From an uncultured Acidimicrobiales bacterium (GTDB lineage: Bacteria; Actinomycetota; Acidimicrobiia; Acidimicrobiales; SZUA-35), in the NCBI GenBank assembly GCA_963793385.1, contig CAWCAF010000037.1, positions 15,075 through 79,074 of the forward strand: a stretch of DNA of 64,000 nt. Direction: 5' to 3'. The position numbers were made by a program, and so were the translations under genes. Under the pieces are notes generated by a model. That model did not search any database and had not been told where the DNA came from. It saw nothing but the letters and a program-made list of their open reading frames with translations. Every line of letters starts with the position of its first letter. Position 1 is the stretch's first letter. Of this stretch, positions 1 through 64,000 are shown in pieces.

Positions 1-521
1 CGGCTTCGTTGGATTTGAGATCACGCTTGCGCCATGCCGCCATGAGGTAGGCGGGAATCGAGATCAGCTCGAGGGCGATGAAGATCGACACGAGGTCGCG
101 GGCCGAGCACATGACCACCATGCCGAGGATCGACGCCGAGATCAGCTGGTAGTACTCGCTGTCGTAGTAGTCCCCTTCGGCCATGTAGTCCGTCGACAGC
201 AGGACGACCACGTACCCCGACAGGAGGAACAGGACCTTGAGCGCCAGGGAATACCGGTCGACCACGTACGCCCCGTCGAACATCACCCGGGGCAGGTCTT
301 CGGACTGGCTCCACAGTGTGAGGATCGGAATGAGGGGCACGAGGAAGGTCAAGCCGGTCAATGTGGGAATGAAGCGGCGAATCCGGTCCATGAAGACGAG
401 GTCCAGCGTGGTGACCAGGGCACCGAGACCGAGCAGCAAGCAGTTCGGGGGCGACCGCGTGCCAGTCGATGACGGGTCGGACGAAGGCCGGTTGATCGAT
501 CTGGGCGAGGAGGGTGAGCAT
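1..521 (-). CDS. nuoN: NADH-quinone oxidoreductase subunit N (cluster 1); 5' part only, runs off the window edge; frameshifted
   Basis: Starts MLTLLAQIDQPAFVRPVIDWHAVAPELL directly after nuoM. The shifted frame reads ...EGDYYDSEYYQLISASILGMVVMCSARDLVSIFIALELISIPAYLMAAWRKRD..SNEA, typical of NuoN. Confidence 0.85.
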
Positions 522-531
522 CGAGGCTCCT

Positions 532-2073
532 TTACGGGGCCGCTTGGGCGAGAGCTTGAAGGCCGTTGACCACCGCAGGATCGGTCACGCCGAAGATGAT
601 CGACGGGACGAACCCGAAGAGGAGGATCAGAACGAGCAGCGGGGTCCAGGCGATCCACTCGGTGGCGACCACGTCGTGGATGTGGGGATCGTCGGCGAAC
701 TCCTCGGTGGGAGTTCCGAAGGCGGTCCGTTGGAGGAGCCAGAGCAGATACCCGGCGGCGAACACGGTGCCGATGGCGGCGATGACCATGTACACCCTGA
801 ACAGGGTCTGGCTCACACCCTCGGCCGGGCTGTAGGCAGCCAGGATGGCCGGGAACTCGCCCCAGAAACCGGCCAGACCGGGAAGGCCGAGCGACGCCAT
901 GGTGCAGAAGCCGAGGATCCAACCCATCCGGGGGGCCTGGACGAGCAAGCCGCCGAGACGCTTGATCTCCAGGGTGTGGTACCGCTCCTTGACCGACCCG
1001 GCGACGAAGAACAACATGCCGGTGATCAGTCCGTGGGCGACCATCCCGAAGATGGCGGCGTTGAGGCCGAACGGGGTGAGCGTGGCGATGCCCAGCATGA
1101 CGTAACCCATGTGGGCGACCGACGAGAAGGCGATGAGTCGCTTCATGTCGGTCTGAGCCAGACAGGCGAGAGCGCCGTAGATGATGCCGATGACGGCCAG
1201 GAGGCCGATCCACGGGGCCCATTCGACGGCGGCCTCGGGAAGGATCGGGATGGCGATCCGGATGAACCCGTAGGTCCCCAGCTTCAGGAGGACCGCGGCG
1301 AGGATGACCGAACCCTGGGTCGGCGCCTGGGTGTGGGCGTCGGGAAGCCAGGTGTGGAACGGGAACATCGGTACCTTGATGCCGAACCCGAGGAACATGC
1401 CGCCGAAGATGAGCACCTGGGTGCTGAGGGCGATGTCCCGGGCCGCGACCTCCTGGGACAGGCCCACGATGTCGAAGGTCGAGCTTCCGGTGTTCCAGTA
1501 GAGGGCCAGGAAGCTGACCAGCATCAGCGCCGAGCCGAACAGCGTGAAGAGGAAGAACTTGATCGCCGCATACAGCCGCTGCTCGCCGCCCCAGACACCG
1601 ATCATGAAGTACATCGGCAGCAGCACGACCTCGAAGAACACGAAGAACAGGACGAGATCCTGAGCGACGAAGGTGCCGAGCATCCCGGTGTGCAGCACCA
1701 GGATGAGCATCAGGAACATCTTGGCGTTGCCGGGCTCGGGGATGTGGTTCCACGAGTAGATGACGACCAGTGGGGTGACCAGCAGCGTGAGGGCGATCAG
1801 CGGCAGGCTGATCCCGTCGATCGCCACGTGGTAGTTGGCGTTCACGACGCTGATCCAGCTCGTGTTCACGTCGAACTGAAGTGCGCTGGCGTTGTCGAAG
1901 TCGAACTCGCCGATCAGCAGGATCCCGACCGCAGCGGTGAGCAGCGTGGTGAACAGAGCGATCGCCTTGTGGCTCTCCTCGTCCGAGCTGGGGACGAACA
2001 TCATGATGACGGCCCCGGCCAGGGGCAGGAACACCATGAGGGTGATTCCCCAGTCGTTCAGAAATTCCGTCAT
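532..2073 (-). CDS. nuoM: NADH-quinone oxidoreductase subunit M (cluster 1)
   Basis: Motifs FFVFFEVVLLPMYFMIGVWG, KVPMFPFHTWLPDAHTQAPT and LLKLGTYG. Start placed at ATG 2073 (MTEFLNDWG). Confidence 0.95.
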   Translation of the reverse strand: MTEFLNDWGITLMVFLPLAGAVIMMFVPSSDEESHKAIALFTTLLTAAVGILLIGEFDFDNASALQFDVNTSWISVVNANYHVAIDGISLPLIALTLLVTPLVVIYSWNHIPEPGNAKMFLMLILVLHTGMLGTFVAQDLVLFFVFFEVVLLPMYFMIGVWGGEQRLYAAIKFFLFTLFGSALMLVSFLALYWNTGSSTFDIVGLSQEVAARDIALSTQVLIFGGMFLGFGIKVPMFPFHTWLPDAHTQAPTQGSVILAAVLLKLGTYGFIRIAIPILPEAAVEWAPWIGLLAVIGIIYGALACLAQTDMKRLIAFSSVAHMGYVMLGIATLTPFGLNAAIFGMVAHGLITGMLFFVAGSVKERYHTLEIKRLGGLLVQAPRMGWILGFCTMASLGLPGLAGFWGEFPAILAAYSPAEGVSQTLFRVYMVIAAIGTVFAAGYLLWLLQRTAFGTPTEEFADDPHIHDVVATEWIAWTPLLVLILLFGFVPSIIFGVTDPAVVNGLQALAQAAP

Positions 2074-2083
2074 ATCTCTCTCC

Positions 2084-4495
2084 CTAGACCGCCAAGATGA
2101 ACACGGCCGCCAGCAACGTGGCGGCACCGAACATGAGGCTTGCGTACTGGCGAATGCGACCGGTCTGCACCCTGCGGAGCACCTGACCGGACTCCGAGGC
2201 ACTGGTTCCCGACAGGTTCACCGCACCGTCGATCGCTCCCTGATCGATGAAGCGGTACACGAAACGACCGACTGCCGTCGATGAGCTGCCGGCGAAGTTC
2301 GACCACGACGTCGATGACGTTCTGGTTGATCCAGTAGGCCATCCGGGCGATCGGGCCCTTGATCCCGCCCACGATGATGTCGGTGTAGAGGATGGTCCAG
2401 GAAGTACTTCTGCTCGAGGAACACGTGACCGGCCCGGGCGAGACGGCTGCGGGATGCGAGCCCGTCGGTGTACTCGGTTGCGGTCGCGTCCTTGGCCGAG
2501 AGCTGCTGGTAGTAGCTCCAGGACGAACAGAGCCGAACCGATGGCGAGAAGGCTGGCGATCACGGCCAGCGCAGATTCGAGTCGCCGTGGCCGATGACGT
2601 GGAAGGTGTCGCCTCCGCCCGGGCTCCACCCATTGCTCGAACTTCAGGCCGAAGCGCTCGCCCAGCCCACCGAACCAGTCTTCCGGGAAGTTGAGGAAAC
2701 CGGTGACGACCGAGAGGCCGGCGAGCACGACGAGAGGGATCGTCATCACCTTCGGGGACTCGTGTGGTTCCACATGGCCGCGGTACTGGCCGAAGAAGAT
2801 CAGCCAGATCGCCCGGGTCATGTAGCCCGGCCGTCATCGCAGCACCGATCAGTCCCATGATCAGGAAGAGCGTGTAGCTGCCGTTGGCGTCGGTTCCGGG
2901 GAAACCGCCGGTGCCGACGAGGATCTCGTCCTTGCTCCAGAAGCCGGCGAACGGGAACAGGCCGGCCAGCGCCAGGGACCCGATCATGAACGTGGCAAAG
3001 GTGACCGGCATCTTGGTGCGCAGGCCGCCCATCTCGCTCTTGATGTCGAAGCTGTGGTGGCAGGCGTGGCTGAGCGACCCGGCGCCGAGGAACAGACAGG
3101 CCTTGAAGAAGGCGTGGGTGAACAGGTGGAACATCGCTGCGGTCCACGCCCCGACACCGAGCGCGAGCACCATGTAGCCCAGCTGGGAGACCGTCGAATA
3201 GGCGAGGATCTTCTTGATGTCACGCTGGACGAAGGCAAGGGCTCCACCACCGACGATGGTGAGTGCGCCGACGAAGGCCAGAGCGTTGAAGCTCGAGCCG
3301 GGGATGTTCATGCCCTCCCAGAAGACCGGGTAGAGGCGGGCGACCATGTAGATACCGGCGACGACCATCGTGGCGGCGTGGATCAGAGGCCGAGACCGGG
3401 GTCGGTCCGGCCATGGCATCGGGCAACCAGGTGTGGAGGATGAACTGGCCGGACTTGCTCATCACCGCGGTGAGGAGGCACAGACTGGCCACGGTCATCG
3501 ACGTCTGACTCATGTCGCCGCTGACCGCAGCGTGGTTGATCGTGAGGATGTCGAAGCTCTGGCCGGCACCGAAGAACAGCACGATCATTCCGATGAGCAG
3601 ACCGATGTCACCGACCCGGTTGGTGAGGAACGCTTTGAGGGCGGCGTCGGAGTTCGGTTGGTCCTCCCACCAGTGGCCGATCAGGGCGAACGAGCAGACA
3701 CCGACCAGTTCCCACCCGACGATCAGTTGAAGCGTCGACGTGGCGAGCCCCATGAACAGCATCGATGCGGTGAACAGACTGAGAAAGGCGTAGTAGTGGA
3801 CGTAGCGCCGGTCGCCCTTGACGTACTCGGAGCTGTAGATGTGGACGAGCAACGAGACGATCGTGACGACGACCATCAACATGATGCTCTGGCCGTCGGC
3901 GATCGTGCCGATCGTGAAGGCCAGGGTCCTGGCACCCTGCACCTCGCCGCCGGTTCCGAACGAGCCGATCTCGAACCAGTTCAGGCAGTTCACGACCGGC
4001 TCGCCCTTGATGTGTTCGCTTGCTTCGCCCTCGCCGCCCTCTTCGGAGGCGGCGTACTCGATGGTCGACACCCCCCGATCCCGAGCGCATACTCGTCGGA
4101 GGCGAACAGGTCCTGGGTGTTCTCCTCCAGATCGCAGCCCCGCAGCGACGAGTCGGCTGCGTCGCGTGCTCGCCCTCCTCGGAGTGCTCTTCTCGCTGTC
4201 GACGATCGGTGACGATCCCGCTCTGGACCGCCTCCTCGGAATGGTGGGACTGTTCGCTTTCGTATTGGGAGATCCAGGCCCCGGCGGTGGCAAGACTGAA
4301 GACCAGGCCGGCACCCACGGTTGCGATACCCAGCCAATGGACGTGGTTCTTGAACCTGTTCCCGAACAGCAGGATGAGGAAGAACGATGCCGCCGGCAAG
4401 GCCGGAATGAGCCAGATGTTGTCGAACAGCCATGACGACGGCTCGAAGGTCTCGGCAGCTGCCGCAGCGAACAATCCTGTGGAGGAAAACGACAT
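2084..4495 (-). CDS. nuoL: NADH-quinone oxidoreductase subunit L (cluster 1); several frameshifts
   Basis: Motifs spread over frames: GWELVGVCSFALIG, KAFLTNRVGD, KSGQFILHTWLPDAMAGPTPVSA, LIHAATMV, KKILAYSTVSQLGYM, HESPKVMTIPL. Confidence 0.92.
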
Positions 4496-4496
4496 G

Positions 4497-4796
4497 TCAG
4501 CCCTTCATCAGGTTCGCTTCCGCAACATCGATGCTGCGGCGGTTGCGGTAGATGAGCAGGACGATGGCGAGACCGACGCCGACTTCGGCGGCGGCAACAG
4601 CGATGACGAACAGGGCGAACACCTGTCCGGCGATATCGCTGTGGAAGGTGCCGAAGGCGACCAGGTTGATGTTGACGGCGTTGAGGATGAGCTCGACACT
4701 CATGAGGACGAGCACCCCGTTCTTGCGGGTGAGCACACCGAAGACACCGATGCAGAAGAGTGCGGCGGCGAGCAGGAGATACTGATTCAAGAGCAT
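4497..4796 (-). CDS. nuoK: NADH-quinone oxidoreductase subunit K (cluster 1)
   Basis: [17 protein letters not shown]...[14 protein letters not shown]...[11 protein letters not shown]; GGAGG RBS upstream. Confidence 0.95.
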
Positions 4797-4807
4797 GGTG
4801 TCCTCCC

Positions 4808-5352
4808 CTAGTCCCGCCGGGCCACGACGACGGCCCCGATCAACGCTGCCAGCAGTAGTACCGACACGGCCTCGAAGGGCACGATGTAGGTACTGAACAC
4901 CGAATCGGCCACTTCGGCGGTGCGTTGTGGTTCGTACCCGACCAGTCGGGTGTCGGAGCCGAACTCCTCCCACAACGAGTAGGCCATCACGACGAACAGC
5001 AGCACCGACACGCCCAGGCCCATCCATCGCTGTTCGTAGTCGAGTTCTTCGTCGCCACCGATCTTGGCCCTGGTCAGCATCACGCCGAAGAGGAGCAGGA
5101 TCAGAATCGCACCGATGTACACGAGCACCTGGGTGATGGCGGTGAATTCGGCGCCGAGGAGTATGTAGATCGCAGCGACCGAGGCGAGGACGATCGAGCA
5201 GATAGAGAGCGGCGTGGACCACGTTGTTGGTGGTGACCATTCTAAGGGCGACCGCCGACGGCGATCACCGAGATGATCCCGAAGGCGATGTTGGCGGGGA
5301 GATCCCAGCTGTTGCCGGTCTCCTGGGCGAGGAGGAGAAGCGAGCTGATCAC
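4808..5352 (-). CDS. nuoJ: NADH-quinone oxidoreductase subunit J (cluster 1); frameshifted
   Basis: [33 protein letters not shown] and [21 protein letters not shown]. Start inferred at GTG 5352. Confidence 0.88.
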
Positions 5353-5358
5353 GCGGCC

Positions 5359-5875
5359 CTACTTCTCAGGCTCGAGAGCGGGAACCTTCTTGGCCTTGAC
5401 CTCGGCCCCCACTTCATAGGCTTCGAACTCCGGGCACCGTGGTCATCCACTTGCCGAGCTTGGACTTGTCGTGCAGGAGATCGGCGATCTTCAGCTCGGA
5501 GTACTCGTATTCGGGACTCCAGAAAAGGGCTTCGAACGGACACACCTCCACGCAGATCCCACAGTACATGCACAGCGAGAAATCGATGTCGAAACGATCG
5601 AGCTTGTTGACGCTCCGTGGTTTGCCGCCGGCCCGACGCGGTGGTGCCAGTTCCTTGTGACCCTCGATGTAGATGCACCAGTCCGGGCATTCGCGGGCGC
5701 ACAACATGCATGCGGTGCAATTGTCCTCGTGAAGAGCGATCACGCCCCGGGTACGGGGAGCCAGCTCCTCCTTCTCGTGCGGGTACTGGACGGTCTCGGC
5801 ACCCTTGACGACGGTCTTGACCATCTCCTTGAAGGTGATACCGAGACCTTGGACGACACCGGGGACCAAACCCAT
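5359..5875 (-). CDS. nuoI: NADH-quinone oxidoreductase subunit I (cluster 1); frameshift near 3' end
   Basis: [20 protein letters not shown] and [12 protein letters not shown] (two 4Fe-4S motifs). ATG overlaps the nuoH stop. Confidence 0.93.
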
Positions 5876-6962
5876 CAGAACGCTACTTTCAGGACGCCGG
5901 TGACGGCGATGTTGACCAGCGACAGCGGGATCAGCACCTTCCACGCGAACTTCTGCAGCTGATCCTCCCGGAACCGGGGGTAGGTGAACCTCACCCAGTA
6001 GATGACAAAGGTCAGGACCAGCATCTTGGTCACCATCACGATCGGACCGATCAGGTTGAACCAGTTGCTGGTCTCGTCGATGCCGAAGATGTCCATCACG
6101 AACGGCGGGATCGCCCAGCCACCGAGGAACAGGACCGAGGCGAGGAACCCGAAGACCGCGGCGGTGGCGAACTCGCCGATGAAGAACATGAGGAATCGGA
6201 ACCCGCTGTATTCGGTGAGATAGCCCGACACCAGCTCGGATTCGGCGATCGGCATGTCGAAGGGCGCCTGGGTCAGTTCCGCCTGAACGGCGATCATGAA
6301 GATGAAGAAGCCGACGAACTGGGTGAGGATGTAGGGAAGACCCAGGCCGCCGAATCCGAAGATCTCGCCGTTGATCTGCGAGTAGACGATTCCCTGGAGG
6401 CTCAGCGTTCCGGCCTGGATGACGACTCCCACGACCGCGAGCACCAGCGGGAGCTCGTAGGCGATGAGCTGACCGGCGGCACGCAGCCCACCCATGAGCG
6501 AGTACTTGGATGCGCTCGCCCAGCCGGCCATGAGAATGCCGACGACGCTGATCGAGCTGACCGCGAGCGCATAGAAGACCCCGACGCCATCGAACTGTCC
6601 GAACATCGAAGGAACCGGTGTCGAGGGACGCAAAGCCTGCTTCGGGACCGAAGGGCACGATCACGACGAGGAGGAACGTGCTGGCGAGAACGACGTAGGG
6701 CGCCAGGGCGAAGATCGTCCGGTCGGCCTTGGCCGGGAAGATGTCCTCCTTCTGGAGGTTCTTGCCGACCTCGGCGAGGAGCTGCATCGACCCGTACGGA
6801 CCGGCCTCCATCGGACCGAGGCGGGACTGCATGAACGACACCATCTTGAACAGGTACAGATAGACGGTCGTGCCCGCCGGCAACAGCACGACGGCGAGGG
6901 CGGCGACGAACCTTCACGGGCAGCTCGGCCCAGCCGAGCTCGACGGCGAGCAGCGCGTTCAA
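5875..6962 (-). CDS. nuoH: NADH-quinone oxidoreductase subunit H (cluster 1); frameshifted
   Basis: [59 protein letters not shown] and PRFREDQL. Confidence 0.92.
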
Positions 6963-8131
6963 CGGTCGATGTCCCCGAGGATGAAGTACAGGCTGGCGAG
7001 GATGGTGATGACGTCGGGGACGAAGGTGCCCTTGAGCACCCAGGGCGTGATCGACATGTTCGAGAAACTGGCCGAACGGATCTTGACCCGGAACGGCGTG
7101 AGATCACCTTTGGAGATCACGTAGTAGCCCATCTCGCCCAGGGGGTTCTCGGTCGCAACGTAGGCTTCGCCGGCCGGGACCTTGATGATCCGGGGCACTT
7201 TGGCCATGATCGGGCCCTTGGGGATCGAGTCGAGCAACTGGTCCACGATGATGCAGGACTCGCGCACCTCCTGCAGCCGCACCCATGAACGAGCGAACGC
7301 ATCGCCGTCGGGGTGGGTCCACACCTTCCAGTCGCACTGGTCGTAGACGAGTCCGTTGGGGTTGTCACGGCGAATGTCCCAGTCGACACCCGAGCCTCGG
7401 ATGTTGGCTCCCGACAGCCCGTAGCTGAGGCCCACGTCGGCGGGAATGACCCCGATGCCGCGGGTCCTGGCCTGAAAGATCTCGTTGCCGAACAGCAGAC
7501 CCTCGATCTCGTCGCAGAACGCCCGGATCTTCTTGACGGCGAGCTTGCTCTCGGCGATCCAGCCGGCGGGAAGATCATCCTTCACGCCGCCGATCCGGTC
7601 GAAGTTCGGATGGAACCGACCACCGGTTGCCGACTCGATCTGGTTGAGCATGTGTTCACGATCGCGGAATGCGTAGAACACCGGCGTCAGGGCTCCGAGC
7701 TGAACCCCGAGGTCCCCGAGGAACAGTGTCAGATGGGCCATCCGTGCCATCTCGAAGAGGATCGTGCGGATCCATTGGGCACGAGGAGGTGCTTCGACGC
7801 CCATCAGACGCTCGCAGGCCAGGATGAACGGCACCTCGTTGGCAAAGCTGCCCAACCAGTCGATGCGATTGACGAGCGTGGTCACCTGCGGGTAGGTACG
7901 CACCTCGGTCAGCTTCTCGTACCCCCGGTGCATGTAGCCCATGATCGGTTCGGCCTCGATCACCTGCTCGCCGTCGAGGCGGGCCACGATCCGCAGCGTG
8001 CCGTGGGTGGCCGGGTGTTGGGGACCGATGTTGAGGGTCATGCCCTCGGTTTCGAGCTCGAGATTGACTCTTGCCTCGGCCGCCTGGGACGCGATGTAGG
8101 CCATCTGCCGACGATCACTGACCGCGGTCAT
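6959..8131 (-). CDS. nuoD: NADH-quinone oxidoreductase subunit D (cluster 1)
   Basis: NIGPQHPATHGTLR, GYMHRGYEK, ENPLGEMG and C-terminal GDIDR. ATG 8131 lies in an ATGA overlap with the nuoC stop. Confidence 0.95.
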   Translation of the reverse strand: MTAVSDRRQMAYIASQAAEARVNLELETEGMTLNIGPQHPATHGTLRIVARLDGEQVIEAEPIMGYMHRGYEKLTEVRTYPQVTTLVNRIDWLGSFANEVPFILACERLMGVEAPPRAQWIRTILFEMARMAHLTLFLGDLGVQLGALTPVFYAFRDREHMLNQIESATGGRFHPNFDRIGGVKDDLPAGWIAESKLAVKKIRAFCDEIEGLLFGNEIFQARTRGIGVIPADVGLSYGLSGANIRGSGVDWDIRRDNPNGLVYDQCDWKVWTHPDGDAFARSWVRLQEVRESCIIVDQLLDSIPKGPIMAKVPRIIKVPAGEAYVATENPLGEMGYYVISKGDLTPFRVKIRSASFSNMSITPWVLKGTFVPDVITILASLYFILGDIDR

Positions 8132-9088
8132 GAGCCGTCTCCCTTGTCCTCTTTTGCCTTCTTGGATCTCTCGAGCAGGGCAGCGGGGATCCCGGCGATG
8201 TCGGCAGCGTCGGTTTCGGCACCGATCGGAGCCGCGGGATGGCTCGGCTGGTGTGGGCTCTTCGGCCACAGGGGCAGCTTCGGGCTCGGGAGCAGCTTCG
8301 GGCTCGGGAGCAGATTCGGCCACGGGGGCAGCTTCGGGCTCGGGAGCAGCTTCGGGCTGTGGTGCTGGGTCGACCTGCGCAGTGGGAGCTTCGGCAACTC
8401 GGGACGGGCTCAGCCTCGCAGCAACCTCGGGAACGGCCGGATTCTCGATCTCGGGCATCGGTTCGACGTCGACGATCCCGGGCCACGGCTTGATGATCCG
8501 GGCCAGCAGGGGGAAGTCCTTGCGCAGGGGATGGCCTTCGAATTCCGACGGGCAGATACAGCGGACGCAGGCCTGGATGGCCGGTGAAGTTGATGCCGAA
8601 CATCTCCCAGGTTTCCCGCTCGTGCCATTCCGCCCCGGGATAGGTGGCGACCCAGGACCCGATCGTCATGTCGTCACCGATGTCCGACTTGAGCGTGAGA
8701 CCGATGTTGGTGGTGAGGTTGAACACCCTGGCCAGGATCTGGAACCGGGTTGCACCGCCGGCCACCCCCGTCACCATCTCGTCGGAGCCTCACCATCGCC
8801 GTTGTCGCCGGGCACGGTGTCGACCACTGCGTCCATCGAACGCCCAAAGGGCGACGGCAGCCAGTCGATGGCGCTGATGAAGTCGAAGAAACGAAACCGC
8901 TGCCGCTCACGGAGGTAGGCGGCGGTGTCGCTCCAGGCTGCGGTGTCGATCCGCACGGTCAGGTCGACGCCGGGTTCGAGGTGATGTTCGACGAGCGAGT
9001 CGCCCAGTTCGGTCCGCACGGCATCGAGGAGCGCGGTGCGGGCGTGGTCGATCGCCGGTTCGACCTGGGTCTCAGCTGACGACGGCAA
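8128..9088 (-). CDS. nuoC: NADH-quinone oxidoreductase subunit C (cluster 1) with a long Pro/Glu/Ala C-terminal tail; frameshifted
   Basis: [36 protein letters not shown] and [10 protein letters not shown] across frames. Tail ends [23 protein letters not shown] at the nuoD start. Confidence 0.88.
8261..8359 (-). repeat. Intragenic tandem repeat (54-bp unit built from 18-bp subunits) encoding [16 protein letters not shown] in the NuoC tail
   Basis: ttcggccac..gggcagcttcgggctcgggagcagcttcgggct occurs at 8261 and 8315. Confidence 0.85.
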
Positions 9089-9575
9089 GAGGATCACCCT
9101 TCCACTTCTGCGCCATGTCCTCGTTCTGGATCAGTTCCTGGAGAAGGACGATTCCCTCGAGCAGTGCCTCTGGGCGCGGAGGGCAACCCGGCACGTACAC
9201 ATCGACCGGGATGATCTGGTCGACACCCTTTGTCACCGAGTAGCTGTCCCAATACGGTCCGCCGCAGTTTGCACACGATCCCATGCTGATCACGTACTTG
9301 GGCTCGGGCATCTGCTCGTACAGCCGGCGCACCGCCGGTGCCATCTTGTCCGTGACCGTTCCCGACACGCACACGAAGTCGGCCTGGCGGGGGCTGGCCG
9401 GCAGCGGGATGACCCCCAGTCGCATGACGTCATAGCGGGGTGATCCGAATGCCGCCCCCATCTCGATGGCACAACACGCCAGACCCCACTGGTAGACCCA
9501 CAGGGAGTACTTGCGGCTCAGGTTCAACAGGGTGGTGAGCGGCTTGGGGATCAACCCCGATTCGACTAGACCCAC
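9072..9575 (-). CDS. nuoB: NADH-quinone oxidoreductase subunit B (cluster 1)
   Basis: [30 protein letters not shown] and [13 protein letters not shown] 9575 follows GAGGTG. Confidence 0.95.
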
Positions 9576-9609
9576 GATGTCACCTCGTCGCGAAGCTGGG
9601 AGTGAGCGT

Positions 9610-9975
9610 TCAGACCCATCGGAGCACACCTTTGCGCCAGGCGTAGGCCAAGCCGAGCGCCAGGATGAAGATGAAGATCGTCATCTCGACCAGACCGAAG
9701 AAACCAAAGGCCTCCAACCTGGCCGCCCACGGGAAGATGAAGACCGCCTCGACGTCGAACATGACGAAGAGCAGGGCGAAGATGTAGTAGCGGATCTGCG
9801 TTTGACCCCAGGCGTCGCCGACGGGATCGACGCCGGATTCGTAGTTCTCGACCTTTCCGACGCTGGGGCGACTGGGCCGGAAGACCGACGCCAGACCCAG
9901 GAACGTGGCGACGAGACCGAAAGCAGCACCACCGAAAATGGCTACCAGCAGGTACTGGCGCAGGAACTCGGACAC
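9610..9975 (-). CDS. nuoA: NADH-quinone oxidoreductase subunit A (cluster 1)
   Basis: YESGVDP and [24 protein letters not shown]. Start placed at GTG 9975 (MSEFLRQY). Confidence 0.95.
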
Positions 9976-9983
9976 GGCCGTAG

Positions 9984-9989
9984 AGCGTA
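9984..9989 (-). promoter_or_regulatory. Putative -10 hexamer TACGCT, leaderless promoter of the cluster-1 nuo operon
   Basis: TANNNT 8 nt upstream of the nuoA GTG, with no SD between. Confidence 0.55.
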
Positions 9990-10203
9990 GCTCCCAGCGG
10001 GGCGCGTACCCAAGATTCGTTGCACACCTGTCGGGTGAGTCGGCTGGCGTGGGTCGATGGCGAAGCTCACCCGAACTAGCGGAGGCCATGTTGGGGTCGC
10101 ACACGGGCCGAGACGTCGCACGTCGCGACGACTCCGCTCACGGGGCGAACATGGGCATTTTGACCCATCCGGGTGACCATCTGAACGTGCCGAAGATCCA
10201 AAG

Positions 10204-11220
10204 GTGAGGTTGTCGAAGCTTGTTCGTACGATCGGCGTCGCCGTTCTGGTGATCACGGGATCGACGCTTCTTCCGATCTCGCACCGCTTCGGCCAGCGCC
10301 GGCTTCTTCGAAGGTTCGGTCGTCCGTGCCCACGACGCCGAGGTGGAGTTGCTCGACACCATCAACCGGCTCCGTGGCGAGGTGTACGGCCTCGACGCGC
10401 TCGACGATCGGGACTGGGGCCAGTTCGAGGACTACCTCGAATGCATCGCCGTGGAAAACGCCGCCAACGCCAGGCTGGCCCACTATCCCGCATCCTGCGA
10501 CCAGGGCGCGGTGGAGGCCGAAATCCTCGCCGCCCGCTACTCGAGCCTGTCGGGGGGAAGTATCAACGCACTCGTCGAGCAGTGGAACGACTCGACCGGA
10601 CACCGCCAGATCATGCTGGCCACCGATGCCGACTACGCCCATGTCGGCGTCTACTGCATCGGCAACACATCCTGGGCGATCGCCTGGATCGGCAGGACCG
10701 ACGGGTACGTCTCACCGAACCGGACACCGCCACAGAACCCGGGACAGCTCGTTCTTCGTCGACGACGACTACCGGTGCCGCGACAGTGCTCCGGTGCCGG
10801 TCAACGACCCGCTGAGCGACTACCAACCGGCCGAGAGCCTCGAGGCCCTCGTCAACCGCTGCCGAGTTCAGTGACCTCGACGCCGATGTGCTGCGCCTCT
10901 ACCGTGCGTTCTTCCAGCGGGACCCCGACATCGACGGCGCCAACTACTGGCTCGAACGGTCGAGACGGGGCTTGTCGATCGACGAGATCAGCTACAGCTT
11001 CGCCGCCAGCGAGGAGTTCGACAACACCTACGGCAGCGTCGACAACCGCCAGTACCTGGAGATCCTCTATGGCAACGTCCACGGCCGAGCCACGGATCCG
11101 GCCGGCGTCGACTACTGGCTGGCCGCCCTGGAGGACGGCCGGCTGAGCCGCGGCGGCGTGGTCCGCTGGATCGCGGCCGGTGAGGAGTTCGAGCGCAACA
11201 ACCCCTATGGCGGGCGCTGA
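10204..11220 (+). CDS. Secreted CAP/SCP-domain protein with C-terminal DUF4214-like domain; frameshifted
   Basis: Signal-peptide-like N-terminus. CAP-like ELLDTINRLR...QWNDSTGHRQIML...HVGV. DUF4214-like RLYRAFFQRDPDIDGANYW...FAASEEF. Confidence 0.72.
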
Positions 11221-11234
11221 TCGGACCGAGCGGC

Positions 11235-12026
11235 TCAGTTGCCGAAGATGGGCGGCACGAACGTCTGGTCCGTGATCGGTGGACGCACGTAGCCCGAGTG
11301 TTTGTTGAGCACGGGCAAGACGATCTCCGGGTGTTCGATCTCGCCGTAGGGAATCTGGGTCAGCAGGTGGCTGATGCAGTTGAGCCTGGCGATCTTCTTG
11401 ACATCGGATTCGACCACCCACCAGGGGGCCTGCTTGATGTCGGTGGCTGCAAACATGGCGTCCTTGGCCATGCTGTACTCGGCCCACCGGCTCCTGGACT
11501 CCAGATCCATCGGCGAGAACTTCCACCGCTTGGTCGGGTCGACCAACCTTCCCTTGAAACGGCGCTCCTGCTCGGCATCGCTCACCGAGAACCAGTATTT
11601 GATGAGGATGATGCCCGACCGGACCAGCATCCGCTCGAACTCCGGACATGACCTCAGGAACTCGCGGTACTCCTCCTCGGTGCAGAATCCCATCACCTTC
11701 TCGACGCCGGCGCGGTTGTACCAGCTCCGGTCGAAGATGACCATCTCGCCGGCGGCGGGGAGCTCGGCGACATAGCGCTGGAAGTACCACTGGGACTTCT
11801 CACGCTCGGTCGGCGCCGGGAGGGCGGCGATACGAACGACCCGAGGGTTCAGAGGTTCCACGATCCGCTTGATCGTCCCACCCTTGCCGGCCGCGTCCCG
11901 ACCTTCGAAGACGGCAACGACCTTGAGCCCCTCCTGGCGGATCCACTCGTGCATCTTGACCAGCTCGAACTGGAGTCGACGCAGTTCCTTCTCGTACACC
12001 TTCTTCGGGATCTTCGTCCTCTGCAT
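11235..12026 (-). CDS. ppk2: Polyphosphate kinase 2
   Basis: [11 protein letters not shown] (Walker A), [12 protein letters not shown] and RWKFSPMD. Start ATG 12026 (MQRTKIPKK). Confidence 0.95.
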
Positions 12027-12073
12027 GGATCCAGAGTGCCCGACTGTTGGCGGCGGTTCAACCGAGCGGTCGT

Positions 12074-13971
12074 TCACCGTGCTGCTGGCCTTGGCGCCAG
12101 GGCCACCGCCGCCAGCGGGGGAATGTCGATCACGAGACTGTGGGGACGACCGTGGGCTCCGTGCCCGTCGGCGGTACAGGTCGAAGCGAGCGCCATCCCG
12201 GATCCTCCGTAGGCCTCGTCGTCGCTGTTGGCGAGGACCTCCCACGTGCCATCGACGGGGACACCGAGGCGGTAGTCCGGACGAGGAATCGGGGTGAGAT
12301 TGAAGACGCACAGGACCGGACGCTCGTCGTCGGCCTGCCGCAACCAGGCCAGGACGCTGTTCTCGCCGTCGTCGACGACGACCCAGCTGAAACCGGCCGG
12401 TTCGTTGTCGGTGACGTGCAGCGACGGCTCGGCGGCATACAGGGTGTTGAGCGCGATGACCCAATCCCTGATGCCGGCGTGCGCGGGCACGCTCAACTGG
12501 CTCCAGGCCACCGGGTGGTCGTGGTTCCACTCGGGACCCTGGCCGAACTCCTGGCCCATGAACAGCAGCTTCTTGCCCAGGACTCAACCATTGGTTGCCG
12601 TAGAGGACGCGGAGGTTGGCGAACTGCTGCCATGCGTCGCCCGCCATCTTGGCCAGTAGTGAGCCCTTGCCGTGGGTCACCTCGTCGTGTGACAACCCCA
12701 GGACGTAGTTCTCGCTGAACGCGTAGACCGAACGAAAGGTGATCTCGTTGTGGTGGAAGCGGCGATGGATGGGGTCCCGCTCCAGGTAGCTGAGGGTGTC
12801 GTGCATCCAGCCCATGTCCCACTTGTAGTGAAAACCCAACCCACCATCTGGCAACGGGACGGGTGACACCGGGAAACGCCGTGCTCTCCTCGGCGACGGT
12901 GATCACCTCCGGAAAGCGTTCCCCGACGGTGGCGTTGAGGTGCTGGAGGAAGCCGATCGCCTCGAGGTTCTCCCGACCGCCGTGGATGTTGGGAATCCAC
13001 TCCCCCTCTTCGCGGGAATAGTCCCTGTAGAGCATCGAGGCGACCGCATCCACGCGGATGCCGTCCACATGGTAGCGATCCATCCAGTAGTGGGCGCTGG
13101 AGGTGAGGAACGCCTTGACCTCGTGCCGACCGAAATTGAAGACATGGCTCTTCCAGTCCGGATGCCACCCCTCCTGGGGATCAGCGTGTTCGTAGAGCGG
13201 GGTCCCGTCGAAGCGGCCAAGGGCGAAGTCGTCAGAGGGAAAGTGACTCGGAACCCAGTCGAGCACGACGCCGATGCCTCGCTGATGGAGGGCGTCGACG
13301 AATCCCATGAAGTCGGTCGGCAGGCCGAACCGGGAGGTGGGAGCAAAGAAACTGGTCGTCTGGTAGCCCCAGCTTCCGTAGAACGGATACTCCATGATCG
13401 GGAGGAGTTCAACGTGGGTGAAACCCATCTCGTTCAGATGGTCGGCCAGCGGTTGGGCGAGCTCGGCCCACGTCAGGCTTCGATAGGCCTCGGCATGGCG
13501 CCACGAGCCCACGTGCATCTCGTACATCGAGATCGCTCGATCGTGGCGCTGCAGCGTGGACCGGTTCCGCATCCATTCGCCGTCACCCCACTCGTAGGAG
13601 AGATCGGTGACGACCGAGGCGGTGTGGGGCGGGAGCTCGGCGGCGAAGGCCAGCGGGTCGGCTCGCTCGACCAGCCGACCCGTCCCTGGTCATGAGCCGG
13701 AACTTGTACCGATCGCCGACCTTGGCATCGGGTACGACGCCGGCCCATATACCGCTCGATCCCTGGGCTTGCAGGGCCTGGTCCCTGTCCGATCCCCACT
13801 GATTGAAGTCCCCGGCGAGCCGAGACGTACGTGGCGTTCGGGGCCCACACGGCGAAATCGCCGCCCGGGGTCGGCGTATCCGGTCAAGGGTTGACAGCCA
13901 AGGATGTCGTACAAGCGCGTGTGGCTGCCCTCGTTGAACATCCACAGATCTGATTCGGCGATGATGGTCAC
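12074..13971 (-). CDS. glgB: 1,4-alpha-glucan branching enzyme; frameshifted
   Basis: [60 protein letters not shown] and MGQEFGQ. Start GTG 13971, 7 nt below TACGCT. Confidence 0.93.
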
Positions 13972-14100
13972 CCGAATGAGCGTAGGCCGCTGCGCCGGAT
14001 CCTGCGAAACCGTCCAGGGCGCCATCCGAGTCACGTCGATTGGATCCCAATCGGGCGAGGTGGCTCAATGCCGGCGGCCCCTGTGCCGATAGTGCATCTG

Positions 14101-14718
14101 ATGGACTCGCTCACCTCCTACACCGTCGTCATCGCGATGCCCGACCCGGGCGCCGCCGTGGCGCTTCGCCAGATCGTGCAGCGACATCCGCGTTTCGACG
14201 TGATGCGCGAGGTGCCGAACGCGGTGATGGCCCTCGAGGCCTGCCGCGTCCTTCGTCCTGATCTGGCGATCGTGGGCGACGATTCGCCCGGTCTGCGCGG
14301 ACGCGACGTCGTCGACGAAATCCGCCGCGAGAGCCCCTGGACCCGCGTCATCCTCGTGGCGACGTACGACGCGAACTACCTCCGCGACGTGGAACAGGTG
14401 TATCTGGCGGTATCGATCGGCAATCCCGAGCTCATCGAGTCGGGACTCGATTCGTTGGCCGAAGCACTCGACAACCCCGAGGTCGCCAAACGACCCGAGC
14501 GGAGGAGAACGACCCGACGGCTCAAACAGGACTGGACCAAGGTGTTCGCAGAGCGTCGAGCGGAGGGCCGGCGCAACGAAAACGAAGAGGTCGGCTACGC
14601 GAGAGCCGGGACCGGCTGGACCCTCGGAACCCGGACGACCGGAGAATCTACACGGAGCGCCGATGCGCCCAGGACCAGGTCGTACGGCTCGCCGACGTGT
14701 ACGTATCCTGGTCGGTGA
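14101..14718 (+). CDS. Atypical (pseudo-)receiver domain protein with Arg-rich tail; 3' end uncertain
   Basis: REC-like pattern YTVVIA...EACRVLRPDLAIVGDDSPGLRGRDVVDEIRRESPWTRVILV. The canonical acidic pocket is altered. Confidence 0.65.
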   Translation: MDSLTSYTVVIAMPDPGAAVALRQIVQRHPRFDVMREVPNAVMALEACRVLRPDLAIVGDDSPGLRGRDVVDEIRRESPWTRVILVATYDANYLRDVEQVYLAVSIGNPELIESGLDSLAEALDNPEVAKRPERRRTTRRLKQDWTKVFAERRAEGRRNENEEVGYARAGTGWTLGTRTTGESTRSADAPRTRSYGSPTCTYPGR

Positions 14719-15838
14719 TGTCCCCGCCCCTGTTCTCGCCGGGCAATCGTCCCAAGGTCGTTCTCGCCCCGATGGCAGGGTCACCAATGCACCGTTCCGG
14801 CGCCTTTGTCGTCGCTACGGTGGCGGGCTCTTCGTCGGAGAGATGGTTTCGGCGCGGGCGGTCGTCGAAGGCAATCCCAAGACCATGAAGCTCACCGAGT
14901 TCGCCGGCGATGAGACACCTCGGAGTCTTCAGCTCGTTGCGGTCGATCCGGTCGTTGTCGCCGAAGCCATCCGTCGACTGATCGACACGGTCGGAGTCGA
15001 CCACGTCGACCTGAACTTCGGCTGCCCGGTCCCCAAGGTGACGCGCAACGGTGGCGGAGCTGCACTGCCGTACAAACGCAAGCTGCTGAGAGCCGTGGTC
15101 GGTGCGGCGGTCATCGCCGCCGGCGAGGTGCCGGTGACGATCAAGTTCAGGGTCGGCATCGACGACGACCACACGACCCACCTGGACACCGGGACGTGCT
15201 GCTGCGGAACTCGGGGTCGCAGCCATGGCACTCCACGGTCGGACGGCGGCCCAGCTGTACAGCGGCGACGCCGATTGGGCGACCGATCGGCGAGCTGCGT
15301 TCGGTCGTACCAGCGGAGATTCCCGTGTACGGCAACGGTGACATCTGGGAGGCCGGAGACGCTCTGGCGATGGTGCGCCAGACCGGGTGCGACGGGGTGG
15401 TGGTCGGCCGCGGCTGTCTCGGCCGCCCCTGGATGTTCGCTCACCTCGACGCCGTGTTCGCCGGTCAGCCCATCCCCGCGTTTCCCCGCAGTGGCGACGT
15501 CGCGGCGATAATGGCCGAACACGCCAAGGAGCTGGCCGCATGGTTCGGCGACCACAAGGGCGTGCGCGAATTCCGCAAGCACACCGCCTGGTACCTGAAG
15601 GGGTACCCGGTCGGCGGCGAGATCCGCGGCCGCCTCGGTCGTATCGATTCACTCGATGAACTCGACGACCTGCTCGCTGAGCTGCCCGATGTCGAGCCTG
15701 CCCCACGAGAACCGGCGGGTGGCCAGGGGCCACACCCGAGGACCGCAGGCGGTCGCCCTCCCGGATCGTTGGCTCGACGACCCGTGGGACGATCTCGTCG
15801 CCGATCCCGCCGGGGACTCGGCCGTCTCGGGAGGCTGA
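14718..15838 (+). CDS. dusB: tRNA-dihydrouridine synthase (DusB family); frameshifted
   Basis: VVLAPMAG(V)TNAPFRRLC, DLNFGCPVPKV..GGGAAL, PVTIKFR, VYGNGDI, VVVGRGCLGRPW and FRKHTAWYLKG. Confidence 0.92.
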
Positions 15839-15934
15839 GGCGGCCCTGGCCCCCATTGGCCGAGCCTGGAACCACACGGCCAGCCGCCGCAGCCATTCCT
15901 CGGTGATGCCGGTGGGCTTGCCCGAATCGGCTTC

Positions 15935-17482
15935 CTACCTCAGAAACGAGGTGGCGGCATCTCGGAGGACATCACCGCCGACGTCGGGCGCGACTCCCCA
16001 GAGCAGCGTGGCTGCCACGGCGAGGACGATCGCCAGGATCGGCGCCGGTGCCATCAGGATCGGTCCGGCCCCCGCCGCATCGTCACCGTCGACCGCCGGC
16101 TGGGTCAGGTACATGCTCACGATGATCCGCAGGTAGAGATAGGCGCCGACGACCGCAGCGACCATGGCCGCTCCCGCCAGAAGGTACGATTCGCCGCGCA
16201 CCGCCGCCTCGATCACTCCGAACTTCGCCCAAAAGCCGCTGGTGAACGGGATTCCCGCCTGGGCGAACAAGAGCACGACCAGCAAACCGGCCAGGACCGG
16301 TTGGCGGCTCGACAATCCGGCATAGTCGTCCAGGCTGTGAGCGCCATCGCCGTATCGACCGACCAATGTCGCCACGCCGAACGTTCCCACCACCATGAAC
16401 GTGTAGGCGAACAGGTAGAACAGCACCGAGCGCGATCCGAGTGACGACACGGCTCGGTCGATCGACCCGGCTGAATGCAGCCCGATCAGAATGAAGCCGG
16501 CGTGACTGATCGAGGAGTACGCCAGCATCCGTTTGACGTTGTCCTGTTTGATCGCCAGAAACGACCCGATCACGATCGACAGCAACGCCATGGCGCCGAT
16601 GACCGGGCGCCAGTCGTTCCCGAGTCGACCGAACGCGGTCAGGAACACCCGAGTGAACCCGACGAACGCGCTCACCTTCACCGCCGATGCCATGAACCCG
16701 GTGATCGGTGTGGGGGCACCTTGATAGACGTCGGGAGTCCACATGTGGAAGGGAGCAGCGGACACCTTGAAGCCGAATCCGACGATGAGGAGCGCCATTC
16801 CGGCGAGCAACAAAGACGAGTCCTCGGCCGGCGTCAGTCCCCTGGCGTTGGACATGAACAGAGCGGCATCGATCTCGGACAGGCGCGTGCTCCCGGTCGC
16901 ACCGTAGATCAGCGCGATTCCGTAGAGGAAGAACGCCGACGAGAGCGCGCCGAGCACGAAGTACTTGAAGCCGGCCTCCTGGCTGTCGCGTCGGCGTAGA
17001 TGCAGCGCGGCGAGGACGTAGACCGAGATCGACAGGATCTCGAGGCCGAGAAAGGTGACGATGAGATCCTCTGCGGCGGCCATCATCAGACCGCCGGCGG
17101 CGGACAACATGACCAGCACATACCACTCGGGCCCGTCCAGTCCCTCGCGACGAAGGAAGTCGTCGAGGAACATGGCGGCGAAGAGGACCGCCAACGAAAC
17201 GATTCCGGCTGTGAACAGGAAGAAGTAGTCGAGGCTCAGAGCGCCGTCGAGGACGACGATCCTGCCACCTTCGTCCTGGACCCTGTTCCATATCCAGTAG
17301 AGCGACACGATCGAACCCACGGCCATCGTCGCGGTGTACAGCGCCGGGAAACCCCTGGTGCGCAGGCCGGGGACGAGGGACGTGAGCGTGACCAGTATCA
17401 CGGCGCCCAACGCCATCAACAGGAACGGCCACAGGAGCGACCACGGCACCTCTGGGGTGGCGATGGTCTGTCCGAGAATCAC
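15935..17482 (-). CDS. nuoN: NADH-quinone oxidoreductase subunit N (cluster 2)
   Basis: LGLEILSISVYVL, EAGFKYFVLG, FKVSAAPFHMWTPDVYQGAPTP and KRMLAYSSISHAG. Confidence 0.96.
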   Translation of the reverse strand: MILGQTIATPEVPWSLLWPFLLMALGAVILVTLTSLVPGLRTRGFPALYTATMAVGSIVSLYWIWNRVQDEGGRIVVLDGALSLDYFFLFTAGIVSLAVLFAAMFLDDFLRREGLDGPEWYVLVMLSAAGGLMMAAAEDLIVTFLGLEILSISVYVLAALHLRRRDSQEAGFKYFVLGALSSAFFLYGIALIYGATGSTRLSEIDAALFMSNARGLTPAEDSSLLLAGMALLIVGFGFKVSAAPFHMWTPDVYQGAPTPITGFMASAVKVSAFVGFTRVFLTAFGRLGNDWRPVIGAMALLSIVIGSFLAIKQDNVKRMLAYSSISHAGFILIGLHSAGSIDRAVSSLGSRSVLFYLFAYTFMVVGTFGVATLVGRYGDGAHSLDDYAGLSSRQPVLAGLLVVLLFAQAGIPFTSGFWAKFGVIEAAVRGESYLLAGAAMVAAVVGAYLYLRIIVSMYLTQPAVDGDDAAGAGPILMAPAPILAIVLAVAATLLWGVAPDVGGDVLRDAATSFLR

Positions 17483-19110
17483 TCGCCTTCCCCCCCGGCG
17501 GCTTCGGCCTCTTCTTCGGCCTCGTGGAGGGCTTCGACCAGCAGGTCACGCTGGTCCTGCTCGACGACAGGCGCCGGCTCGGGCTCTTCGAAGTCGTCGA
17601 CGTTCGCCTCGATGTGGGTGATCAGTTCGTCGACAGCAGGCTCGATCCGATCGAGTACCGGTTTCGGATACACGCCGAGGAAAACGATCAGCCCGAGCAG
17701 CGGCAGGATCGAAAGGAACTCCGAGAGGCGGAGGTCGGGCATCGCCGCATTCTCCTCGTCGGGTGTGCCGTGGAAGACCCTCTGGTAGGCCCACAGGAGG
17801 TACAAGGCAGCAAGAATCACACCGCTGGTGGCCACGATTCCCCACCATCGAGCACCGCTGAAGGCTCCCAGGAGCACCAGGAACTCGCCGACAAAACCAT
17901 TGAGGCCGGGCAGGCCGATGCTCGAGAGCATCACGAGCGTGAACACCCCTGCCATCAGCGGCGCTGCCTTCTGCAGGCCTTTCAGGGCGGCGATCTCGCG
18001 CGTGTGCCGGCGTTCGTAGATCCACCCGACGAGGATGAACAACGCTCCGGTCGAGATGCCGTGGTTGACCATCTGGAGAACCGCACCCTGGATACCCTGA
18101 CTGTTCAGCGCGAACAAACCCAGGATGATGAAACCGAGATGGGCGATCGAGGAATAGGCGATCAGCCGTTTCAGATCTCGTTGGACGGTGGCGACGATCG
18201 CCCCGTAGATGATTCCGATCACACCGAGGGTCAAGAAGACGGGGGCGAGATCATGGGCGGCCTGCGGAAACAGGTAGAGACCGAAGCGCAGGAATCCGTA
18301 GGTGCCCAGTTTCAGCATGACACCGGCCAGGATGACCGAACCAACGGTTGGAGCTTCGGTGTGGGCGTCGGGGAGCCACGTGTGCAGCGGGAACAACGGC
18401 ACCTTCACGGCGAACGCCAGGGCGAACACCAGCAGGACCGCCCGCGCTTCGTTGGTCGTGAGCGCCTGGGCGTTCGCCAGTTCCCGGATGTCGAAGGTGA
18501 CGGTGCCGGTGTGCTGGTTGGTCAGGAAGACGACTGCGATAATGCCCACGAGCATGAGCGCCGAACCCGCCATCGTGTACAGGAAGAACTTCAGCGCTGC
18601 CCTGACACGGTCCCCGTGTCCCCAGGATCCGATCAGGAAGTACATCGGGACGAGCACGATCTCGAAGAACATGAAGAAGAGCAGCAGGTCCAGCGCCATG
18701 AACACGCCCGATCGAGCCCGCCATCAGCACCATGATCCAGAGGTGGTACGGCTTGGCGTCGTGATCGGCGCTGGTCGCCAGGATTCCGATCGGGAACAGC
18801 ACGCCCGTCATGACCACGAGGAACAACGAGATCCCGTCCACCCCGAGCCGTAGTGAGAGACCGAGATCAGCGATCCAGTCACGTTCGACGACGAACTGGA
18901 ATCCGCCATCAGCGGTCTGAAAATCGGCGAGCAGATAGATCGACAGGGCCCCGGTGATCGTCGACCCGACGAGCGCGACGATCCGGGCATACTCATCGCG
19001 CTCGGCGGGCATCAGGCCGATCACCGACCGCTGTCAGCAGTGGGACGAGCACGAGCGCCGGCGAGCAGCGGGAAGGAGACGGCTTCGGCAGCCTCGGCGG
19101 CGAAGATCAT
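17479..19110 (-). CDS. nuoM: NADH-quinone oxidoreductase subunit M (cluster 2); frameshifted 5' part
   Basis: LGVDGISL, FFEIVLVPMYFLIG, KVPLFPLHTWLPDAHTEAPT and GLPGLNGFVGE. ATG 19110 overlaps the nuoL stop. Confidence 0.93.
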
Positions 19111-21487
19111 GACGTCCACAACCGGGACAGGAACCAGAGCGACCACGCCCACCGAACCGATCACGATGCCCAGGGCCGAGTTCCTCACGTAGCCGGTCTG
19201 TGTGCCTCGCAGCGAGCCCCCGATCGACCCCAGCCGCAGCGGCCACGCCGTTGACGAAACCGTCGATCACCCGACGGTCGAACAAGCGCGGTCAGTTCGA
19301 AGCCGCGTGCGCCCGGACCTCCCGCCACTCGGGCGTAGGTCTCGTCCACGTACCAGGCACGGGCCAGGGCCGGACCGCTCGATCAGAGCCGGGGCGACCC
19401 TGCCCCGCAGGTACACCGCCGTGGCCGCCCCGATCGCACCGACGGCACTAACGATGGCTATCACCGCCAAACCCCATTTGCCAGCACTCGAAACCGCCAG
19501 TTTCGCTTCGTTTCCGAACAGACTGGGCTCGAGCCAGTGCTCCAGGAAGTGCAAATCTTTGGTGAAGGGCAGGTTGAGACCGCCGGCGACGGCTGCGGCA
19601 CCGGCCAGCATCAACAGCGGGAGGGTCATCGTCCACGGTGATTCGTGAGGATGGTATTCCTGCCGCTCGGCAAACGACGCTGGTAGATCATCGGCCAGAT
19701 CACCCGCCTCCGGCGGTGCCGACACGGCCGTGACGTAGGTGGGGGGCAAGGGCAGGTCCGCCCGCCGGGCCCGTAGCGCCTGGAACGCGGCTTTGGCCTC
19801 GGCCAGCCGTTCAGAGGATCGGTCGACCTCGGCGTTGGCCTCGGCCACAGAACTCTGTGCCTTGCTCAAGGTCTCCCCGGCCTTGGGTACGCCCTTCTCC
19901 GCCTTCTCCAATGCCTTGGCGAGCTTGGCGTGGGCGTCATCCTCGGAGCTGACCGCCGCCAGAGCCGCTTTGGCATCGTTCAGCTTGGTGGCTGCGATCT
20001 CGACCGCTTCGGTCCTCTTGTCGACGTCTGCCACGGCTTTCTCCACGCCCGCATGGGCTGCGACCAGCTCATCCTGAGCCTGCTGTGCCGCGGTCTCCGA
20101 CTGGCCGAGGCGGGCGTCGAATGCGGCGGTGATCTCTTCGGCGGTCGGGTCGAAGTAGCGGGTCCGTCCGAAGAAGGTGAGGATCACCTGTCGAGTCATG
20201 TAGAACGCAGTGAGGACGGCGGTCACGAGGCCGATCGCCCACAAGGCCACGTTCTCGTTCCAGGCGTAGAGCAGGATCTCGTCCTTGCTCCAGAAACCGG
20301 AGAAGGGCGGAACCCCGGCGATGGCGAGCCAGCCGACGATGAAGGTCATCGCAGTGATCGGCATCAGCTTGGCGAGCCCACCCATCCGGCGCATGTCCTG
20401 TTCGTCGTCGAGGCCGTGGATCACCGATCCCGAGCCGAGGAACAACAGGGCTTTGAAGAATGCGTGGGTGACCATGTGAAAGATCGCCGGGACGTACGCG
20501 CCGACGCCAACGGCCAGGAACATGTAGCCGAGTTGCGACACCGTCGAATAGGCGAGCACCTTCTTGATGTCGTTCTGAGCCAAGGCGATCGTTGCAGCAA
20601 ACAGGGCGGTGAGAACGCCGATCCACGCCACGATGTCGGTCGCCCAACCGTCGGCTACGGCCAGGACGGGGTTCATCCTCGTGAGCAGATAGACACCCGA
20701 GGTGACCATCGTGGCGGCATGGATGAGTGCTGACACCGGTGTCGGACCGGCCATGGCGTCGGGCAACCACACGTAGAGAGGCAGCTGAGCGGACTTGCCA
20801 ACAGCTCCCAACAGCAGCAGGAGGACGATCGCGGTCGCAGCGCCGGAGCTGAGTTCGGGCGCCGAGGACAGGATCGTGCCGTAATCGATCGAACCGATCT
20901 CGGAGAACACGAGGAACATGGCCAGCATGAAACCGAAGTCGCCGACCCGGTTGGTGACGAACGCCTTCTTGCCCGCTGATGCGTTGGCCGCGTCGGTGAA
21001 CCAGAACGAGATCAGAAGATAGGAGCAGGCCCCGACGCCCTCCCATCCGAGGAAGGTCATCAGCATGTTGTCGCCCAGGACGAGCACGAGCATGGAGCCG
21101 GCAAAGAGGTTCAGATACAAGAAGAATTTGGAGAAGTCCGGATCGCCGTGCATGTAGCCGATCGAGTAGAGGTGAATGAGCGCACCTACACCGGTGATGA
21201 ACAACGACATTGTGATGGAGAGCGGGTCGGCGAGCAGCCCCGCATTCACCGAAAACGAGCCCGCCGGTACCCATTCGAACAGGGTCTGGACGTAGAACCG
21301 TTCGCCTGGTGTCCTCGGCGAGAAGCCCGGCGAAGACGGCGACGGTGGCGAGGAAACTCACGCCGATCGCACCAAAGGCCAGCCACCCGGTCAGCGGCTC
21401 ACCGAGGCGTCGTCCAACGACAACGATGAGGAGGAATCCGATCAGCGGAGCAGCGGGAATGAGCCAGGTGAGTTCGACCATGGTCAT
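19107..21487 (-). CDS. nuoL: NADH-quinone oxidoreductase subunit L (cluster 2) with a large helical insertion; frameshifted
   Basis: GWEGVGACSY, KAFVTNRVGD, KSAQLPLYVWLPDAMAGPTPVSALIHAATMV, GFWSKDEIL and HESPWTMTLPL. Confidence 0.94.
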
Positions 21488-21789
21488 CCCTTGAGCGCGG
21501 CGACGTCGTCGGCGGTGGCGTGGGGGCTGCGGCGCATGACGGCCACCACGATCGACAGGCCGACCACGACCTCGGCGGCGGCGACCACGAGCACGAAGAA
21601 CACGGCGGTCTGGCCGGCGAGATCGCTCAGGCTGTAGGAGAAGGTGACAAAGGAGATGTTCACCGCATTCAGCATCAGCTCGATGCACATGAACATGACG
21701 AGTGGGTTCCGGCGGACCAATAGTCCAACCGCGCCGATGGAGAACAACAGAGCACTCAGAACCAGGTACCAGGTCTCAGTGAGTTCCAC
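21484..21789 (-). CDS. nuoK: NADH-quinone oxidoreductase subunit K (cluster 2)
   Basis: VRRNPLVMFMCIELMLNAVN...VAAAEVVVGL. Confidence 0.96.
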   Translation of the reverse strand: MELTETWYLVLSALLFSIGAVGLLVRRNPLVMFMCIELMLNAVNISFVTFSYSLSDLAGQTAVFFVLVVAAAEVVVGLSIVVAVMRRSPHATADDVAALKG

Positions 21790-21828
21790 TAGTTCTCAAC
21801 CCTCCCCTGCGATCACGACGGGGCAACG

Positions 21829-22408
21829 TTATTCGACCGAGAGGCCGGGTTCGTCGATGACCAGATCCTCGGCGCCACGGTTGTGGACCAACACCACCGC
21901 TCCCACGGTGGCGATCGTCAGCAACAGCGCAGTCGCTTGGAACGCCAGAATGTTACGGCTGAACAGGTCTTCTCCCAACTGCTCGATTTGACTTCGACCG
22001 TCGATCGGCTGCACCACCGATTCCTGCCCGGTCAGCGCCACCGCACCTTCGTCGCCTCCGGGCCCCGACAGGAACAGGCCACCGAGGCTGAGGGCGAGGA
22101 GGAGACCGCCGAACACGAGCCCGAGAGCAGCGCTGGCCGACGAGCGGGTCGACCCGCAGGTTCTCCGATGTGTCCACGCCGAGGAGCATGATGACGAAGA
22201 GGAACAAGACGACGATGGCGCCGGCGTACACCACCACCTGTACGAGGGCCAGGAAGTGCGCCTCCTGAATGATGAAGACGACGGCGACCCCGAAGAACGA
22301 TGCGATCAGGCTCAACGCGGCGTGGACCGGATTGGACGAAACGATCACGCCGAGCGCACCGCCGAGAACGATGGCGCCGGCGACGAGGAACACGATGACG
22401 TCAACCAT
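21829..22408 (-). CDS. nuoJ: NADH-quinone oxidoreductase subunit J (cluster 2); frameshifted
   Basis: SSNPVHAALSL, QVVVYAGAIVVLFLFVIMLLG and LLLTIATVGAVVL. Confidence 0.92.
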
Positions 22409-23106
22409 CAGTGGTGACCCCCGTTCTCGCTCGTCGTCGTGTCCGTGGGCCGATCGAGGCTCGATGCTCGATGCGTCCTTGTCGGCCTGTGGCAGATCGC
22501 CGGAGCGAACGCCGTAGCCCAGCTCGCCGCTCCAACTCGGTGTCGCCCAGGTAGCTCGCCCGGCCCGACGGCGACGTGGCCCGCATCCAGCCGGAGGTGT
22601 CTCGATCATCTCCTTCTCGCCAGTCCTCCCAAGGGCAGGTTCTGGGGTCGCCCGTCGTCGCCGACCAGCAGTTCGTCCTTGGTGTAGATCGCGTCGTTGC
22701 GGTTGGTGAAGGAGAACTCGAAGAGCTTGGTCTCGGTGATCGCCTCGGTGGGGCACGCTTCGACGCACAGATCGCAGTGAATGCACCGGAGGTAGTTGAT
22801 CTCGTAGACGAATCCGTAGCGTTCGCCGGGGCTCTTGGGCTCGTCGGCGGGGTTGTCCTTGCCTCGGACGTAGATGCAGCGGGCCGGACAGACCCCGGCA
22901 CACAGCTCACACCCGATGCACTTCTCCATGCCGTCCTCGTACCGGTTGAGAACATGTCGACCGTGGAGACGCTCGGGTTTGGGGCTCTTCTGGTCCTTGT
23001 CGGAGATGTGGCCCTTTCGATCGGTGCGGCCGCCGCGGTATTCCTTGGTCGTCACGCCTTCGCCCCACTTCTTCAGCGTGACGGCGAAACCTTCGAAATA
23101 GCCCAT
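22408..23106 (-). CDS. nuoI: NADH-quinone oxidoreductase subunit I (cluster 2); frameshifted 3' part
   Basis: HGRHVLNRYEDGMEKCIGCELCAGVCPA and RCIHCDLCVEACPT. Confidence 0.94.
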
Positions 23107-24357
23107 CAGCCGACCTCCCGGGGATCGAGTCCGGCGGCGAGGAGTCTCTCCCGCCGAGCATTGTTCAATGCGGCCCGCAGGAACCCCATGCCCACGAGGA
23201 GCACGACGAAGGACACCGCGATCACGAGCACCGTGTCGCCGCCGGCGCTGTCGAGGAGGTCGAGCTCACCGTTCCGGGCCACTCGAATACCGGCGAGGAC
23301 GAGCAGCCAGCCGAGTGACAGCGGGATCAGGAGCTTCCAGCCGAGATCCATCAGCTGGTCGTAGCGGAAAGCGGGGCAGCGTGGCCCGGAACCACACGAA
23401 GACGAACAGGAAGACCAGCAGCTTGGCGAAGAACCACACGAAACCCCACAACCACCCGGGCAGGATCCCGAGGTTCGGACCGGCCGGACCACCGAGGAAC
23501 AACGTGACGATGATCGCAGCCATCGTGACCGTGTTCATGAACTCGCTCAGGAAGAACAGGGCGAAACGGATGCCCGAATACTCGGTGTGGAAGCCACCGA
23601 CCAAGCTCCTGTTCGGCTTCGACGAGGTCGAACGGAGGTCGGTTCAGCTCGGCGGTCCCGGCCATGACGAAGACGGCGAACGGGATGAATCCGGTCACGA
23701 TGATGTTCCAGTTCGGAATGATGCCGCCGAAACCCGCGGTGGCCTGTTCACGCACGATCTCGGTCATGCTCAGAGCCGCCGGTGACGAGGATGACCGCGG
23801 CCAGGGACAGCCCGAGGGCCGCCTCGTAACTGATCGCCTGGGCCGAGGCTCGAACCGATCCGAGCAGCGGGTACTTCGAACCCGGACGACCACCCCGCCA
23901 GCATGATGCCGTAGATGCCGAGCGAACTCATCGCCAGGAAGAACAGGACGCCCACGGGCGGGTCGGCGACCTGCAGGAACGTCTCCTGACCGCCGGGCAG
24001 CGTGACCGTGCCCGATTTCCCGTCGCTGAAGTCACCACCGAGAGGGATGAGGGTGAACGTGAGGAACGCCGGCAGCAACGACAGGTACGGCGCCAACTTG
24101 AAGACGAACCGATCGGCGTTCTCGGGGATGTTGTCCTCTTTGAAGAACGCCTTGATGCCGTCGGCGAGCGTCTGCAGGATACCGAAGGGACCCGCGACGT
24201 TCGGACCGATCCGGTTCTGAAGGCGGGCGACGACCTTGCGTTCGAACCAGACCATCAGCATCGTGGCGACCAGGCAGACGACCAGAGCGATGATCGCTTT
24301 GACGGTCGACAGAACGACGTCACCCAGCGTCACACCGTCGAGCAGGTAGGGATCCAT
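23106..24357 (-). CDS. nuoH: NADH-quinone oxidoreductase subunit H (cluster 2); frameshifted
   Basis: [55 protein letters not shown] and RYDQLM. Confidence 0.93.
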
Positions 24358-26851
24358 CAGCTCGGCCGTACCCGAAGTTCGATCACGGGCTCACCGGCGG
24401 ACAGGAACGACTGGGCCCGCACGGAGTTCAGGGCGAATGGAAGGTGGGCGGCACCGACGGGAAGACGATTGTCGCTCACCGCCGGCGACCGTATGGGTTT
24501 CGCCTCCGGCGATGGTCACGGCGACATCGTCGCCCGAGGAGAGCCCGAGCCGGCTGAAGTCGGTCGGGGACAACCCGAGTACCGCATCGTCGATCAGAGG
24601 TCGAAGCGAACCCGACTCCGTCACCATCGTTCCGTTATCCCACAGTTTCCGATCGACCACCAACCGCAGACCGTAGTCGTCGGCGGGCGGGATCGGTGCG
24701 GTTTCGCTGAGGGACAACGGCCAGGTCCGCTGAGCTCTGACGAGCGGCCCGTCCTGCGGCACCGAGATCCGACGCCCAATCGATGTCGGCGAAGCCGGGC
24801 ACCGTGGCGGAGATCTCGGCCCGCACATCGGCCAGGGTCGTGAATCCGAGATCGCCACCGGCCGCTGCCGCCATGTCGGTCGCGATCATCCAGTCCGGGC
24901 GGCCCTGGCCTGGTGCGGTGACCTTTGCCCGCAACGGTGACAGTCGGCCCTCGAGATTCATGAACGTGCCGTCCGTTTCGCCGAACATGATGGCGGGAAG
25001 GATGACATCGGCCCTGCTGGTGCTGGCGGTCATGAACGTGTCGACCGAGATCACGGTTCCGATCCGCTCGAATGCCGCCGCAGCGAGCGTTCCGTCGGCG
25101 AAATCTTCCAGTGGATCAGCACCGAGCAGGACCAGCGTGTCGAGGGTGCCGTTCACCGCCGATCTGAGCATCCCGGTGGCGTCCAGTCCCTGCGATTGGG
25201 GAACCATGTCCCATCCGGGGAGCTCGACGGAGAGTTCTTGACCGCCGGGCAGGAATCCGGGGGTGAGCCCCATCTCGAGAGCTCCGTGAATATTGCCTCT
25301 TCGCAGAGCCGACAGGAATCGGACGTCGGGGTTGGCCCGGCGGAGCGCCGCCACGGCGGAGATGATCATGTCGGGCGATTCGGCGAGATTGCCGCGACCG
25401 ACGATCACCGTGACCGGCCGCCCGGACCCGAGGAGCCGGTGGGCGGTGCTGAGCTGCTCGGCCGAGATGCCGCCGATGCTCGTGCCGACCATCCCTTCGG
25501 CGAGTGCCGCCGCAACCTGACCGACAGCGCCGGGAAGCGGATTCAGCCGGGCGGCGACACTGTCCCCGAACGAGGTCGCCCGGGGACTCATCTCGATGAG
25601 TGCCACCCCGTCGAACTGGACCGCATGGCGCAATCGCAGGTACAGCGTCGGAAGCTCCTCCTTGGGGTCGGCGCCCAACAAAACGACGACCCCGCCCGGT
25701 TCGCACGCCTCGGCGATCGTCGCCCTCGGCAAACCGAGCACGACGTCCGCCGGCAGACCGTCACCGAGCTGGGCGTCGATGTTGTCGACGGCGCCAAGGC
25801 CCTTGAGAAGTTTGGCCCACGCGTACTGGGATTCGAGCGTAAGTCGGGCGCCGCCGAGCACGCCGATGCGACGAGGGTCCGCCGCATCGGTGAGGGCGGC
25901 AACGGCGCTCCGGATTGCACTGTTCCAACGTGTCCTCACCAGTTCACCGCCATCGTTGCGCATCAGCGGCTCGGTGAGACGTTCGGTCGAGTCGGTCGCT
26001 TCGTAGGCGAAGCGTTCCTTGTCGCTCAACCAACCCCAGTTGGTCGCGTCGGAGTCGACGCCCTGGATCCGCACGAGTCGATCCTGGCTGGATTGCACCG
26101 CCACGCGAGCGCCGGTCGAATCGACCGTCGAGGTCGACTCGATCTCGGCGAGGTCCCAGGGTCGTGCTGCGAATCGGTACGGCTGGGCGGTGAGTGCCCC
26201 AACGGGACAGATCTGCACCGTGTTGCCGCTGAAGTAGCTCGAGAATTCGTGCTCCGGGAACGTGTTGACCTGGGTCTGGGCACCCCGGTCGATGAAGTGG
26301 ATCAGCGGATCACCGGCGACCTCGGAAGCAAAGCGGGTGCAGCGGTCACAGAGAATGCAACGCTCACGGTCGAGGTAGACCAGGTCGCTGATCGGGATCG
26401 GCTTTTCGAAGTGGCGCTTCTCTTCGACAAAGCGTGACTCCCCGGGCCCGAACGCATATGCGTTGTCCTGCAGCGGGCACTCGCCGCCTTTGTCACACAC
26501 CGGGCAATCGAGCGGATGGTTGATCAGCAGCAGCTCGAGGACACCATCCTGAGCTCGGGTCGTCGGCTCGGATTCGGTGTTGACCACCATGTCCGGGGTG
26601 ACCGACAACATGCACGACGGCTGCAACGCAGGTCCCCGTCCGGTATCGACCTCGACCAGGCACATCCGGCACATGCCGACCGGCGTCATCCGGGGGTGGT
26701 AACAGAAGTGGGGGATGTGCACGCCATGGCGTTGGGCAGCATCGATCAGCAGTTCACCCGGTTCGGCCCTCAACTCCGAACCGTTCAGTGTGAACGGCAC
26801 CCCGGGTTCGGCCTCGGGCGCCGCCGACTCGGGATTCTCGGTTGCGGTCAT
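24357..26851 (-). CDS. nuoG: NADH-quinone oxidoreductase subunit G; frameshifted 3' part
   Basis: IPHFCYHP, GMCRMCLVE, NHPLDCPVCDKGGECPLQ, CILCDRCTRF and ICPVGALT. Confidence 0.95.
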
Positions 26852-28266
26852 GATCCACTCCCCGCCGTCACCGGCGACTCCGACGCCACATCCACCGCAG
26901 GGGCGGTGGCGATCTTTGCCTCGAACTCGGATCGGAATCGTCGAATGGCGCTGGTGATCGGTGCGACCGAACTGGGGCCGAGCGGACAGATGGTGGTCTG
27001 TTTCGGCGGGAACGGCACCGCCGCGAGACCCTTCTCTGAGTGGGCGGCAACCGGGTACTTCCCAGGGCTGATACTGGAGCCGATCTCGAGGAGCAGGTCG
27101 ATGTCCTCGGCCCGTCCGTGCCCATCAAGGATCCGCTCGAGGACCTTTTCCTCCCAGCTGGTTCCCTCCCGGCACGGGGTGCACTTCCCGCAGCTTTCCC
27201 TGGCAAAGAACCGGACCACTCTCAGACATGCCCGAACCGCATCGGTCGTGTGGTCCATCACGACCAGCGCCCCCGAACCGAGCATCGAGCCGGCTGGGCC
27301 CACTTCGCTGGCCTCCAGCGGCAGGTCGAGCTGTTCTTCGAAGAACCACGGCGCCGAGCCACCGCCGGGAATGAACATCTTGAGATCGTTGTCGTCTCTG
27401 ATGCCGCCGCAGTAGTTCTCGCCGTAGAACAGGTCCCGGAATGTGACCTTCCCCTGCTCGACCTCGTACACACCGGGTCGTTTGACGTGCCCGCTGATCG
27501 CCAGCAGGCGAGTGCCGGGAGACTTCTCGGACCCGAAACGGCGGTAGGCCTCAGCGCCTTTGGTCACGATCCACGGCAGGTTCGCCAGCGTCTCCACGTT
27601 GTTGACGATCGTCGGCTTGAGATAGAGGCCTTTCGCCGCCGGGAAGAAAGGGGGTTTCAGGCGCGGCATTCCCCGATTGCCTTCGAGGCTCTCGATCAGT
27701 GCCGTCTCCTCGCCGACGATGTAGGCGCCGGCGCCCCAGTGCAGGACCACGTCGATGCTCACGTCGGTGCCGTCGATGTTGCGACCGACGAATCCGGCGG
27801 CATACGCATCGTTGAGCGCCTGTGCGATCCGCTCCTGGGCCACAGGCATCTCACCCCGGACATAGAGGAAACAGGTGTTGAGTCCGAGTGCGTAGCAGGT
27901 GATGATGCACCCCTCGATGATCTGGTGAGGGTCGCGCTCCATCAACAGGCGGTCCTTGTAGGTGCCCGGTTCGGACTCGTCGCCGTTGACGACGAGGTAG
28001 CGAGGCCACACCGGTGGCATGAATCCCCACTTGACGCCGGCGGGAAATCCGGCGCCGCCGCGACCGAGGAGCACCGCGTCTTTGACCGTTGCCGCCACCT
28101 CGGCCGGCGGCAGCCGGAGAGCCGTCTTCAACGCCTCGTATCCCCCGGTGGCCAGCGACCGTTCCAACGTGTAGCTGTCCTCGTAGCCGAAGCGGCTCGA
28201 AACGATCTTCACCCCTTCGTTGTCGACGTATCCGGTGGCGTGCGGCACGTAGGCATTGGTGGCCAT
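26848..28266 (-). CDS. nuoF: NADH-quinone oxidoreductase subunit F
   Basis: GRGGAGFPAGVKW, NGDESEPGTYKDR, GAGAYIVGEETAL and ESCGKCTPCREG...ICPLG. ATG at 28266. Confidence 0.96.
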   Translation of the reverse strand: MATNAYVPHATGYVDNEGVKIVSSRFGYEDSYTLERSLATGGYEALKTALRLPPAEVAATVKDAVLLGRGGAGFPAGVKWGFMPPVWPRYLVVNGDESEPGTYKDRLLMERDPHQIIEGCIITCYALGLNTCFLYVRGEMPVAQERIAQALNDAYAAGFVGRNIDGTDVSIDVVLHWGAGAYIVGEETALIESLEGNRGMPRLKPPFFPAAKGLYLKPTIVNNVETLANLPWIVTKGAEAYRRFGSEKSPGTRLLAISGHVKRPGVYEVEQGKVTFRDLFYGENYCGGIRDDNDLKMFIPGGGSAPWFFEEQLDLPLEASEVGPAGSMLGSGALVVMDHTTDAVRACLRVVRFFARESCGKCTPCREGTSWEEKVLERILDGHGRAEDIDLLLEIGSSISPGKYPVAAHSEKGLAAVPFPPKQTTICPLGPSSVAPITSAIRRFRSEFEAKIATAPAVDVASESPVTAGSGS

Positions 28267-28919
28267 CAGCGGGTCCTTCGGGATCGGGGCCGAGTGCGGT
28301 GCTCGGGCATCAGTCGGCGGAACGGGAGGAGAACCAGGACGGGGTCCCGGCAACCTCGGGCGGTTCGATCCCGGCCCGTCGATCGTCGGGGATGTGTTGG
28401 CGGACCCGGCCGAGCGTCCCGTGCCCAGGGATGTCGGACCGTGCGCCGGACCGCAGATCGGCGATCAACCGGTCGAAGTCGTCGTTGCCGAGCCGGTACT
28501 CGTATCTGTAGTTGACCTGCAGACAGGGAGCTTCGGTGCACGCAGCGATGCATTCGACGTCTTCGAGGGTGAACAGCCCATCTGCTGTGGTTCCACCGGG
28601 TCGGATCCCCAAGCGTCTCCTCGGCGTGATGGAGGAGCTCCTCCCCTCCGTTGAGCTGACAGGAGATGTTGGTGCAGATGTTCACCATGTACTTGCCCTG
28701 GGGTTCGAACTTGAACATCTCATAGAAACTGGCGGTGCCGAGGACTTCGGCGGGGGTGATCCCCACCAGCTCGGCGAGGTGCTCCATCGCCGCCTCGGAC
28801 ACGTACCCATCCTGTTCCTGGGCGACGTGCAACAACGGGATCAGGGCGCTCTTCTTGCGCGGATAATGCGAAATGATCTCGTGAGCGAGCTCGACGTTCG
28901 CAGGGCTCAAACGGGACAT
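28266..28919 (-). CDS. nuoE: NADH-quinone oxidoreductase subunit E; frameshifted
   Basis: SALIPLLHVAQEQDG, ASFYEMF, ICTNISC and VECIAACTEAP (2Fe-2S ligands). Confidence 0.93.
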   Translation of the reverse strand: MSRLSPANVELAHEIISHYPRKKSALIPLLHVAQEQDGYVSEAAMEHLAELVGITPAEVLGTASFYEMFKFEPQGKYMVNICTNISCQLNGGEELLHHAEETLGDPTRWNHSRWAVHPRRRRMHRCVHRSSLSAGQLQIRVPARQRRLRPVDRRSAVRRTVRHPWARDARPGPPTHPRRSTGRDRTARGCRDPVLVLLPFRRLMPEHRTRPRSRRTR

Positions 28920-28935
28920 GGTGCACCTCGGCCAC

Positions 28936-30276
28936 TCATCTGTCGACCTCCCCCATGATCGGGTCGACGCTGGAGATCGATGCGACCGCGTCGGCGACGA
29001 GACCGTCGGCCATCTTGTGGGGCAGGCATTGCAGGTTCACCAGGCTGGGGGCCCGGATGTGCATCCGGTACGGCGTCGGCGATCCATCGCTGACCAGGTA
29101 GCAGCCGAGTTCACCACGGGGCGATTCGACGGCGACGTACACCTCCCCCTCGGGCACTTTGAAGCCCTCGGTGAAGATCTTGAAGTGATGGATCAACGCC
29201 TCCATGGACTCGTCGATCCGGGCTCGCGGCGGCGGGGTCACCTTGGTGTCTTGAACCCGGTAATCGCCCGACGGCATCTTGTCCAGGATCTGCCGAACGA
29301 TCCTCATCGACTCACGAATCTCGTTGAGGCGGATGGCGTAGCAGTCGTAGGAGTCACCACAGGTCCCGACCAGAACGTCGAAGTCGACTTCGTCGTAGGC
29401 CAGGTACGGCTCGTCGCGTCGGATGTCACGTGCGATGCCGGTCGACCGCAGCAGCGGCCCGGTCACCGAGAGGGCGAGCGCCTCGTCGGCTGCGAGAACG
29501 CCGACGCCCTGCAGACGCTCCCGCCAGATCGGTTGGCCACTCATTAGGATGTCGTATTCAGCGAGCCGAGGCGGGAGCATGTCGAGCAGAAACAGCACAT
29601 CATCGCGCCAGCCGTCGGGAAGGTCGGCAGCCACACCACCGGGGCGGATGTAGTTGTGATTCATTCTCAGGCCGGTCACCTTCTCGAGGAACCTCAGCAC
29701 CTGTTCGCGTTCTCGCCACCCGTAGATCATCATGGACACTGCGCCGAGATCCATGCCATTGGTGGCCATGAACAACAGATGCGAGGCGATGCGGTTGATC
29801 TCGCTCATCAGCATTCGAATCCATGTGGCTCGCGGTGGGATGTCGACCTCGAGAAGCTTCTCGGTGGCGAGCGAGAAGACCAGCTCGTTGAACAGCGGTG
29901 AGGCGTAGTCCATCCGGGTCACGTTGGTGCCGCCCTGAAGAAAGGTCAGTGACTCCCCCGTCTTCTCCATTCCTGTATGGAGGTACCCGATAACCGGTTT
30001 GGACCGACGCACGGTTTCGCCGTCCATTTCCAACATCAGCCGGAGCACACCGTGGGTACTCGGGTGTGAGGGCCCCATGTTGACGAGCATCGTCTGTTCG
30101 TTTTCGTCGTCCAGTGGGGCATCCGCCAACTCCGCCGCCTGGACTTCGCTCATTCGAAGCACCGCATGCCTGCGGGGAAGACGATCGAGTTGACCACCTT
30201 CAGGGTCCGGCGTCCTGGTGGCGTGGACGATCGGCGATGCCTCATCGGATTCGATTTGTTCGGGGGTGACGGTCAT
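28936..30276 (-). CDS. nuoD: NADH-quinone oxidoreductase subunit D (cluster 2)
   Basis: NMGPSHPSTHGVLRL, GYLHTGMEK, TRMDY, ESPRGELG and MGEVDR. Confidence 0.96.
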   Translation of the reverse strand: MTVTPEQIESDEASPIVHATRTPDPEGGQLDRLPRRHAVLRMSEVQAAELADAPLDDENEQTMLVNMGPSHPSTHGVLRLMLEMDGETVRRSKPVIGYLHTGMEKTGESLTFLQGGTNVTRMDYASPLFNELVFSLATEKLLEVDIPPRATWIRMLMSEINRIASHLLFMATNGMDLGAVSMMIYGWREREQVLRFLEKVTGLRMNHNYIRPGGVAADLPDGWRDDVLFLLDMLPPRLAEYDILMSGQPIWRERLQGVGVLAADEALALSVTGPLLRSTGIARDIRRDEPYLAYDEVDFDVLVGTCGDSYDCYAIRLNEIRESMRIVRQILDKMPSGDYRVQDTKVTPPPRARIDESMEALIHHFKIFTEGFKVPEGEVYVAVESPRGELGCYLVSDGSPTPYRMHIRAPSLVNLQCLPHKMADGLVADAVASISSVDPIMGEVDR

Positions 30277-30800
30277 CGTTGTCCACCTCCTTGTGGGGCC
30301 TTGAACTGCACCGGGATGACCCCTTGGGCAAAGTCCTTGCGCAAGGGATGGCCGACCCAATCCTCGGGCATCAGGATACGACTGAGATCCGGGTGGCCTT
30401 CGAACACGATGCCGAACATGTCGAAGGTCTCGCGTTCCTGATAGTCACAGCCGGGGTAGATCGCGTAGAGCGAATCGATCCGCGGATCTGCGGCCGGCAC
30501 CTGGGCCCGCATGCGAATCCGCTCACCGGTGTCGAAACGGACGAACGACGCCACTACCTCGTACCTCCCGGGCGTCACACCCGCCGGCAGCTGTCGGGCC
30601 GGCTCGTAGGTGAGGAAATCGACCGCGGTGAGATCGGTGATCATCGTCCAGTTGTCAGCGAAGAGTGCCTCGGCGGTGGACCGCCAAGATTCGCGATCGG
30701 GGTGCAGCACCTGCTGGCCACGGCTGTGGGTCAGTGGTGCGCCGTAGCGGGTCGATGACTCCTCGTCGATCTGCGCATCGGTGTCGATGGCGTCGGTCAT
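30273..30800 (-). CDS. nuoC: NADH-quinone oxidoreductase subunit C (cluster 2)
   Basis: DLTAVD and [35 protein letters not shown]. Confidence 0.96.
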
Positions 30801-31384
30801 CGGCCCCGCCGCCCGATCGTCACCAGCTCCGACGCCCCCTGGCCGTCGAGTTGTTCGACGGTGATCCCGCCCACACCGGCCTTGCGGCGACGGAGCAGCT
30901 CACCGTTCTCAATGCTCTGATGCAGCGTATTGATGGCGTGCAGCAGCGTCTCGGGACCCGGCGGGCAGCCCGGCGCGTAGACGTCGACCGGAACGACCTG
31001 ATCGACACCTTGGACGATCGCGTAGTTGTTGAACATGCCGCCGCTTGATGCGCACACACCCATCGAGATCACCCACTTGGGCTCGGCCATCTGGTCGTAG
31101 ATCTGCCGAAGGACCGGGGCCATCTTCTGGCTCACCCGTCCGGCGACGATCATCACATCGGCCTGTCGAGGCGACGCCCGGAAGACCTCCATCCCCAGGC
31201 GGGCCATGTCGTAGTGCGACCCTCCGGTTGCCATCATCTCGATCGCGCAGCACGCCAGGCCGAAGGTGGCGGGCCACAACGATCGAGCCCTGCTCCAGTT
31301 GACCAGTTTCTCGAGCGGGGCGGTGAGCACGTTGTGGTCCAGGCCTTCGATCCCGTGGTCCTGGACCTCCCTGATGACGCCCAT
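30797..31384 (-). CDS. nuoB: NADH-quinone oxidoreductase subunit B (cluster 2)
   Basis: [35 protein letters not shown] and PGCPPGPE. Confidence 0.96.
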
Positions 31385-31915
31385 CAGTGCTCTCCCCCGG
31401 CCATCGCCGGTTCCAGGTCAGCGACCGGACTCTCAGCGAGACCATCGGCGGCCATTGGGCCGAGCCGGCCCTCGGTTCCGACCCGTCGAACGGTCGATGC
31501 CGACGTTGCGTTGGGGATCGATCGCGGTGTCGGCCGCCGAGCGATACGAGGTGACCTGAAGCGGTCCCCAGTCCAGCGCACCCTTGGAGATGAGGTACAC
31601 GAAACTCTCGAACACCAGGGCCGAGAAGACGACGATGGCGATCAATCCGAATCGACCGAGCGCCTCCTGGGTGACCGCATACGGGTAGAGGAAGATGATC
31701 TCGATGTCGAAGATCACGAACATCATCGCCACTAGATAGAAGCGAACCGGGAAACGTTGCGGAGGTTCTCGACCGGGGATGATGCCGCACTCGTACGGTG
31801 CCATCTTCTCCCGGGTCGGCCGGCGGGGCGCCAGGAGTCGCGAGGCGGTGAAACTCCCGGCGGCGAAAACGATACCCAGGACCAACAGCGCCAGAACAGG
31901 TAGGTACTGACTCAT
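31384..31915 (-). CDS. nuoA: NADH-quinone oxidoreductase subunit A (cluster 2) with C-terminal extension; probable frameshift in the tail
   Basis: [21 protein letters not shown] and KGALDW; GAGGAG RBS. The shifted-frame stop overlaps the nuoB ATG at 31384. Confidence 0.93.
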
Positions 31916-31948
31916 CGGTTCGACTCCTCGGTGACGTTGGCGTGGGTT

Positions 31949-32866
31949 CTAGGTTGCAGCTGCTCGGATTGCCATCTCCCGACGATCACGGATGTGCATC
32001 AAATAGACACAGATAGCGAAGAGAATGGCGTTGAAGATCGTAAACGCAAGCGGCACGAATCGCGTGCCACTGATGATCCAGGGGATCGGACCACCACGGT
32101 CACGGGCCACGACAGCGGTGACGACCGGTGCGTTCTCGTCGACGATCGGGATCGGCGGCGCCTGCCCGGGCAGGGTCGGCTGTGGTTGCACCGCCTGCAC
32201 TTGGATGGCCACCAGCTCCTCGCCGTGCCACGGGACGAGAATCGACTCGGCCTTCTTGACGAACCGTTCGACGACGCTGTCCCCGGTTTCGCCGGCCGGT
32301 TTGCCACCGTAGGCAAACCCACCGAATTGCAGCGGGATGTACTCGGTCGGGGCCTCGAAGACCCCTTCCTCGATCAGGAATTCTTCCGCCGACGATTGGG
32401 CATCGCCGCGGCGGGAGCTCGATGTGATGAGGTACTCCCATCCAGCGAGTCGATCAGAATTATCGTCGGCGAAAGACTGTGCATTCACTTGGCGCTGATC
32501 GGCATCCTCGCCCTGCACGCCGGAGAAGAAATCGTTCTGGGGGCCGAGTGCGCTACCCAGGTCGGCCACATTCGGGTCCTCGGCGAACTCGAGGTCACCG
32601 GTGTTGATCTCATCGAGCTCCCATGATTGGGCCTCGCCGACCCAGCCGATCCCGTAGACGGTCCAGACGATGCCCATGAGCATCATCCAGCCGAACAGGG
32701 CGGACGCAGCGATCAAGCCGCCGGTCCGGGAACCGGAATTGGTGGCGACGATCAGGTAGGTGCCGCCGATCATCACGACGACGCCGACCAGAACCGACAG
32801 GAGCCCTCGGAAGAAGATGTTGAAGTCGAGGCCGCCGATGAAGGCGACGATGGCTACCGAACTCAT
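31949..32866 (-). CDS. Hypothetical membrane protein (two N-terminal TM helices, acidic soluble domain, C-terminal TM), last gene of the Rieske/cyt b cluster
   Basis: Intact 305-aa ORF with an ATGA overlap to the upstream cytochrome c gene and a clear hydrophobicity pattern. Confidence 0.8.
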   Translation of the reverse strand: MSSVAIVAFIGGLDFNIFFRGLLSVLVGVVVMIGGTYLIVATNSGSRTGGLIAASALFGWMMLMGIVWTVYGIGWVGEAQSWELDEINTGDLEFAEDPNVADLGSALGPQNDFFSGVQGEDADQRQVNAQSFADDNSDRLAGWEYLITSSSRRGDAQSSAEEFLIEEGVFEAPTEYIPLQFGGFAYGGKPAGETGDSVVERFVKKAESILVPWHGEELVAIQVQAVQPQPTLPGQAPPIPIVDENAPVVTAVVARDRGGPIPWIISGTRFVPLAFTIFNAILFAICVYLMHIRDRREMAIRAAAT

Positions 32867-34434
32867 CGCTGCTCGATCCCTTCACGCTCGTAGTCCACCA
32901 CGGCCTGGATGAGGTCTGGCGGGAGTAGCTTTCCGAACCCGGGCATCATGCCGGCGCCGCTGAGGCCGCCACGACCGTAGCCCTCGCCGGCATTGGCACC
33001 GTTGACGATGAACTCGTAGTGAGACTTGCTCGTTCGGTCGGGCATGGCGATGACCGTGCAACCGGCCCCCAACCGTCCATCGGTCAGCCTGATCGTCTCG
33101 CCGGCAAACTCGCCGGAGAGATCGCCGATCGTCAACTCGGGTGGATCGACGAAACCATCGGTCACCCGCTCGACCTCACCTTCGGCGGCAAGCACGAGGG
33201 GTACACGCGGGTCGAATGGATACGCGTCGGCCGGGATTCCGCCCGGTTCCCACAGATCGCTGTAGTAGAGGCAATCGGCGAGATCGCCACCCTCGACGAT
33301 GCTGTACTCCAGGAGTTCTCCGCTCGCATCGGTCCTGGCGGTGACCGGGTTCCCCCGGTCGTCGAGAGGAATCTCGGTGCCGTTCATAGCCAGGACGAAA
33401 TCGACCCCCTCGCCCAGCGATGGATCGAGCCATTCACCGTCGGGACGTTTCCACGTGTCATCGGGGAAACGCTCCCTGATCCCACCACAGAGGCTGAAAC
33501 CGATGCCACTGGGACTGCCACCGCCGCATGCGGCAACCCCTTCGTCGAGGATCCCGGGCACGGTGGCGACACCGAGCGACCATCCGGCGGTGTGGCAACG
33601 ACCGCAGCTGAGCGAACCGGCCTGATAGCCGCTGAAGAGACCGAGGTTGAACACCGCTTCACCGACCGAATCGAACTCACCGTCGTCGATGGACCGCTGA
33701 ACTTCTTCCCGAATGCTCGCCGTGACGGTGTCGGCTTCCTCCTGGGCGGCGACGGACTCGGCGTCGAAGAAGTCGAGTTCGTCACCGGCCGCTTGGATAT
33801 CGAGAGGATCGAGGCTCTGGACCTGGAACGTGTCGAGATAGGCGATGAGGTACTCGATCTGCTGTGTGGTGAGCGGACCGCCGCCGGGTGTACCCCACGC
33901 GGCCATCGGTGACCCGGGCCTGCCGTAATTCAGTACGTAGGTCACCTCTTCGGCGCTGTAACGGTGCAGGACGTTGTTCAGCGCTGGCGCCACCCAGGAG
34001 GCATTGGCCAGGAACTGACCATCGGCGTCCTGATAGACGTAGGCGGCGACACCGCCGACGCCAGCGCCACCGTGGCAGTTCACGCATTGGGCACCACCGG
34101 TGTAGAGGTTGGCGCCGCGACGGACGAAGGTCTCCTCCTTGACCTCGAGAGCCCCATCCTGCCGTCCCGGTTCGGCGAGCCAGTAGAAAGGAAGGATCAC
34201 TGCGGTGATGGTGAGAATCCCGAGGGCGAAGGTCAACGAGCGATCGAGTTTGGTGGTCTCGAGTTCCTCGTCGGAGAGGTAGGGGGCACGGTTGGCCGCC
34301 AGCTCGACTTCGGAGCCGAGTTCGTCCTTGGCGGTGAAGACGTTCCGTAGGAACAGTGCAACGAACGCGATGAAGACCACGGTGGCCGTGATCAGACCTA
34401 TGGCTCGGAAATCGGCTGCGAACAACAGGGTCAT
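32863..34434 (-). CDS. Membrane-anchored diheme c-type cytochrome
   Basis: Two CxxCH motifs (CVNCH, CGRCH), candidate Met ligands (GSPMAAW, GMMPGF) and two N-terminal TM helices. Confidence 0.88.
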   Translation of the reverse strand: MTLLFAADFRAIGLITATVVFIAFVALFLRNVFTAKDELGSEVELAANRAPYLSDEELETTKLDRSLTFALGILTITAVILPFYWLAEPGRQDGALEVKEETFVRRGANLYTGGAQCVNCHGGAGVGGVAAYVYQDADGQFLANASWVAPALNNVLHRYSAEEVTYVLNYGRPGSPMAAWGTPGGGPLTTQQIEYLIAYLDTFQVQSLDPLDIQAAGDELDFFDAESVAAQEEADTVTASIREEVQRSIDDGEFDSVGEAVFNLGLFSGYQAGSLSCGRCHTAGWSLGVATVPGILDEGVAACGGGSPSGIGFSLCGGIRERFPDDTWKRPDGEWLDPSLGEGVDFVLAMNGTEIPLDDRGNPVTARTDASGELLEYSIVEGGDLADCLYYSDLWEPGGIPADAYPFDPRVPLVLAAEGEVERVTDGFVDPPELTIGDLSGEFAGETIRLTDGRLGAGCTVIAMPDRTSKSHYEFIVNGANAGEGYGRGGLSGAGMMPGFGKLLPPDLIQAVVDYEREGIEQR

Positions 34435-35304
34435 GAGTGCTCCTCAGCTCCGCTGATGCAGTTCGGACCCTCGGCTTCCTGACCGGTTGTGTTGGTTCCG
34501 ATCGGCGGACCCTGGATGACCGTGCCGGTGTCGACGATCAGTTCGTTGCTCGCACTCACCTCCATCGGGAAGCGATCCATACCTCGGGGCGCCGGCCCAC
34601 CCTTCTTCTCTCCGACCCGGTTGTACTGGGACCCGTGGCAGGGACACTCGAACCATTGCGACGTCAAGCACTCCGGGACGCGGCACCCGAGGTGCGGGCA
34701 GGTCTGGTACAGCGCCGTGACGCCTGCTGCCAGGCCCTGTTCGACCTGGCCGAAGAAGCCGTACTGCGTCCTCGCTTTCTCCAGCGCTGCCGCGGGGTAC
34801 TCGGCGACCCACATCCGACCCTCGGGAACGTAGAGGAATCCACCACCGGCGATGATGCCAGCCCTGATATCCGGAAGGCGTCCCGACCGTGACCTTGGAG
34901 CCGAACCCGCTGACTCCCTGAGGCCAAAGGAATCCGATGGATGCCGCCCCGAACGCCGTGATACCAAGGCCGAACATGGCAAAGATCCCACGGTTCAGGA
35001 ACTGGCGGCGTGCGACGCCGACGGTCTCGGGGTCCGGCGGCACATACGGCACGGGGGGTTTGGTGTCGGCAGCCACCAGCGCCGCCCTGCCCCTCGCCGA
35101 TCCGAGGGCCTCCAGCTCCGAACCGGTAGCCGGCGCACTCGTGTCGACATCCGGCGTCGGCACCGTGACGGGTCGATCCCGCTTGACGGTTTCGCCGGAG
35201 AGCTGTCCGATGGCGGTCGTGGTGTCACGATTGCGAAGGGCCAGGCCCAGCGACGCCACAGCCAGCACGGCTACGACGATTGCTCCGATGATGATGGGAT
35301 CCAT
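34431..35304 (-). CDS. petC: Rieske iron-sulfur subunit of the Rieske/cytochrome b complex; frameshift near 34880
   Basis: CPHLGC and CPCHGSQY boxes, GPAPRGMDRF and an internal twin-arginine RRQFL-TM segment. Confidence 0.92.
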
Positions 35305-35317
35305 AGCTAGCTCCTTC

Positions 35318-36076
35318 CTAGAGCTCGAAGAACAGGCCGTCAGCCCACGGGAAAATGAAGTTGAATCCGGGGCCCCGGAAGAACGATCCGATCAAGACCA
35401 GAACCGCCCAGAACATCATGAAGATCGTGAAGATCGACACTGCAAACTTCCGGTCCTCGGGGCGGTTCGAGGGGTTCTTGTCGATGAATGGTGCGAGGAT
35501 CAGGACGATCAGCCCGATCCCGGGGATGGTCACACCGGCCACCATCGGGTGAAACATCGTGAGGAGTTCTTGTAGGCCGAGGAAGTACCACGGCGCTTTG
35601 GAGGGGTTCGGCGTCTGGTTCACGTTGGCCAGCTCGAGAAGCGGAGCGTTGACGAAGATCGAGAAGATCGTCAGGAACGCCGTGCAGAACAACGCGGCGC
35701 CGAACTCCACGACGATCAGGTGAGGCCACGTGTGGACCTTGTCCTGCGGCTTCATCTTGATGTCCTGAATCGAGCCGCTCTTCACCACGGTCAAAAGACG
35801 CTGGGTGTGGCCCTGAGGTCCTGACATCACCGGTAATCCACCCGTCACAGCGGCGGCTGCGACGGCGGTTGCCGCCGGTGCGACAGCGGTGGTGGTCCCG
35901 CCACCGCTGTCCTTGGACTTAGCGCTCTTGGAACGCTCGAGGAGGTGAGCGGGAATCTTGGACTCGCCTGCTGAACCGCCCGACGACGCCGGCGCGTCAT
36001 CACCGGAGGGCGAGGACTCGGCCTTCTTCTTCGCCTCGCTTGCCCGCTTGCGTAGATGCTCTGGAATCTCGGTCAT
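35318..36076 (-). CDS. petD: Cytochrome b C-terminal subunit (subunit IV/PetD-like) with low-complexity N-terminal extension
   Basis: TWPHLI, APLLELAN..TPNPSKAPWYFLGLQELL, PFIDKNPS..PEDRK and three TM helices. Confidence 0.88.
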   Translation of the reverse strand: MTEIPEHLRKRASEAKKKAESSPSGDDAPASSGGSAGESKIPAHLLERSKSAKSKDSGGGTTTAVAPAATAVAAAAVTGGLPVMSGPQGHTQRLLTVVKSGSIQDIKMKPQDKVHTWPHLIVVEFGAALFCTAFLTIFSIFVNAPLLELANVNQTPNPSKAPWYFLGLQELLTMFHPMVAGVTIPGIGLIVLILAPFIDKNPSNRPEDRKFAVSIFTIFMMFWAVLVLIGSFFRGPGFNFIFPWADGLFFEL

Positions 36077-36091
36077 CAGGGTGTCCCTTCT

Positions 36092-36883
36092 CTACAGCGG
36101 TCCGGAGATGCCGCCGTCCTTGCGCACCCGCCAGAAGTGGATCGCAAGGAAGATGACGGTGACGAATGGAAGGAGGAGGACGTGCAGCACGTACCAACGC
36201 AACAGCGTTTCACGGCCGATCACAGAACCGCCCAGGAGCACGAACCGGACCTCGTTGCCGAACACCGGCGTGTAGCCCATCATGTTTGTGCCGACGGTCA
36301 CAGCCCACAGCGCCAGCTGGTCCCAGGGAAGCAGGTAGCCGGTGAAGGACAGCAGGAGGGTGAACTGCAAGAGCATCACCCCGATCACCCAGTTGAACTC
36401 ACGAGGAGGTTTGTAAGCGCCGTGGTAGAAGACGCGGGCCATGTGGAGGAAGACCGACAGCACCATGAGGTGAGCACCCCACCGATGCATGTTCCGCACC
36501 AGGAGACCGAACGTGACCCCGGTCTGGAGGGTGGAGATGTCCTCCCACGCCGCGGCCGCGGTTGGGCGATAGAAGAACATCAAGAAGATGCCAGTGATCG
36601 TGAGGATGATGAACAGGAAGAAGCTGAGCCCGCCGAGGCACAGCGTGTAGCTCACCTTCACCGCATGTCGTTTCACCTTCACCGGGTGCAGGTGGTAGAG
36701 CACGCTGTTCATGATCACGTAGCTGCGGTTTCGAGGGCTGTCCGTGTAGCCCTTGCGGAAAACCGAACCGGGCCGGAAGATCGAGTTCCACGCCTGGCTC
36801 CCCTGGACCGCGCTCGTGGTCTGGCTTGCGAGATCACCCGCTCTCTCGGCGAGTGTGGGCTTGTCTTGGATCGATTTCGCCAT
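36092..36883 (-). CDS. petB: Cytochrome b6-like N-terminal subunit
   Basis: YTLCLGG, heme His pairs in HRWGAHLMVLSVFLH and LHVLLLPFVTVIFLAIH, GYLLPWDQLALWA, and C-terminal RKDGGISGPL. Confidence 0.93.
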   Translation of the reverse strand: MAKSIQDKPTLAERAGDLASQTTSAVQGSQAWNSIFRPGSVFRKGYTDSPRNRSYVIMNSVLYHLHPVKVKRHAVKVSYTLCLGGLSFFLFIILTITGIFLMFFYRPTAAAAWEDISTLQTGVTFGLLVRNMHRWGAHLMVLSVFLHMARVFYHGAYKPPREFNWVIGVMLLQFTLLLSFTGYLLPWDQLALWAVTVGTNMMGYTPVFGNEVRFVLLGGSVIGRETLLRWYVLHVLLLPFVTVIFLAIHFWRVRKDGGISGPL

Positions 36884-36918
36884 TGTTCGTTGGGACCTTC
36901 TCGTCAGGGATTTCTGGT

Positions 36919-37335
36919 TCAGGCGAGGCGCATGCCGTAGCCGTAGCCGTGGGAATTGGTTCGCTGGTTGTAATCGCCGTAGGGCGAAGGATCACTGATC
37001 TTTCCGAGGATGATGACACCGGTCGGGCACCGGTCGACGCACAGCGCACATCGGGTGCAAACATCGTCGTCGATGGTGAAGATGAATGCATCATTGGGGT
37101 CATCACCCGGTTTGACCGTTCCAAATGCTTCGGCGACAGCGCCGGTGGGCTGCATGTGGATGCACTTCCACGGGCAGATGTCGACACAACCCTCGCAGGC
37201 GATGCACTCGGACTGATCGATGTGGATGAACTGTTTGGGTTTGACGGCGCGAGCCAGATAGTCGGCATCGACCTCGACGAGCACGTAGTCATCGCGAAAG
37301 TCCGGAAGCGGCGGGTTGGCGTCCTGGAAACCCAT
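36919..37335 (-). CDS. 2x[4Fe-4S] ferredoxin-like protein
   Basis: CIACEGCVDICP and CTRCALCVDRCP; no signal peptide. Confidence 0.92.
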   Translation of the reverse strand: MGFQDANPPLPDFRDDYVLVEVDADYLARAVKPKQFIHIDQSECIACEGCVDICPWKCIHMQPTGAVAEAFGTVKPGDDPNDAFIFTIDDDVCTRCALCVDRCPTGVIILGKISDPSPYGDYNQRTNSHGYGYGMRLA

Positions 37336-37342
37336 CGATCCT

Positions 37343-37786
37343 TCAGCCCCGCTTCACCAGGGGTCGGCCGTAGCTGGAGGTCGGCACCACGTCGCTGCCC
37401 TTCTTGGCCTGACCACGGTTCTGCCAGTCGATGAACATCTTGACCATGATGCCAAGGCCGATGATATAGATGATCGCCGCGACGCTGTCCGAGACGGCGC
37501 GCAAGGTGATGTCGAACGGGAACCATCCGCCCTGGCTCTGGGGGACCATCAGGCCCCAGGCGTCGAAGATCCGGTCGGCCCGGAAACTCCATTCGTTCTC
37601 GGCGACGGTCAACCACTGATGGGGAACGACGCCGAAGATCATGAAGGTGAGGAAGAAGATGTACACCGAGCCGATCATCGCCTCGCCCCAGGTGACGGGA
37701 GTGCCGGTGGGACGGCGGGCGGCGTAGAGATACACCAGGCCCGCCAGGAAGATCGTGACGATGGTGGATGTTATGAGTGCAACCAT
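37343..37786 (-). CDS. Hypothetical three-TM membrane protein
   Basis: 147-aa ORF with GAGG RBS and three hydrophobic segments, 7 bp from the ferredoxin gene. Confidence 0.8.
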   Translation of the reverse strand: MVALITSTIVTIFLAGLVYLYAARRPTGTPVTWGEAMIGSVYIFFLTFMIFGVVPHQWLTVAENEWSFRADRIFDAWGLMVPQSQGGWFPFDITLRAVSDSVAAIIYIIGLGIMVKMFIDWQNRGQAKKGSDVVPTSSYGRPLVKRG

Positions 37787-37818
37787 GCGCTACCTCGACG
37801 ATTCGTGTCTCGTCGACA

Positions 37819-37848
37819 ATTCTAGAGACTTTGTGAATCTATGCACAA
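37819..37848 (-). promoter_or_regulatory. Putative SigA-type promoter (-35 TTGTGC, 18 bp spacer, -10 TAGAAT) overlapped by a Rex/CRP-like palindrome
   Basis: 37831-37848 reads TTGTGAA-TCTA-TGCACAA, one mismatch to the Rex consensus TTGTGAA-N4-TTCACAA. The minus-strand TAGAAT is at 37824-37819. Confidence 0.72.
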
Positions 37849-37885
37849 GCTATCGGATTGGGTGGTCGGGTGGAGAAATCGTAGG

Positions 37886-38740
37886 TCACTCGCTGGCGAC
37901 CTCTTCTGAGTCGGCGTGCGGACCCGGGCAGCTCTCCGGGTCCTCGGGGGCACCGGTGGCGCCCGGCGTGTACAGCGGATCGGCGCACGCCAGGAGGAAC
38001 TCGAGGTCGATCGGGCGGTCGGGGAGGACGCCCTCGGCCACTTCGCGCATGTGTTCCATCCACTCCTGGTAGGCCGGATCTGTGGTGTCTTCGCCACCGA
38101 GGGTCGCCCGCTCGTGGAACACGATCAGCTCGAGTTCGTTCTGTGTGATACCCGGATAGTTCGGCATCACGCCACGATTGCCGGCGACCCGTGCACCACC
38201 GGCACGATCCGGATCGCCGTACTGTTCACCGGTGATCGCAGCAGACCCCCGAGCGATGTGGACGATCTGATCGATCGGCGAGGGGAAGGTGGCATAGATC
38301 TCACCGTTGGAGAACTGGTAGCCGACGCCGCCACCACCGCCGACCCCGTGGCAACCCGCACACCCCTGCGAGCTGTACAACGCTGCCGATTCGATGAACA
38401 GGGGATCCTCGACCTCGGGCTGTTGCATCGTGCCGGCGAAGCTGTACGCCCAGAGAAGGGTCAAGGCCGGAATCGCCATCGCCCACATCGGCATCTTCTT
38501 GCGCTTCTTAGCCGCCTGCACGTAGGCCGGTTCCGGTTTCGGCGGTTCGGGGTCGGGGTCCCGCGGGACGACCGCGGCCGCCTCCCGGATCGCCGGCGGC
38601 TCGGCAGGTCCCGCCGCCTGGGCCGGAGCAACCGCGGTGCCCGGCTCCTTTGCCGCCTCACCTCCACCGTCGCCATCGGCGGGCTTCTTGCCGCGACGGG
38701 AAGCGGACCGCTTGAGCAGATGCTCGGGGATCTCAGTCAC
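37886..38740 (-). CDS. Membrane-anchored monoheme cytochrome c with cytoplasmic low-complexity N-terminus
   Basis: KKRKK followed by a TM helix (MPMWAMAIPALTLLWAYSF), then CAGCH and GVMPNY. Confidence 0.88.
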   Translation of the reverse strand: MTEIPEHLLKRSASRRGKKPADGDGGGEAAKEPGTAVAPAQAAGPAEPPAIREAAAVVPRDPDPEPPKPEPAYVQAAKKRKKMPMWAMAIPALTLLWAYSFAGTMQQPEVEDPLFIESAALYSSQGCAGCHGVGGGGGVGYQFSNGEIYATFPSPIDQIVHIARGSAAITGEQYGDPDRAGGARVAGNRGVMPNYPGITQNELELIVFHERATLGGEDTTDPAYQEWMEHMREVAEGVLPDRPIDLEFLLACADPLYTPGATGAPEDPESCPGPHADSEEVASE

Positions 38741-38747
38741 GGCCGAG

Positions 38748-38753
38748 AGTGTA
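38748..38753 (-). promoter_or_regulatory. Putative -10 hexamer TACACT (leaderless start of the cytochrome c gene)
   Basis: TANNNT 7 nt upstream of GTG 38740, no SD. Confidence 0.6.
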
Positions 38754-38827
38754 GAGGAATCGTCCCCTCAGGACCGACTCCGGAATCCGTGGGATTCGAT
38801 AGTGGTCCGAAGGGGCCGAGCATCTGA

Positions 38828-41153
38828 TCAGGAGCCTGTGCCGGTGAGGGCGATGAACCGCGGGGTTTGAGCAAGCTGGAGGACGAGATCTGTTCGCGAC
38901 GTGCCCGCTCGGAGATCGGCCAACCAGCGACGATGGTCGGTGCGATCGACCGGTGCGCTGCGGACGTTGCGGTGCACCAGATCGATGAACTGGCTGTCGT
39001 TGAGGTCCTCGTGGAGGGAGGAGAACTCGGCGGACGCAAGAAGTTCGGCGCCGACGCCGGCGATCGTCGATGGTGTGACCTGGCTCGTCCACCGCGCCAA
39101 CTCCGTCGGTGACGGACTGCGGCGGAGCACAGCGAGATGGACCCGCTCGATCGATCCTTCCAACGCGGATTGGGGTCCGACCGTGCCGGTGCTGCGAATG
39201 AATTCGGGGCTGTCCGAGAACCCGACCATGACACGGCCGCGTGAGAGACCCCTGCCGAGCTGGTCGATCCAGTAGCGGGCCCCAGCGGGGTCCGGATCCC
39301 GGCCGAGGACGTTGCGGTACACGAGGGCGATGAACGCCGTATCGTCGAGCCGACCGTAGGTGGTTCGGAATTCCGACGACGCCGCAAAGGAGTCGGCGAC
39401 CACCCCGATCGATCCGCTGCGGGATCGTACGCCGGTCCAGTACTCCATCCCGGCATCGTCGGGTCGCGCGCCCGAAATAGGCCGTGTAGAGACGACCGAG
39501 TTGGGCGTCGAGCGGCATAGCACGAACCCCCGAGGCCACGAGACCGGTCAACGGCGTCTCGAACCAGACCCCCGGGCCGATGTCGTTGGTCGCCCGGATG
39601 CGGAACCAGTAACGGCCTGGTTCGAGATCGAGGCGCACGTTCGACGATCCGGTCGTGATCGCGGGGGACCACTCCCGGGACGCCGCCGAGCGGTACTGGA
39701 CTTCGTAGGCGTCGACGGGAGAACCCGAACCAACCGGCGGCGACCATGCCAGCTCGACGCTGCCACCGGATCCGATATCGAACGCCTGCACGGGGTTGGG
39801 GTTCGCCGGCAATAGCACCGTCGTGTCCGCTGAACGGCCGGGCTCGGCATCGGAGCGCTCGGGCGTCACGCTAAGCCTATAGGTGATTCCGTTCTGCAGC
39901 CCGGTCAGACTCACCGCAAATGGCCCGGCGCCATCGATCTCGAGGGTTCGCCCCGGCGCCCCGGCGTCAGGCGACGACGCAGCGGTCGCGCTGGCGACGT
40001 AATGACTCGGAAATGCGTGGGGCAGCGACCAGTCTTCGCTCCACTGTGCGTCGACGACTGCAGGCCCGACGACGACCTGACCAAGGGAGGGCGTCACCAG
40101 CGGAACATCGAGCTCCCAACCGATCTGATCCAGCACACCGATGATGGGGGCATCGAGACGGCGTTGGACTTCGCCGTTCCTCAACGATGGGGTCATGAGC
40201 GCACCGGGTTCGGTCGACCCGAGGCTTTCGTCGAAGTGGCTGTACGACGATCCGTTGACGAACCTCGCCGGCGCCGACAGCGGCATCATCCGGCCCGAGC
40301 CGACATCGAATTCCAGCCCCTCCGATGTCAGAGCGCGGACCGCAGCGCTCTCGCCCATGCCGGTGAGCCGGTCACCGGCATCGTTTCGGACGAAGTCGTC
40401 GTAGATGGACGGCGGGTCATAATCAACGGACACGACCCCACGTCGGTCGACGGATGCAGAACCGAGGAAACCCAGTCCGTGACCGATCTCGTGCAACACC
40501 ACCGAATACAGGTCCACCTGACCGAAGCCGGGTCGACCCTCGGTGGAGATGTACCAATCGTCGCCGAGGCCGCTGTTGAGCTCGATCAGGATCTCGGGGT
40601 TGGCCGGACCATTGACATCGAAATCGGCCACCTGATTGGCGAGTGCCGCCGGATACCACCGATCGGTCGGGAACTGGTCAGCGTCCCTGTACTCCCCCTC
40701 GGTGCCTGCCTGTCCCAGCAGTCGGCCCCCCAGGTCCGTCCACATCACCGAGATCTCCACCGGAGCGCCGGGAGCGAGCTTCAGCACTCCGTCCCAGGCC
40801 GCGGCCGCCGCATCGACCACCTCCTGCACGGAGGCGGGGGCAGCGTTCTCGTAGGTGGTGGAGACTGCGCCCGCGACCCGGCGGCCGGTCACGGTCCGGT
40901 ACGAGCCGCCGACAGCCACCCGACGTGCGATCGCCATCTTGTCCCGTAGATTCGGCGTCAAGCCCACCTCGTCAGCTGAGACAGCAGCCGGTTCGGCGCC
41001 CTCGCGCAACTCGATCACGGCGGGGACAGAACGACGTCCGGCCGGAGGTTGATCGGGGTTTTCGACCTGCGCCGCCGACAGCTCCGGGACTCCCAGAAGG
41101 GCCGAGCAGAACACCAGAACCGCAGCGGCAGCTCGGGATCGGCGATTCGACAC
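38828..41153 (-). CDS. Secreted zincin-like metallopeptidase with FN3-like domains and DUF4214-like repeats; frameshift near 39470
   Basis: Signal peptide, VVLHEIGHGLGF, SSYSHFDE, FN3-like VELAWSPP...YEVQY...YWFRIRATN..G.G.W, and DUF4214-like RLYTAYFG...YRNVLGRDPD..GARYW. Confidence 0.78.
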
Positions 41154-41159
41154 CCGCAA

Positions 41160-41169
41160 AGCGTAGGCT
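41160..41169. promoter_or_regulatory. Putative bidirectional promoter with overlapping -10 hexamers TACGCT (-) and TAGGCT (+)
   Basis: AGCGTAGGCT lies in a 23-bp gap between divergent start codons at 41153 and 41177. Confidence 0.65.
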
Positions 41170-41176
41170 CGGTTTC

Positions 41177-42691
41177 ATGGAACTGTCATCTACCTTCGGG
41201 GCTTTATACGAAGCGGTAACAACGACGATGACAGCCCTCACGGAGAGCGACTCCGTGGGCCGAATCTGGGACGGAGACCACACTCTGTGGTCGCCGGATC
41301 CGACCGAGATCAGCGACCGCCTCGGTTGGCTGCATCTCCTCGACGAGATGGACGGAGCGGTCTCGGAGATGGAGATGTTCGCCGGCGGGGTGCGGGCCGA
41401 CGGCATCGAGCAGGTGGTCATCTGCGGGATGGGAGGGTCCTCCTTGTTTCCCGAAGTGCTCGCGACGACCTTTGCCGGCGAAGAGGGCCTGCCGCTGACG
41501 ATCCTCGACACGACCGATCCCGCCGCAATCGATCGGATTCTCTCGGACCGCAAGATCACCGAGACGCTGTTCGTCGCTGCCTCGAAGTCCGGGACGACCG
41601 TCGAAACGATCAGTCAACTCGAGACGTTCTGGGACCGGCTCCAACGCGGCGCCCAATTCACCGTCATCACCGATCCCGGTTCGGCGTTGATCGACGCGGC
41701 TGACCAGCGCGGGTTTCGCCGGGTCTTCCAGAACCGCCCCGACATCGGTGGCCGCTTTTCGGCCCTTTCGTACTTCGGTTTGTTACCCGGCGCTCTGGCG
41801 GGCGCACCCATCGCTCGGGTTCTCCGATCGGCCAGGGAGGTCGTCCCCGCTCTCCACAGGCCCGAGGATTCCAACCCCGGCGTGCTCCTCGGGGCGGCCA
41901 TGGCGGTCGCCTCCCGCAATGGACGCGACAAGACGACAATCCTCATCGACCCCAGGGCACAGCACCTGGGCGTCTGGCTCGAACAGTTGATCGCAGAATC
42001 GACCGGCAAACACGGTGCCGGCATCGTTCCGATCGTCGACGAACCCCCCGCCACCGCCGCCTACGGGAACGATCGCCTGTTCGTCATCATCGGTGATGCC
42101 CACGGCACCGACCAGATTCCCTCCGGCGCACCGACCATTCGACTACCGCTGAGCGAGAGTGCCGACATCGGGGCGCACGTACTGCTCTGGGAGTTCGCCA
42201 CCGCCGTCGCCGGAACCGTCCTCGGCGTCAACCCGTTCGATCAACCGAACGTCGCTGCCGCCAAAGCGGCGACCGACCGCATGCTCGCCGACGGGCTGCC
42301 CACCATCCCTCTGGTGCCGGTTCCATCGTTGCTGTCCGAGGTTCGAGTCGGCGACCTCGTCACGGTGTGCGCCTTCGTCGATCCGGCGTCGAATGCTGCC
42401 CATCGAGTAGAGCGGAAGATCCGCGAACTCGGCGCTCGCCTCGGGGTGGCGACCACGTTCGGTCTCGGACCCCGGTATCTCCATTCGACCGGCCAGTTGC
42501 ACAAGGGCAAGCCTTCGGGCGTCGTGGCGATCCAGATCGTGGGTGAGGACCGTACCGACGTCGTGATCCCCGGCCGACCGTTCACCTTCGGCCAACTCAA
42601 GGCAGCGCAGGCCGCCGGCGACTACCAGGCCCTGCAGGACGCCGGTGCACGCGTGGGACGGGTTGCACTCACCGAGTTCCTCGATTCCTGA
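41177..42691 (+). CDS. pgi: Glucose-6-phosphate isomerase (resembles the PGI half of Tal-Pgi proteins)
   Basis: RLGWL, CGMGGSSL, ASKSGTTVET, IGGRFSALSYFGL, EQLIAESTGKHG, NPFDQPNV and HSTGQLHKG. Confidence 0.9.
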   Translation: MELSSTFGALYEAVTTTMTALTESDSVGRIWDGDHTLWSPDPTEISDRLGWLHLLDEMDGAVSEMEMFAGGVRADGIEQVVICGMGGSSLFPEVLATTFAGEEGLPLTILDTTDPAAIDRILSDRKITETLFVAASKSGTTVETISQLETFWDRLQRGAQFTVITDPGSALIDAADQRGFRRVFQNRPDIGGRFSALSYFGLLPGALAGAPIARVLRSAREVVPALHRPEDSNPGVLLGAAMAVASRNGRDKTTILIDPRAQHLGVWLEQLIAESTGKHGAGIVPIVDEPPATAAYGNDRLFVIIGDAHGTDQIPSGAPTIRLPLSESADIGAHVLLWEFATAVAGTVLGVNPFDQPNVAAAKAATDRMLADGLPTIPLVPVPSLLSEVRVGDLVTVCAFVDPASNAAHRVERKIRELGARLGVATTFGLGPRYLHSTGQLHKGKPSGVVAIQIVGEDRTDVVIPGRPFTFGQLKAAQAAGDYQALQDAGARVGRVALTEFLDS

Positions 42692-42745
42692 CATCGGCTC
42701 CCCGAGACGGAGCGGGCAGGACCACACACGGCGCCGCCGCCGGCC

Positions 42746-43642
42746 TCAGTTGTCCAGCAGCCGGGCATCCAGTGTCTCGGCACGATGGGTTCCCGCCATG
42801 AACCAGCCTAGGGATCGGGTGAGCGCCAGGGCCGTGGGTCGCACCGCCAACGGTTCGAGAACCGGCGGGACCGGCAGCCGCAACATGCGCTGGGCATAAC
42901 CCGGGAGCGAGCCGACCGCCGCCGCGAAGATCACTGCGTAGGGCGCACGACCGAGCAGCGGCAGATCCGGAGGTGCTGCAAGGAACCGCACCGAACGACG
43001 AGCGGCTGGAGTGGATTCGAGTTCAGTGCGGTACGACTCGATGGTCTCGCCCAACTCGGCGGCGGACATCGGGATGTCGTCGACACCGAGACGTCGGGCG
43101 ACTCGGGACATCTCGGCCACATACGAGTCCCTCTCAGCATCGGTCAACCGGCCAAAGCCATATCGGCCGAAGCTGTCCAGGAAGCTGTCCACCTCGATGA
43201 CGTGCACCCAACGGAGGAGATGGGGGTCGGCCGCAGAATAGGCACGACCGGCCGGATCCACCCCCTCGATCCTGCGGTGGATGCGGCGCACGGCGGCGAT
43301 CGTTTGTTCGGCTGTCGATGTCGAGCCGAACGTGGTTGCACCGATGAAACGGCCGGTTCTATTCAGCCGACCCCAGGGATCTCGCCGATAGTCGGAGTGC
43401 TCGTCGACGCCGGCCATCGCCAGCGGATGAAGCGACTGGAACAACAGGCTCCGTACGCCGCCCACGAGCATCGAGGCGTCGCTGTGAATCCGCCACGTGG
43501 CGCTGGCGGGCCCGAACAAGCCGGGATCATCGGCGTTGGCGAGCTCGGAAGGATCCAGCTCCTCCTCACCGGTGATCCGCTGCCGCAGCGCCTCGCCACC
43601 GAGGCGTTGAAGAAGCCCGAGGGCCTCGCCTACAACCGTCAT
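42746..43642 (-). CDS. MpaB/DUF2236-family oxygenase-like protein
   Basis: GLFGPASATWRIH, QSLHPLAMAGVDEHSDY..DPWGRL.RT, VRRIH and YSAADPHLLRWVH. ATG 43642 lies 6 nt below TACGTT. Confidence 0.88.
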   Translation of the reverse strand: MTVVGEALGLLQRLGGEALRQRITGEEELDPSELANADDPGLFGPASATWRIHSDASMLVGGVRSLLFQSLHPLAMAGVDEHSDYRRDPWGRLNRTGRFIGATTFGSTSTAEQTIAAVRRIHRRIEGVDPAGRAYSAADPHLLRWVHVIEVDSFLDSFGRYGFGRLTDAERDSYVAEMSRVARRLGVDDIPMSAAELGETIESYRTELESTPAARRSVRFLAAPPDLPLLGRAPYAVIFAAAVGSLPGYAQRMLRLPVPPVLEPLAVRPTALALTRSLGWFMAGTHRAETLDARLLDN

Positions 43643-43755
43643 GACTCCAACGTACCCAGAGGTCGTGGTACCGGGGCAGTCGGGCGCACCGACTCGTCGA
43701 GTGCCATCACCTCCTCGTCGACAACCACGCCTGCGCCAACTAGCGGTCTCGTGCC

Positions 43756-45313
43756 TCAGTAGGGGTGGCTGCTGACGAACTCCGGGGACGACCCGATCCA
43801 CCGGACCACGCCACCCCGATCGATTTGGCCGCCTGCCAGCTTGTCGAGCCAGTACTCGTAGCCCGCAGGGTCGGCGGGGCGACCGAGCACGTTGAGGTAA
43901 GTGACCTCGAGGAATCGGCGATTCGACAGTCGCCCGTACGTGGACACATATTCTCCTGAGGTGGCAAACGCCTGGGCGATGCTGTCCAGCGAGCGACCGG
44001 ACCTGAAGACCGAGATCCAATGCTTCGCTCCCCCGACGTCGGGTTGGCGGTTGAAGAAGGCCCAATACAAGCGAAGGACTGGGCCGTAGCGGGCGTCATA
44101 GTCGTCAGCGGCGACCAGTTCGGCCAGCGTCGTCGCGTCAGCCATGCGCGAACCCGTTGCGACGTCGACTTCGAGGGTTCGGGTTTCGCCAGATCGTGAC
44201 ACACTCGTGACCGTCACCCTGTCGAACGAGGTCCCACCCGGAATCACGTGCTCCTCGACGGCGCCGACCAGATCGATCGCACCCACCTCAGTCCCGCGCC
44301 AGCTGATCACCACCCGCATGATGTGGGGTGGCGTCGCAAGCCCGCCGAGGTCCACCGCCCACCGGACCGTAGATCCGCGTGGCCCGGTGTCGACCCGGAC
44401 GTCTGTCGGGTCGGCCGGGCCGGTGAGGACCGGGTAGCCGAGCTGGGCGAGCGCGCCGATCACGGGAGCGTCGAGCCTGCGGGCGACACCGCTCACGAGG
44501 CCGGCATACATCAGAGCGCCCGGCTCGCCATCGGTAGCGGATGTGGCATAGCCGAAATGGGACACACCCTGACCGGTGTCGGACTTCAGCGGTAGGAGGC
44601 GCCCACCGCCGACGTCGAACCACACGTCATCGCGGTCGAACGCAGAGTCCTGACCATCGGGCCCGAGATCGACGAGAGGTCGGCCGCTGGAGAAAAGGTT
44701 GCGGTCGAACTGCGACGACCTGCCCGTGAGCACGATTCGACCGGCCGCATCGGTGGTGGTGTCGATCGTGAATCCGAGAGCGTGGACGAGTTCGTGAGTG
44801 AACGCCGTACGAAAGTCGAATCGATCCGCTGGCACGTTCCCGTCAAGACCGAAGTACCATCGCTGCCCCGCGTCCATGGTCACGAAGCCATCGGCCGGAC
44901 CACTGGCGTGCTGCCCACCGAAGAGGGTGTCGGCAAGACCGGCGGGGTACTCCTCGCCGCCTCTGCGGACGATCACCGGACCGCCGACGCCGAGGGCCGA
45001 CATGTCCCTCCAGCCGATACCAATCTGTACTGGCGCCGCCGGATCGAACGCGATCGAGCGCGCCGAGCTCGGCCATGACGTCGGTGACGACCGTCCTCGC
45101 CCGATCCGGTACCTCGCCGTCGAAAAACGCCACCAGACCGAGGGCCGGATCCGGTCCCGATGGTGCGACACGGGCGACCGAAGAGGACGCTTCGGAAGGT
45201 GGCGCCACCACCACGCTGGCCGAAAGCATCGCCAGCAGCATGAGCCACACGCGCGCAGCAGAAACTGACCGTCGAGGCGGCAACTGATTCTGGTGTTGGG
45301 GTCGACGTTGCAT
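43756..45313 (-). CDS. Secreted zincin-like protein with C-terminal DUF4214-like domain (paralog of 38828-41153); frameshifted, start uncertain
   Basis: THELVHALGF, GVSHF, EPGALM...RRLDAPVIGAL and VLRLYWAFFNRQPDVGGAKHW. Confidence 0.72.
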
Positions 45314-45413
45314 TTGCGTCGCGGGACCGGCTCCCACACGAGCATCCAAGCAGCTCAATCTCCTACCCGTTCAGAGCAGTTGTGCCCAGAGCCGACCGAG
45401 CGATCGGCGACCT

Positions 45414-45955
45414 TCAATACGCCCGCGCTTCTCCGGCGGCGAAAGTGATCATGCTGGCAGGAAACCCGGCCGAGAACCTCTGGACGGTCGTCGGCTCCCA
45501 TCCGGCCGACCGGAGCTCCCTGGGCATGTCCCGATGGAACGACAGTCCAAGTCGTTTGAAGAGGACGACCCGGCCGATCGACTGGGCCCTCCCGGCCAGA
45601 CCGACACCGGCGGTCGGGTCGACGAAAAACAACCGGGATTCCGGCGGTGCGGCCAACCTCAAGCTCCGCAGAAACGCAGGTGAGGCCTCCGCTCGCCACA
45701 GCGCCAGATAACACGCAAGCGAAACCGGTTCGGTCTGGGACTCCAGCCAGGCCCGCCCATCGGTCAGCGAAGACAACCGGACTGAGAACTGGTCGAAGCC
45801 AGCCTCGTTCACCGGATCGTCCGCCTCGTGGGCCACGCCCGACACCAAACACGACGGAGAGGTCAGATTCTGCAGAACCTTCAGGAACGGTCCGATCAGT
45901 TCGTTGCGGGGTACCCCGATGCGGCCCGCGCGAAGCATCGGATACTCTCCGACCA

Positions 45956-45956
<1 letters not shown>
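45414..45956 (-). CDS. Hypothetical protein resembling a degenerate class I methyltransferase
   Basis: GTG overlaps the lysC stop. The C-terminal half LR..APPESRLFFVD...FHRDM...LRSAGW recalls the Methyltransf_11 tail, but there is no clear GxG motif. Confidence 0.55.
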
Positions 45957-48720
<2,764 letters not shown>

Positions 48721-48748
48721 GCGGGCGTGATCAAGTAGCCTTTCGCCG

Positions 48749-49615
48749 GTGGGAACCGAGAAACGAGAACGGCAAAAGGCCAACAGAGCGGCCAAACGAG
48801 AACGAGACATGGCCAGCCAGCGGTCGGCCGATCGCCGTAGCCGAATCACACTGTTCGCGATCATCGGACTCTTCGTCTTCGCAGCACTCATGCTGTTCCG
48901 GTTCTTCGGCAACGACGACACCGACGAAGTGATCGACGCTTCCGAAACCACGACGACTACGACAACCGCCACGACGATCGACCCCGCAGCACCCACACCG
49001 ATCGCCGTCACCGTCCCTGAACCGGGAGGCACGATCACGGGCGACACGCCGTGTCCGGCCGAAGACGGGTCCTCGGAACGGATCACATCATTCGAATCGG
49101 CACCGCCGATGTGCATCGACTCCGCAGCAACCTATGTCGCCGACATCGAAACGACAAAGGGCACATTCACCGTCGAGCTCGACGCGCCGTCCGCGCCGAT
49201 GACCGTCAACAACTTCGTCGTGCTCGCCCGATACCACTACTACGACGGGGTCGCTTTCCATCGGATCATCCCCGGCTTCGTCGTGCAGGGCGGCGACGCC
49301 GTCGGTCCGACCCCAGGGTCGGGCGGACCCGGCTACCAGTTCGACGACGAACTCCCAGAGGCCGATGAAGCCACCGGCCTGTCGTATGCCCAAGGCGACG
49401 TCGCCATGGCCAACAGCGGCGAGAACACCAATGGTGCACAATTCTTCGTCGTCACCGGCGCTCAAGGCGAGTCACTACCACCTCTCTACTCCCGCTTCGG
49501 GCGGGTCACCGCCGGATTGGATGTCGTGATGGCGATCGAAGCCGCCGGTTCACCCGACCCGGGAACCCCGACCGAAGAGATCAGCATCGAATCGATCGCG
49601 ATCAGCCAGCGATAG
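48749..49615 (+). CDS. ppiB: Membrane-anchored cyclophilin-type peptidyl-prolyl isomerase
   Basis: APMTVNNF, YYDGVAFHRIIPGFVVQGGD and VAMANSGENTNGAQFF, with an N-terminal TM helix. TAGCCT is 7 nt upstream of the GTG. Confidence 0.9.
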   Translation: MGTEKRERQKANRAAKRERDMASQRSADRRSRITLFAIIGLFVFAALMLFRFFGNDDTDEVIDASETTTTTTTATTIDPAAPTPIAVTVPEPGGTITGDTPCPAEDGSSERITSFESAPPMCIDSAATYVADIETTKGTFTVELDAPSAPMTVNNFVVLARYHYYDGVAFHRIIPGFVVQGGDAVGPTPGSGGPGYQFDDELPEADEATGLSYAQGDVAMANSGENTNGAQFFVVTGAQGESLPPLYSRFGRVTAGLDVVMAIEAAGSPDPGTPTEEISIESIAISQR

Positions 49616-49696
49616 CGGCGACGTGGACGACCCGGGCGACCACCGGATCATGAGGCGATTTCACCCACGCTCCGACTCATGTTACCGTTCGGTCAC

Positions 49697-50557
49697 ATGA
49701 GCACCGAACGGGGAAAGATCGCAGTCATCGGGTCGGGAATCATGGGGGCCGGCATCGCCGAAGTGGCCGCCACGGCGGGATACGACGTCGTGATCAAGGC
49801 TCGGAGCGTCTCCAGCGCCGAGGGAGCGATGGCCCGCGTGCGCAAATCGCTCGACCGCCGTGTCCGCAAAGAGCAGATCACCTCCGACGAAGCCGCCGAC
49901 ATCGAAGGGCGGATCGGATCGACCACCTCCTACGACGAACTCGGCGACGTCGACATCGCGATCGAATCCGTGGCCGAGGACATGGAGATCAAACGCGAGA
50001 TCTTCTCCGAACTCGATCGCGTCTGTTCACCGGAGGCCATCCTGGCCACCAACACCTCCACCCTGCCGATCACAGAACTGGCGATCGGCACCTCCGGACC
50101 GGGCCGGGTCTGCGGGATTCACTTCTTCAATCCGGCGACTGCAATGGAACTGGTCGAAGTCGTCGTGCCGGACATCGCCGACCAGAGCACCGCCGATGCC
50201 GCCGTCGAGTTCGTCACCGAATGCGGCAAACAGGCCGTTCGGGTCAAGGACCGGGCAGGCTTCGTCGTCAACGCACTCCTGTTTCCCTATCTCAACAACG
50301 CCGCTCGAATGGCGGCTGCGGGTACCGCCAGCCGCGAGGACATCGACATCGCGATGAAGGGCGGCTGCAACATGCCGATGGGTCCCTTGGCACTTCTCGA
50401 CCTGGTCGGCCTGGACACATCCGTCGCCATCCTCAACACGCTCGCCGAGGCGTTCAAGGAGCCGAGCTACGAACCGGCACCTCTCATGTCCGAGCTGGTC
50501 GAGGCCGGGCATCTCGGCCGCAAGACCGGACGGGGATTCTTCGACTACGAGGAGTAA
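49697..50557 (+). CDS. hbd: 3-hydroxybutyryl-CoA (3-hydroxyacyl-CoA) dehydrogenase
   Basis: VIGSGIMGAGIA, LATNTSTLPI, GIHFFNPA, PMGPLALLDLVGLD and GRKTGRGF. Confidence 0.9.
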   Translation: MSTERGKIAVIGSGIMGAGIAEVAATAGYDVVIKARSVSSAEGAMARVRKSLDRRVRKEQITSDEAADIEGRIGSTTSYDELGDVDIAIESVAEDMEIKREIFSELDRVCSPEAILATNTSTLPITELAIGTSGPGRVCGIHFFNPATAMELVEVVVPDIADQSTADAAVEFVTECGKQAVRVKDRAGFVVNALLFPYLNNAARMAAAGTASREDIDIAMKGGCNMPMGPLALLDLVGLDTSVAILNTLAEAFKEPSYEPAPLMSELVEAGHLGRKTGRGFFDYEE

Positions 50558-50560
50558 TCG

Positions 50561-51272
50561 ATCAGGCAGCGAACCCCCCACGACCAATGGCGGTTCCCGC
50601 CGCTCGAAGAACTCCCGACCTCGGTCGAGATGATTCGGGTCCCGGCCGATCTGAGCGTCTCGTCCCTCGTCGCCGCCTATCGGGCCGGGTATTTTCCGAT
50701 GCCGGTCCGTCGTCGGATCGCATGGTTCTCTCCCGACCCGCGGGGCATCCTGCTCGCCGGGCCATCTCCGGATCAACCGATCGCTGGCACGATCGGTCCG
50801 TCGGTACGAGATCAGGATCGACACCGCCTTCAGCGAGGTGATCCAGGCCTGTGGCGACCCGGCCCGGCCGATGGGATGGATCAACCGAGCCATCATCGAC
50901 GCCTTCATCGATCTTCATCACGCCGGCCATGCGCACTGCATCGAAGCCTGGGACGATGAGGGTCTGGCCGGCGGGCTGTATGGGGTGTCGATCGGAGGTT
51001 TCTTCGCCGGCGAGTCCATGTTCTACCGCCGAACCGACGCATCGAAGGTGGCACTCGTCGCACTGGCCGCCATCCTGGCCCCGGTTCCCGGTTCGGTCAT
51101 CGACACACAGTGGACGACCGACCACCTCGTCAGTCTCGGCGCCTTTGACGTCACCCGTGACGATTACGCAACACTGCTCCACAACGCCGTGGAGCATGCA
51201 AGTCCCCACGAGTTCGGTGCACCTTTGCACCCACCCCCAGAGGAGGATAGATGGCCGATCGACCATGGTTGA
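50561..51272 (+). CDS. aat: Leucyl/phenylalanyl-tRNA--protein transferase; frameshifted, start uncertain
   Basis: AAYRAGYFPMP, WFSPDPRG, GHAHCIEAW, GGLYGV..GGFFAGESMF..TDASKVAL and DTQWTTDHL.SLGA. Confidence 0.9.
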
Positions 51273-53197
51273 TGCGTACCTACTCGGGACACTCGACCGC
51301 CCGAGCATCGAACGAGCTGTACCGGACCAACCTGGCCAAGGGCCAGACCGGTCTGTCGATCGCGTTCGATCTGCCCACCCAAACCGGCTACGACCCCGAC
51401 CACATCCTGGCCCAGGGCGAGGTCGGCAAGGTCGGTGTCCCGATCGCCCATCGGGGCAACATGGCTGCACTCCTCGAGGGGATTCCGCTCGACGAGATGA
51501 ACACGTCGATGACGATCAACGCCCCCGCGGCCTGGCTTCTGGCGCTGTACCTGGTCGACCGCCGAGAAACAGGGGGCCGACTGGACCAGACTCCGGGGAA
51601 CCACCCAGAACGACATCGTCAAGGAATACCTGAGCCGGGGGACCTTCATCTTCGGGCCCGAGGACAGTCGCCGTCTGACCGTCGATCTCTTCGCGTTCTG
51701 CTCCGAGCACGTTCCCGCCTGGAACCCGATGAACGTCTGCAGCTACCACCTGCAAGAGGCCGGGGCCACCCCGGTCCAGGAGATCGCCTATTCCCTCGCC
51801 ACCGCCATCGACGTCCTCGATGCGATCAAGGCATCCGATCAGGTGGACGACGACCGCTTCACAAGGATCGTCGCCAGCGTCAGCTTCTTCGTGAACAGCG
51901 GAATCCGGTTCGTGGAGGAAGTCGCCAAGATGCGGGCCTTCACCCAACTCTGGGCTCAACTGCTCACCGACCGGTACGGAATCACCGATGAAAAGGCCAA
52001 ACGGTTCCGCTACGGCGTCCAGGTCAACAGTCTCGGGCTTGACCGAGGCCCAGCCCGAGAACAACGTGCAGCGCATCGTGCTCGAGATGCTCGGGGTGAC
52101 CCTGTCCGCAGATGCCCGGGCTCGGTCGCTGCAGCTGCCCGCCTGGAACGAGGCACTCGGTCTGCCACGGCCGTGGGATCAGCAGTGGTCGCTACGGATG
52201 CAGCAGGTGCTCGCCTACGAGACCGACCTGCTCGAATACGACGACATCTTCACCGGCTCGGTTGTCATGGAGCGCAAGACGGCTGATCTGGTGGAGGCCG
52301 CCATGGCCGAATTCGACCGACGTCCAGGAACTCGGCGGAGCGTTCAGCGCCATCGCCGAACTGAAACGAAGGCTGGTACAGAGTCCATGCCGCCCGTATC
52401 CGCCGTATCGAGTCCGGTGACCAAAAGGTCGTCGGGGTCAACGGCTTCACCGAATCGGCCGAGTCGCCGCTCGGGACGTCGGACAACATCCTGGTCGTCG
52501 ATCACGCCGTCGAGGCGGAGATGATCGCCGATCTCGAGGCATGGCGCCGCGGCCGGGACTCCGGCGCCGTCGAAGAAGCGCTGTCCGCGCTCGCGGCGGC
52601 AGCCACGGGGACCGACAACATCATGCCGGCCACGATCGCTCTGGCCCGAGCGGGCGGGACCACCGGAGAGTGGGCTGGATGCCTGCGAGAGGTGTTCGGT
52701 GAATACCGGGCTCCCACCGGGGTTGGCAGCAGCCGGCGGCACACCGACCAGTGCCAAGCTCAGGGAGCTGGCCGAACGGATCGGCGCCGACCCGCTCGGA
52801 CCTCCACGCTTGCTGGTGGCCAAACCGGGCCTCGACGGTCACAGCAACGGTGCCGAGCAGATCGCCATCGCCGCCCGCGACGCAGGGATGGAGGTGATCT
52901 ACCAGGGGATCCGGCTCACGCCGGACCCAGATCGCCGTCGCCGCCCGCGACGAAGACGTCGATGCGATCGGGCTCAGCATCCTTTCGGGCAGTCATCGGC
53001 ACCTCGTCCCCGAGACCGTTCAGGCGATCCGGTCCGAGGGTGTCGATGCACCCATCGTCGTCGGAGGCATCATCCCGCCCGAGGACCACGAACCGCTCCG
53101 TTCGGCCGGCGTCGCCGCAATCTTCACGCCCAAGGACTACGACATCGGCCATATCATCACCGAGCTGTACGAGCTGATTCGAGCCCACAGGAGCTGA
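51251..53197 (+). CDS. meaA: B12-dependent mutase MeaA (ethylmalonyl-CoA mutase-like); frameshifted
   Basis: [64 protein letters not shown] and B12-binding [14 protein letters not shown]. Confidence 0.92.
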
Positions 53198-53244
53198 CCT
53201 CCACTAACCTACAGTTCTGTGCAGATCCGCCGATGGTTAGACCG

Positions 53245-54012
53245 ATGAACGGTCGCTCTGCCCTGCCCGGTCTCATGACCGGTGTCCTGTCGCTCGTGAC
53301 AGGGTTGATCGCGGTCTCCTTCGGGGAGACGATCTTTGCTGGCGTGGCCGGACTGCTCGGGTTGGCCGCCGGCGTGGCCGGCGTCCGGCTCGCTCAACAA
53401 CTCGATGAGCAGGCCGCCATTCAGCGCCTGGTCGAAGACGAACTACGGGCCGTGCGCTCCGAGAGTCAGGAAACCCAGGAACGGCTCCAGTCCGAGCTCG
53501 ATGCGGTCGCCTTTGGTGAGGTGTCGGGAGCCGGAACCCCTGATGCGCTGACCGACTCGTCGACGGGCCTGTTCAGCGAGAACTTCTTCAACGTTGCGAT
53601 CGAGAGCCGTATCGCGGCGGCCCGCCGACATCTGCGTCCCGTCGCCGTCGTGCTACTCGAAGTTGTCGAGGGTTTACCCGAAACCGATCCCTTCGAGGCC
53701 GAACCCGAACTGGTGGCCGAGGCGGTGCGTGTGACGCTGCGGGAAGCGGACACCGCATGCCGACTCCGCAACGGCTACTTCGCCCTGCTCCTCGAAGACA
53801 CGCCCGAGAACGGCGCCATCTGGACCGTCGAACGGATCCGACGTCAAATCCTGACCACCCGCAGCGGCTTCACCCTCTGGGCGGGCGTGGCCTGCTACCC
53901 CGCCCACGCCTTCGGTGTGAACGAGATCATGGACGCTGCAGAGACAGCACTCGAATCGGCTCGGGAGTGGCGCCAGGACCGCATCGAGGTCGCCGTCGCC
54001 GCCAACGACTGA
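53245..54012 (+). CDS. Two-TM, coiled-coil, degenerate GGDEF-domain protein
   Basis: [11 protein letters not shown] (cf. DxLTGL.N) and [22 protein letters not shown], i.e. RxxD plus 5 residues followed by RNGYF in place of GGDEF. Confidence 0.82.
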
Positions 54013-54042
54013 ATCAGCGACGATCGCACTTCGACCAACGGG

Positions 54043-54213
54043 TCAACGACGGCGGAACCGAGACGCCCGATGCCACCATCGACCGCTGAAGCGCCACTCC
54101 GAAGCCGGCGACGACGGCTCGGCGGGCGACGGGTTCGACGGCGTGATCAGCAGCGCAGCCGCGATGGCAGCGGCCTCTTCGTCGCTTGGCTGAGGTGTGA
54201 TCAGAGTTCGCAC
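54043..54213 (-). CDS. Acyl-CoA carboxylase epsilon subunit (AccE/PccE-like), 56 aa, absent from the ORF track
   Basis: AGGAG RBS and GTG 7 nt after the pccB stop. Translation MRTLITPQPSDEEAAAIAAALL...SEWRFSGRWWHRASRFRRR. Confidence 0.75.
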   Translation of the reverse strand: MRTLITPQPSDEEAAAIAAALLITPSNPSPAEPSSPASEWRFSGRWWHRASRFRRR

Positions 54214-54220
54214 CGGTCTC

Positions 54221-55771
54221 CTACAGCGGGACGTTGCCGTGTTTGCGGGCCGGGAGCTCTTCCTTCTTGGTCCGAAGCATCTCGAACCCGGCGATGAGCT
54301 TGCGTCGAGTGTCGCGGGGAGCGATCACATCGTCGACATAGCCCCGCTCGGCAGCGATCCACGGGTTGGCGTATTCGGTCTTGTACTTCTCGATCAACTC
54401 GGTACGTTTGGCCACCGGGTCCGCCGCCGACTGGATCTCACGGCGGTAGACGATGTCGGTGGCCCCCTCGGGACCCATCACCGCCAGTTCGGCGGAAGGC
54501 CAGGCAAACGACAGATCCGAGCCGATCCCCTTGGAGTCCATGACCACATACGCACCGCCATACGCCTTGCGGGTGATCACCTGAATCCGCGGCACGGTGG
54601 CCTCGCAATAGGCGTACAGCAGCTTGGCGCCGTGGCGGATGATGCCCCCGTACTCCTGATCGACACCGGGGAGGAAACCGGGCACGTCGACCAACGTGAC
54701 CAGCGGAATGTTGAACGCGTCGCACGTGCGGACGAAACGAGCCGCTTTGGACGACGACTCGATGTCCAGAACACCGGCCAGGACCATCGGCTGGTTGGCG
54801 ACCACTCCTACCGGATGGCCGTCGAGCCGCCCGAACCCGCAGACGATGCTCGGGGCCCAGGCCGCGTGGTACTCGCAGAAGTCGCCGTCATCCAGGATCG
54901 ACACGATCGCCTGCCTCATGTCGTAGGGCTGGTTCGACGACGGCGGAAGGAGGGTGTCGAGTTCGTCGCAGCTCCGGTCAGGATCATCGCCGGGTTGTTC
55001 GTGGGGCGCATCCTCCATGTTGTTGCTCGGCAGAAAACCGAGAACGTAGCGAACGTCGTCGAGCACGGCCTTTTCGTCGGCGGCGGTGAACGTGGCCACC
55101 CCTGACTTGCTGGAGTGGCTACCCGCACCGCCGAGTTCCTCCAGGGTCACCTCCTCACCCGTGACCGTTTTCACCACTTCGGGGCCGGTGATGAACATGT
55201 GGCTCGTGCCCCGGACCATGAAGATGAAATCGGTCATCGCCGGGCTGTACACCGCACCGCCGGCGCAGGGGCCCATGATGACGCTGATCTGGGGCACGAC
55301 CCCGGAGGCCTGGACATTTCTGTAGAAGATCCCGCCGTAGCCGTCGAGGCTGACGACCCCCTCGGGTATTCGAGCGCCGGCACCATCGTTGAGGCCGATG
55401 ACCGGAGCACCCACCGAGGTGGCCAGGTCCATGAGCTTGTGCATCTTCGCAGCGAACGTTTCGCCCAGGGAGCCGCCCATGATCGTGAAGTCCTGGCTCG
55501 ACACGAACACCTTGCGACCGTCGATCAGTCCCCATCCCGTGATGACACCATCGGTGTAGGGGCGCGAGGTGGCGTGTTTGTTGCTCGAGCGGGCCAGCAG
55601 ATCGAGTTCGTGAAACGAACCTTCGTCGAGCAGGTACTCGATTCGTTCCCGAGCCAGCATCTTGCCTTTGGCGTGTTGCCGCTCGATCGCTCGGTCGGGG
55701 CCTCCCTTGAGCGCCTCGGCCTTCCGCTCCTCGAGATCCTTCAGCTTGGCCTGCAAAGGTGTGTCAACCAC
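54221..55771 (-). CDS. pccB: Acyl-CoA (propionyl-CoA) carboxylase beta subunit
   Basis: QHAKGKMLARERI, QDFTIMGGSLG, GPCAGGAVYSPAMTDF, DVPGFLPG and RKAYGGAY. Confidence 0.92.
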   Translation of the reverse strand: MVDTPLQAKLKDLEERKAEALKGGPDRAIERQHAKGKMLARERIEYLLDEGSFHELDLLARSSNKHATSRPYTDGVITGWGLIDGRKVFVSSQDFTIMGGSLGETFAAKMHKLMDLATSVGAPVIGLNDGAGARIPEGVVSLDGYGGIFYRNVQASGVVPQISVIMGPCAGGAVYSPAMTDFIFMVRGTSHMFITGPEVVKTVTGEEVTLEELGGAGSHSSKSGVATFTAADEKAVLDDVRYVLGFLPSNNMEDAPHEQPGDDPDRSCDELDTLLPPSSNQPYDMRQAIVSILDDGDFCEYHAAWAPSIVCGFGRLDGHPVGVVANQPMVLAGVLDIESSSKAARFVRTCDAFNIPLVTLVDVPGFLPGVDQEYGGIIRHGAKLLYAYCEATVPRIQVITRKAYGGAYVVMDSKGIGSDLSFAWPSAELAVMGPEGATDIVYRREIQSAADPVAKRTELIEKYKTEYANPWIAAERGYVDDVIAPRDTRRKLIAGFEMLRTKKEELPARKHGNVPL

Positions 55772-55926
55772 GGATCCACAGGGTAGTGGAACCAGTCCCG
55801 AGCACCCCTTTCGCCAATGGACAAGATGACGGGTCCGCGAGCGGCGACCTCACCGGGCTCCGGCCGCTTCGAAACCTGGTGCCGCGTCCGACCTTTGCAC
55901 CACCGCTGTAGCACAATGGTCCCCAC

Positions 55927-56448
55927 ATGAGCACTGAAGCGATGTCGCTCTTCTTCGCGCTCCTCAGCCTCCTGGTCGTGGCCGGAATCGTCGGTATTTG
56001 TGTCGACGCCATCACCTCGCGCCCGCTCGGGGTGATCAAGACAATCAAGCCGATCTCGTTGGAGATGGCGGCTGCGATCGCCACCACCTCGATGCTCGGA
56101 TCCTTGTATATGTCCGAGATCGCCAACTTCACGCCCTGCCGGCTGTGCTGGGTGCAGCGGTACTTCATGTACCCGGCCGCGATCCTCCTGATCATCGCGG
56201 TCGTGACCAAACGCCACACGCTGAAATGGGTGGCGTTCGGGCTGTCGGCGATCGGCCTGCCCGTCTCGCTGTACCATCGCTACGACCAGGCGTCGGGCCA
56301 CGGTGGCACCTTCTGCGATGTGGACAACCCATGTTCGGTGAGGTGGGTGAACGAGTTCGGGTTCATCACGATCCCCACCATGGCAGCGATCGGGTTCGTC
56401 GGCGTGTTGACCCTGATTCTCCTCCATTCACGAAAGGCTGACGAATGA
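55927..56448 (+). CDS. dsbB: Disulfide bond formation protein B (BdbC-like)
   Basis: PCRLCWVQRYFMYP, a second Cys pair (FCDVDNPC), FITIPTMA and multiple TM helices. Confidence 0.88.
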   Translation: MSTEAMSLFFALLSLLVVAGIVGICVDAITSRPLGVIKTIKPISLEMAAAIATTSMLGSLYMSEIANFTPCRLCWVQRYFMYPAAILLIIAVVTKRHTLKWVAFGLSAIGLPVSLYHRYDQASGHGGTFCDVDNPCSVRWVNEFGFITIPTMAAIGFVGVLTLILLHSRKADE

Positions 56449-57266
56449 CAACCCCCGCTCAACCCAAGAACCGACAGGGCTTCAAGCCGCCCTCCTCGGC
56501 CAAGAAGGAGTCGGCACCGAAGATCTCCGCCGATGGCAACTCCGGTCGCGGCTTCACGATCGCGGTCGTGGCTCTCGTCGTACTCGGCATGGCGGCGGTT
56601 GCGGTCCTCGCCAGCCAGCGGGACAGCGACCTGCCCAACGGTCCCCAGGTCGGTGATGTCACGATCGAAGGATCCCCGCTGCCCGAGTTCCACGCGCGAG
56701 ACCCAAATCGCCATCACGGATGCCACCACCGACGCCGCGGTCGGCCAGGTGGCTCCGACGATCACCGGCACCACCTTCGATGACCAGGAGGTCACGATCG
56801 GACCGGACGGGACTCCCAAAGCCGTCTACTTCCTGGCCCACCATTGCCAGTTCTGCCAGGCCGAAGTGCCGGTCATCCAGGGTCTGGTCGACTCGGGTCA
56901 ACAACCCGACGGCATGCAGATCTATGCGGTGTCCACCTCGGTCATCGATCGGCCCAACGCCAACTACCCACCCGAACTCTGGTTCAATCGCGAAACTTCA
57001 CGCCGGCAACGATCCGGGACAGCGGGAGCAACCAGGCGTTCAACGCGATGGGTGGCGTGAGCTTCCCGTATGTGGTGTACATGGACGGCGACAACCGCGT
57101 CCTGAGCCGGTCGGCCGGTCAGCTCACCGAAGCGGTGACGTTGGCGCTGTGGAACAACCTGGCAACGGGCACATCGATCGGTTCTGCCGAAGGCGACGGG
57201 GACAACTCGACAAGTGCAGACGACACCCAGTCCGGAACCGGTGAGGACTCACCGGTCGAGGAGTAG
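56445..57266 (+). CDS. Membrane-anchored thioredoxin-like (TlpA/redoxin) protein; frameshifted
   Basis: ATGA overlap with dsbB, TM helix, VGQVAPTITG, FLAHHCQFCQAEVP and SFPYVVY. Confidence 0.82.
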
Positions 57267-57274
57267 ATCTCGAC

Positions 57275-57751
57275 TCATCCTTCGGCCGGCGCTCGGCGTC
57301 GACGGACCGTCTGGGCTGAGAACACCGCCAGACCCGCACCTCCCACAGCTACGACCCACCATGCGGCCGACGTCGCCTCGCCGGAGTCGTCGAAGGGAAG
57401 TGCAGCAGGCGGCCCAGCCGGTACTGAGGTCCCCGTCAATCCTGACGGGGTTGCAGCCGGATCTCGAGGGTCGGACCCGGCCAGGTACTCGGTGGTGTCG
57501 GAGACTCCATCGCCGTCGGAGTCCGAACTCGAGGGATCCATCCCCAAAGCCACCTCGACGCCGTCGCGCAGTCCGTCGCCGTCGGTGTCTCCCAGTTCGG
57601 GGTCGGTCCCCAATTCGATTTCCTCGGCGTCGCCGATTCCATCGCCATCGCTGTCGGCCTGTGCTCCGGCCGGGCCGACGATCCAGAAGACGAGAACGAT
57701 CGCCAGGACGAGCACCCTCACGAGTGGCGGTCTGGTCACATCGACACCCAC
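57275..57751 (-). CDS. Small secreted protein with thrombospondin type 3-like Ca-binding repeats and a C-terminal anchor
   Basis: Signal peptide, three D(S/T)DGDG..D..E...G.DP repeats, then LPFDDSG, a hydrophobic helix and RRRR. Confidence 0.78.
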   Translation of the reverse strand: MGVDVTRPPLVRVLVLAIVLVFWIVGPAGAQADSDGDGIGDAEEIELGTDPELGDTDGDGLRDGVEVALGMDPSSSDSDGDGVSDTTEYLAGSDPRDPAATPSGLTGTSVPAGPPAALPFDDSGEATSAAWWVVAVGGAGLAVFSAQTVRRRRAPAEG

Positions 57752-57852
57752 AGGAGGTTCCTCTCTCGTACTCGGGCCTCCGTCAGCCCGTTGTTCACTA
57801 GATCGGCACGAAACGGCCCGCGCATGAGGAACTCGGCCGGTTTCGGCGTCAA

Positions 57853-60800
57853 TCAGGCCTGAGGCCGGCTGTCGTCCGGGCCGGCTGTCGGTCGGTTCCG
57901 GTCGTCGTCATCGTCGCGCTTGGTACGGCCGGCGATGACCCTGATGCCCTTTCCGCTGAAGAGGAAGAACCCGCCAACGGCGAGGAGGAGCAGGGTGGTC
58001 ACACCGGTCATCGGCAACGTGGGCACCGGAACCGGGATGGTCCTCGGTTTCTCGATCTTGGCGATCGCCTGGTCGCTGTTGTTCTCGCTGACGGCATCGA
58101 CCATCGACGGGTCGACGAAGGCGACGGTTCCGGGCAGATCGATCGATCCGGGCGTCGAGCGACGCAGCGTCACCGTGATCGGCGCAGCTGTCTGTCCCGG
58201 TAGGAGGTCCCCGGCGTACACCGCGTCGAGGACATCCGGACCCACCGTGATCGACCAACCGTCACCGGCGACGTCGACCAGATCGGAACCTGGTGGGAGC
58301 GGGATCCGGGCGGCGATACCGCCGGCGACGATCGTGTTGCTGTTGTTCACTGAGACGACGGTGAACGGCACCCGCTCGTCGATCTTGTAGGTGTCACTCG
58401 GCACCGTCACGCTGATGCCCAGGTCCAGCACGATCGGCGTGATGCCGGCGTCGACCCTAACCACGTCCTGGCCCGCTGCGAGTGACACCAGGACCGTACC
58501 GCTGGGCGGGTCGAAGTCGGAGTCGACGGAGTCGTCGTCGCCAACGTTGGGCGGGCTCAACGTGGAGCCGGCGGGCGGGGCGACCACCACGGCATAGTCG
58601 CCGGCCGGCAATCCGACGAAGGCGTAGGAACCGTCGGCCGCCGTCGTCATTTGTGACACCAGGTTGCCCGCTCCGTCGATCAGGGTGACCTCGATACCGT
58701 CCACGGCCGGATCACCCGAACTGATTCCATCGCCTTCGTCGTCAGCGAAGGCCACGCCGGTGACCGAGCCGGGCTTCTCGCCGAAGTCGAGCCCCGACAT
58801 CCCACTGTTGGTGAGGGTGAATGCGATCTCGTTGGGGGTGGAGTTGCTCCACTGCACGGGTTGGACTTCGCGCACGGTGTAGTCGCCGGCCAAGAGGTCG
58901 GTGAAACGATAGGCGCCGTCTGCGGCGGTCGACGCCACCGACACCTGAGTTCCACTGCCATCGAGCAACTCGACGACAACGCCGCTGAGGGGCGCGTCCG
59001 GTCCGTCCTCGACGCCGTTGGCGTCGTAGTCGAGGAACACGCGACCGGTCGCCTCAGTGCCGACCTCACCGAAGTTGTAGCCCGATCCCGTCGCCCCCGC
59101 CGGTAGCACGATTCCCGATATTTCATCGTTGATCGAGACGACACCACCAAGGCTGCCCGCGGTGTCGGCTCCATCGGCATAGGCGGTCGGCTGGTTCTCG
59201 GTGATCGTATAGGTGCCGGGGAGAAGGCCCTCGAACAGGTAGGCACCTGTCGAATCGGACAGTGTCGTGAGGCTGACAGCTGTGCCGTCGGCGTCTGTGC
59301 CGGTCAACGTGAGGAGGGTCCCGAGAATCCCAACGTCGGCACCGTCGAGCACGCCGCTCCCGTCGAGGTCGAAGTAGACGCGTCCCTCGAACGTGCCGGT
59401 CGTTTCGGTGAAGACGTAGTCGGATGCATCAACGCCCGGCGCCAAGACGATGTTGCTGATCAGGTTGGTCGTCGGGTCACCGCCAGCGGTTCCAGCTGCT
59501 TGGCCGCCTTCGCCGTAATTGGTCGGCTGGGTCTCGCTCAGCGAATAGTTCCCAGGACGCAGGCCACCGAAGACGAAGGATCCGTCGGCTGCGGTGACCC
59601 CGACGACGTTGACCGCGGCACCGAGATCATCGACGCCTTCCAGGGTGACCGTCACCGCCGGTATCGGATCGCCTGCCGCCGTCACCACCGAGCCGCCGAG
59701 GCTCGACGGGCGTATTTCGCCGAAGTCGTAGCCGAACCCACCGAAGTCACGCGGCAGCACCACACCGCTGATCACATCGTTCACGGTGGAGTCGCCGCCG
59801 ACCGTGCCGACCGTCTCGGCTCCGTCGAGGAAACCTGCCGGCTGGATCTGGGTGAGGGTGTAGGTTCCACCGACGAGGCTGGGGAAAGAGTAGCCACCGT
59901 CGGTGCCGGTCAGGGCCGTCAGGTCGACCGTCAGCCCATCCAGGTCCGTACCCGTGAGACGGAGCTCGACCGCCTCGATCCCGACTTCGCCGAGATTTCG
60001 CACGCCGTTGTTGTTGGCGTCGTCGTAGACCGACCCTGCCAGCACACCGTTGCCGTCGAGGCCGAAGTCGGCATCGAGGTCGCCGCCCCCGCTCGGGAGG
60101 GTGAGCTGGAATGGATCGTTGCCGGTGGTGACGACCGAGCCGGTCGGTTGGATCACCTCGACCGAGTAGAGGCCACCTGGCAGTCCGGTCAGAAGATAGG
60201 CCCCGGCCGCCACGGTCGTTGTGGTGTACGCCTGATCATCGGCGGTCCCGAGGGAGCCGTCGGGGCCGGCCCAGACCGCGATGACGTCGATGCCGGGCAG
60301 GCCGATATCGGTGCCATCCAGAACACCGTTTCCGTTTGCATCCGAATACACGAGATCACCGATGGTGCCGGGATCGAAATAGCCGGCGTCGAGGTCGCCG
60401 ATCAATCCACCGGTCGTGAGGACCACCGGCGTCGTCGTGCCGGTTGCCGGGTCGATGTCGGAGTCGATGGTGTCGTCGCCACCGACGTCGCGCACGGTCG
60501 GAACCTGACCGGGCGGCATCGAGTACTCGACGACATATGTGCCGCTCGGAAGCCCGCCGACCAGCCACGTGCCGTCGGCAGCGGTGGTCGTGGTCGCAAC
60601 GCTCGTGTCGGCTGTGCCGTCGCCGGAGGTGTCGGCCCCAACGTTCACCGTCAGGGTCCCGATCCCGGGCTCGGACCCATCGACGCCATTGGCGTCGGCG
60701 TCGAGGAAGGCCCTACCGGACAGAACCGCCGGTGGGGCATAGCCGGTGTCGGTCGCCGCAGTCTCGGAGGCGGCGTTGACCGACACCGGCTGAGGGTCGT

Positions 60801-63800
60801 TGGCGGTGGTCAGCAGGCTGTCGGCCGGGATGGAGGGATCGTCGCCGAAGACATCGATGGTGTAGTCGCCAACCGGTACGTCGTCGAATCGGTAGCGGCC
60901 GTCGGCGGCGGTTACCGTCGACGTGACGACCGACCCGGCCGAATCGATCAGGTCCACCGGGACGCCGGCGAGGACGACATCGGCGTTGTTGTAGCCCCGC
61001 GTCAGCGTCGGCGTCGAGGAACACGAGCCCGGTGACCGAACCGATCTGGATCACCGTGACATCGGCGGTGTCGCTATCGGCTACCGGACCACCGCCACTG
61101 TCGGTCCCGGCCACGTCGGCAACGTTGGTGAAGGATGCGGTCACGCCGGCCAGGATGCAGGAATAGTCCACGGACGCACCCGGCAAGAGATCACCGATGG
61201 TTCTGTCGCACGACGTGCTCATCGGGTCGGTCACGGTCACGTCGGTAAGGGCGACGTCACCGACGTTGGTGACGCTGATCTCGAAGGTCACGTCGTCGCC
61301 GGCGAGCACGGTTTGGGAGTCCGGTGTCTTCGAGATCGTGAGTGCAGGCGAGATGACGTCGACGATCGCGGTGTCCTCGTCGACCACGGGTCCACCGATC
61401 GGATCCCGCCCCGAGCCCGAGGCGGTGTTGACGAAGTCGGCGGTCGCACCGGCCAGGGCGCAGGAGTAGGTCACCGACTCCCCGACGGCGAGGTCACCGA
61501 GGATGCGATCACAGAGGGGAGCTTGCCCGTCGGTGACCGTGACCGAGCTCAGCGGGGTCTGACCCGAGTTGGTCACGGTGATCGTGAAGATGGCGTCGCC
61601 ACCGGTGTTCACCACCTGGTACGCGGGCCCCTTGACCAGGTCGAGCGCAGGCGTCAACACGGTTACATCGGCGGTGTCGGTGGAGGACCACGGATTACCG
61701 AGTTCGTCGACGGCGGTGACATCCGCCGTATTGGTGAAGTCGGATGCCACGGGCGACAAGGTGCACGAGTGAGTACTCGATGCACCGGCAGCAAGATCAC
61801 CGATCACGAGGTCACAATCGGGGGCGAATGGATCGACGACCTCCACGGCGCTGAGGTCAGCATCGCCGGTGTTGGCGACCGTGATCGTGAAGCTGACATC
61901 ACCGCCGACGACCACCGCTTGTGCGTCCGGGGTCTTGTCGATCGTCAGGGACGGATCGATCACGTCGACCGCTGCATCGTCACTGTCGGAGGCCGGATTG
62001 CCGAGGACGTCCACCCCGTCGACCGATACGATGTTCACGAGGTCGGCCGTCAGGGCATCGGAGTCGCATGTGTAGCTGATCGACTCGCCGACAGCGAGCG
62101 GACCGGTCGACGCGAGATCACAGTTCGGGACGGCCGGATCGGAGACGGTGGCATCGGTGATGTCCTGATCCCCGTCGTTGGTCACCGTGATCGTGAAGGT
62201 CGCCACATCGCCGCTGAGCACCGTTTGTGCGTCGGGCGTCTTCTGGATGTCGACGCCTGGATTCACGACATCGACAGCGGCATCGTCGTCATCGGTGAGC
62301 GAACCGCCGAGCGGATCGGACGCGTCCACGGTCGCAGTGTTGACGAGGTCAGCCACCACGCCGGCGAGCGTGCAGGAGTAGGCAGTCGACTCGAAAGCGG
62401 CGAGATCGGCCAGCGTTCGATCGCAATCGGGGGCCAAAGGGTCGGTGACGACGATGCCGGTCAGCGGGACGTCGCCCTGGTTGGTGACCGTGATGTCGAA
62501 GGTGGCAGTGGCTCCGGCCAGGACCTGCTGCAGGTCAGGGCTCTTGGCGATTTCGACAGCTGGTGTGATGACGGTGACGGCAGCGGTGTCCGTATCGGAG
62601 ACGGCGTTCGCGACCGCGTCGGCGCCATTCACCGTCGCGCTGTTGACGACATCGGCCGTGACGTCGAGCAGTGTGCAGGAGTACGACACGGCCGCACCGA
62701 GGGCTAGGTCACCGATCGCGTTGTCGCAGTCGGGGGTCAGCGAGTCCACGACCTCAACATTCGTGAGGTCGGTCTGTCCGGAGTTGGTGACCAGGATGTC
62801 GAATACGGCGTCGGACCCGTACCGAACGACCGAGTCGACGGCGGTCTTGGTGATATCGATACCGGGGGTGAGGATCGTGACGTCGGCGGTGTCGGTTGAC
62901 TGCACCGGGCCGCTGACCGGATGGTCACCGGTGACGGTCGCCGAGTTGGTGAAGTCGCTGGTGACAGCCGCCAGATCGCAGTTGTAGGTGATCGAAGCCG
63001 ACGCTGCGACGTCGCCGATCGTCCGGTCGCACGCCGGCGCAAGCGCATCGACGACCTCGACGTCGCTGAGCGGGACGTCACCGACGTTGGTGACGGTGAT
63101 GGTGAAGTCAGCGGTGCCGTTCACGATGACCGACTGGGTATTCGGCGTCTTGGCGATCAGGATGTCGGGAGAGATCACATCGACCGGTTCGCTGTCGGCG
63201 TCGGACACCGTGCCGCCGCCGCCGTCGGAGCCGGTCACGGTGGCCGTGTTCGTGGTGTCGCCCAGCAGACCAGCCAGGGTGCAGGCGTAGGAGGAGGTGG
63301 CCCCGGCGTCCAGGTCGCCGATGGCCTGATCACAGTCCGGAGCCTGCGGGTCGGAGACGACTACATCGGTGAGGGGGGCCGTACCCGTGTTGGTGACGGT
63401 GATCGTGAAGGTTGCGGTTCCACCGACAACGACCTGGGGTGTGCTGGTCGTCTTGTCGATACCGATGTTGGGAATGAGGACGTTCACGCCAGCGGAGTCG
63501 CTGTCGCTGACCGTGCTCGCCAACGGATCGGAACCGACGACGTCCACGATGTTCGTGAAGTCCGAGGTGACCCCGGCGAGGTCGCAGCTGTAGGTCACCG
63601 ACGCACCTACCGTCAGGCCACCGACGGCGTTGTCACAGGCCGGCGTCAACGGATCCGACACGTTCACATTCGTCAGGTCGACGTCGCCGGTGTTCGTCAC
63701 GGTGATCGAGAACGATGCGGTGCCCCCCGGGAGTACGTTCTGTGACCCGGGATTCTTTTCGATCCTGATCTCGGGGTCGATCACGTCGACGGCAGCGGTG

Positions 63801-64000
63801 TCGGTGGCCGGGACCGAGCCGCCGGCGGGGTCCGTACCGACGACGTTCACGACGTTCGTGAAGTCGGCGGTGACCGCTGCGAGGTCGCAGTTGTACGCAA
63901 CCGATGCGCCCACGGCCAGATCACCGATGGCGTTGCCACACAGCGGCGCCAACGGATCCGACACGTTCACGTTCGTCAGGTCGGCGTCGCCGTCGTTCGT
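57853..64000 (-). CDS. Giant cell-wall-anchored adhesin (DUF11/DUF7507-like repeats, SdrD B-like domains, LPxTG); 5' end outside window, frameshift near 60990
   Basis: At least nine ~101-aa repeats (K.P..Q.V..G..A.FTITVTN.G...L..V.V.D...P.CD...Y.C), about eight SdrD B-like units (G.V..D.D.NG), then LPMTG (58003-58017), a TM helix and a basic tail. Confidence 0.9.
61050..64000 (-). repeat. Intragenic ~303-bp degenerate domain repeats of the adhesin
   Basis: Variants of gtgacggtgatcgtgaag recur at ~303-bp spacing; nine full units plus one partial. Confidence 0.85.

Follow-up and report, generated by a model that had tools for sequence, protein, structure and literature searches.

Why do respiratory proteins that are otherwise unrelated carry the same short basic peptide on their flexible tails? 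The question is raised by a stretch of 64,000 nucleotides from an uncultured Acidimicrobiales bacterium, called here the window. The 2.6-Mb genome contains just four copies of the consensus I-P-x-x-L-L-x-R-S followed by basic residues, and all of them lie inside the window: one at the N-terminus of a cytochrome c (residues 4-12), two on subunit IV of a b6c complex (residues 4-12 and 41-49), and one at the C-terminal end of NuoC, a subunit of an EFG-less complex I. The original prediction had placed the four copies on the minus strand, and the translations bear it out. A loose regular expression applied to six frames of the whole genome finds 44 sites, among which only the four window copies agree with the tight consensus. 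When a profile of 21 columns, built from 50 motif instances, is run against the same genome, the four copies are recovered at E 2e-9 to 6e-7 and the next best sequences score E 0.2 and 1.0; this search gives no further matches, so that the motif is missing from unrelated low-complexity tails, as had been supposed. In 41 related genomes, a degenerate DNA pattern finds 74 sites vs 2 with a reversed control. The copies and their surroundings are as follows.

37886..38740, minus strand, gene of the membrane-anchored monohaem cytochrome c, 284 aa, GTG start (PF00034, 23.6 bits, above cut-off)
38684..38731, minus strand, cytochrome c tag, residues 4-19, extreme N-terminus (translation; profile E 4.8e-9)
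38492..38683, minus strand, Pro/Ala/Gly/Glu-rich linker of the cytochrome c, residues 20-83, ahead of the membrane anchor (composition)
36919..37335, minus strand, 2x[4Fe-4S] ferredoxin, 138 aa, pI 4.4, context and candidate partner (Fer4 families)
36092..36883, minus strand, cytochrome b6 gene, context (PF00033, E 2.4e-45)
35318..36076, minus strand, gene of b6c subunit IV (PetD-like), 252 aa, residues 1-90 being the cytoplasmic tail (PF00032)
36020..36067, minus strand, subunit IV tag 1, residues 4-19 (profile E 5.1e-9; AF2 helix 6-20)
35909..35956, minus strand, subunit IV tag 2, residues 41-56 (profile E 2.1e-9; AF2 helix 44-55)
34431..35304, minus strand, Rieske protein gene, split over two frames in the window, context (tblastn with L036 Rieske)
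8128..9097, minus strand, nuoC gene with three 1-nt frame changes (tblastn frames; public-contig indels; PF00329)
8143..8190, minus strand, C-terminal tag of NuoC, EFG-less complex I (ORF 8128-8397; profile E 5.7e-7; orthologues P0226, P0235)

Does the NuoC copy really belong to its protein? The tag begins with the Ile codon at 8190, the reading frame closes with a stop at 8128-8130, which overlaps the nuoD ATG, and a Pro/Ala/Glu-rich tail spans about 8190 to 8470. The nuoC gene in the window is broken: an intact orthologue aligns by tblastn across frames -1, -3, -1 and -2, with breaks near 8779-8786, 8545-8550 and 8236-8240. Contigs of four public runs differ from the window by 1-nt indels at 8779 (4/4), 8550 (two runs) and 8236/8240 (one run), which coincide with the break points, and related public contigs are free of the three 1-nt frame breaks. 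Thus the predicted tag ending stands, since intact orthologues (L031/P0226, P0235) end in the same way, while in the window itself it comes into frame only after three 1-nt corrections. As for the Rieske gene, the L036 query falls in frames -2 and -3, and the CPHLGC and CPCHGS boxes are present.

The EFG-less operon has the order nuoA-B-C-D-H-I-J/K-L-M without E, F or G. A second operon contains F and G, and its NuoC (30273-30800) is untagged in the genome profile search, just as had been noticed before. The tag is present in 14 of 120 NuoC homologues, and the NuoC copy is, on this distribution, a recent and narrow acquisition. Joining the two complexes therefore cannot be the primary role of the tag. 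Nor can joining different complexes be its ancestral role, since subunit IV is the sole host in many genomes (family f31, for example, has one match per genome, 35/35).

What is the motif, then? It had been regarded as a free-standing basic peptide, and this description needs to be replaced: the motif forms the first helix, and the conserved core, of a small helical module that had not been described before. In full, this module is 35-45 residues long, and it occurs in one to seven copies per tail on Pro/Ala-rich linkers; in the window's lineage it is cut down to about 16-20 residues, with the last helix lost. In AF2 predictions the helices begin immediately after the Pro, with low-confidence linkers on either side, and in the models of subunit IV and of an SH3-like host found in relatives the tags appear as helices without any strand. 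The tags carry a net positive charge (+2 to +5), and in N-terminal copies an acidic Thr-Glu or Val-Asp precedes the Pro. The expectation that the tags sit on disordered cytoplasmic linkers agrees with pLDDT below 50 in subunit IV linkers 23-42 and 57-92 and with the composition of the cytochrome c linker (residues 20-75: A14, P13, E6, G6, net charge -6). It is to be noted that PetD has its N-terminus on the n-side, that haem c domains are periplasmic, and that NuoC and KorA are cytoplasmic; from this established topology of the host proteins, all tag positions are cytoplasmic.

Conservation follows the same division. The two subunit IV tags reach majority-residue fractions of 0.89 and 0.83, the membrane core 0.89, and the two linkers 0.39 and 0.60. 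Among the matches listed, 120 of 120 subunit IV homologues keep the motif, which answers the question of conservation in orthologues, and the linkers vary in both length and sequence. A set of 124 distinct motif DNAs has a mean entropy of 0.63 bits at first, 0.34 bits at second and 1.59 bits at third codon positions; the third positions are free to vary, and the motif is evidently under protein-level selection. Such a conserved island within fast-evolving disordered sequence is the mark of a mini-domain or a short linear motif, and repetition in otherwise unrelated proteins, a second mark of short linear motifs, is also found. Searches for relatives of the module gave nothing to which it can be assigned. 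Seven modules of 45-49 residues match no Pfam family or only at E at or above 0.1, eight array proteins give their host domains plus sub-threshold matches in Pfam with no matched stretch passing its cut-off, NCBIfam has no model for it, a profile search of PDB sequences finds no match to the module, and the Atlas named-cluster search has no usable match. The motif thus lies outside the described families of Pfam and NCBIfam, as was first suspected, and by sequence the module is a new domain family.

The hosts proved to be more than the three proteins originally counted. In relatives they are subunit IV, membrane-anchored cytochrome c, FixO/CcoO, NuoC and the alpha subunit of 2-oxoacid:ferredoxin oxidoreductase, together with a polytopic membrane protein of unknown function and two small soluble proteins; the host domains are PF00032, PF00034, PF02433, PF00329 and POR/POR_N, and three more host families have no Pfam model. 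The module is N-terminal in subunit IV, cytochrome c, FixO/CcoO, the KorA-like protein and the polytopic membrane protein, internal in second copies and arrays, and C-terminal in NuoC, the SH3-like protein (100/103 homologues) and an Nfu_N-like protein. Each genome has one to five sites, always in these families. The supposed restriction to respiratory proteins holds for all hosts of recognised family, which are respiratory or electron-transfer proteins; it does not extend to the two small soluble hosts, whose gene neighbourhoods are not respiratory, and this observation speaks against the docking role considered below.

How widely is the module distributed? It is found in 211 of 251 genomes of the window's class and in 0 of 279 from other classes of the phylum, and its homologues carry the label Acidimicrobiales. 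Among 1.84 billion proteins, 249 cluster representatives match it with E no higher than 0.001. Ten profile-negative genomes were examined: in seven, no split subunit IV was found with the query used, and the five of these that were checked for cytochrome b have the long unsplit form; in the remaining three, subunit IV is split and its tag has diverged. Within this sample, presence of the module tracks the split b6c-type complex. Subunit IV keeps the module even where genomes of the class are smallest, at about 1 Mb, which argues that it is not a dispensable decoration.

What can such a module do? Its likeliest role, to which we give an even chance, is docking, by which the tethered module would keep respiratory enzymes in one place. 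Evolution has appended the module to cytoplasm-facing termini of many respiratory proteins of the class via long disordered Pro/Ala/Glu-rich linkers, and the tag would fold as a basic helix right behind the invariant Pro and bind a single common partner. This partner may tentatively be sought in a multivalent hub; that it is another tag, by homotypic pairing, seems unlikely, and for tags of the short form a simple pairing is disfavoured by their net basic charge. Any fold-dependent mechanism must also tolerate the loss of the last helix in the window's lineage. The b6c complex and its cytochrome c and oxidase partners would in this way be kept together at the cytoplasmic membrane face, to which some lineages might add the EFG-less complex I or the 2-oxoacid:ferredoxin oxidoreductase, and small soluble clients too. 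A bolder and rather doubtful version is a class-specific 'velcro', in which tags pair, possibly as RHH-like dimers, or meet at a hub, so that b6c subunit IV, anchored cytochrome c, FixO/CcoO, a ferredoxin-dependent complex I and 2-oxoacid:ferredoxin oxidoreductase would form a respirasome scaffolded from the cytoplasmic side, its valency set by the copy number (1-7). If this were true, disordered tethers, and not rigid membrane contacts, would join the whole path by which electrons pass from 2-oxoacids to oxygen.

Other roles have to be weighed against docking. The basic helix might be an arm that captures an acidic ferredoxin, either the 2x[4Fe-4S] protein of the operon or a soluble one, and raises its local concentration at the enzymes oxidising or reducing it. 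Two hosts, the EFG-less complex I and the 2-oxoacid:ferredoxin oxidoreductase alpha subunit, are plausibly ferredoxin-linked, tag arrays would suit an antenna, and an acidic ferredoxin (pI 4.4) adjoins subunit IV in the b6c operon in 60 fetched loci with 48-100% identity. However, this ferredoxin is conserved in the manner of a fixed subunit, which would need no capture, no ferredoxin chemistry is known for the common hosts cytochrome c and FixO/CcoO, and invariant Ile-Pro, Leu-Leu and Arg-Ser suggest stereospecific recognition over plain charge attraction, so that we hold capture to be improbable. Of similarly low probability is a handle for biogenesis or quality control, read by an assembly factor of respiratory complexes, a chaperone, an insertase or a protease adaptor. 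The terminal position on flexible linkers resembles that of known adaptor and degron peptides, all hosts of recognised family are subunits of multi-subunit redox enzymes, and the tag is strictly tied to a single complex type; on the other hand, a targeting or degradation signal is not usually met in arrays of up to seven or at the C-terminus of small soluble proteins, and the tagged subunit IV and NuoC have no cofactor that requires cytoplasmic insertion.

Can the module be a degenerate ribbon-helix-helix or helix-turn-helix-like unit, which tethers respiratory complexes to nucleic acid or another polyanion? Its net basic charge, the invariant Arg-Ser pair and the arrays would fit, and weak matches to DNA-binding folds recur: AbiEi_4 (E 0.0012, 19.3 bits, cut-off 25), BrnA antitoxin (E 0.0037, 17.4 bits, cut-off 60), Xre-like HTH (E 0.018, below cut-off), CopG_antitoxin (E 0.032, 15.4 bits, cut-off 28) and FitA-like RHH (E 0.11, 12.9 bits, cut-off 27). 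Yet no RHH or HTH family model matches the module-bearing proteins above its curated cut-off, with no single stretch passing, and the profile search of PDB sequences brings up no such protein; moreover, the acidic Thr-Glu or Val-Asp before the Pro poorly suits a DNA-reading ribbon, and the last helix is missing in the short form. We regard polyanion binding, too, as a poor prospect. Least probable is an amphipathic membrane-surface helix, anchoring tails and soluble clients on anionic lipids. A linker with a terminal basic helix on soluble proteins would resemble the targeting sequences of MinD and FtsA, and helices are predicted by AF2; but in all five tags tested the hydrophobic moment is low (0.15-0.42) and the mean hydrophobicity negative (-0.23 to -0.55), not as in helices of the MinD/FtsA type, aromatic residues are none, and the main hosts sit in the membrane as integral proteins anyway.

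The proposed docking module can be set beside several known systems. NDH-1 of cyanobacteria and chloroplasts is an EFG-less complex I whose small subunit NdhS has an SH3 fold and a flexible basic C-terminal tail that helps dock ferredoxin. The hosts here include a small protein with a predicted SH3-like barrel and a C-terminal tag, plus NuoC of an EFG-less complex I, but the tag is a defined motif, and its many unrelated hosts extend to subunits of b6c and of the oxidase. Multi-enzyme bodies are organised by shared targeting peptides, such as the encapsulation peptides of microcompartments, the cargo-loading peptides of encapsulins and the Rubisco-binding motif of the pyrenoid. These are also short helices or motifs on poorly conserved flexible linkers, placed N-terminally, C-terminally or as tandem copies on several proteins of one pathway, and carriers of the pyrenoid motif include membrane-anchored proteins as well; encapsulation is excluded here, because the main hosts are integral respiratory membrane proteins. 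Besides lipoyl domains, 2-oxoacid dehydrogenase E2 has a peripheral subunit-binding domain, which is similarly a tiny, basic, helical, pure docking site on a swinging arm with Ala/Pro-rich linkers. Its hosts are different, and its model PF02817 (E3_binding) is not matched by the module-bearing proteins in Pfam scans up to E 10 for single modules and 0.1 for array proteins.

In chloroplast cytochrome b6f, the stromal (n-side) N-terminus of PetD is reported to be linked to the STT7 kinase (PMC13287000), a precedent for a subunit IV N-terminus that itself serves regulation or docking. The chloroplast tail is short and is not known to bear a shared module, and here no kinase link is indicated. In the actinobacterial bcc-aa3 supercomplex of the same phylum, physical joining of complexes III and IV is reported to offset the lack of a soluble cytochrome c; the contact there is made by membrane and periplasmic domains and a dihaem QcrC, whereas here the b6c is split and the candidate link would lie in cytoplasmic tails. 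The bacterial supercomplexes known to us are held via membrane and periplasmic contacts. How respiratory complexes find and remain near one another is a long-running question of bioenergetics, and a portable module that unites subunits of b6c, a cbb3-type oxidase, cytochrome c, complex I and a dehydrogenase reducing ferredoxin would follow another principle, with more in common with the way in which shared motifs organise carboxysomes and pyrenoids. The element is short and sharply defined, so that the docking idea is directly testable with peptides. For annotation, several 'hypothetical' proteins become likely respiratory-chain associates. The SH3-like host is predicted by AF2 to be a small beta-barrel plus a long helix with the tag at its C-terminus; Foldseek gives 0 matches to its barrel in the PDB at E 0.001 or better, and the top matches are generic ribosomal KOW/SH3 and PWWP folds at E about 1e-2.

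The motif I-P-x-x-L-L-x-R-S with its following basic residues, which the window has in four copies (one in cytochrome c, two in subunit IV and one in NuoC), is a portable, selected and cytoplasm-facing helical element, which hangs on flexible tethers, is common to respiratory proteins and varies in copy number. Can so short a motif come from chance or low complexity? In the window's own genome (2.64 Mb in 38 contigs, 55.7% complete), a loose regular expression has 44 sites over all six frames, and only the four known copies fit I-P-[EA]-[HA]-L-[LR]-[KE]-R-[SA]. The motif profile A1 (50 instances, 21 columns) finds these four copies at E-values of 2.1e-9 to 5.7e-7, the next matches being at 0.2 and 1.0. 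With a degenerate DNA pattern, 41 related genomes have 74 sites, compared with 2 for its reversed control; the pattern matched 140 of 301 genomes of the class Acidimicrobiia against 4 control matches. By these three approaches, chance and low complexity are ruled out. As the original prediction had it, the motif is real and conserved in orthologues: among 8000 scored homologues of subunit IV, the best 120, which are 69-100% identical, all have it in two copies each, with linkers between the copies that vary in length and sequence. By majority-residue fraction in the subunit IV alignment A4, the tags (0.89 and 0.83) are level with the membrane core (0.89); the two linkers reach 0.39 and 0.60. 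The AF2 model of subunit IV has helices at 6-20 and 44-55, each starting directly after Pro, and linkers with pLDDT below 50. Over the 124 distinct DNA sequences that encode the motif, mean entropy is 0.63 bits at the first codon position, 0.34 at the second and 1.59 at the third. Since third codon positions vary freely, selection acts on the peptide and not on a DNA or RNA element, and a DNA-level repeat or regulatory site is thereby ruled out.

Two hosts of the window, the cytochrome c and subunit IV, are encoded in one operon, where translation gives TEIPEHLLKRSASRRGKK for the N-terminus of the former after its GTG start and MTEIPEHLRKRASEAKKKAESSPSGDDAPASSGGSAGESKIPAHLLERSKSAKSKD for that of the latter.

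Genes of the b6c-type operon in the window
37886-38740, minus strand, monohaem cytochrome c, GTG start
37343-37786, minus strand, 147-aa membrane protein
36919-37335, minus strand, 2x[4Fe-4S] ferredoxin
36092-36883, minus strand, cytochrome b6
35318-36076, minus strand, subunit IV
34431-35304, minus strand, Rieske protein, in two frames
32863-34434, minus strand, dihaem cytochrome c

Across the class, every b6c operon seen has two extra genes directly upstream of that for cytochrome b6 (window 36919-37786; 7259-8064 in L036, a relative's locus; 59 other loci). The one codes for a 2x[4Fe-4S] ferredoxin, acidic and about 135-150 aa long, which is 48-100% identical across the class and adjoins subunit IV at 60 loci; it is unusual for a Rieske/cytochrome b complex to have a ferredoxin-like subunit. 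The second gene, looked at in the window and at L036, encodes a small membrane protein without family.

How far does the tag extend beyond this operon? Profile scans find one to five sites per genome, and the hosts are as follows.

Host proteins of the tag in the window and its relatives
Subunit IV, N-terminus, one or two copies
Membrane-anchored cytochrome c, N-terminus
NuoC, C-terminus, in 14 of the 120 best homologues
Small protein of about 130 residues without family, C-terminus; 100 of 103 homologues end I-P-x-x-L-L-E-R-S-R-A-A-K-A-R-L-L-G
Soluble protein with a weak Nfu_N-like region (E 0.03-0.1), C-terminus
2-oxoacid:ferredoxin oxidoreductase alpha subunit (POR, POR_N, PFOR_II), N-terminus, seen in a genome of about 1.1 Mb
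FixO/CcoO, N-terminus (PF02433, 35.3 bits, over the cut-off)
Polytopic membrane protein of about 390 residues without family, N-terminus

The three hosts originally named, cytochrome c, subunit IV and NuoC, are indeed tagged, but relatives add five further host families. The supposed restriction to respiratory subunits holds for the hosts with a recognised family, which are respiratory or electron-transfer proteins. For the protein of about 130 residues (3026-3427 in locus L033; P0123 family), the AF2 model (mean pLDDT 82.7) starts with an SH3-like barrel and a long helix, and after a disordered stretch it ends in another helix; the barrel has only generic Foldseek matches at E of about 1e-2. 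At 15 loci its conserved neighbours are, by eye, glutaminyl-cyclase-like and acyl-ACP-desaturase-like genes, and no respiratory link was seen in these neighbourhoods. It was not found by tblastn in the window's own genome, where 55.7% completeness does not let absence be implied. Neither of the two small soluble host families (the P0123 family, and P0347/P0348 at loci L083 and L085) has a Pfam or NCBIfam model. The polytopic protein (L118-L121), seen in four genomes from other orders, has one N-terminal module and is encoded at a distance from the b6c operon. At L036 (1215-4061), the gene directly before that of a tagged cytochrome c encodes a 665-aa protein that looks by eye like a fused CcoN/CcoO-type oxidase, and this cytochrome may belong to the oxidase rather than to b6c. 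As for NuoC, 65 of the 106 tag-less proteins among the best 120 homologues (P0239-P0346) end in another conserved, acidic motif, Ser/Thr-x-x-N-P-E-D-x-x, which may act as a further tail signal of NuoC.

The tag had been described as a short basic peptide. The motif does coincide with the best-conserved columns of 85 internal copies, G-[MI]-P-E-x-L-L-x-R-S-A-x-A-R-A-K-A-x-G, but it is the core of a longer module that occurs in up to seven copies. The module alignment A3, from other orders of the class, shows in both subunit IV and the oxidoreductase a conserved stretch of about 35 residues, laid out as motif helix, Gly, short turn and second helix. The internal copies have an extra Ala-rich helix before the motif. 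A search with A3 over 1.84 billion cluster representatives returned 249 proteins at E of 0.001 or less, 123 of them at 1e-10 or less. The best 150 of the 249 comprise, by a simple motif rule, 15 subunit IV-like proteins and 10 cytochromes c, together with 67 fragments and 58 others, the last being by eye mostly truncated or frameshifted tails; some of the 150 have two to seven module copies with Pro/Ala-rich linkers between. Short metagenome proteins also join the module to an ATP synthase delta-like end, a CorC-like domain or a partial short-chain dehydrogenase. In this set (P0459, P0467, P0469, P0478, P0430 and others), several proteins have C-terminal strings which we take to be translated sequencing adapters, and some begin with a common N-terminus and then run into unrelated domains; these odd hosts were set aside as probably chimeric or adapter-contaminated contigs.

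Within the genomes scanned, the module was found only in the class. Of 251 genomes of the class with completeness of 90% or more, A1 matches 211, a tally including the unpublished genomes G249 and G290 with one match each, which enter no other claim. In an even sample of the phylum Actinomycetota, 19 of 21 further members of the class were matched and none of 279 genomes of other classes. A3 agrees, with matches in 16 of 301 genomes, each of them within the class, and source labels of the homologues read Acidimicrobiales or Actinomycetota. Ten profile-negative genomes were looked at further. In seven, the query found no split subunit IV, and cytochrome b was long and unsplit in all five checked of these seven (open frames of 506-780 residues); in the remaining three, subunit IV is split and its tag has diverged. 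Presence of the module thus goes with that of the split b6c complex.

What, then, might the tag do? Elsewhere, a single targeting or docking element may be common to many proteins of a pathway. We infer that the tag would serve as a docking handle, and the chance that it is a tethered docking module co-localising respiratory enzymes appears to us about even. A helix lying on the membrane surface is a weakened alternative, as the tag helices have low hydrophobic moments and negative mean hydrophobicity. Capture of ferredoxin by the tag is a candidate that fits three hosts but does not fit cytochrome c or FixO; co-folding of residues 1-62 of the subunit IV tail (A4) with the ferredoxin of the operon (34-row alignment A5), run without controls, gave ipSAE 0.00 in both runs, which speaks neither for nor against binding.

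Pairing of tag with tag is kept alive by a weak resemblance of the module to ribbon-helix-helix folds, which are obligate dimers, although the short form has no second helix and is net basic. In carboxysomes and pyrenoids, multivalent motif arrays bind a hub. Tag arrays on disordered linkers resemble these, and the likeness favours a multivalent hub as the candidate partner of a docking module.

As a sequence family the module appears to be undescribed. No Pfam or NCBIfam model covers it, the only signals being sub-threshold matches to ribbon-helix-helix and helix-turn-helix antitoxin models, and nothing usable came from the Atlas or from a profile search of PDB sequences. By these and the literature searches, no prokaryotic respiratory chain is known to us with such a common docking element. 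Text search did not find the motif strings, nor literature tying Acidimicrobiia or Acidimicrobiales to cytochrome b6, subunit IV, bc, menaquinol, supercomplex or Rieske; a search of PMC5600118 gave nothing relevant on Actinobacteria, ferredoxin-like or 4Fe-4S proteins, or an N-terminal extension.

The tagged NuoC belongs to the second nuo operon of the window, nuoA (9610-10104) followed by B, C, D, H, I, J/K, L and M, which has no E, F or G and so agrees with the predicted EFG-less complex I; a complete complex I operon, nuoF and nuoG included, starts downstream of the b6c operon. Is the frame of the NuoC tail sound? An intact tagged NuoC is present in close relatives, and in a same-genus genome nuoC is a single open frame of 324 residues with the tag at its end, but the window's nuoC is broken at three points. 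Against the intact orthologue P0235, tblastn splits it into four pieces (frames -1, -3, -1, -2), and the last frame's stop overlaps the nuoD ATG. Four public runs have contigs that are 90-99% alike and come from related organisms, which need not be the same strain; against the window they have single-base indels exactly at these break points: an extra base behind 8779 in all four runs, a missing base at 8550 in two of them, and, in two contigs of a single run, a missing base at 8236 or 8240. The breaks look like indel errors. Part of the nuoC stretch (8328-8409) is without cover in these runs, from which nothing follows. Rieske (34431-35304), nuoH (5414-6962) and nuoL (2070-4314) are likewise split over frames, as is nuoC (8128-9097, three times), which fits with an assembly that seems rich in single-base indels, and other ORF calls in the window therefore need care. 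The long ORF upstream of cytochrome c (38733-41159; one fibronectin type III match) runs in a frame that overlaps those of other ORFs, and may therefore be frame-broken too. At 10852-13572, the EFG-less nuo operon is separated from the next genes by an ORF for a PPK2 polyphosphate kinase and a fragment that is alpha-amylase-like, the two in overlapping frames.

Follow-up and report, generated by a model that had tools for sequence, protein, structure and literature searches.

Why would an actinobacterium encode a split, b6-type cytochrome b beside a ferredoxin gene and directly ahead of the genes for complex I? This arrangement lies in a window of 64,000 nucleotides, the whole stretch of DNA that was analysed, which comes from a metagenome-assembled genome of the Acidimicrobiales (Actinomycetota). 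The explanation we favour, and hold to be probable when taken as a whole, is a menaquinol:cytochrome c oxidoreductase with a bound ferredoxin port, probably regulated by Rex jointly with nuo, in an assembly where the breaks in reading frames are errors.

A b6-type module ahead of the nuo genes

Annotation of open reading frames and protein families in the window recovered the gene order, strand, coordinates and cytochrome b motifs reported in an initial annotation, with all named genes on the minus strand. The first gene encodes a membrane-anchored monohaem cytochrome c (37886–38740; 284 aa, CAGCH, Pfam Cytochrom_C). After a spacer of 99 nt, which holds an operator-like palindrome, come a small membrane protein with three transmembrane helices (3-TM protein; 37343–37786; 147 aa), a 2x[4Fe-4S] ferredoxin-like protein (36919–37335; 138 aa, two CxxCxxCxxxCP motifs), a cytochrome b6-like protein corresponding to the N-terminal part of cytochrome b (36092–36883; 263 aa), subunit IV (35318–36076; 252 aa) and a Rieske protein (34431–35304), with intergenic gaps of 7, 35, 15 and 13 nt, in that order. 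The Rieske gene overlaps by 4 nt with the gene for a membrane-anchored dihaem cytochrome c (32863–34434; 523 aa, CVNCH and CGRCH, Pfam Cytochrome_CBB3 and Cytochrom_C), and this gene overlaps by a further 4 nt with that for a 305-aa membrane protein (31949–32866), which has terminal transmembrane helices and a folded middle domain. A 33-nt gap containing GAGGAG separates the membrane protein gene from nuoA. The complex I genes, which had been described as a complete set, run from 31915 down to 15935; all 14 are present in order, with Pfam and NCBIfam matches from A to N, although several of their frames are not open in this assembly.

Cytochrome b, subunit IV and Rieske protein

The cytochrome b6-like protein has four helices and matched Pfam Cytochrome_B (2.4e-45). 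Cys82 of its YTLCLGG motif is encoded at 36638–36640, the helix-B histidines H133 and H147 have 13 residues between them, the helix-D histidines H234 and H249 have 14, and the protein ends in GISGPL. These b6-type traits, which the initial annotation had pointed out, are real and invariant: across 60 related loci (20 of the order and 40 further, 20 of the latter from other classes), the haem-cn motif C82-L-G-G is found in 60/60 orthologues, and the four histidines and a GISGPL-type end are conserved in the 58 sequences compared. An N-terminal extension of 48 residues is also conserved. The best relatives in the PDB are cytochromes b6 (3e-47), compared with ~7e-24 for mycobacterial QcrB; likewise, the NCBIfam model ExtP scored 304.9 bits against a cut-off of 290, and bc1_QcrB_actin scored 118 bits, below its cut-off of 500. 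The C-terminal part of cytochrome b is a separate ORF 15 nt away, subunit IV (Pfam Cytochrom_B_C), whose Qo motif reads APWY and whose N-terminal tail is long and cytoplasmic; E124 and the stretch K160-A161-P162-W163-Y164 do not vary across 57 sequences. The Rieske protein has an N-terminal transmembrane helix, an RRQFL motif and the cluster-binding stretch CPHLGC...CPCHGSQY, with box II (CPCHGSxY) retained in 57/58 loci. Its Pfam Rieske match falls on the C-terminal of two frames, the break being at 34885.

A clade of split Rieske/cytochrome b complexes in which subunit IV has APWY instead of PEWY was catalogued in 2014 by Kao & Hunte; it includes a pair of split cytochrome b proteins of Ilumatobacter coccineum (Acidimicrobidae) as well as members from Rubrobacter, Conexibacter and Patulibacter, none of them characterised as of that paper (PMC4122944). 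The proteins in the window share with this clade the split cytochrome b, APWY and the haem-ci cysteine motif, and they retain the four haem-b histidines and CxGG, from which haem cn is predicted. Judged by sequence, the split cytochrome b is thus a member of the APWY clade. The ferredoxin gene, the two orphan membrane proteins and the nuo linkage are found here in addition, and go unmentioned in that paper's account of the clade (PMC4122944). The module had initially been set against the usual actinobacterial qcrCAB as a complex out of place. This contrast falls away: the b6-type module is the standard form of complex III in this class, with a layout that is normal for the group and a clade that has been on record since 2014 (PMC4122944).

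Comparison with better-known complexes places these traits. With cytochrome b6f and the b6c complexes of Firmicutes and heliobacteria, the module shares the split after helix D, the 14-residue helix-D spacing, CxGG and the GISGPL end, in line with the cytochromes b6 being the closest solved sequences. It differs from them in having APWY rather than PEWY or PDWY, in the N-terminal extension of cytochrome b and in three extra conserved cluster genes. None of the cluster proteins matched the cytochrome f (PetA) family, and a dihaem cytochrome c of class-I type replaces cytochrome f. With QcrCAB (bcc, of the III2IV2 supercomplex) the module would share menaquinol oxidation, a dihaem cytochrome c as acceptor for the Rieske protein and a Rieske protein with an extra N-terminal transmembrane helix. 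QcrB, however, is unsplit at ~540 aa and far more distant, and the linkage to ctaCDEF is absent from the relatives examined: in three of them (G002, G007 and G030) COX1 lies > 200 kb from the module.

Conservation of the seven-gene module

Seven genes form the core of the module: those for the small membrane protein, the 2x[4Fe-4S] protein, the b6-type cytochrome b, subunit IV, the Rieske protein, the dihaem cytochrome c and the last membrane protein. As far as the contigs extend, this set is kept in 60/60 related loci, and its order in all 20 loci of the Acidimicrobiales. In all 20 loci of the order, and in 37 of 38 others, the Rieske gene is followed by one for a homologue of the dihaem cytochrome c. 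The monohaem cytochrome c gene shares the strand of the module only in six loci, all of the same genus; of the 14 other loci of the order, 13 have it on the opposite strand and the 14th stops at the end of its contig. It is probably a conserved neighbour with a transcription unit of its own. The N-termini of the monohaem cytochrome c and of subunit IV have a common motif, MTEIPEHL(L/R)KR.

The two orphan membrane proteins had no Pfam or NCBIfam match, and in the Atlas both matched solely actinobacterial hypothetical proteins. Homologues of the 3-TM protein are encoded directly upstream of the ferredoxin in 35 loci of Acidimicrobiia (by tblastn) and in 20 loci of other classes (by position). 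W33 and P55 are invariant in an alignment of 54 sequences, including that of the window. The profile of this protein matched a further 41 ORFs, every one of them (41/41) located directly upstream of an oxidoreductase-like gene in sister clusters. The 3-TM protein is probably a subunit of the complex. For the 305-aa protein, an AF2 model with a pLDDT of 87 gave no informative match in a fold search; this protein is 28–93% identical across the order, compared with 64–99% for the ferredoxin.

The ferredoxin and its counterparts in sister clusters

The ferredoxin-like protein is without a signal peptide and matched only Fer4 families, with no FAD or NAD(P) domain. All eight of its cluster cysteines are invariant in 59 sequences, and the protein occurs in 134 of 151 Acidimicrobiia genomes and in 105 of 251 Actinomycetota genomes. 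Loss of the ferredoxin from homologous clusters had been named as an observation that would speak against its role in the complex; the gene is located immediately upstream of cytochrome b in 20/20 loci of the order and in 40/40 further loci, 20 of these from other classes. Apparent fusions of ferredoxin and cytochrome b are singletons, and four of the five inspected show out-of-frame stretches.

Longer relatives of the ferredoxin are oxidoreductase-like proteins of 583–615 aa, with domains in the order Fer4_20, Pyr_redox_2 and Fer4, to which the ferredoxin is 46% identical over 81 residues at their C-terminus. Alignment of the ferredoxin profile with the C-terminal dicluster domain of a longer relative by hhalign gave a probability of 98.5%. 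Of 80 metagenome loci, 40 have the gene for such a protein directly upstream of genes for cytochrome b, subunit IV, Rieske protein and cytochrome c; among these 40 is every locus of at least 5 kb that extends past the gene, in the group with 65–94% identity. The same arrangement was found in 4/4 paralogous clusters from Acidimicrobiales genomes. From these sequence relationships, the ferredoxin corresponds, as a separate protein, to the C-terminal dicluster domain of an FAD/NAD(P) oxidoreductase-like subunit that takes the same slot in sister clusters. This equation is what is new here; a literature search found no published description of the ferredoxin of the module.

Anammox complexes provide a precedent, in which cytoplasmic NAD(P) oxidoreductase subunits with chains of [4Fe-4S] clusters were modelled beside haem bn/cn (PMC12954380). 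The likeness runs via uncultured relatives and not via direct alignment to Kuenenia sequences, and in this sense the module has in common with Kuste4569-4574 and Kustd1480-1485 a b6-like four-helix cytochrome b with subunit IV, as well as a Rieske protein with a Ser/Tyr pair (PMC12954380, PMC5600118). Also in common is a negative-side iron-sulfur subunit encoded in the cluster (PMC12954380); the candidate here is encoded 35 nt upstream of cytochrome b. The dicluster unit resembles an FwdF-type polyferredoxin both in that paper and in our searches (PMC12954380), where FwdF and MvhB polyferredoxins were the closest solved relatives. As far as the anammox complexes are described in these papers, three differences stand out: here the 138-aa dicluster unit stands alone, without an FAD or NAD(P) domain, while Pyr_redox_2 is present in the subunit of the paralogue; the cytochrome c is dihaem, with two CxxCH motifs, rather than hexa- or octahaem; and the host, a heterotroph of the aerobic type, has complex I.

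A candidate electron port on the cytoplasmic side

We propose that the module would serve as the menaquinol:cytochrome c oxidoreductase of the cell, with electrons passing via the Rieske protein and the dihaem cytochrome c to an oxidase whose genes lie elsewhere. The ferredoxin-like protein may be a bound subunit on the cytoplasmic face rather than a free carrier, and would correspond to the dicluster domain through which, in sister complexes (the anammox ones among them), negative-side haems are linked to an FAD/NAD(P) module. Because the dicluster domain stands alone here, it could act as an electron port between haem bn/cn and some cytoplasmic partner. Electron exchange with the cytoplasm had been part of the initial annotation; since the ferredoxin is related to the dicluster domain of the NAD(P) oxidoreductase-like subunits, a port at this position is a reasonable reading, whereas any direction or partner would be conjectural. 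The port might feed low-potential electrons into the quinone-reduction site, or it might drain the low-potential chain.

The ferredoxin, perhaps together with the small membrane protein, could instead be a maturation or assembly factor, which might serve the covalent attachment of haem cn on the cytoplasmic side or the insertion of iron-sulfur clusters. It is closely linked to a cytochrome b that always (60/60) carries the haem-cn cysteine, and both proteins fall outside characterised families. We consider this unlikely, given that the sister clusters carry the homologue, in the same slot, as one domain of a large FAD/NAD(P) enzyme-like protein, a better fit to electron transfer than to a chaperone. 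In addition, the closest solved relatives are polyferredoxins that act as electron wires and bound subunits of the NuoI/PscB type, and the ferredoxin is conserved on a par with the catalytic subunits.

Linkage to complex I and a putative Rex operator

The nuoA gene directly follows the module in 19/19 loci of the order that extend so far. Among the 20 other Acidimicrobiia loci, nuo genes are on the same strand within ~9 kb in nine, divergent in two and absent from the fetched stretch in nine; outside the class no locus (0/20) has the linkage, so that direct adjacency of nuoA-N to the module is found only in Acidimicrobiia. No terminator-like site was found on the coding strand between 30500 and 39500, which includes the stretch before nuoA, and co-transcription of the module with nuo is plausible from this layout. 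In three genomes of the same genus two antisense genes separate nuoD from nuoE, and one long transcript is therefore not universal.

In Actinobacteria, the Rex regulon has Rex operators upstream of nuo and cyd. The palindrome in the spacer behind the monohaem cytochrome c gene (TTGTGAATCTATGCACAA, 37831–37848, given without strand) has one mismatch to TTGTGAAnnnnTTCACAA, which we take to be the Rex operator consensus. Of 19 loci of the order, 16 have a box with ≤ 2 mismatches no more than 300 nt upstream of the first gene, compared with 0/16 loci of other Acidimicrobiia orders and 6/20 loci of other classes; such upstream positions account for 22 of the 32 sites of this kind across 1.04 Mb of locus sequence. 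The genome also has a rex gene (PF06971 match on contig C34), as in the known regulon. The difference is that the box here heads the complex III module and is not in front of nuoA, where the junction has no Rex-type site with ≤ 3 mismatches. A Rex-type operator-like box heads the complex III-nuo block, as a site of putative Rex regulation, and within the Acidimicrobiales the module and nuo would probably be transcribed and regulated together.

In its fuller reading, the initial annotation would have the complex exchange electrons with soluble cytoplasmic ferredoxin at haem ci, in cyclic flow or bifurcation, and join physically with complex I as a supercomplex. The constant adjacency of nuoA across a 33-nt gap with no terminator-like site, the common operator at the head of the block and a conserved dicluster protein encoded beside a haem-cn-type cytochrome b would all suit this proposal. 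As a whole it seems to us quite improbable: the adjacency is lineage-specific, with 0/20 other-class loci having it despite the same module, and it is interrupted in the three genomes with antisense genes. Moreover, synteny of respiratory genes under one regulator requires no physical contact, and the sequences give no hint of a surface for contact with Nuo subunits. A supercomplex is accordingly left without support, its basis being synteny confined to the Acidimicrobiia, and we retain the reading of a menaquinol:cytochrome c oxidoreductase with its own bound ferredoxin.

Quinone, oxidase and the integrity of the assembly

The genome encodes the classical menaquinone pathway, with menD above cut-off, and MqnA was not found in 5/5 genomes. 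Apart from the module, no cytochrome b locus was found in this genome or in most relatives, and this genome yielded no COX1; at an estimated completeness of 55.7% for an assembly of 2.6 Mb, both are weak statements for this genome.

The assembly carries ~1 extra base per kb. Compared with a 92%-identical relative (G008), 14 single extra bases lie inside cluster genes between 21311 and 34885, breaking the frames of nuoL, nuoJ, nuoH (three frames), nuoG, nuoE, the tail of nuoA and the Rieske gene; two of them, at 22544 and 22636, are at the nuoI/nuoJ boundary. The nuoM gene is also split over two frames. Only nuoN, K, F, D, C and B are seemingly uninterrupted, so that at least eight of the 14 complex I genes have broken frames. 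Since the corresponding frames are intact in relatives, where the Rieske protein is encoded in one frame, and since like insertions are found outside the cluster, errors in the assembly are the most likely cause of the breaks. A total of at least 15 such breaks within ~23 kb could also mean that the cluster is truly decaying into pseudogenes, a very remote prospect when the proteins are 90–100% identical to those of G008 inside each frame, every break is one extra base, the pattern recurs in unrelated genes of the window and in menD on a different contig, and the low completeness estimate fits widespread breakage of marker genes.

Organization of the Rieske/cytochrome b module

On the minus strand, a monohaem cytochrome c gene (37886-38740) is followed by genes for a 147-aa three-helix membrane protein (37343-37786), a 138-aa ferredoxin-like protein with two CxxCxxCxxxCP motifs (36919-37335), a cytochrome b6-like protein of 263 aa (36092-36883), subunit IV (35318-36076), a Rieske protein (34431-35304), a dihaem cytochrome c of 523 aa (32863-34434) and a 305-aa membrane protein (31949-32866), and then by nuoA to nuoN (31915-15935). 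The seven genes from the 147-aa protein to the 305-aa protein are referred to here as the module. From the monohaem cytochrome c downstream, the genes are spaced by gaps of 99, 7, 35, 15 and 13 nt and two 4-nt overlaps, with 33 nt before nuoA, and this last spacer contains GAGGAG. All genes listed in the initial annotation are present in the order it claimed, but it missed single-base insertions that break many of the reading frames. Its description of cytochrome b was borne out: Cys82 of the YTLCLGG motif is encoded at 36638-36640, H234 and H249 of helix D are separated by 14 residues, and the protein ends in GISGPL.

[quoted passage not shown] In this region, R37-P-G-S40 and Y63-H-L-H-P67...K71-R-H73 are invariant in 58 sequences, and these stretches include three His residues on the cytoplasmic side.

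Frame breaks in the cluster most likely reflect assembly errors

As a reference for indels we used the same-genus genome G008, which is 92% identical across 19.7 kb. Relative to G008, 14 single extra bases fall within the cluster genes between 21311 and 34885. The Rieske gene is split over two frames with the break at 34885, nuoM is also spread over two frames and nuoH over three, and nuoE, nuoG, nuoJ, nuoL and the tail of nuoA are likewise broken by extra bases. Two of the 14 insertions, at 22544 and 22636, lie at the nuoI/nuoJ boundary, where nuoI (22606-23106) is still a near-complete match to NuoI. Decay of these genes is a very unlikely cause, because the two Rieske halves lie in one frame in 20 relatives, the same kind of extra base hits unrelated genes outside the cluster (45056 and 50755-52723), and the in-frame stretches are 90-100% identical to the G008 proteins. 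We conclude that the breaks are most likely assembly errors. They occur at about 1 per kb relative to G008 across 20375-52723 (e.g., 21311, 23775, 28613, 34885, 45056 and 52315), and menD is split in the same way on another contig (C38). The source genome, with the window on contig C37, comprises 2.64 Mb in 38 contigs with a completeness estimate of 55.7%, a low value that is probably explained by these frame-breaking bases.

Upstream of the cluster, an ORF at 38733-41159 encodes a HEIGHGLGF zinc-protease-like motif and a fibronectin type III domain, and its C-terminal third reads out of frame, with an extra base at 39465. At 48329-48560 lie two nearly identical blocks, some 128 nt from each other, that carry the same set of indels relative to G008; a short tandem duplication or a repeat is suggested.

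The module is widely conserved in Acidimicrobiia

To place the module in its lineage, we compared twenty 20-kb loci of the order, six of them from the same genus, eight from other genera of the family and six from other families. The seven-gene order is kept in all 20, as far as the contigs extend. Of the monohaem cytochrome c genes, only those of the 6 same-genus loci share the strand of the module; 13 others are divergent. A further 40 loci were taken, 20 from other orders of the class and 20 from other classes. The initial annotation had proposed that the ferredoxin belongs with the complex, and its conservation extends to these homologous clusters: the ferredoxin gene is directly upstream of cytochrome b in 40/40, and subunit IV and Rieske genes follow cytochrome b in all 38 that continue. 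A homologue of the 147-aa protein is found upstream of the ferredoxin in other classes as well.

CLGG is invariant in 60/60 cytochromes b, the eight cluster cysteines of the ferredoxin are all invariant in 59 sequences, box II of the Rieske protein is CPCHGSxY at 57 of the 58 loci, and subunit IV retains APWY and E124 in each of 57 sequences. E124 lies just ahead of the first helix and may be the counterpart of the haem cn Glu ligand known from Firmicutes.

Searches of this genome, at 55.7% estimated completeness, and of most relatives found a single cytochrome b locus. Of 41 genomes, 38 have an orthologue of this cytochrome b (at least 80% identity) and 9 have a long QcrB-like gene. The arrangement is real but ordinary for the lineage. 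Among sampled genomes, the ferredoxin was detected in 105/251 Actinomycetota (E ≤ 1e-15; 96/242 when nine unpublished genomes are left out) and in 134/151 Acidimicrobiia (E ≤ 1e-20), a frequency at which a large group would rely on the module as its main complex III. Acidimicrobiia are abundant in the sea, lakes, soil and wastewater, and three conserved genes of the module are still annotated as 'hypothetical'.

The ferredoxin corresponds to a domain of a larger oxidoreductase-like subunit

In sequence, the ferredoxin resembles bound dicluster units, namely the FwdF and MvhB polyferredoxins, the HdrA insert and NuoI; an AF2 model (pLDDT 71) ranks these relatives in the same way, with modest TM-scores. 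Its nearest longer relatives, artefactual fusions aside, are proteins of 583-615 aa, annotated at source as 'glutamate synthase beta subunit-like' or as 'formate dehydrogenase beta subunit'. It matches the last 80 residues of these proteins at 46% identity, including an insert of about 30 residues between the cluster motifs. The domains of this oxidoreductase-like subunit are Fer4_20, Pyr_redox_2 and a C-terminal Fer4 dicluster, and a profile of the ferredoxin aligned with that C-terminal domain with a probability of 98.5%.

The genomic context of the larger protein was assessed in 80 metagenome loci of one protein of this type. In 40 of the 80, the oxidoreductase-like gene is directly upstream of genes for a b6-type cytochrome b, subunit IV, Rieske and cytochrome c; in the closer group, these include every locus of at least 5 kb that continues beyond the oxidoreductase-like gene. 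Cytochrome b of these sister clusters is 49-57% identical to that of the window. In a more distant metagenome group, the oxidoreductase gene is followed by those for Rieske, cytochrome b and subunit IV, in that order. When the metagenome loci were searched with a profile of the small membrane protein, 41 ORFs matched, of which 41/41 are immediately upstream of the oxidoreductase-like gene and none elsewhere. The two kinds of cluster therefore share one architecture. What sets them apart is the presence or absence of a flavin/NAD(P) module in the iron-sulfur subunit.

The paralogous cluster also occurs alongside the ferredoxin-type module within Acidimicrobiales, in genomes G002, G003, G012 and G019. 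At L252 (G002:C5:1430000-1449999), and also at L253-L255, the second Rieske/cytochrome b cluster encodes an oxidoreductase-like FAD/NAD(P) subunit of 610 aa; G002 also has, 4-6 kb from it, a second homologue of COX1 and a distant cytochrome-b-like ORF.

Natural fusions of ferredoxin to cytochrome b were considered as evidence and dropped: the first hint came from alignments that crossed stop codons, and the candidates are singletons, with out-of-frame stretches in 4 of the 5 inspected. One database protein, P0033 (407 aa, from a single Actinomarina-like metagenome contig), reads cleanly from ferredoxin into cytochrome b, and may be either a genuine fusion or the product of a base error in the stop codon. 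Complex prediction for cytochrome b, subunit IV and the small membrane protein with the ferredoxin, each with its own alignment, gave a median of 0.31, below the mark of 0.32, and a control reached 0.39; the result counts neither for nor against binding. For the 305-aa protein (model pLDDT 87), Foldseek returned no match at E ≤ 0.001 and VIA-align only helical hairpins (Z ≤ 8.8), and an Atlas search with the 147-aa and 305-aa orphans returned only unnamed actinobacterial clusters.

Linkage to complex I and a Rex-type box in the order

Directly after the module, nuoA is present in 19/19 loci of the order that reach that far. Among 20 loci of other Acidimicrobiia orders, nine have nuoA on the same strand no more than about 9 kb downstream, two have it upstream in divergent orientation, and nine lack it within the stretch retrieved; of the 20 loci of other classes none has it, four of these being shortened by contig ends. 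The linkage to complex I is narrower than the module itself. The physical supercomplex with complex I that the initial annotation had entertained is unsupported. Between 30500 and 39500, no terminator-like hairpin was seen on the coding strand and no sigma-70-like promoter, the latter scan having little weight in a high-GC actinobacterium. In three metatranscriptome contig sets, the only matches were to conserved nuoB/nuoA stretches from other organisms, and none spanned the module-nuoA junction. Three same-genus genomes (L015, L016 and L029) carry an insert of about 2.8 kb between nuoD and nuoE (L015:11520-14361), which holds two antisense genes, one AbiEi-like and one for an M20 peptidase.

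The 99-nt spacer before the first module gene contains TTGTGAATCTATGCACAA (37831-37848), with 1 mismatch to the Rex operator consensus, and a rex homologue is present in the genome. At the nuoA junction there is no Rex-type site at ≤3 mismatches. If at most 2 mismatches and a distance of up to 300 nt ahead of the first module gene are allowed, a Rex-type box occurs in 16/19 loci of the order, 0/16 loci of other Acidimicrobiia orders and 6/20 loci of other classes, and these 22 upstream boxes are among only 32 sites (≤2 mismatches) in 1.04 Mb. This pattern is consistent with the module and nuo being controlled jointly in response to NADH in this order, where co-regulation of the module with complex I is likely. 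Together, the nuo link and the box suggest that two respiratory steps are under joint control. The position of the box within the 99-nt spacer would place the monohaem cytochrome c outside the jointly controlled unit.

Relation to known complexes and possible function

The architecture shared by the module and its sister clusters is the arrangement reported for anammox complexes, for which AlphaFold3 models put an iron-sulfur chain beside haems bn/cn on the cytoplasmic side (PMC12954380). Oxidoreductase-type subunits are noted also for 'subfamily G' (PMC5600118). In a 2014 catalogue, the split cytochromes b of Ilumatobacter, Rubrobacter, Conexibacter and Patulibacter are listed, partly in an APWY clade, with 'none characterised' (PMC4122944). 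Identity with Geobacter ExtP, a 'selenite/tellurite' cytochrome, was rejected, as the NCBIfam match reflects only the same broad clade; the Geobacter ext cluster, as described, has no ferredoxin (PMC5877670). Our literature search, supplements and subscription papers aside, found nothing on a ferredoxin-bearing module in Acidimicrobiia, on the two orphan membrane proteins or on the nuo linkage. The ferredoxin subunit is an undescribed variation on a known type of complex.

The module probably serves as the menaquinol:cytochrome c oxidoreductase of the cell. The genome has menD of the classical menaquinone pathway, a search of 5 genomes for the futalosine marker MqnA found it in none, and the haem-copper oxidase genes of relatives are at loci distant from the module. 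The ferredoxin probably acts as a bound cytoplasmic subunit wiring haem bn/cn to a cytoplasmic partner. The Ser/Tyr pair in Rieske box II has been tied to high potential in published work, including the anammox report (PMC12954380), and together with menaquinone such a Rieske protein leaves open a strongly reducing low-potential branch, by analogy with the argument made for anammox.

That the complex is a bifurcating or two-entry enzyme seems to us rather improbable. In the bifurcating direction, menaquinol and the Ser/Tyr Rieske protein would yield a low-potential branch reducing enough to load the bound dicluster subunit, and an aerobic actinobacterium could draw low-potential reductant straight from the quinol pool. 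In reverse, reduced ferredoxin from 2-oxoacid oxidoreductases would feed the quinone pool via haem cn, which would amount to the ferredoxin:quinone reductase activity long debated for b6-type complexes, hard-wired as a subunit. Expression of the complex would be coupled to complex I by one NADH-sensing switch. Electron exchange between ferredoxin and the extra haem of b6-type complexes has been disputed since the b6f structures (PMC5600118). Here, in a lineage that is not photosynthetic and includes cultured members, a dicluster protein is always encoded at the position that a complete NAD(P) oxidoreductase occupies in sister complexes, which offers a simple system for testing the exchange idea.

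The N-termini of subunit IV (36040-36076) and of the monohaem cytochrome c (38704-38740) share the sequence MTEIPEHL(L/R)KR. In a six-frame scan of the whole genome it occurs only at those two N-termini, and at subunit IV it is kept across Acidimicrobiia; it may be a common cytoplasmic docking motif.
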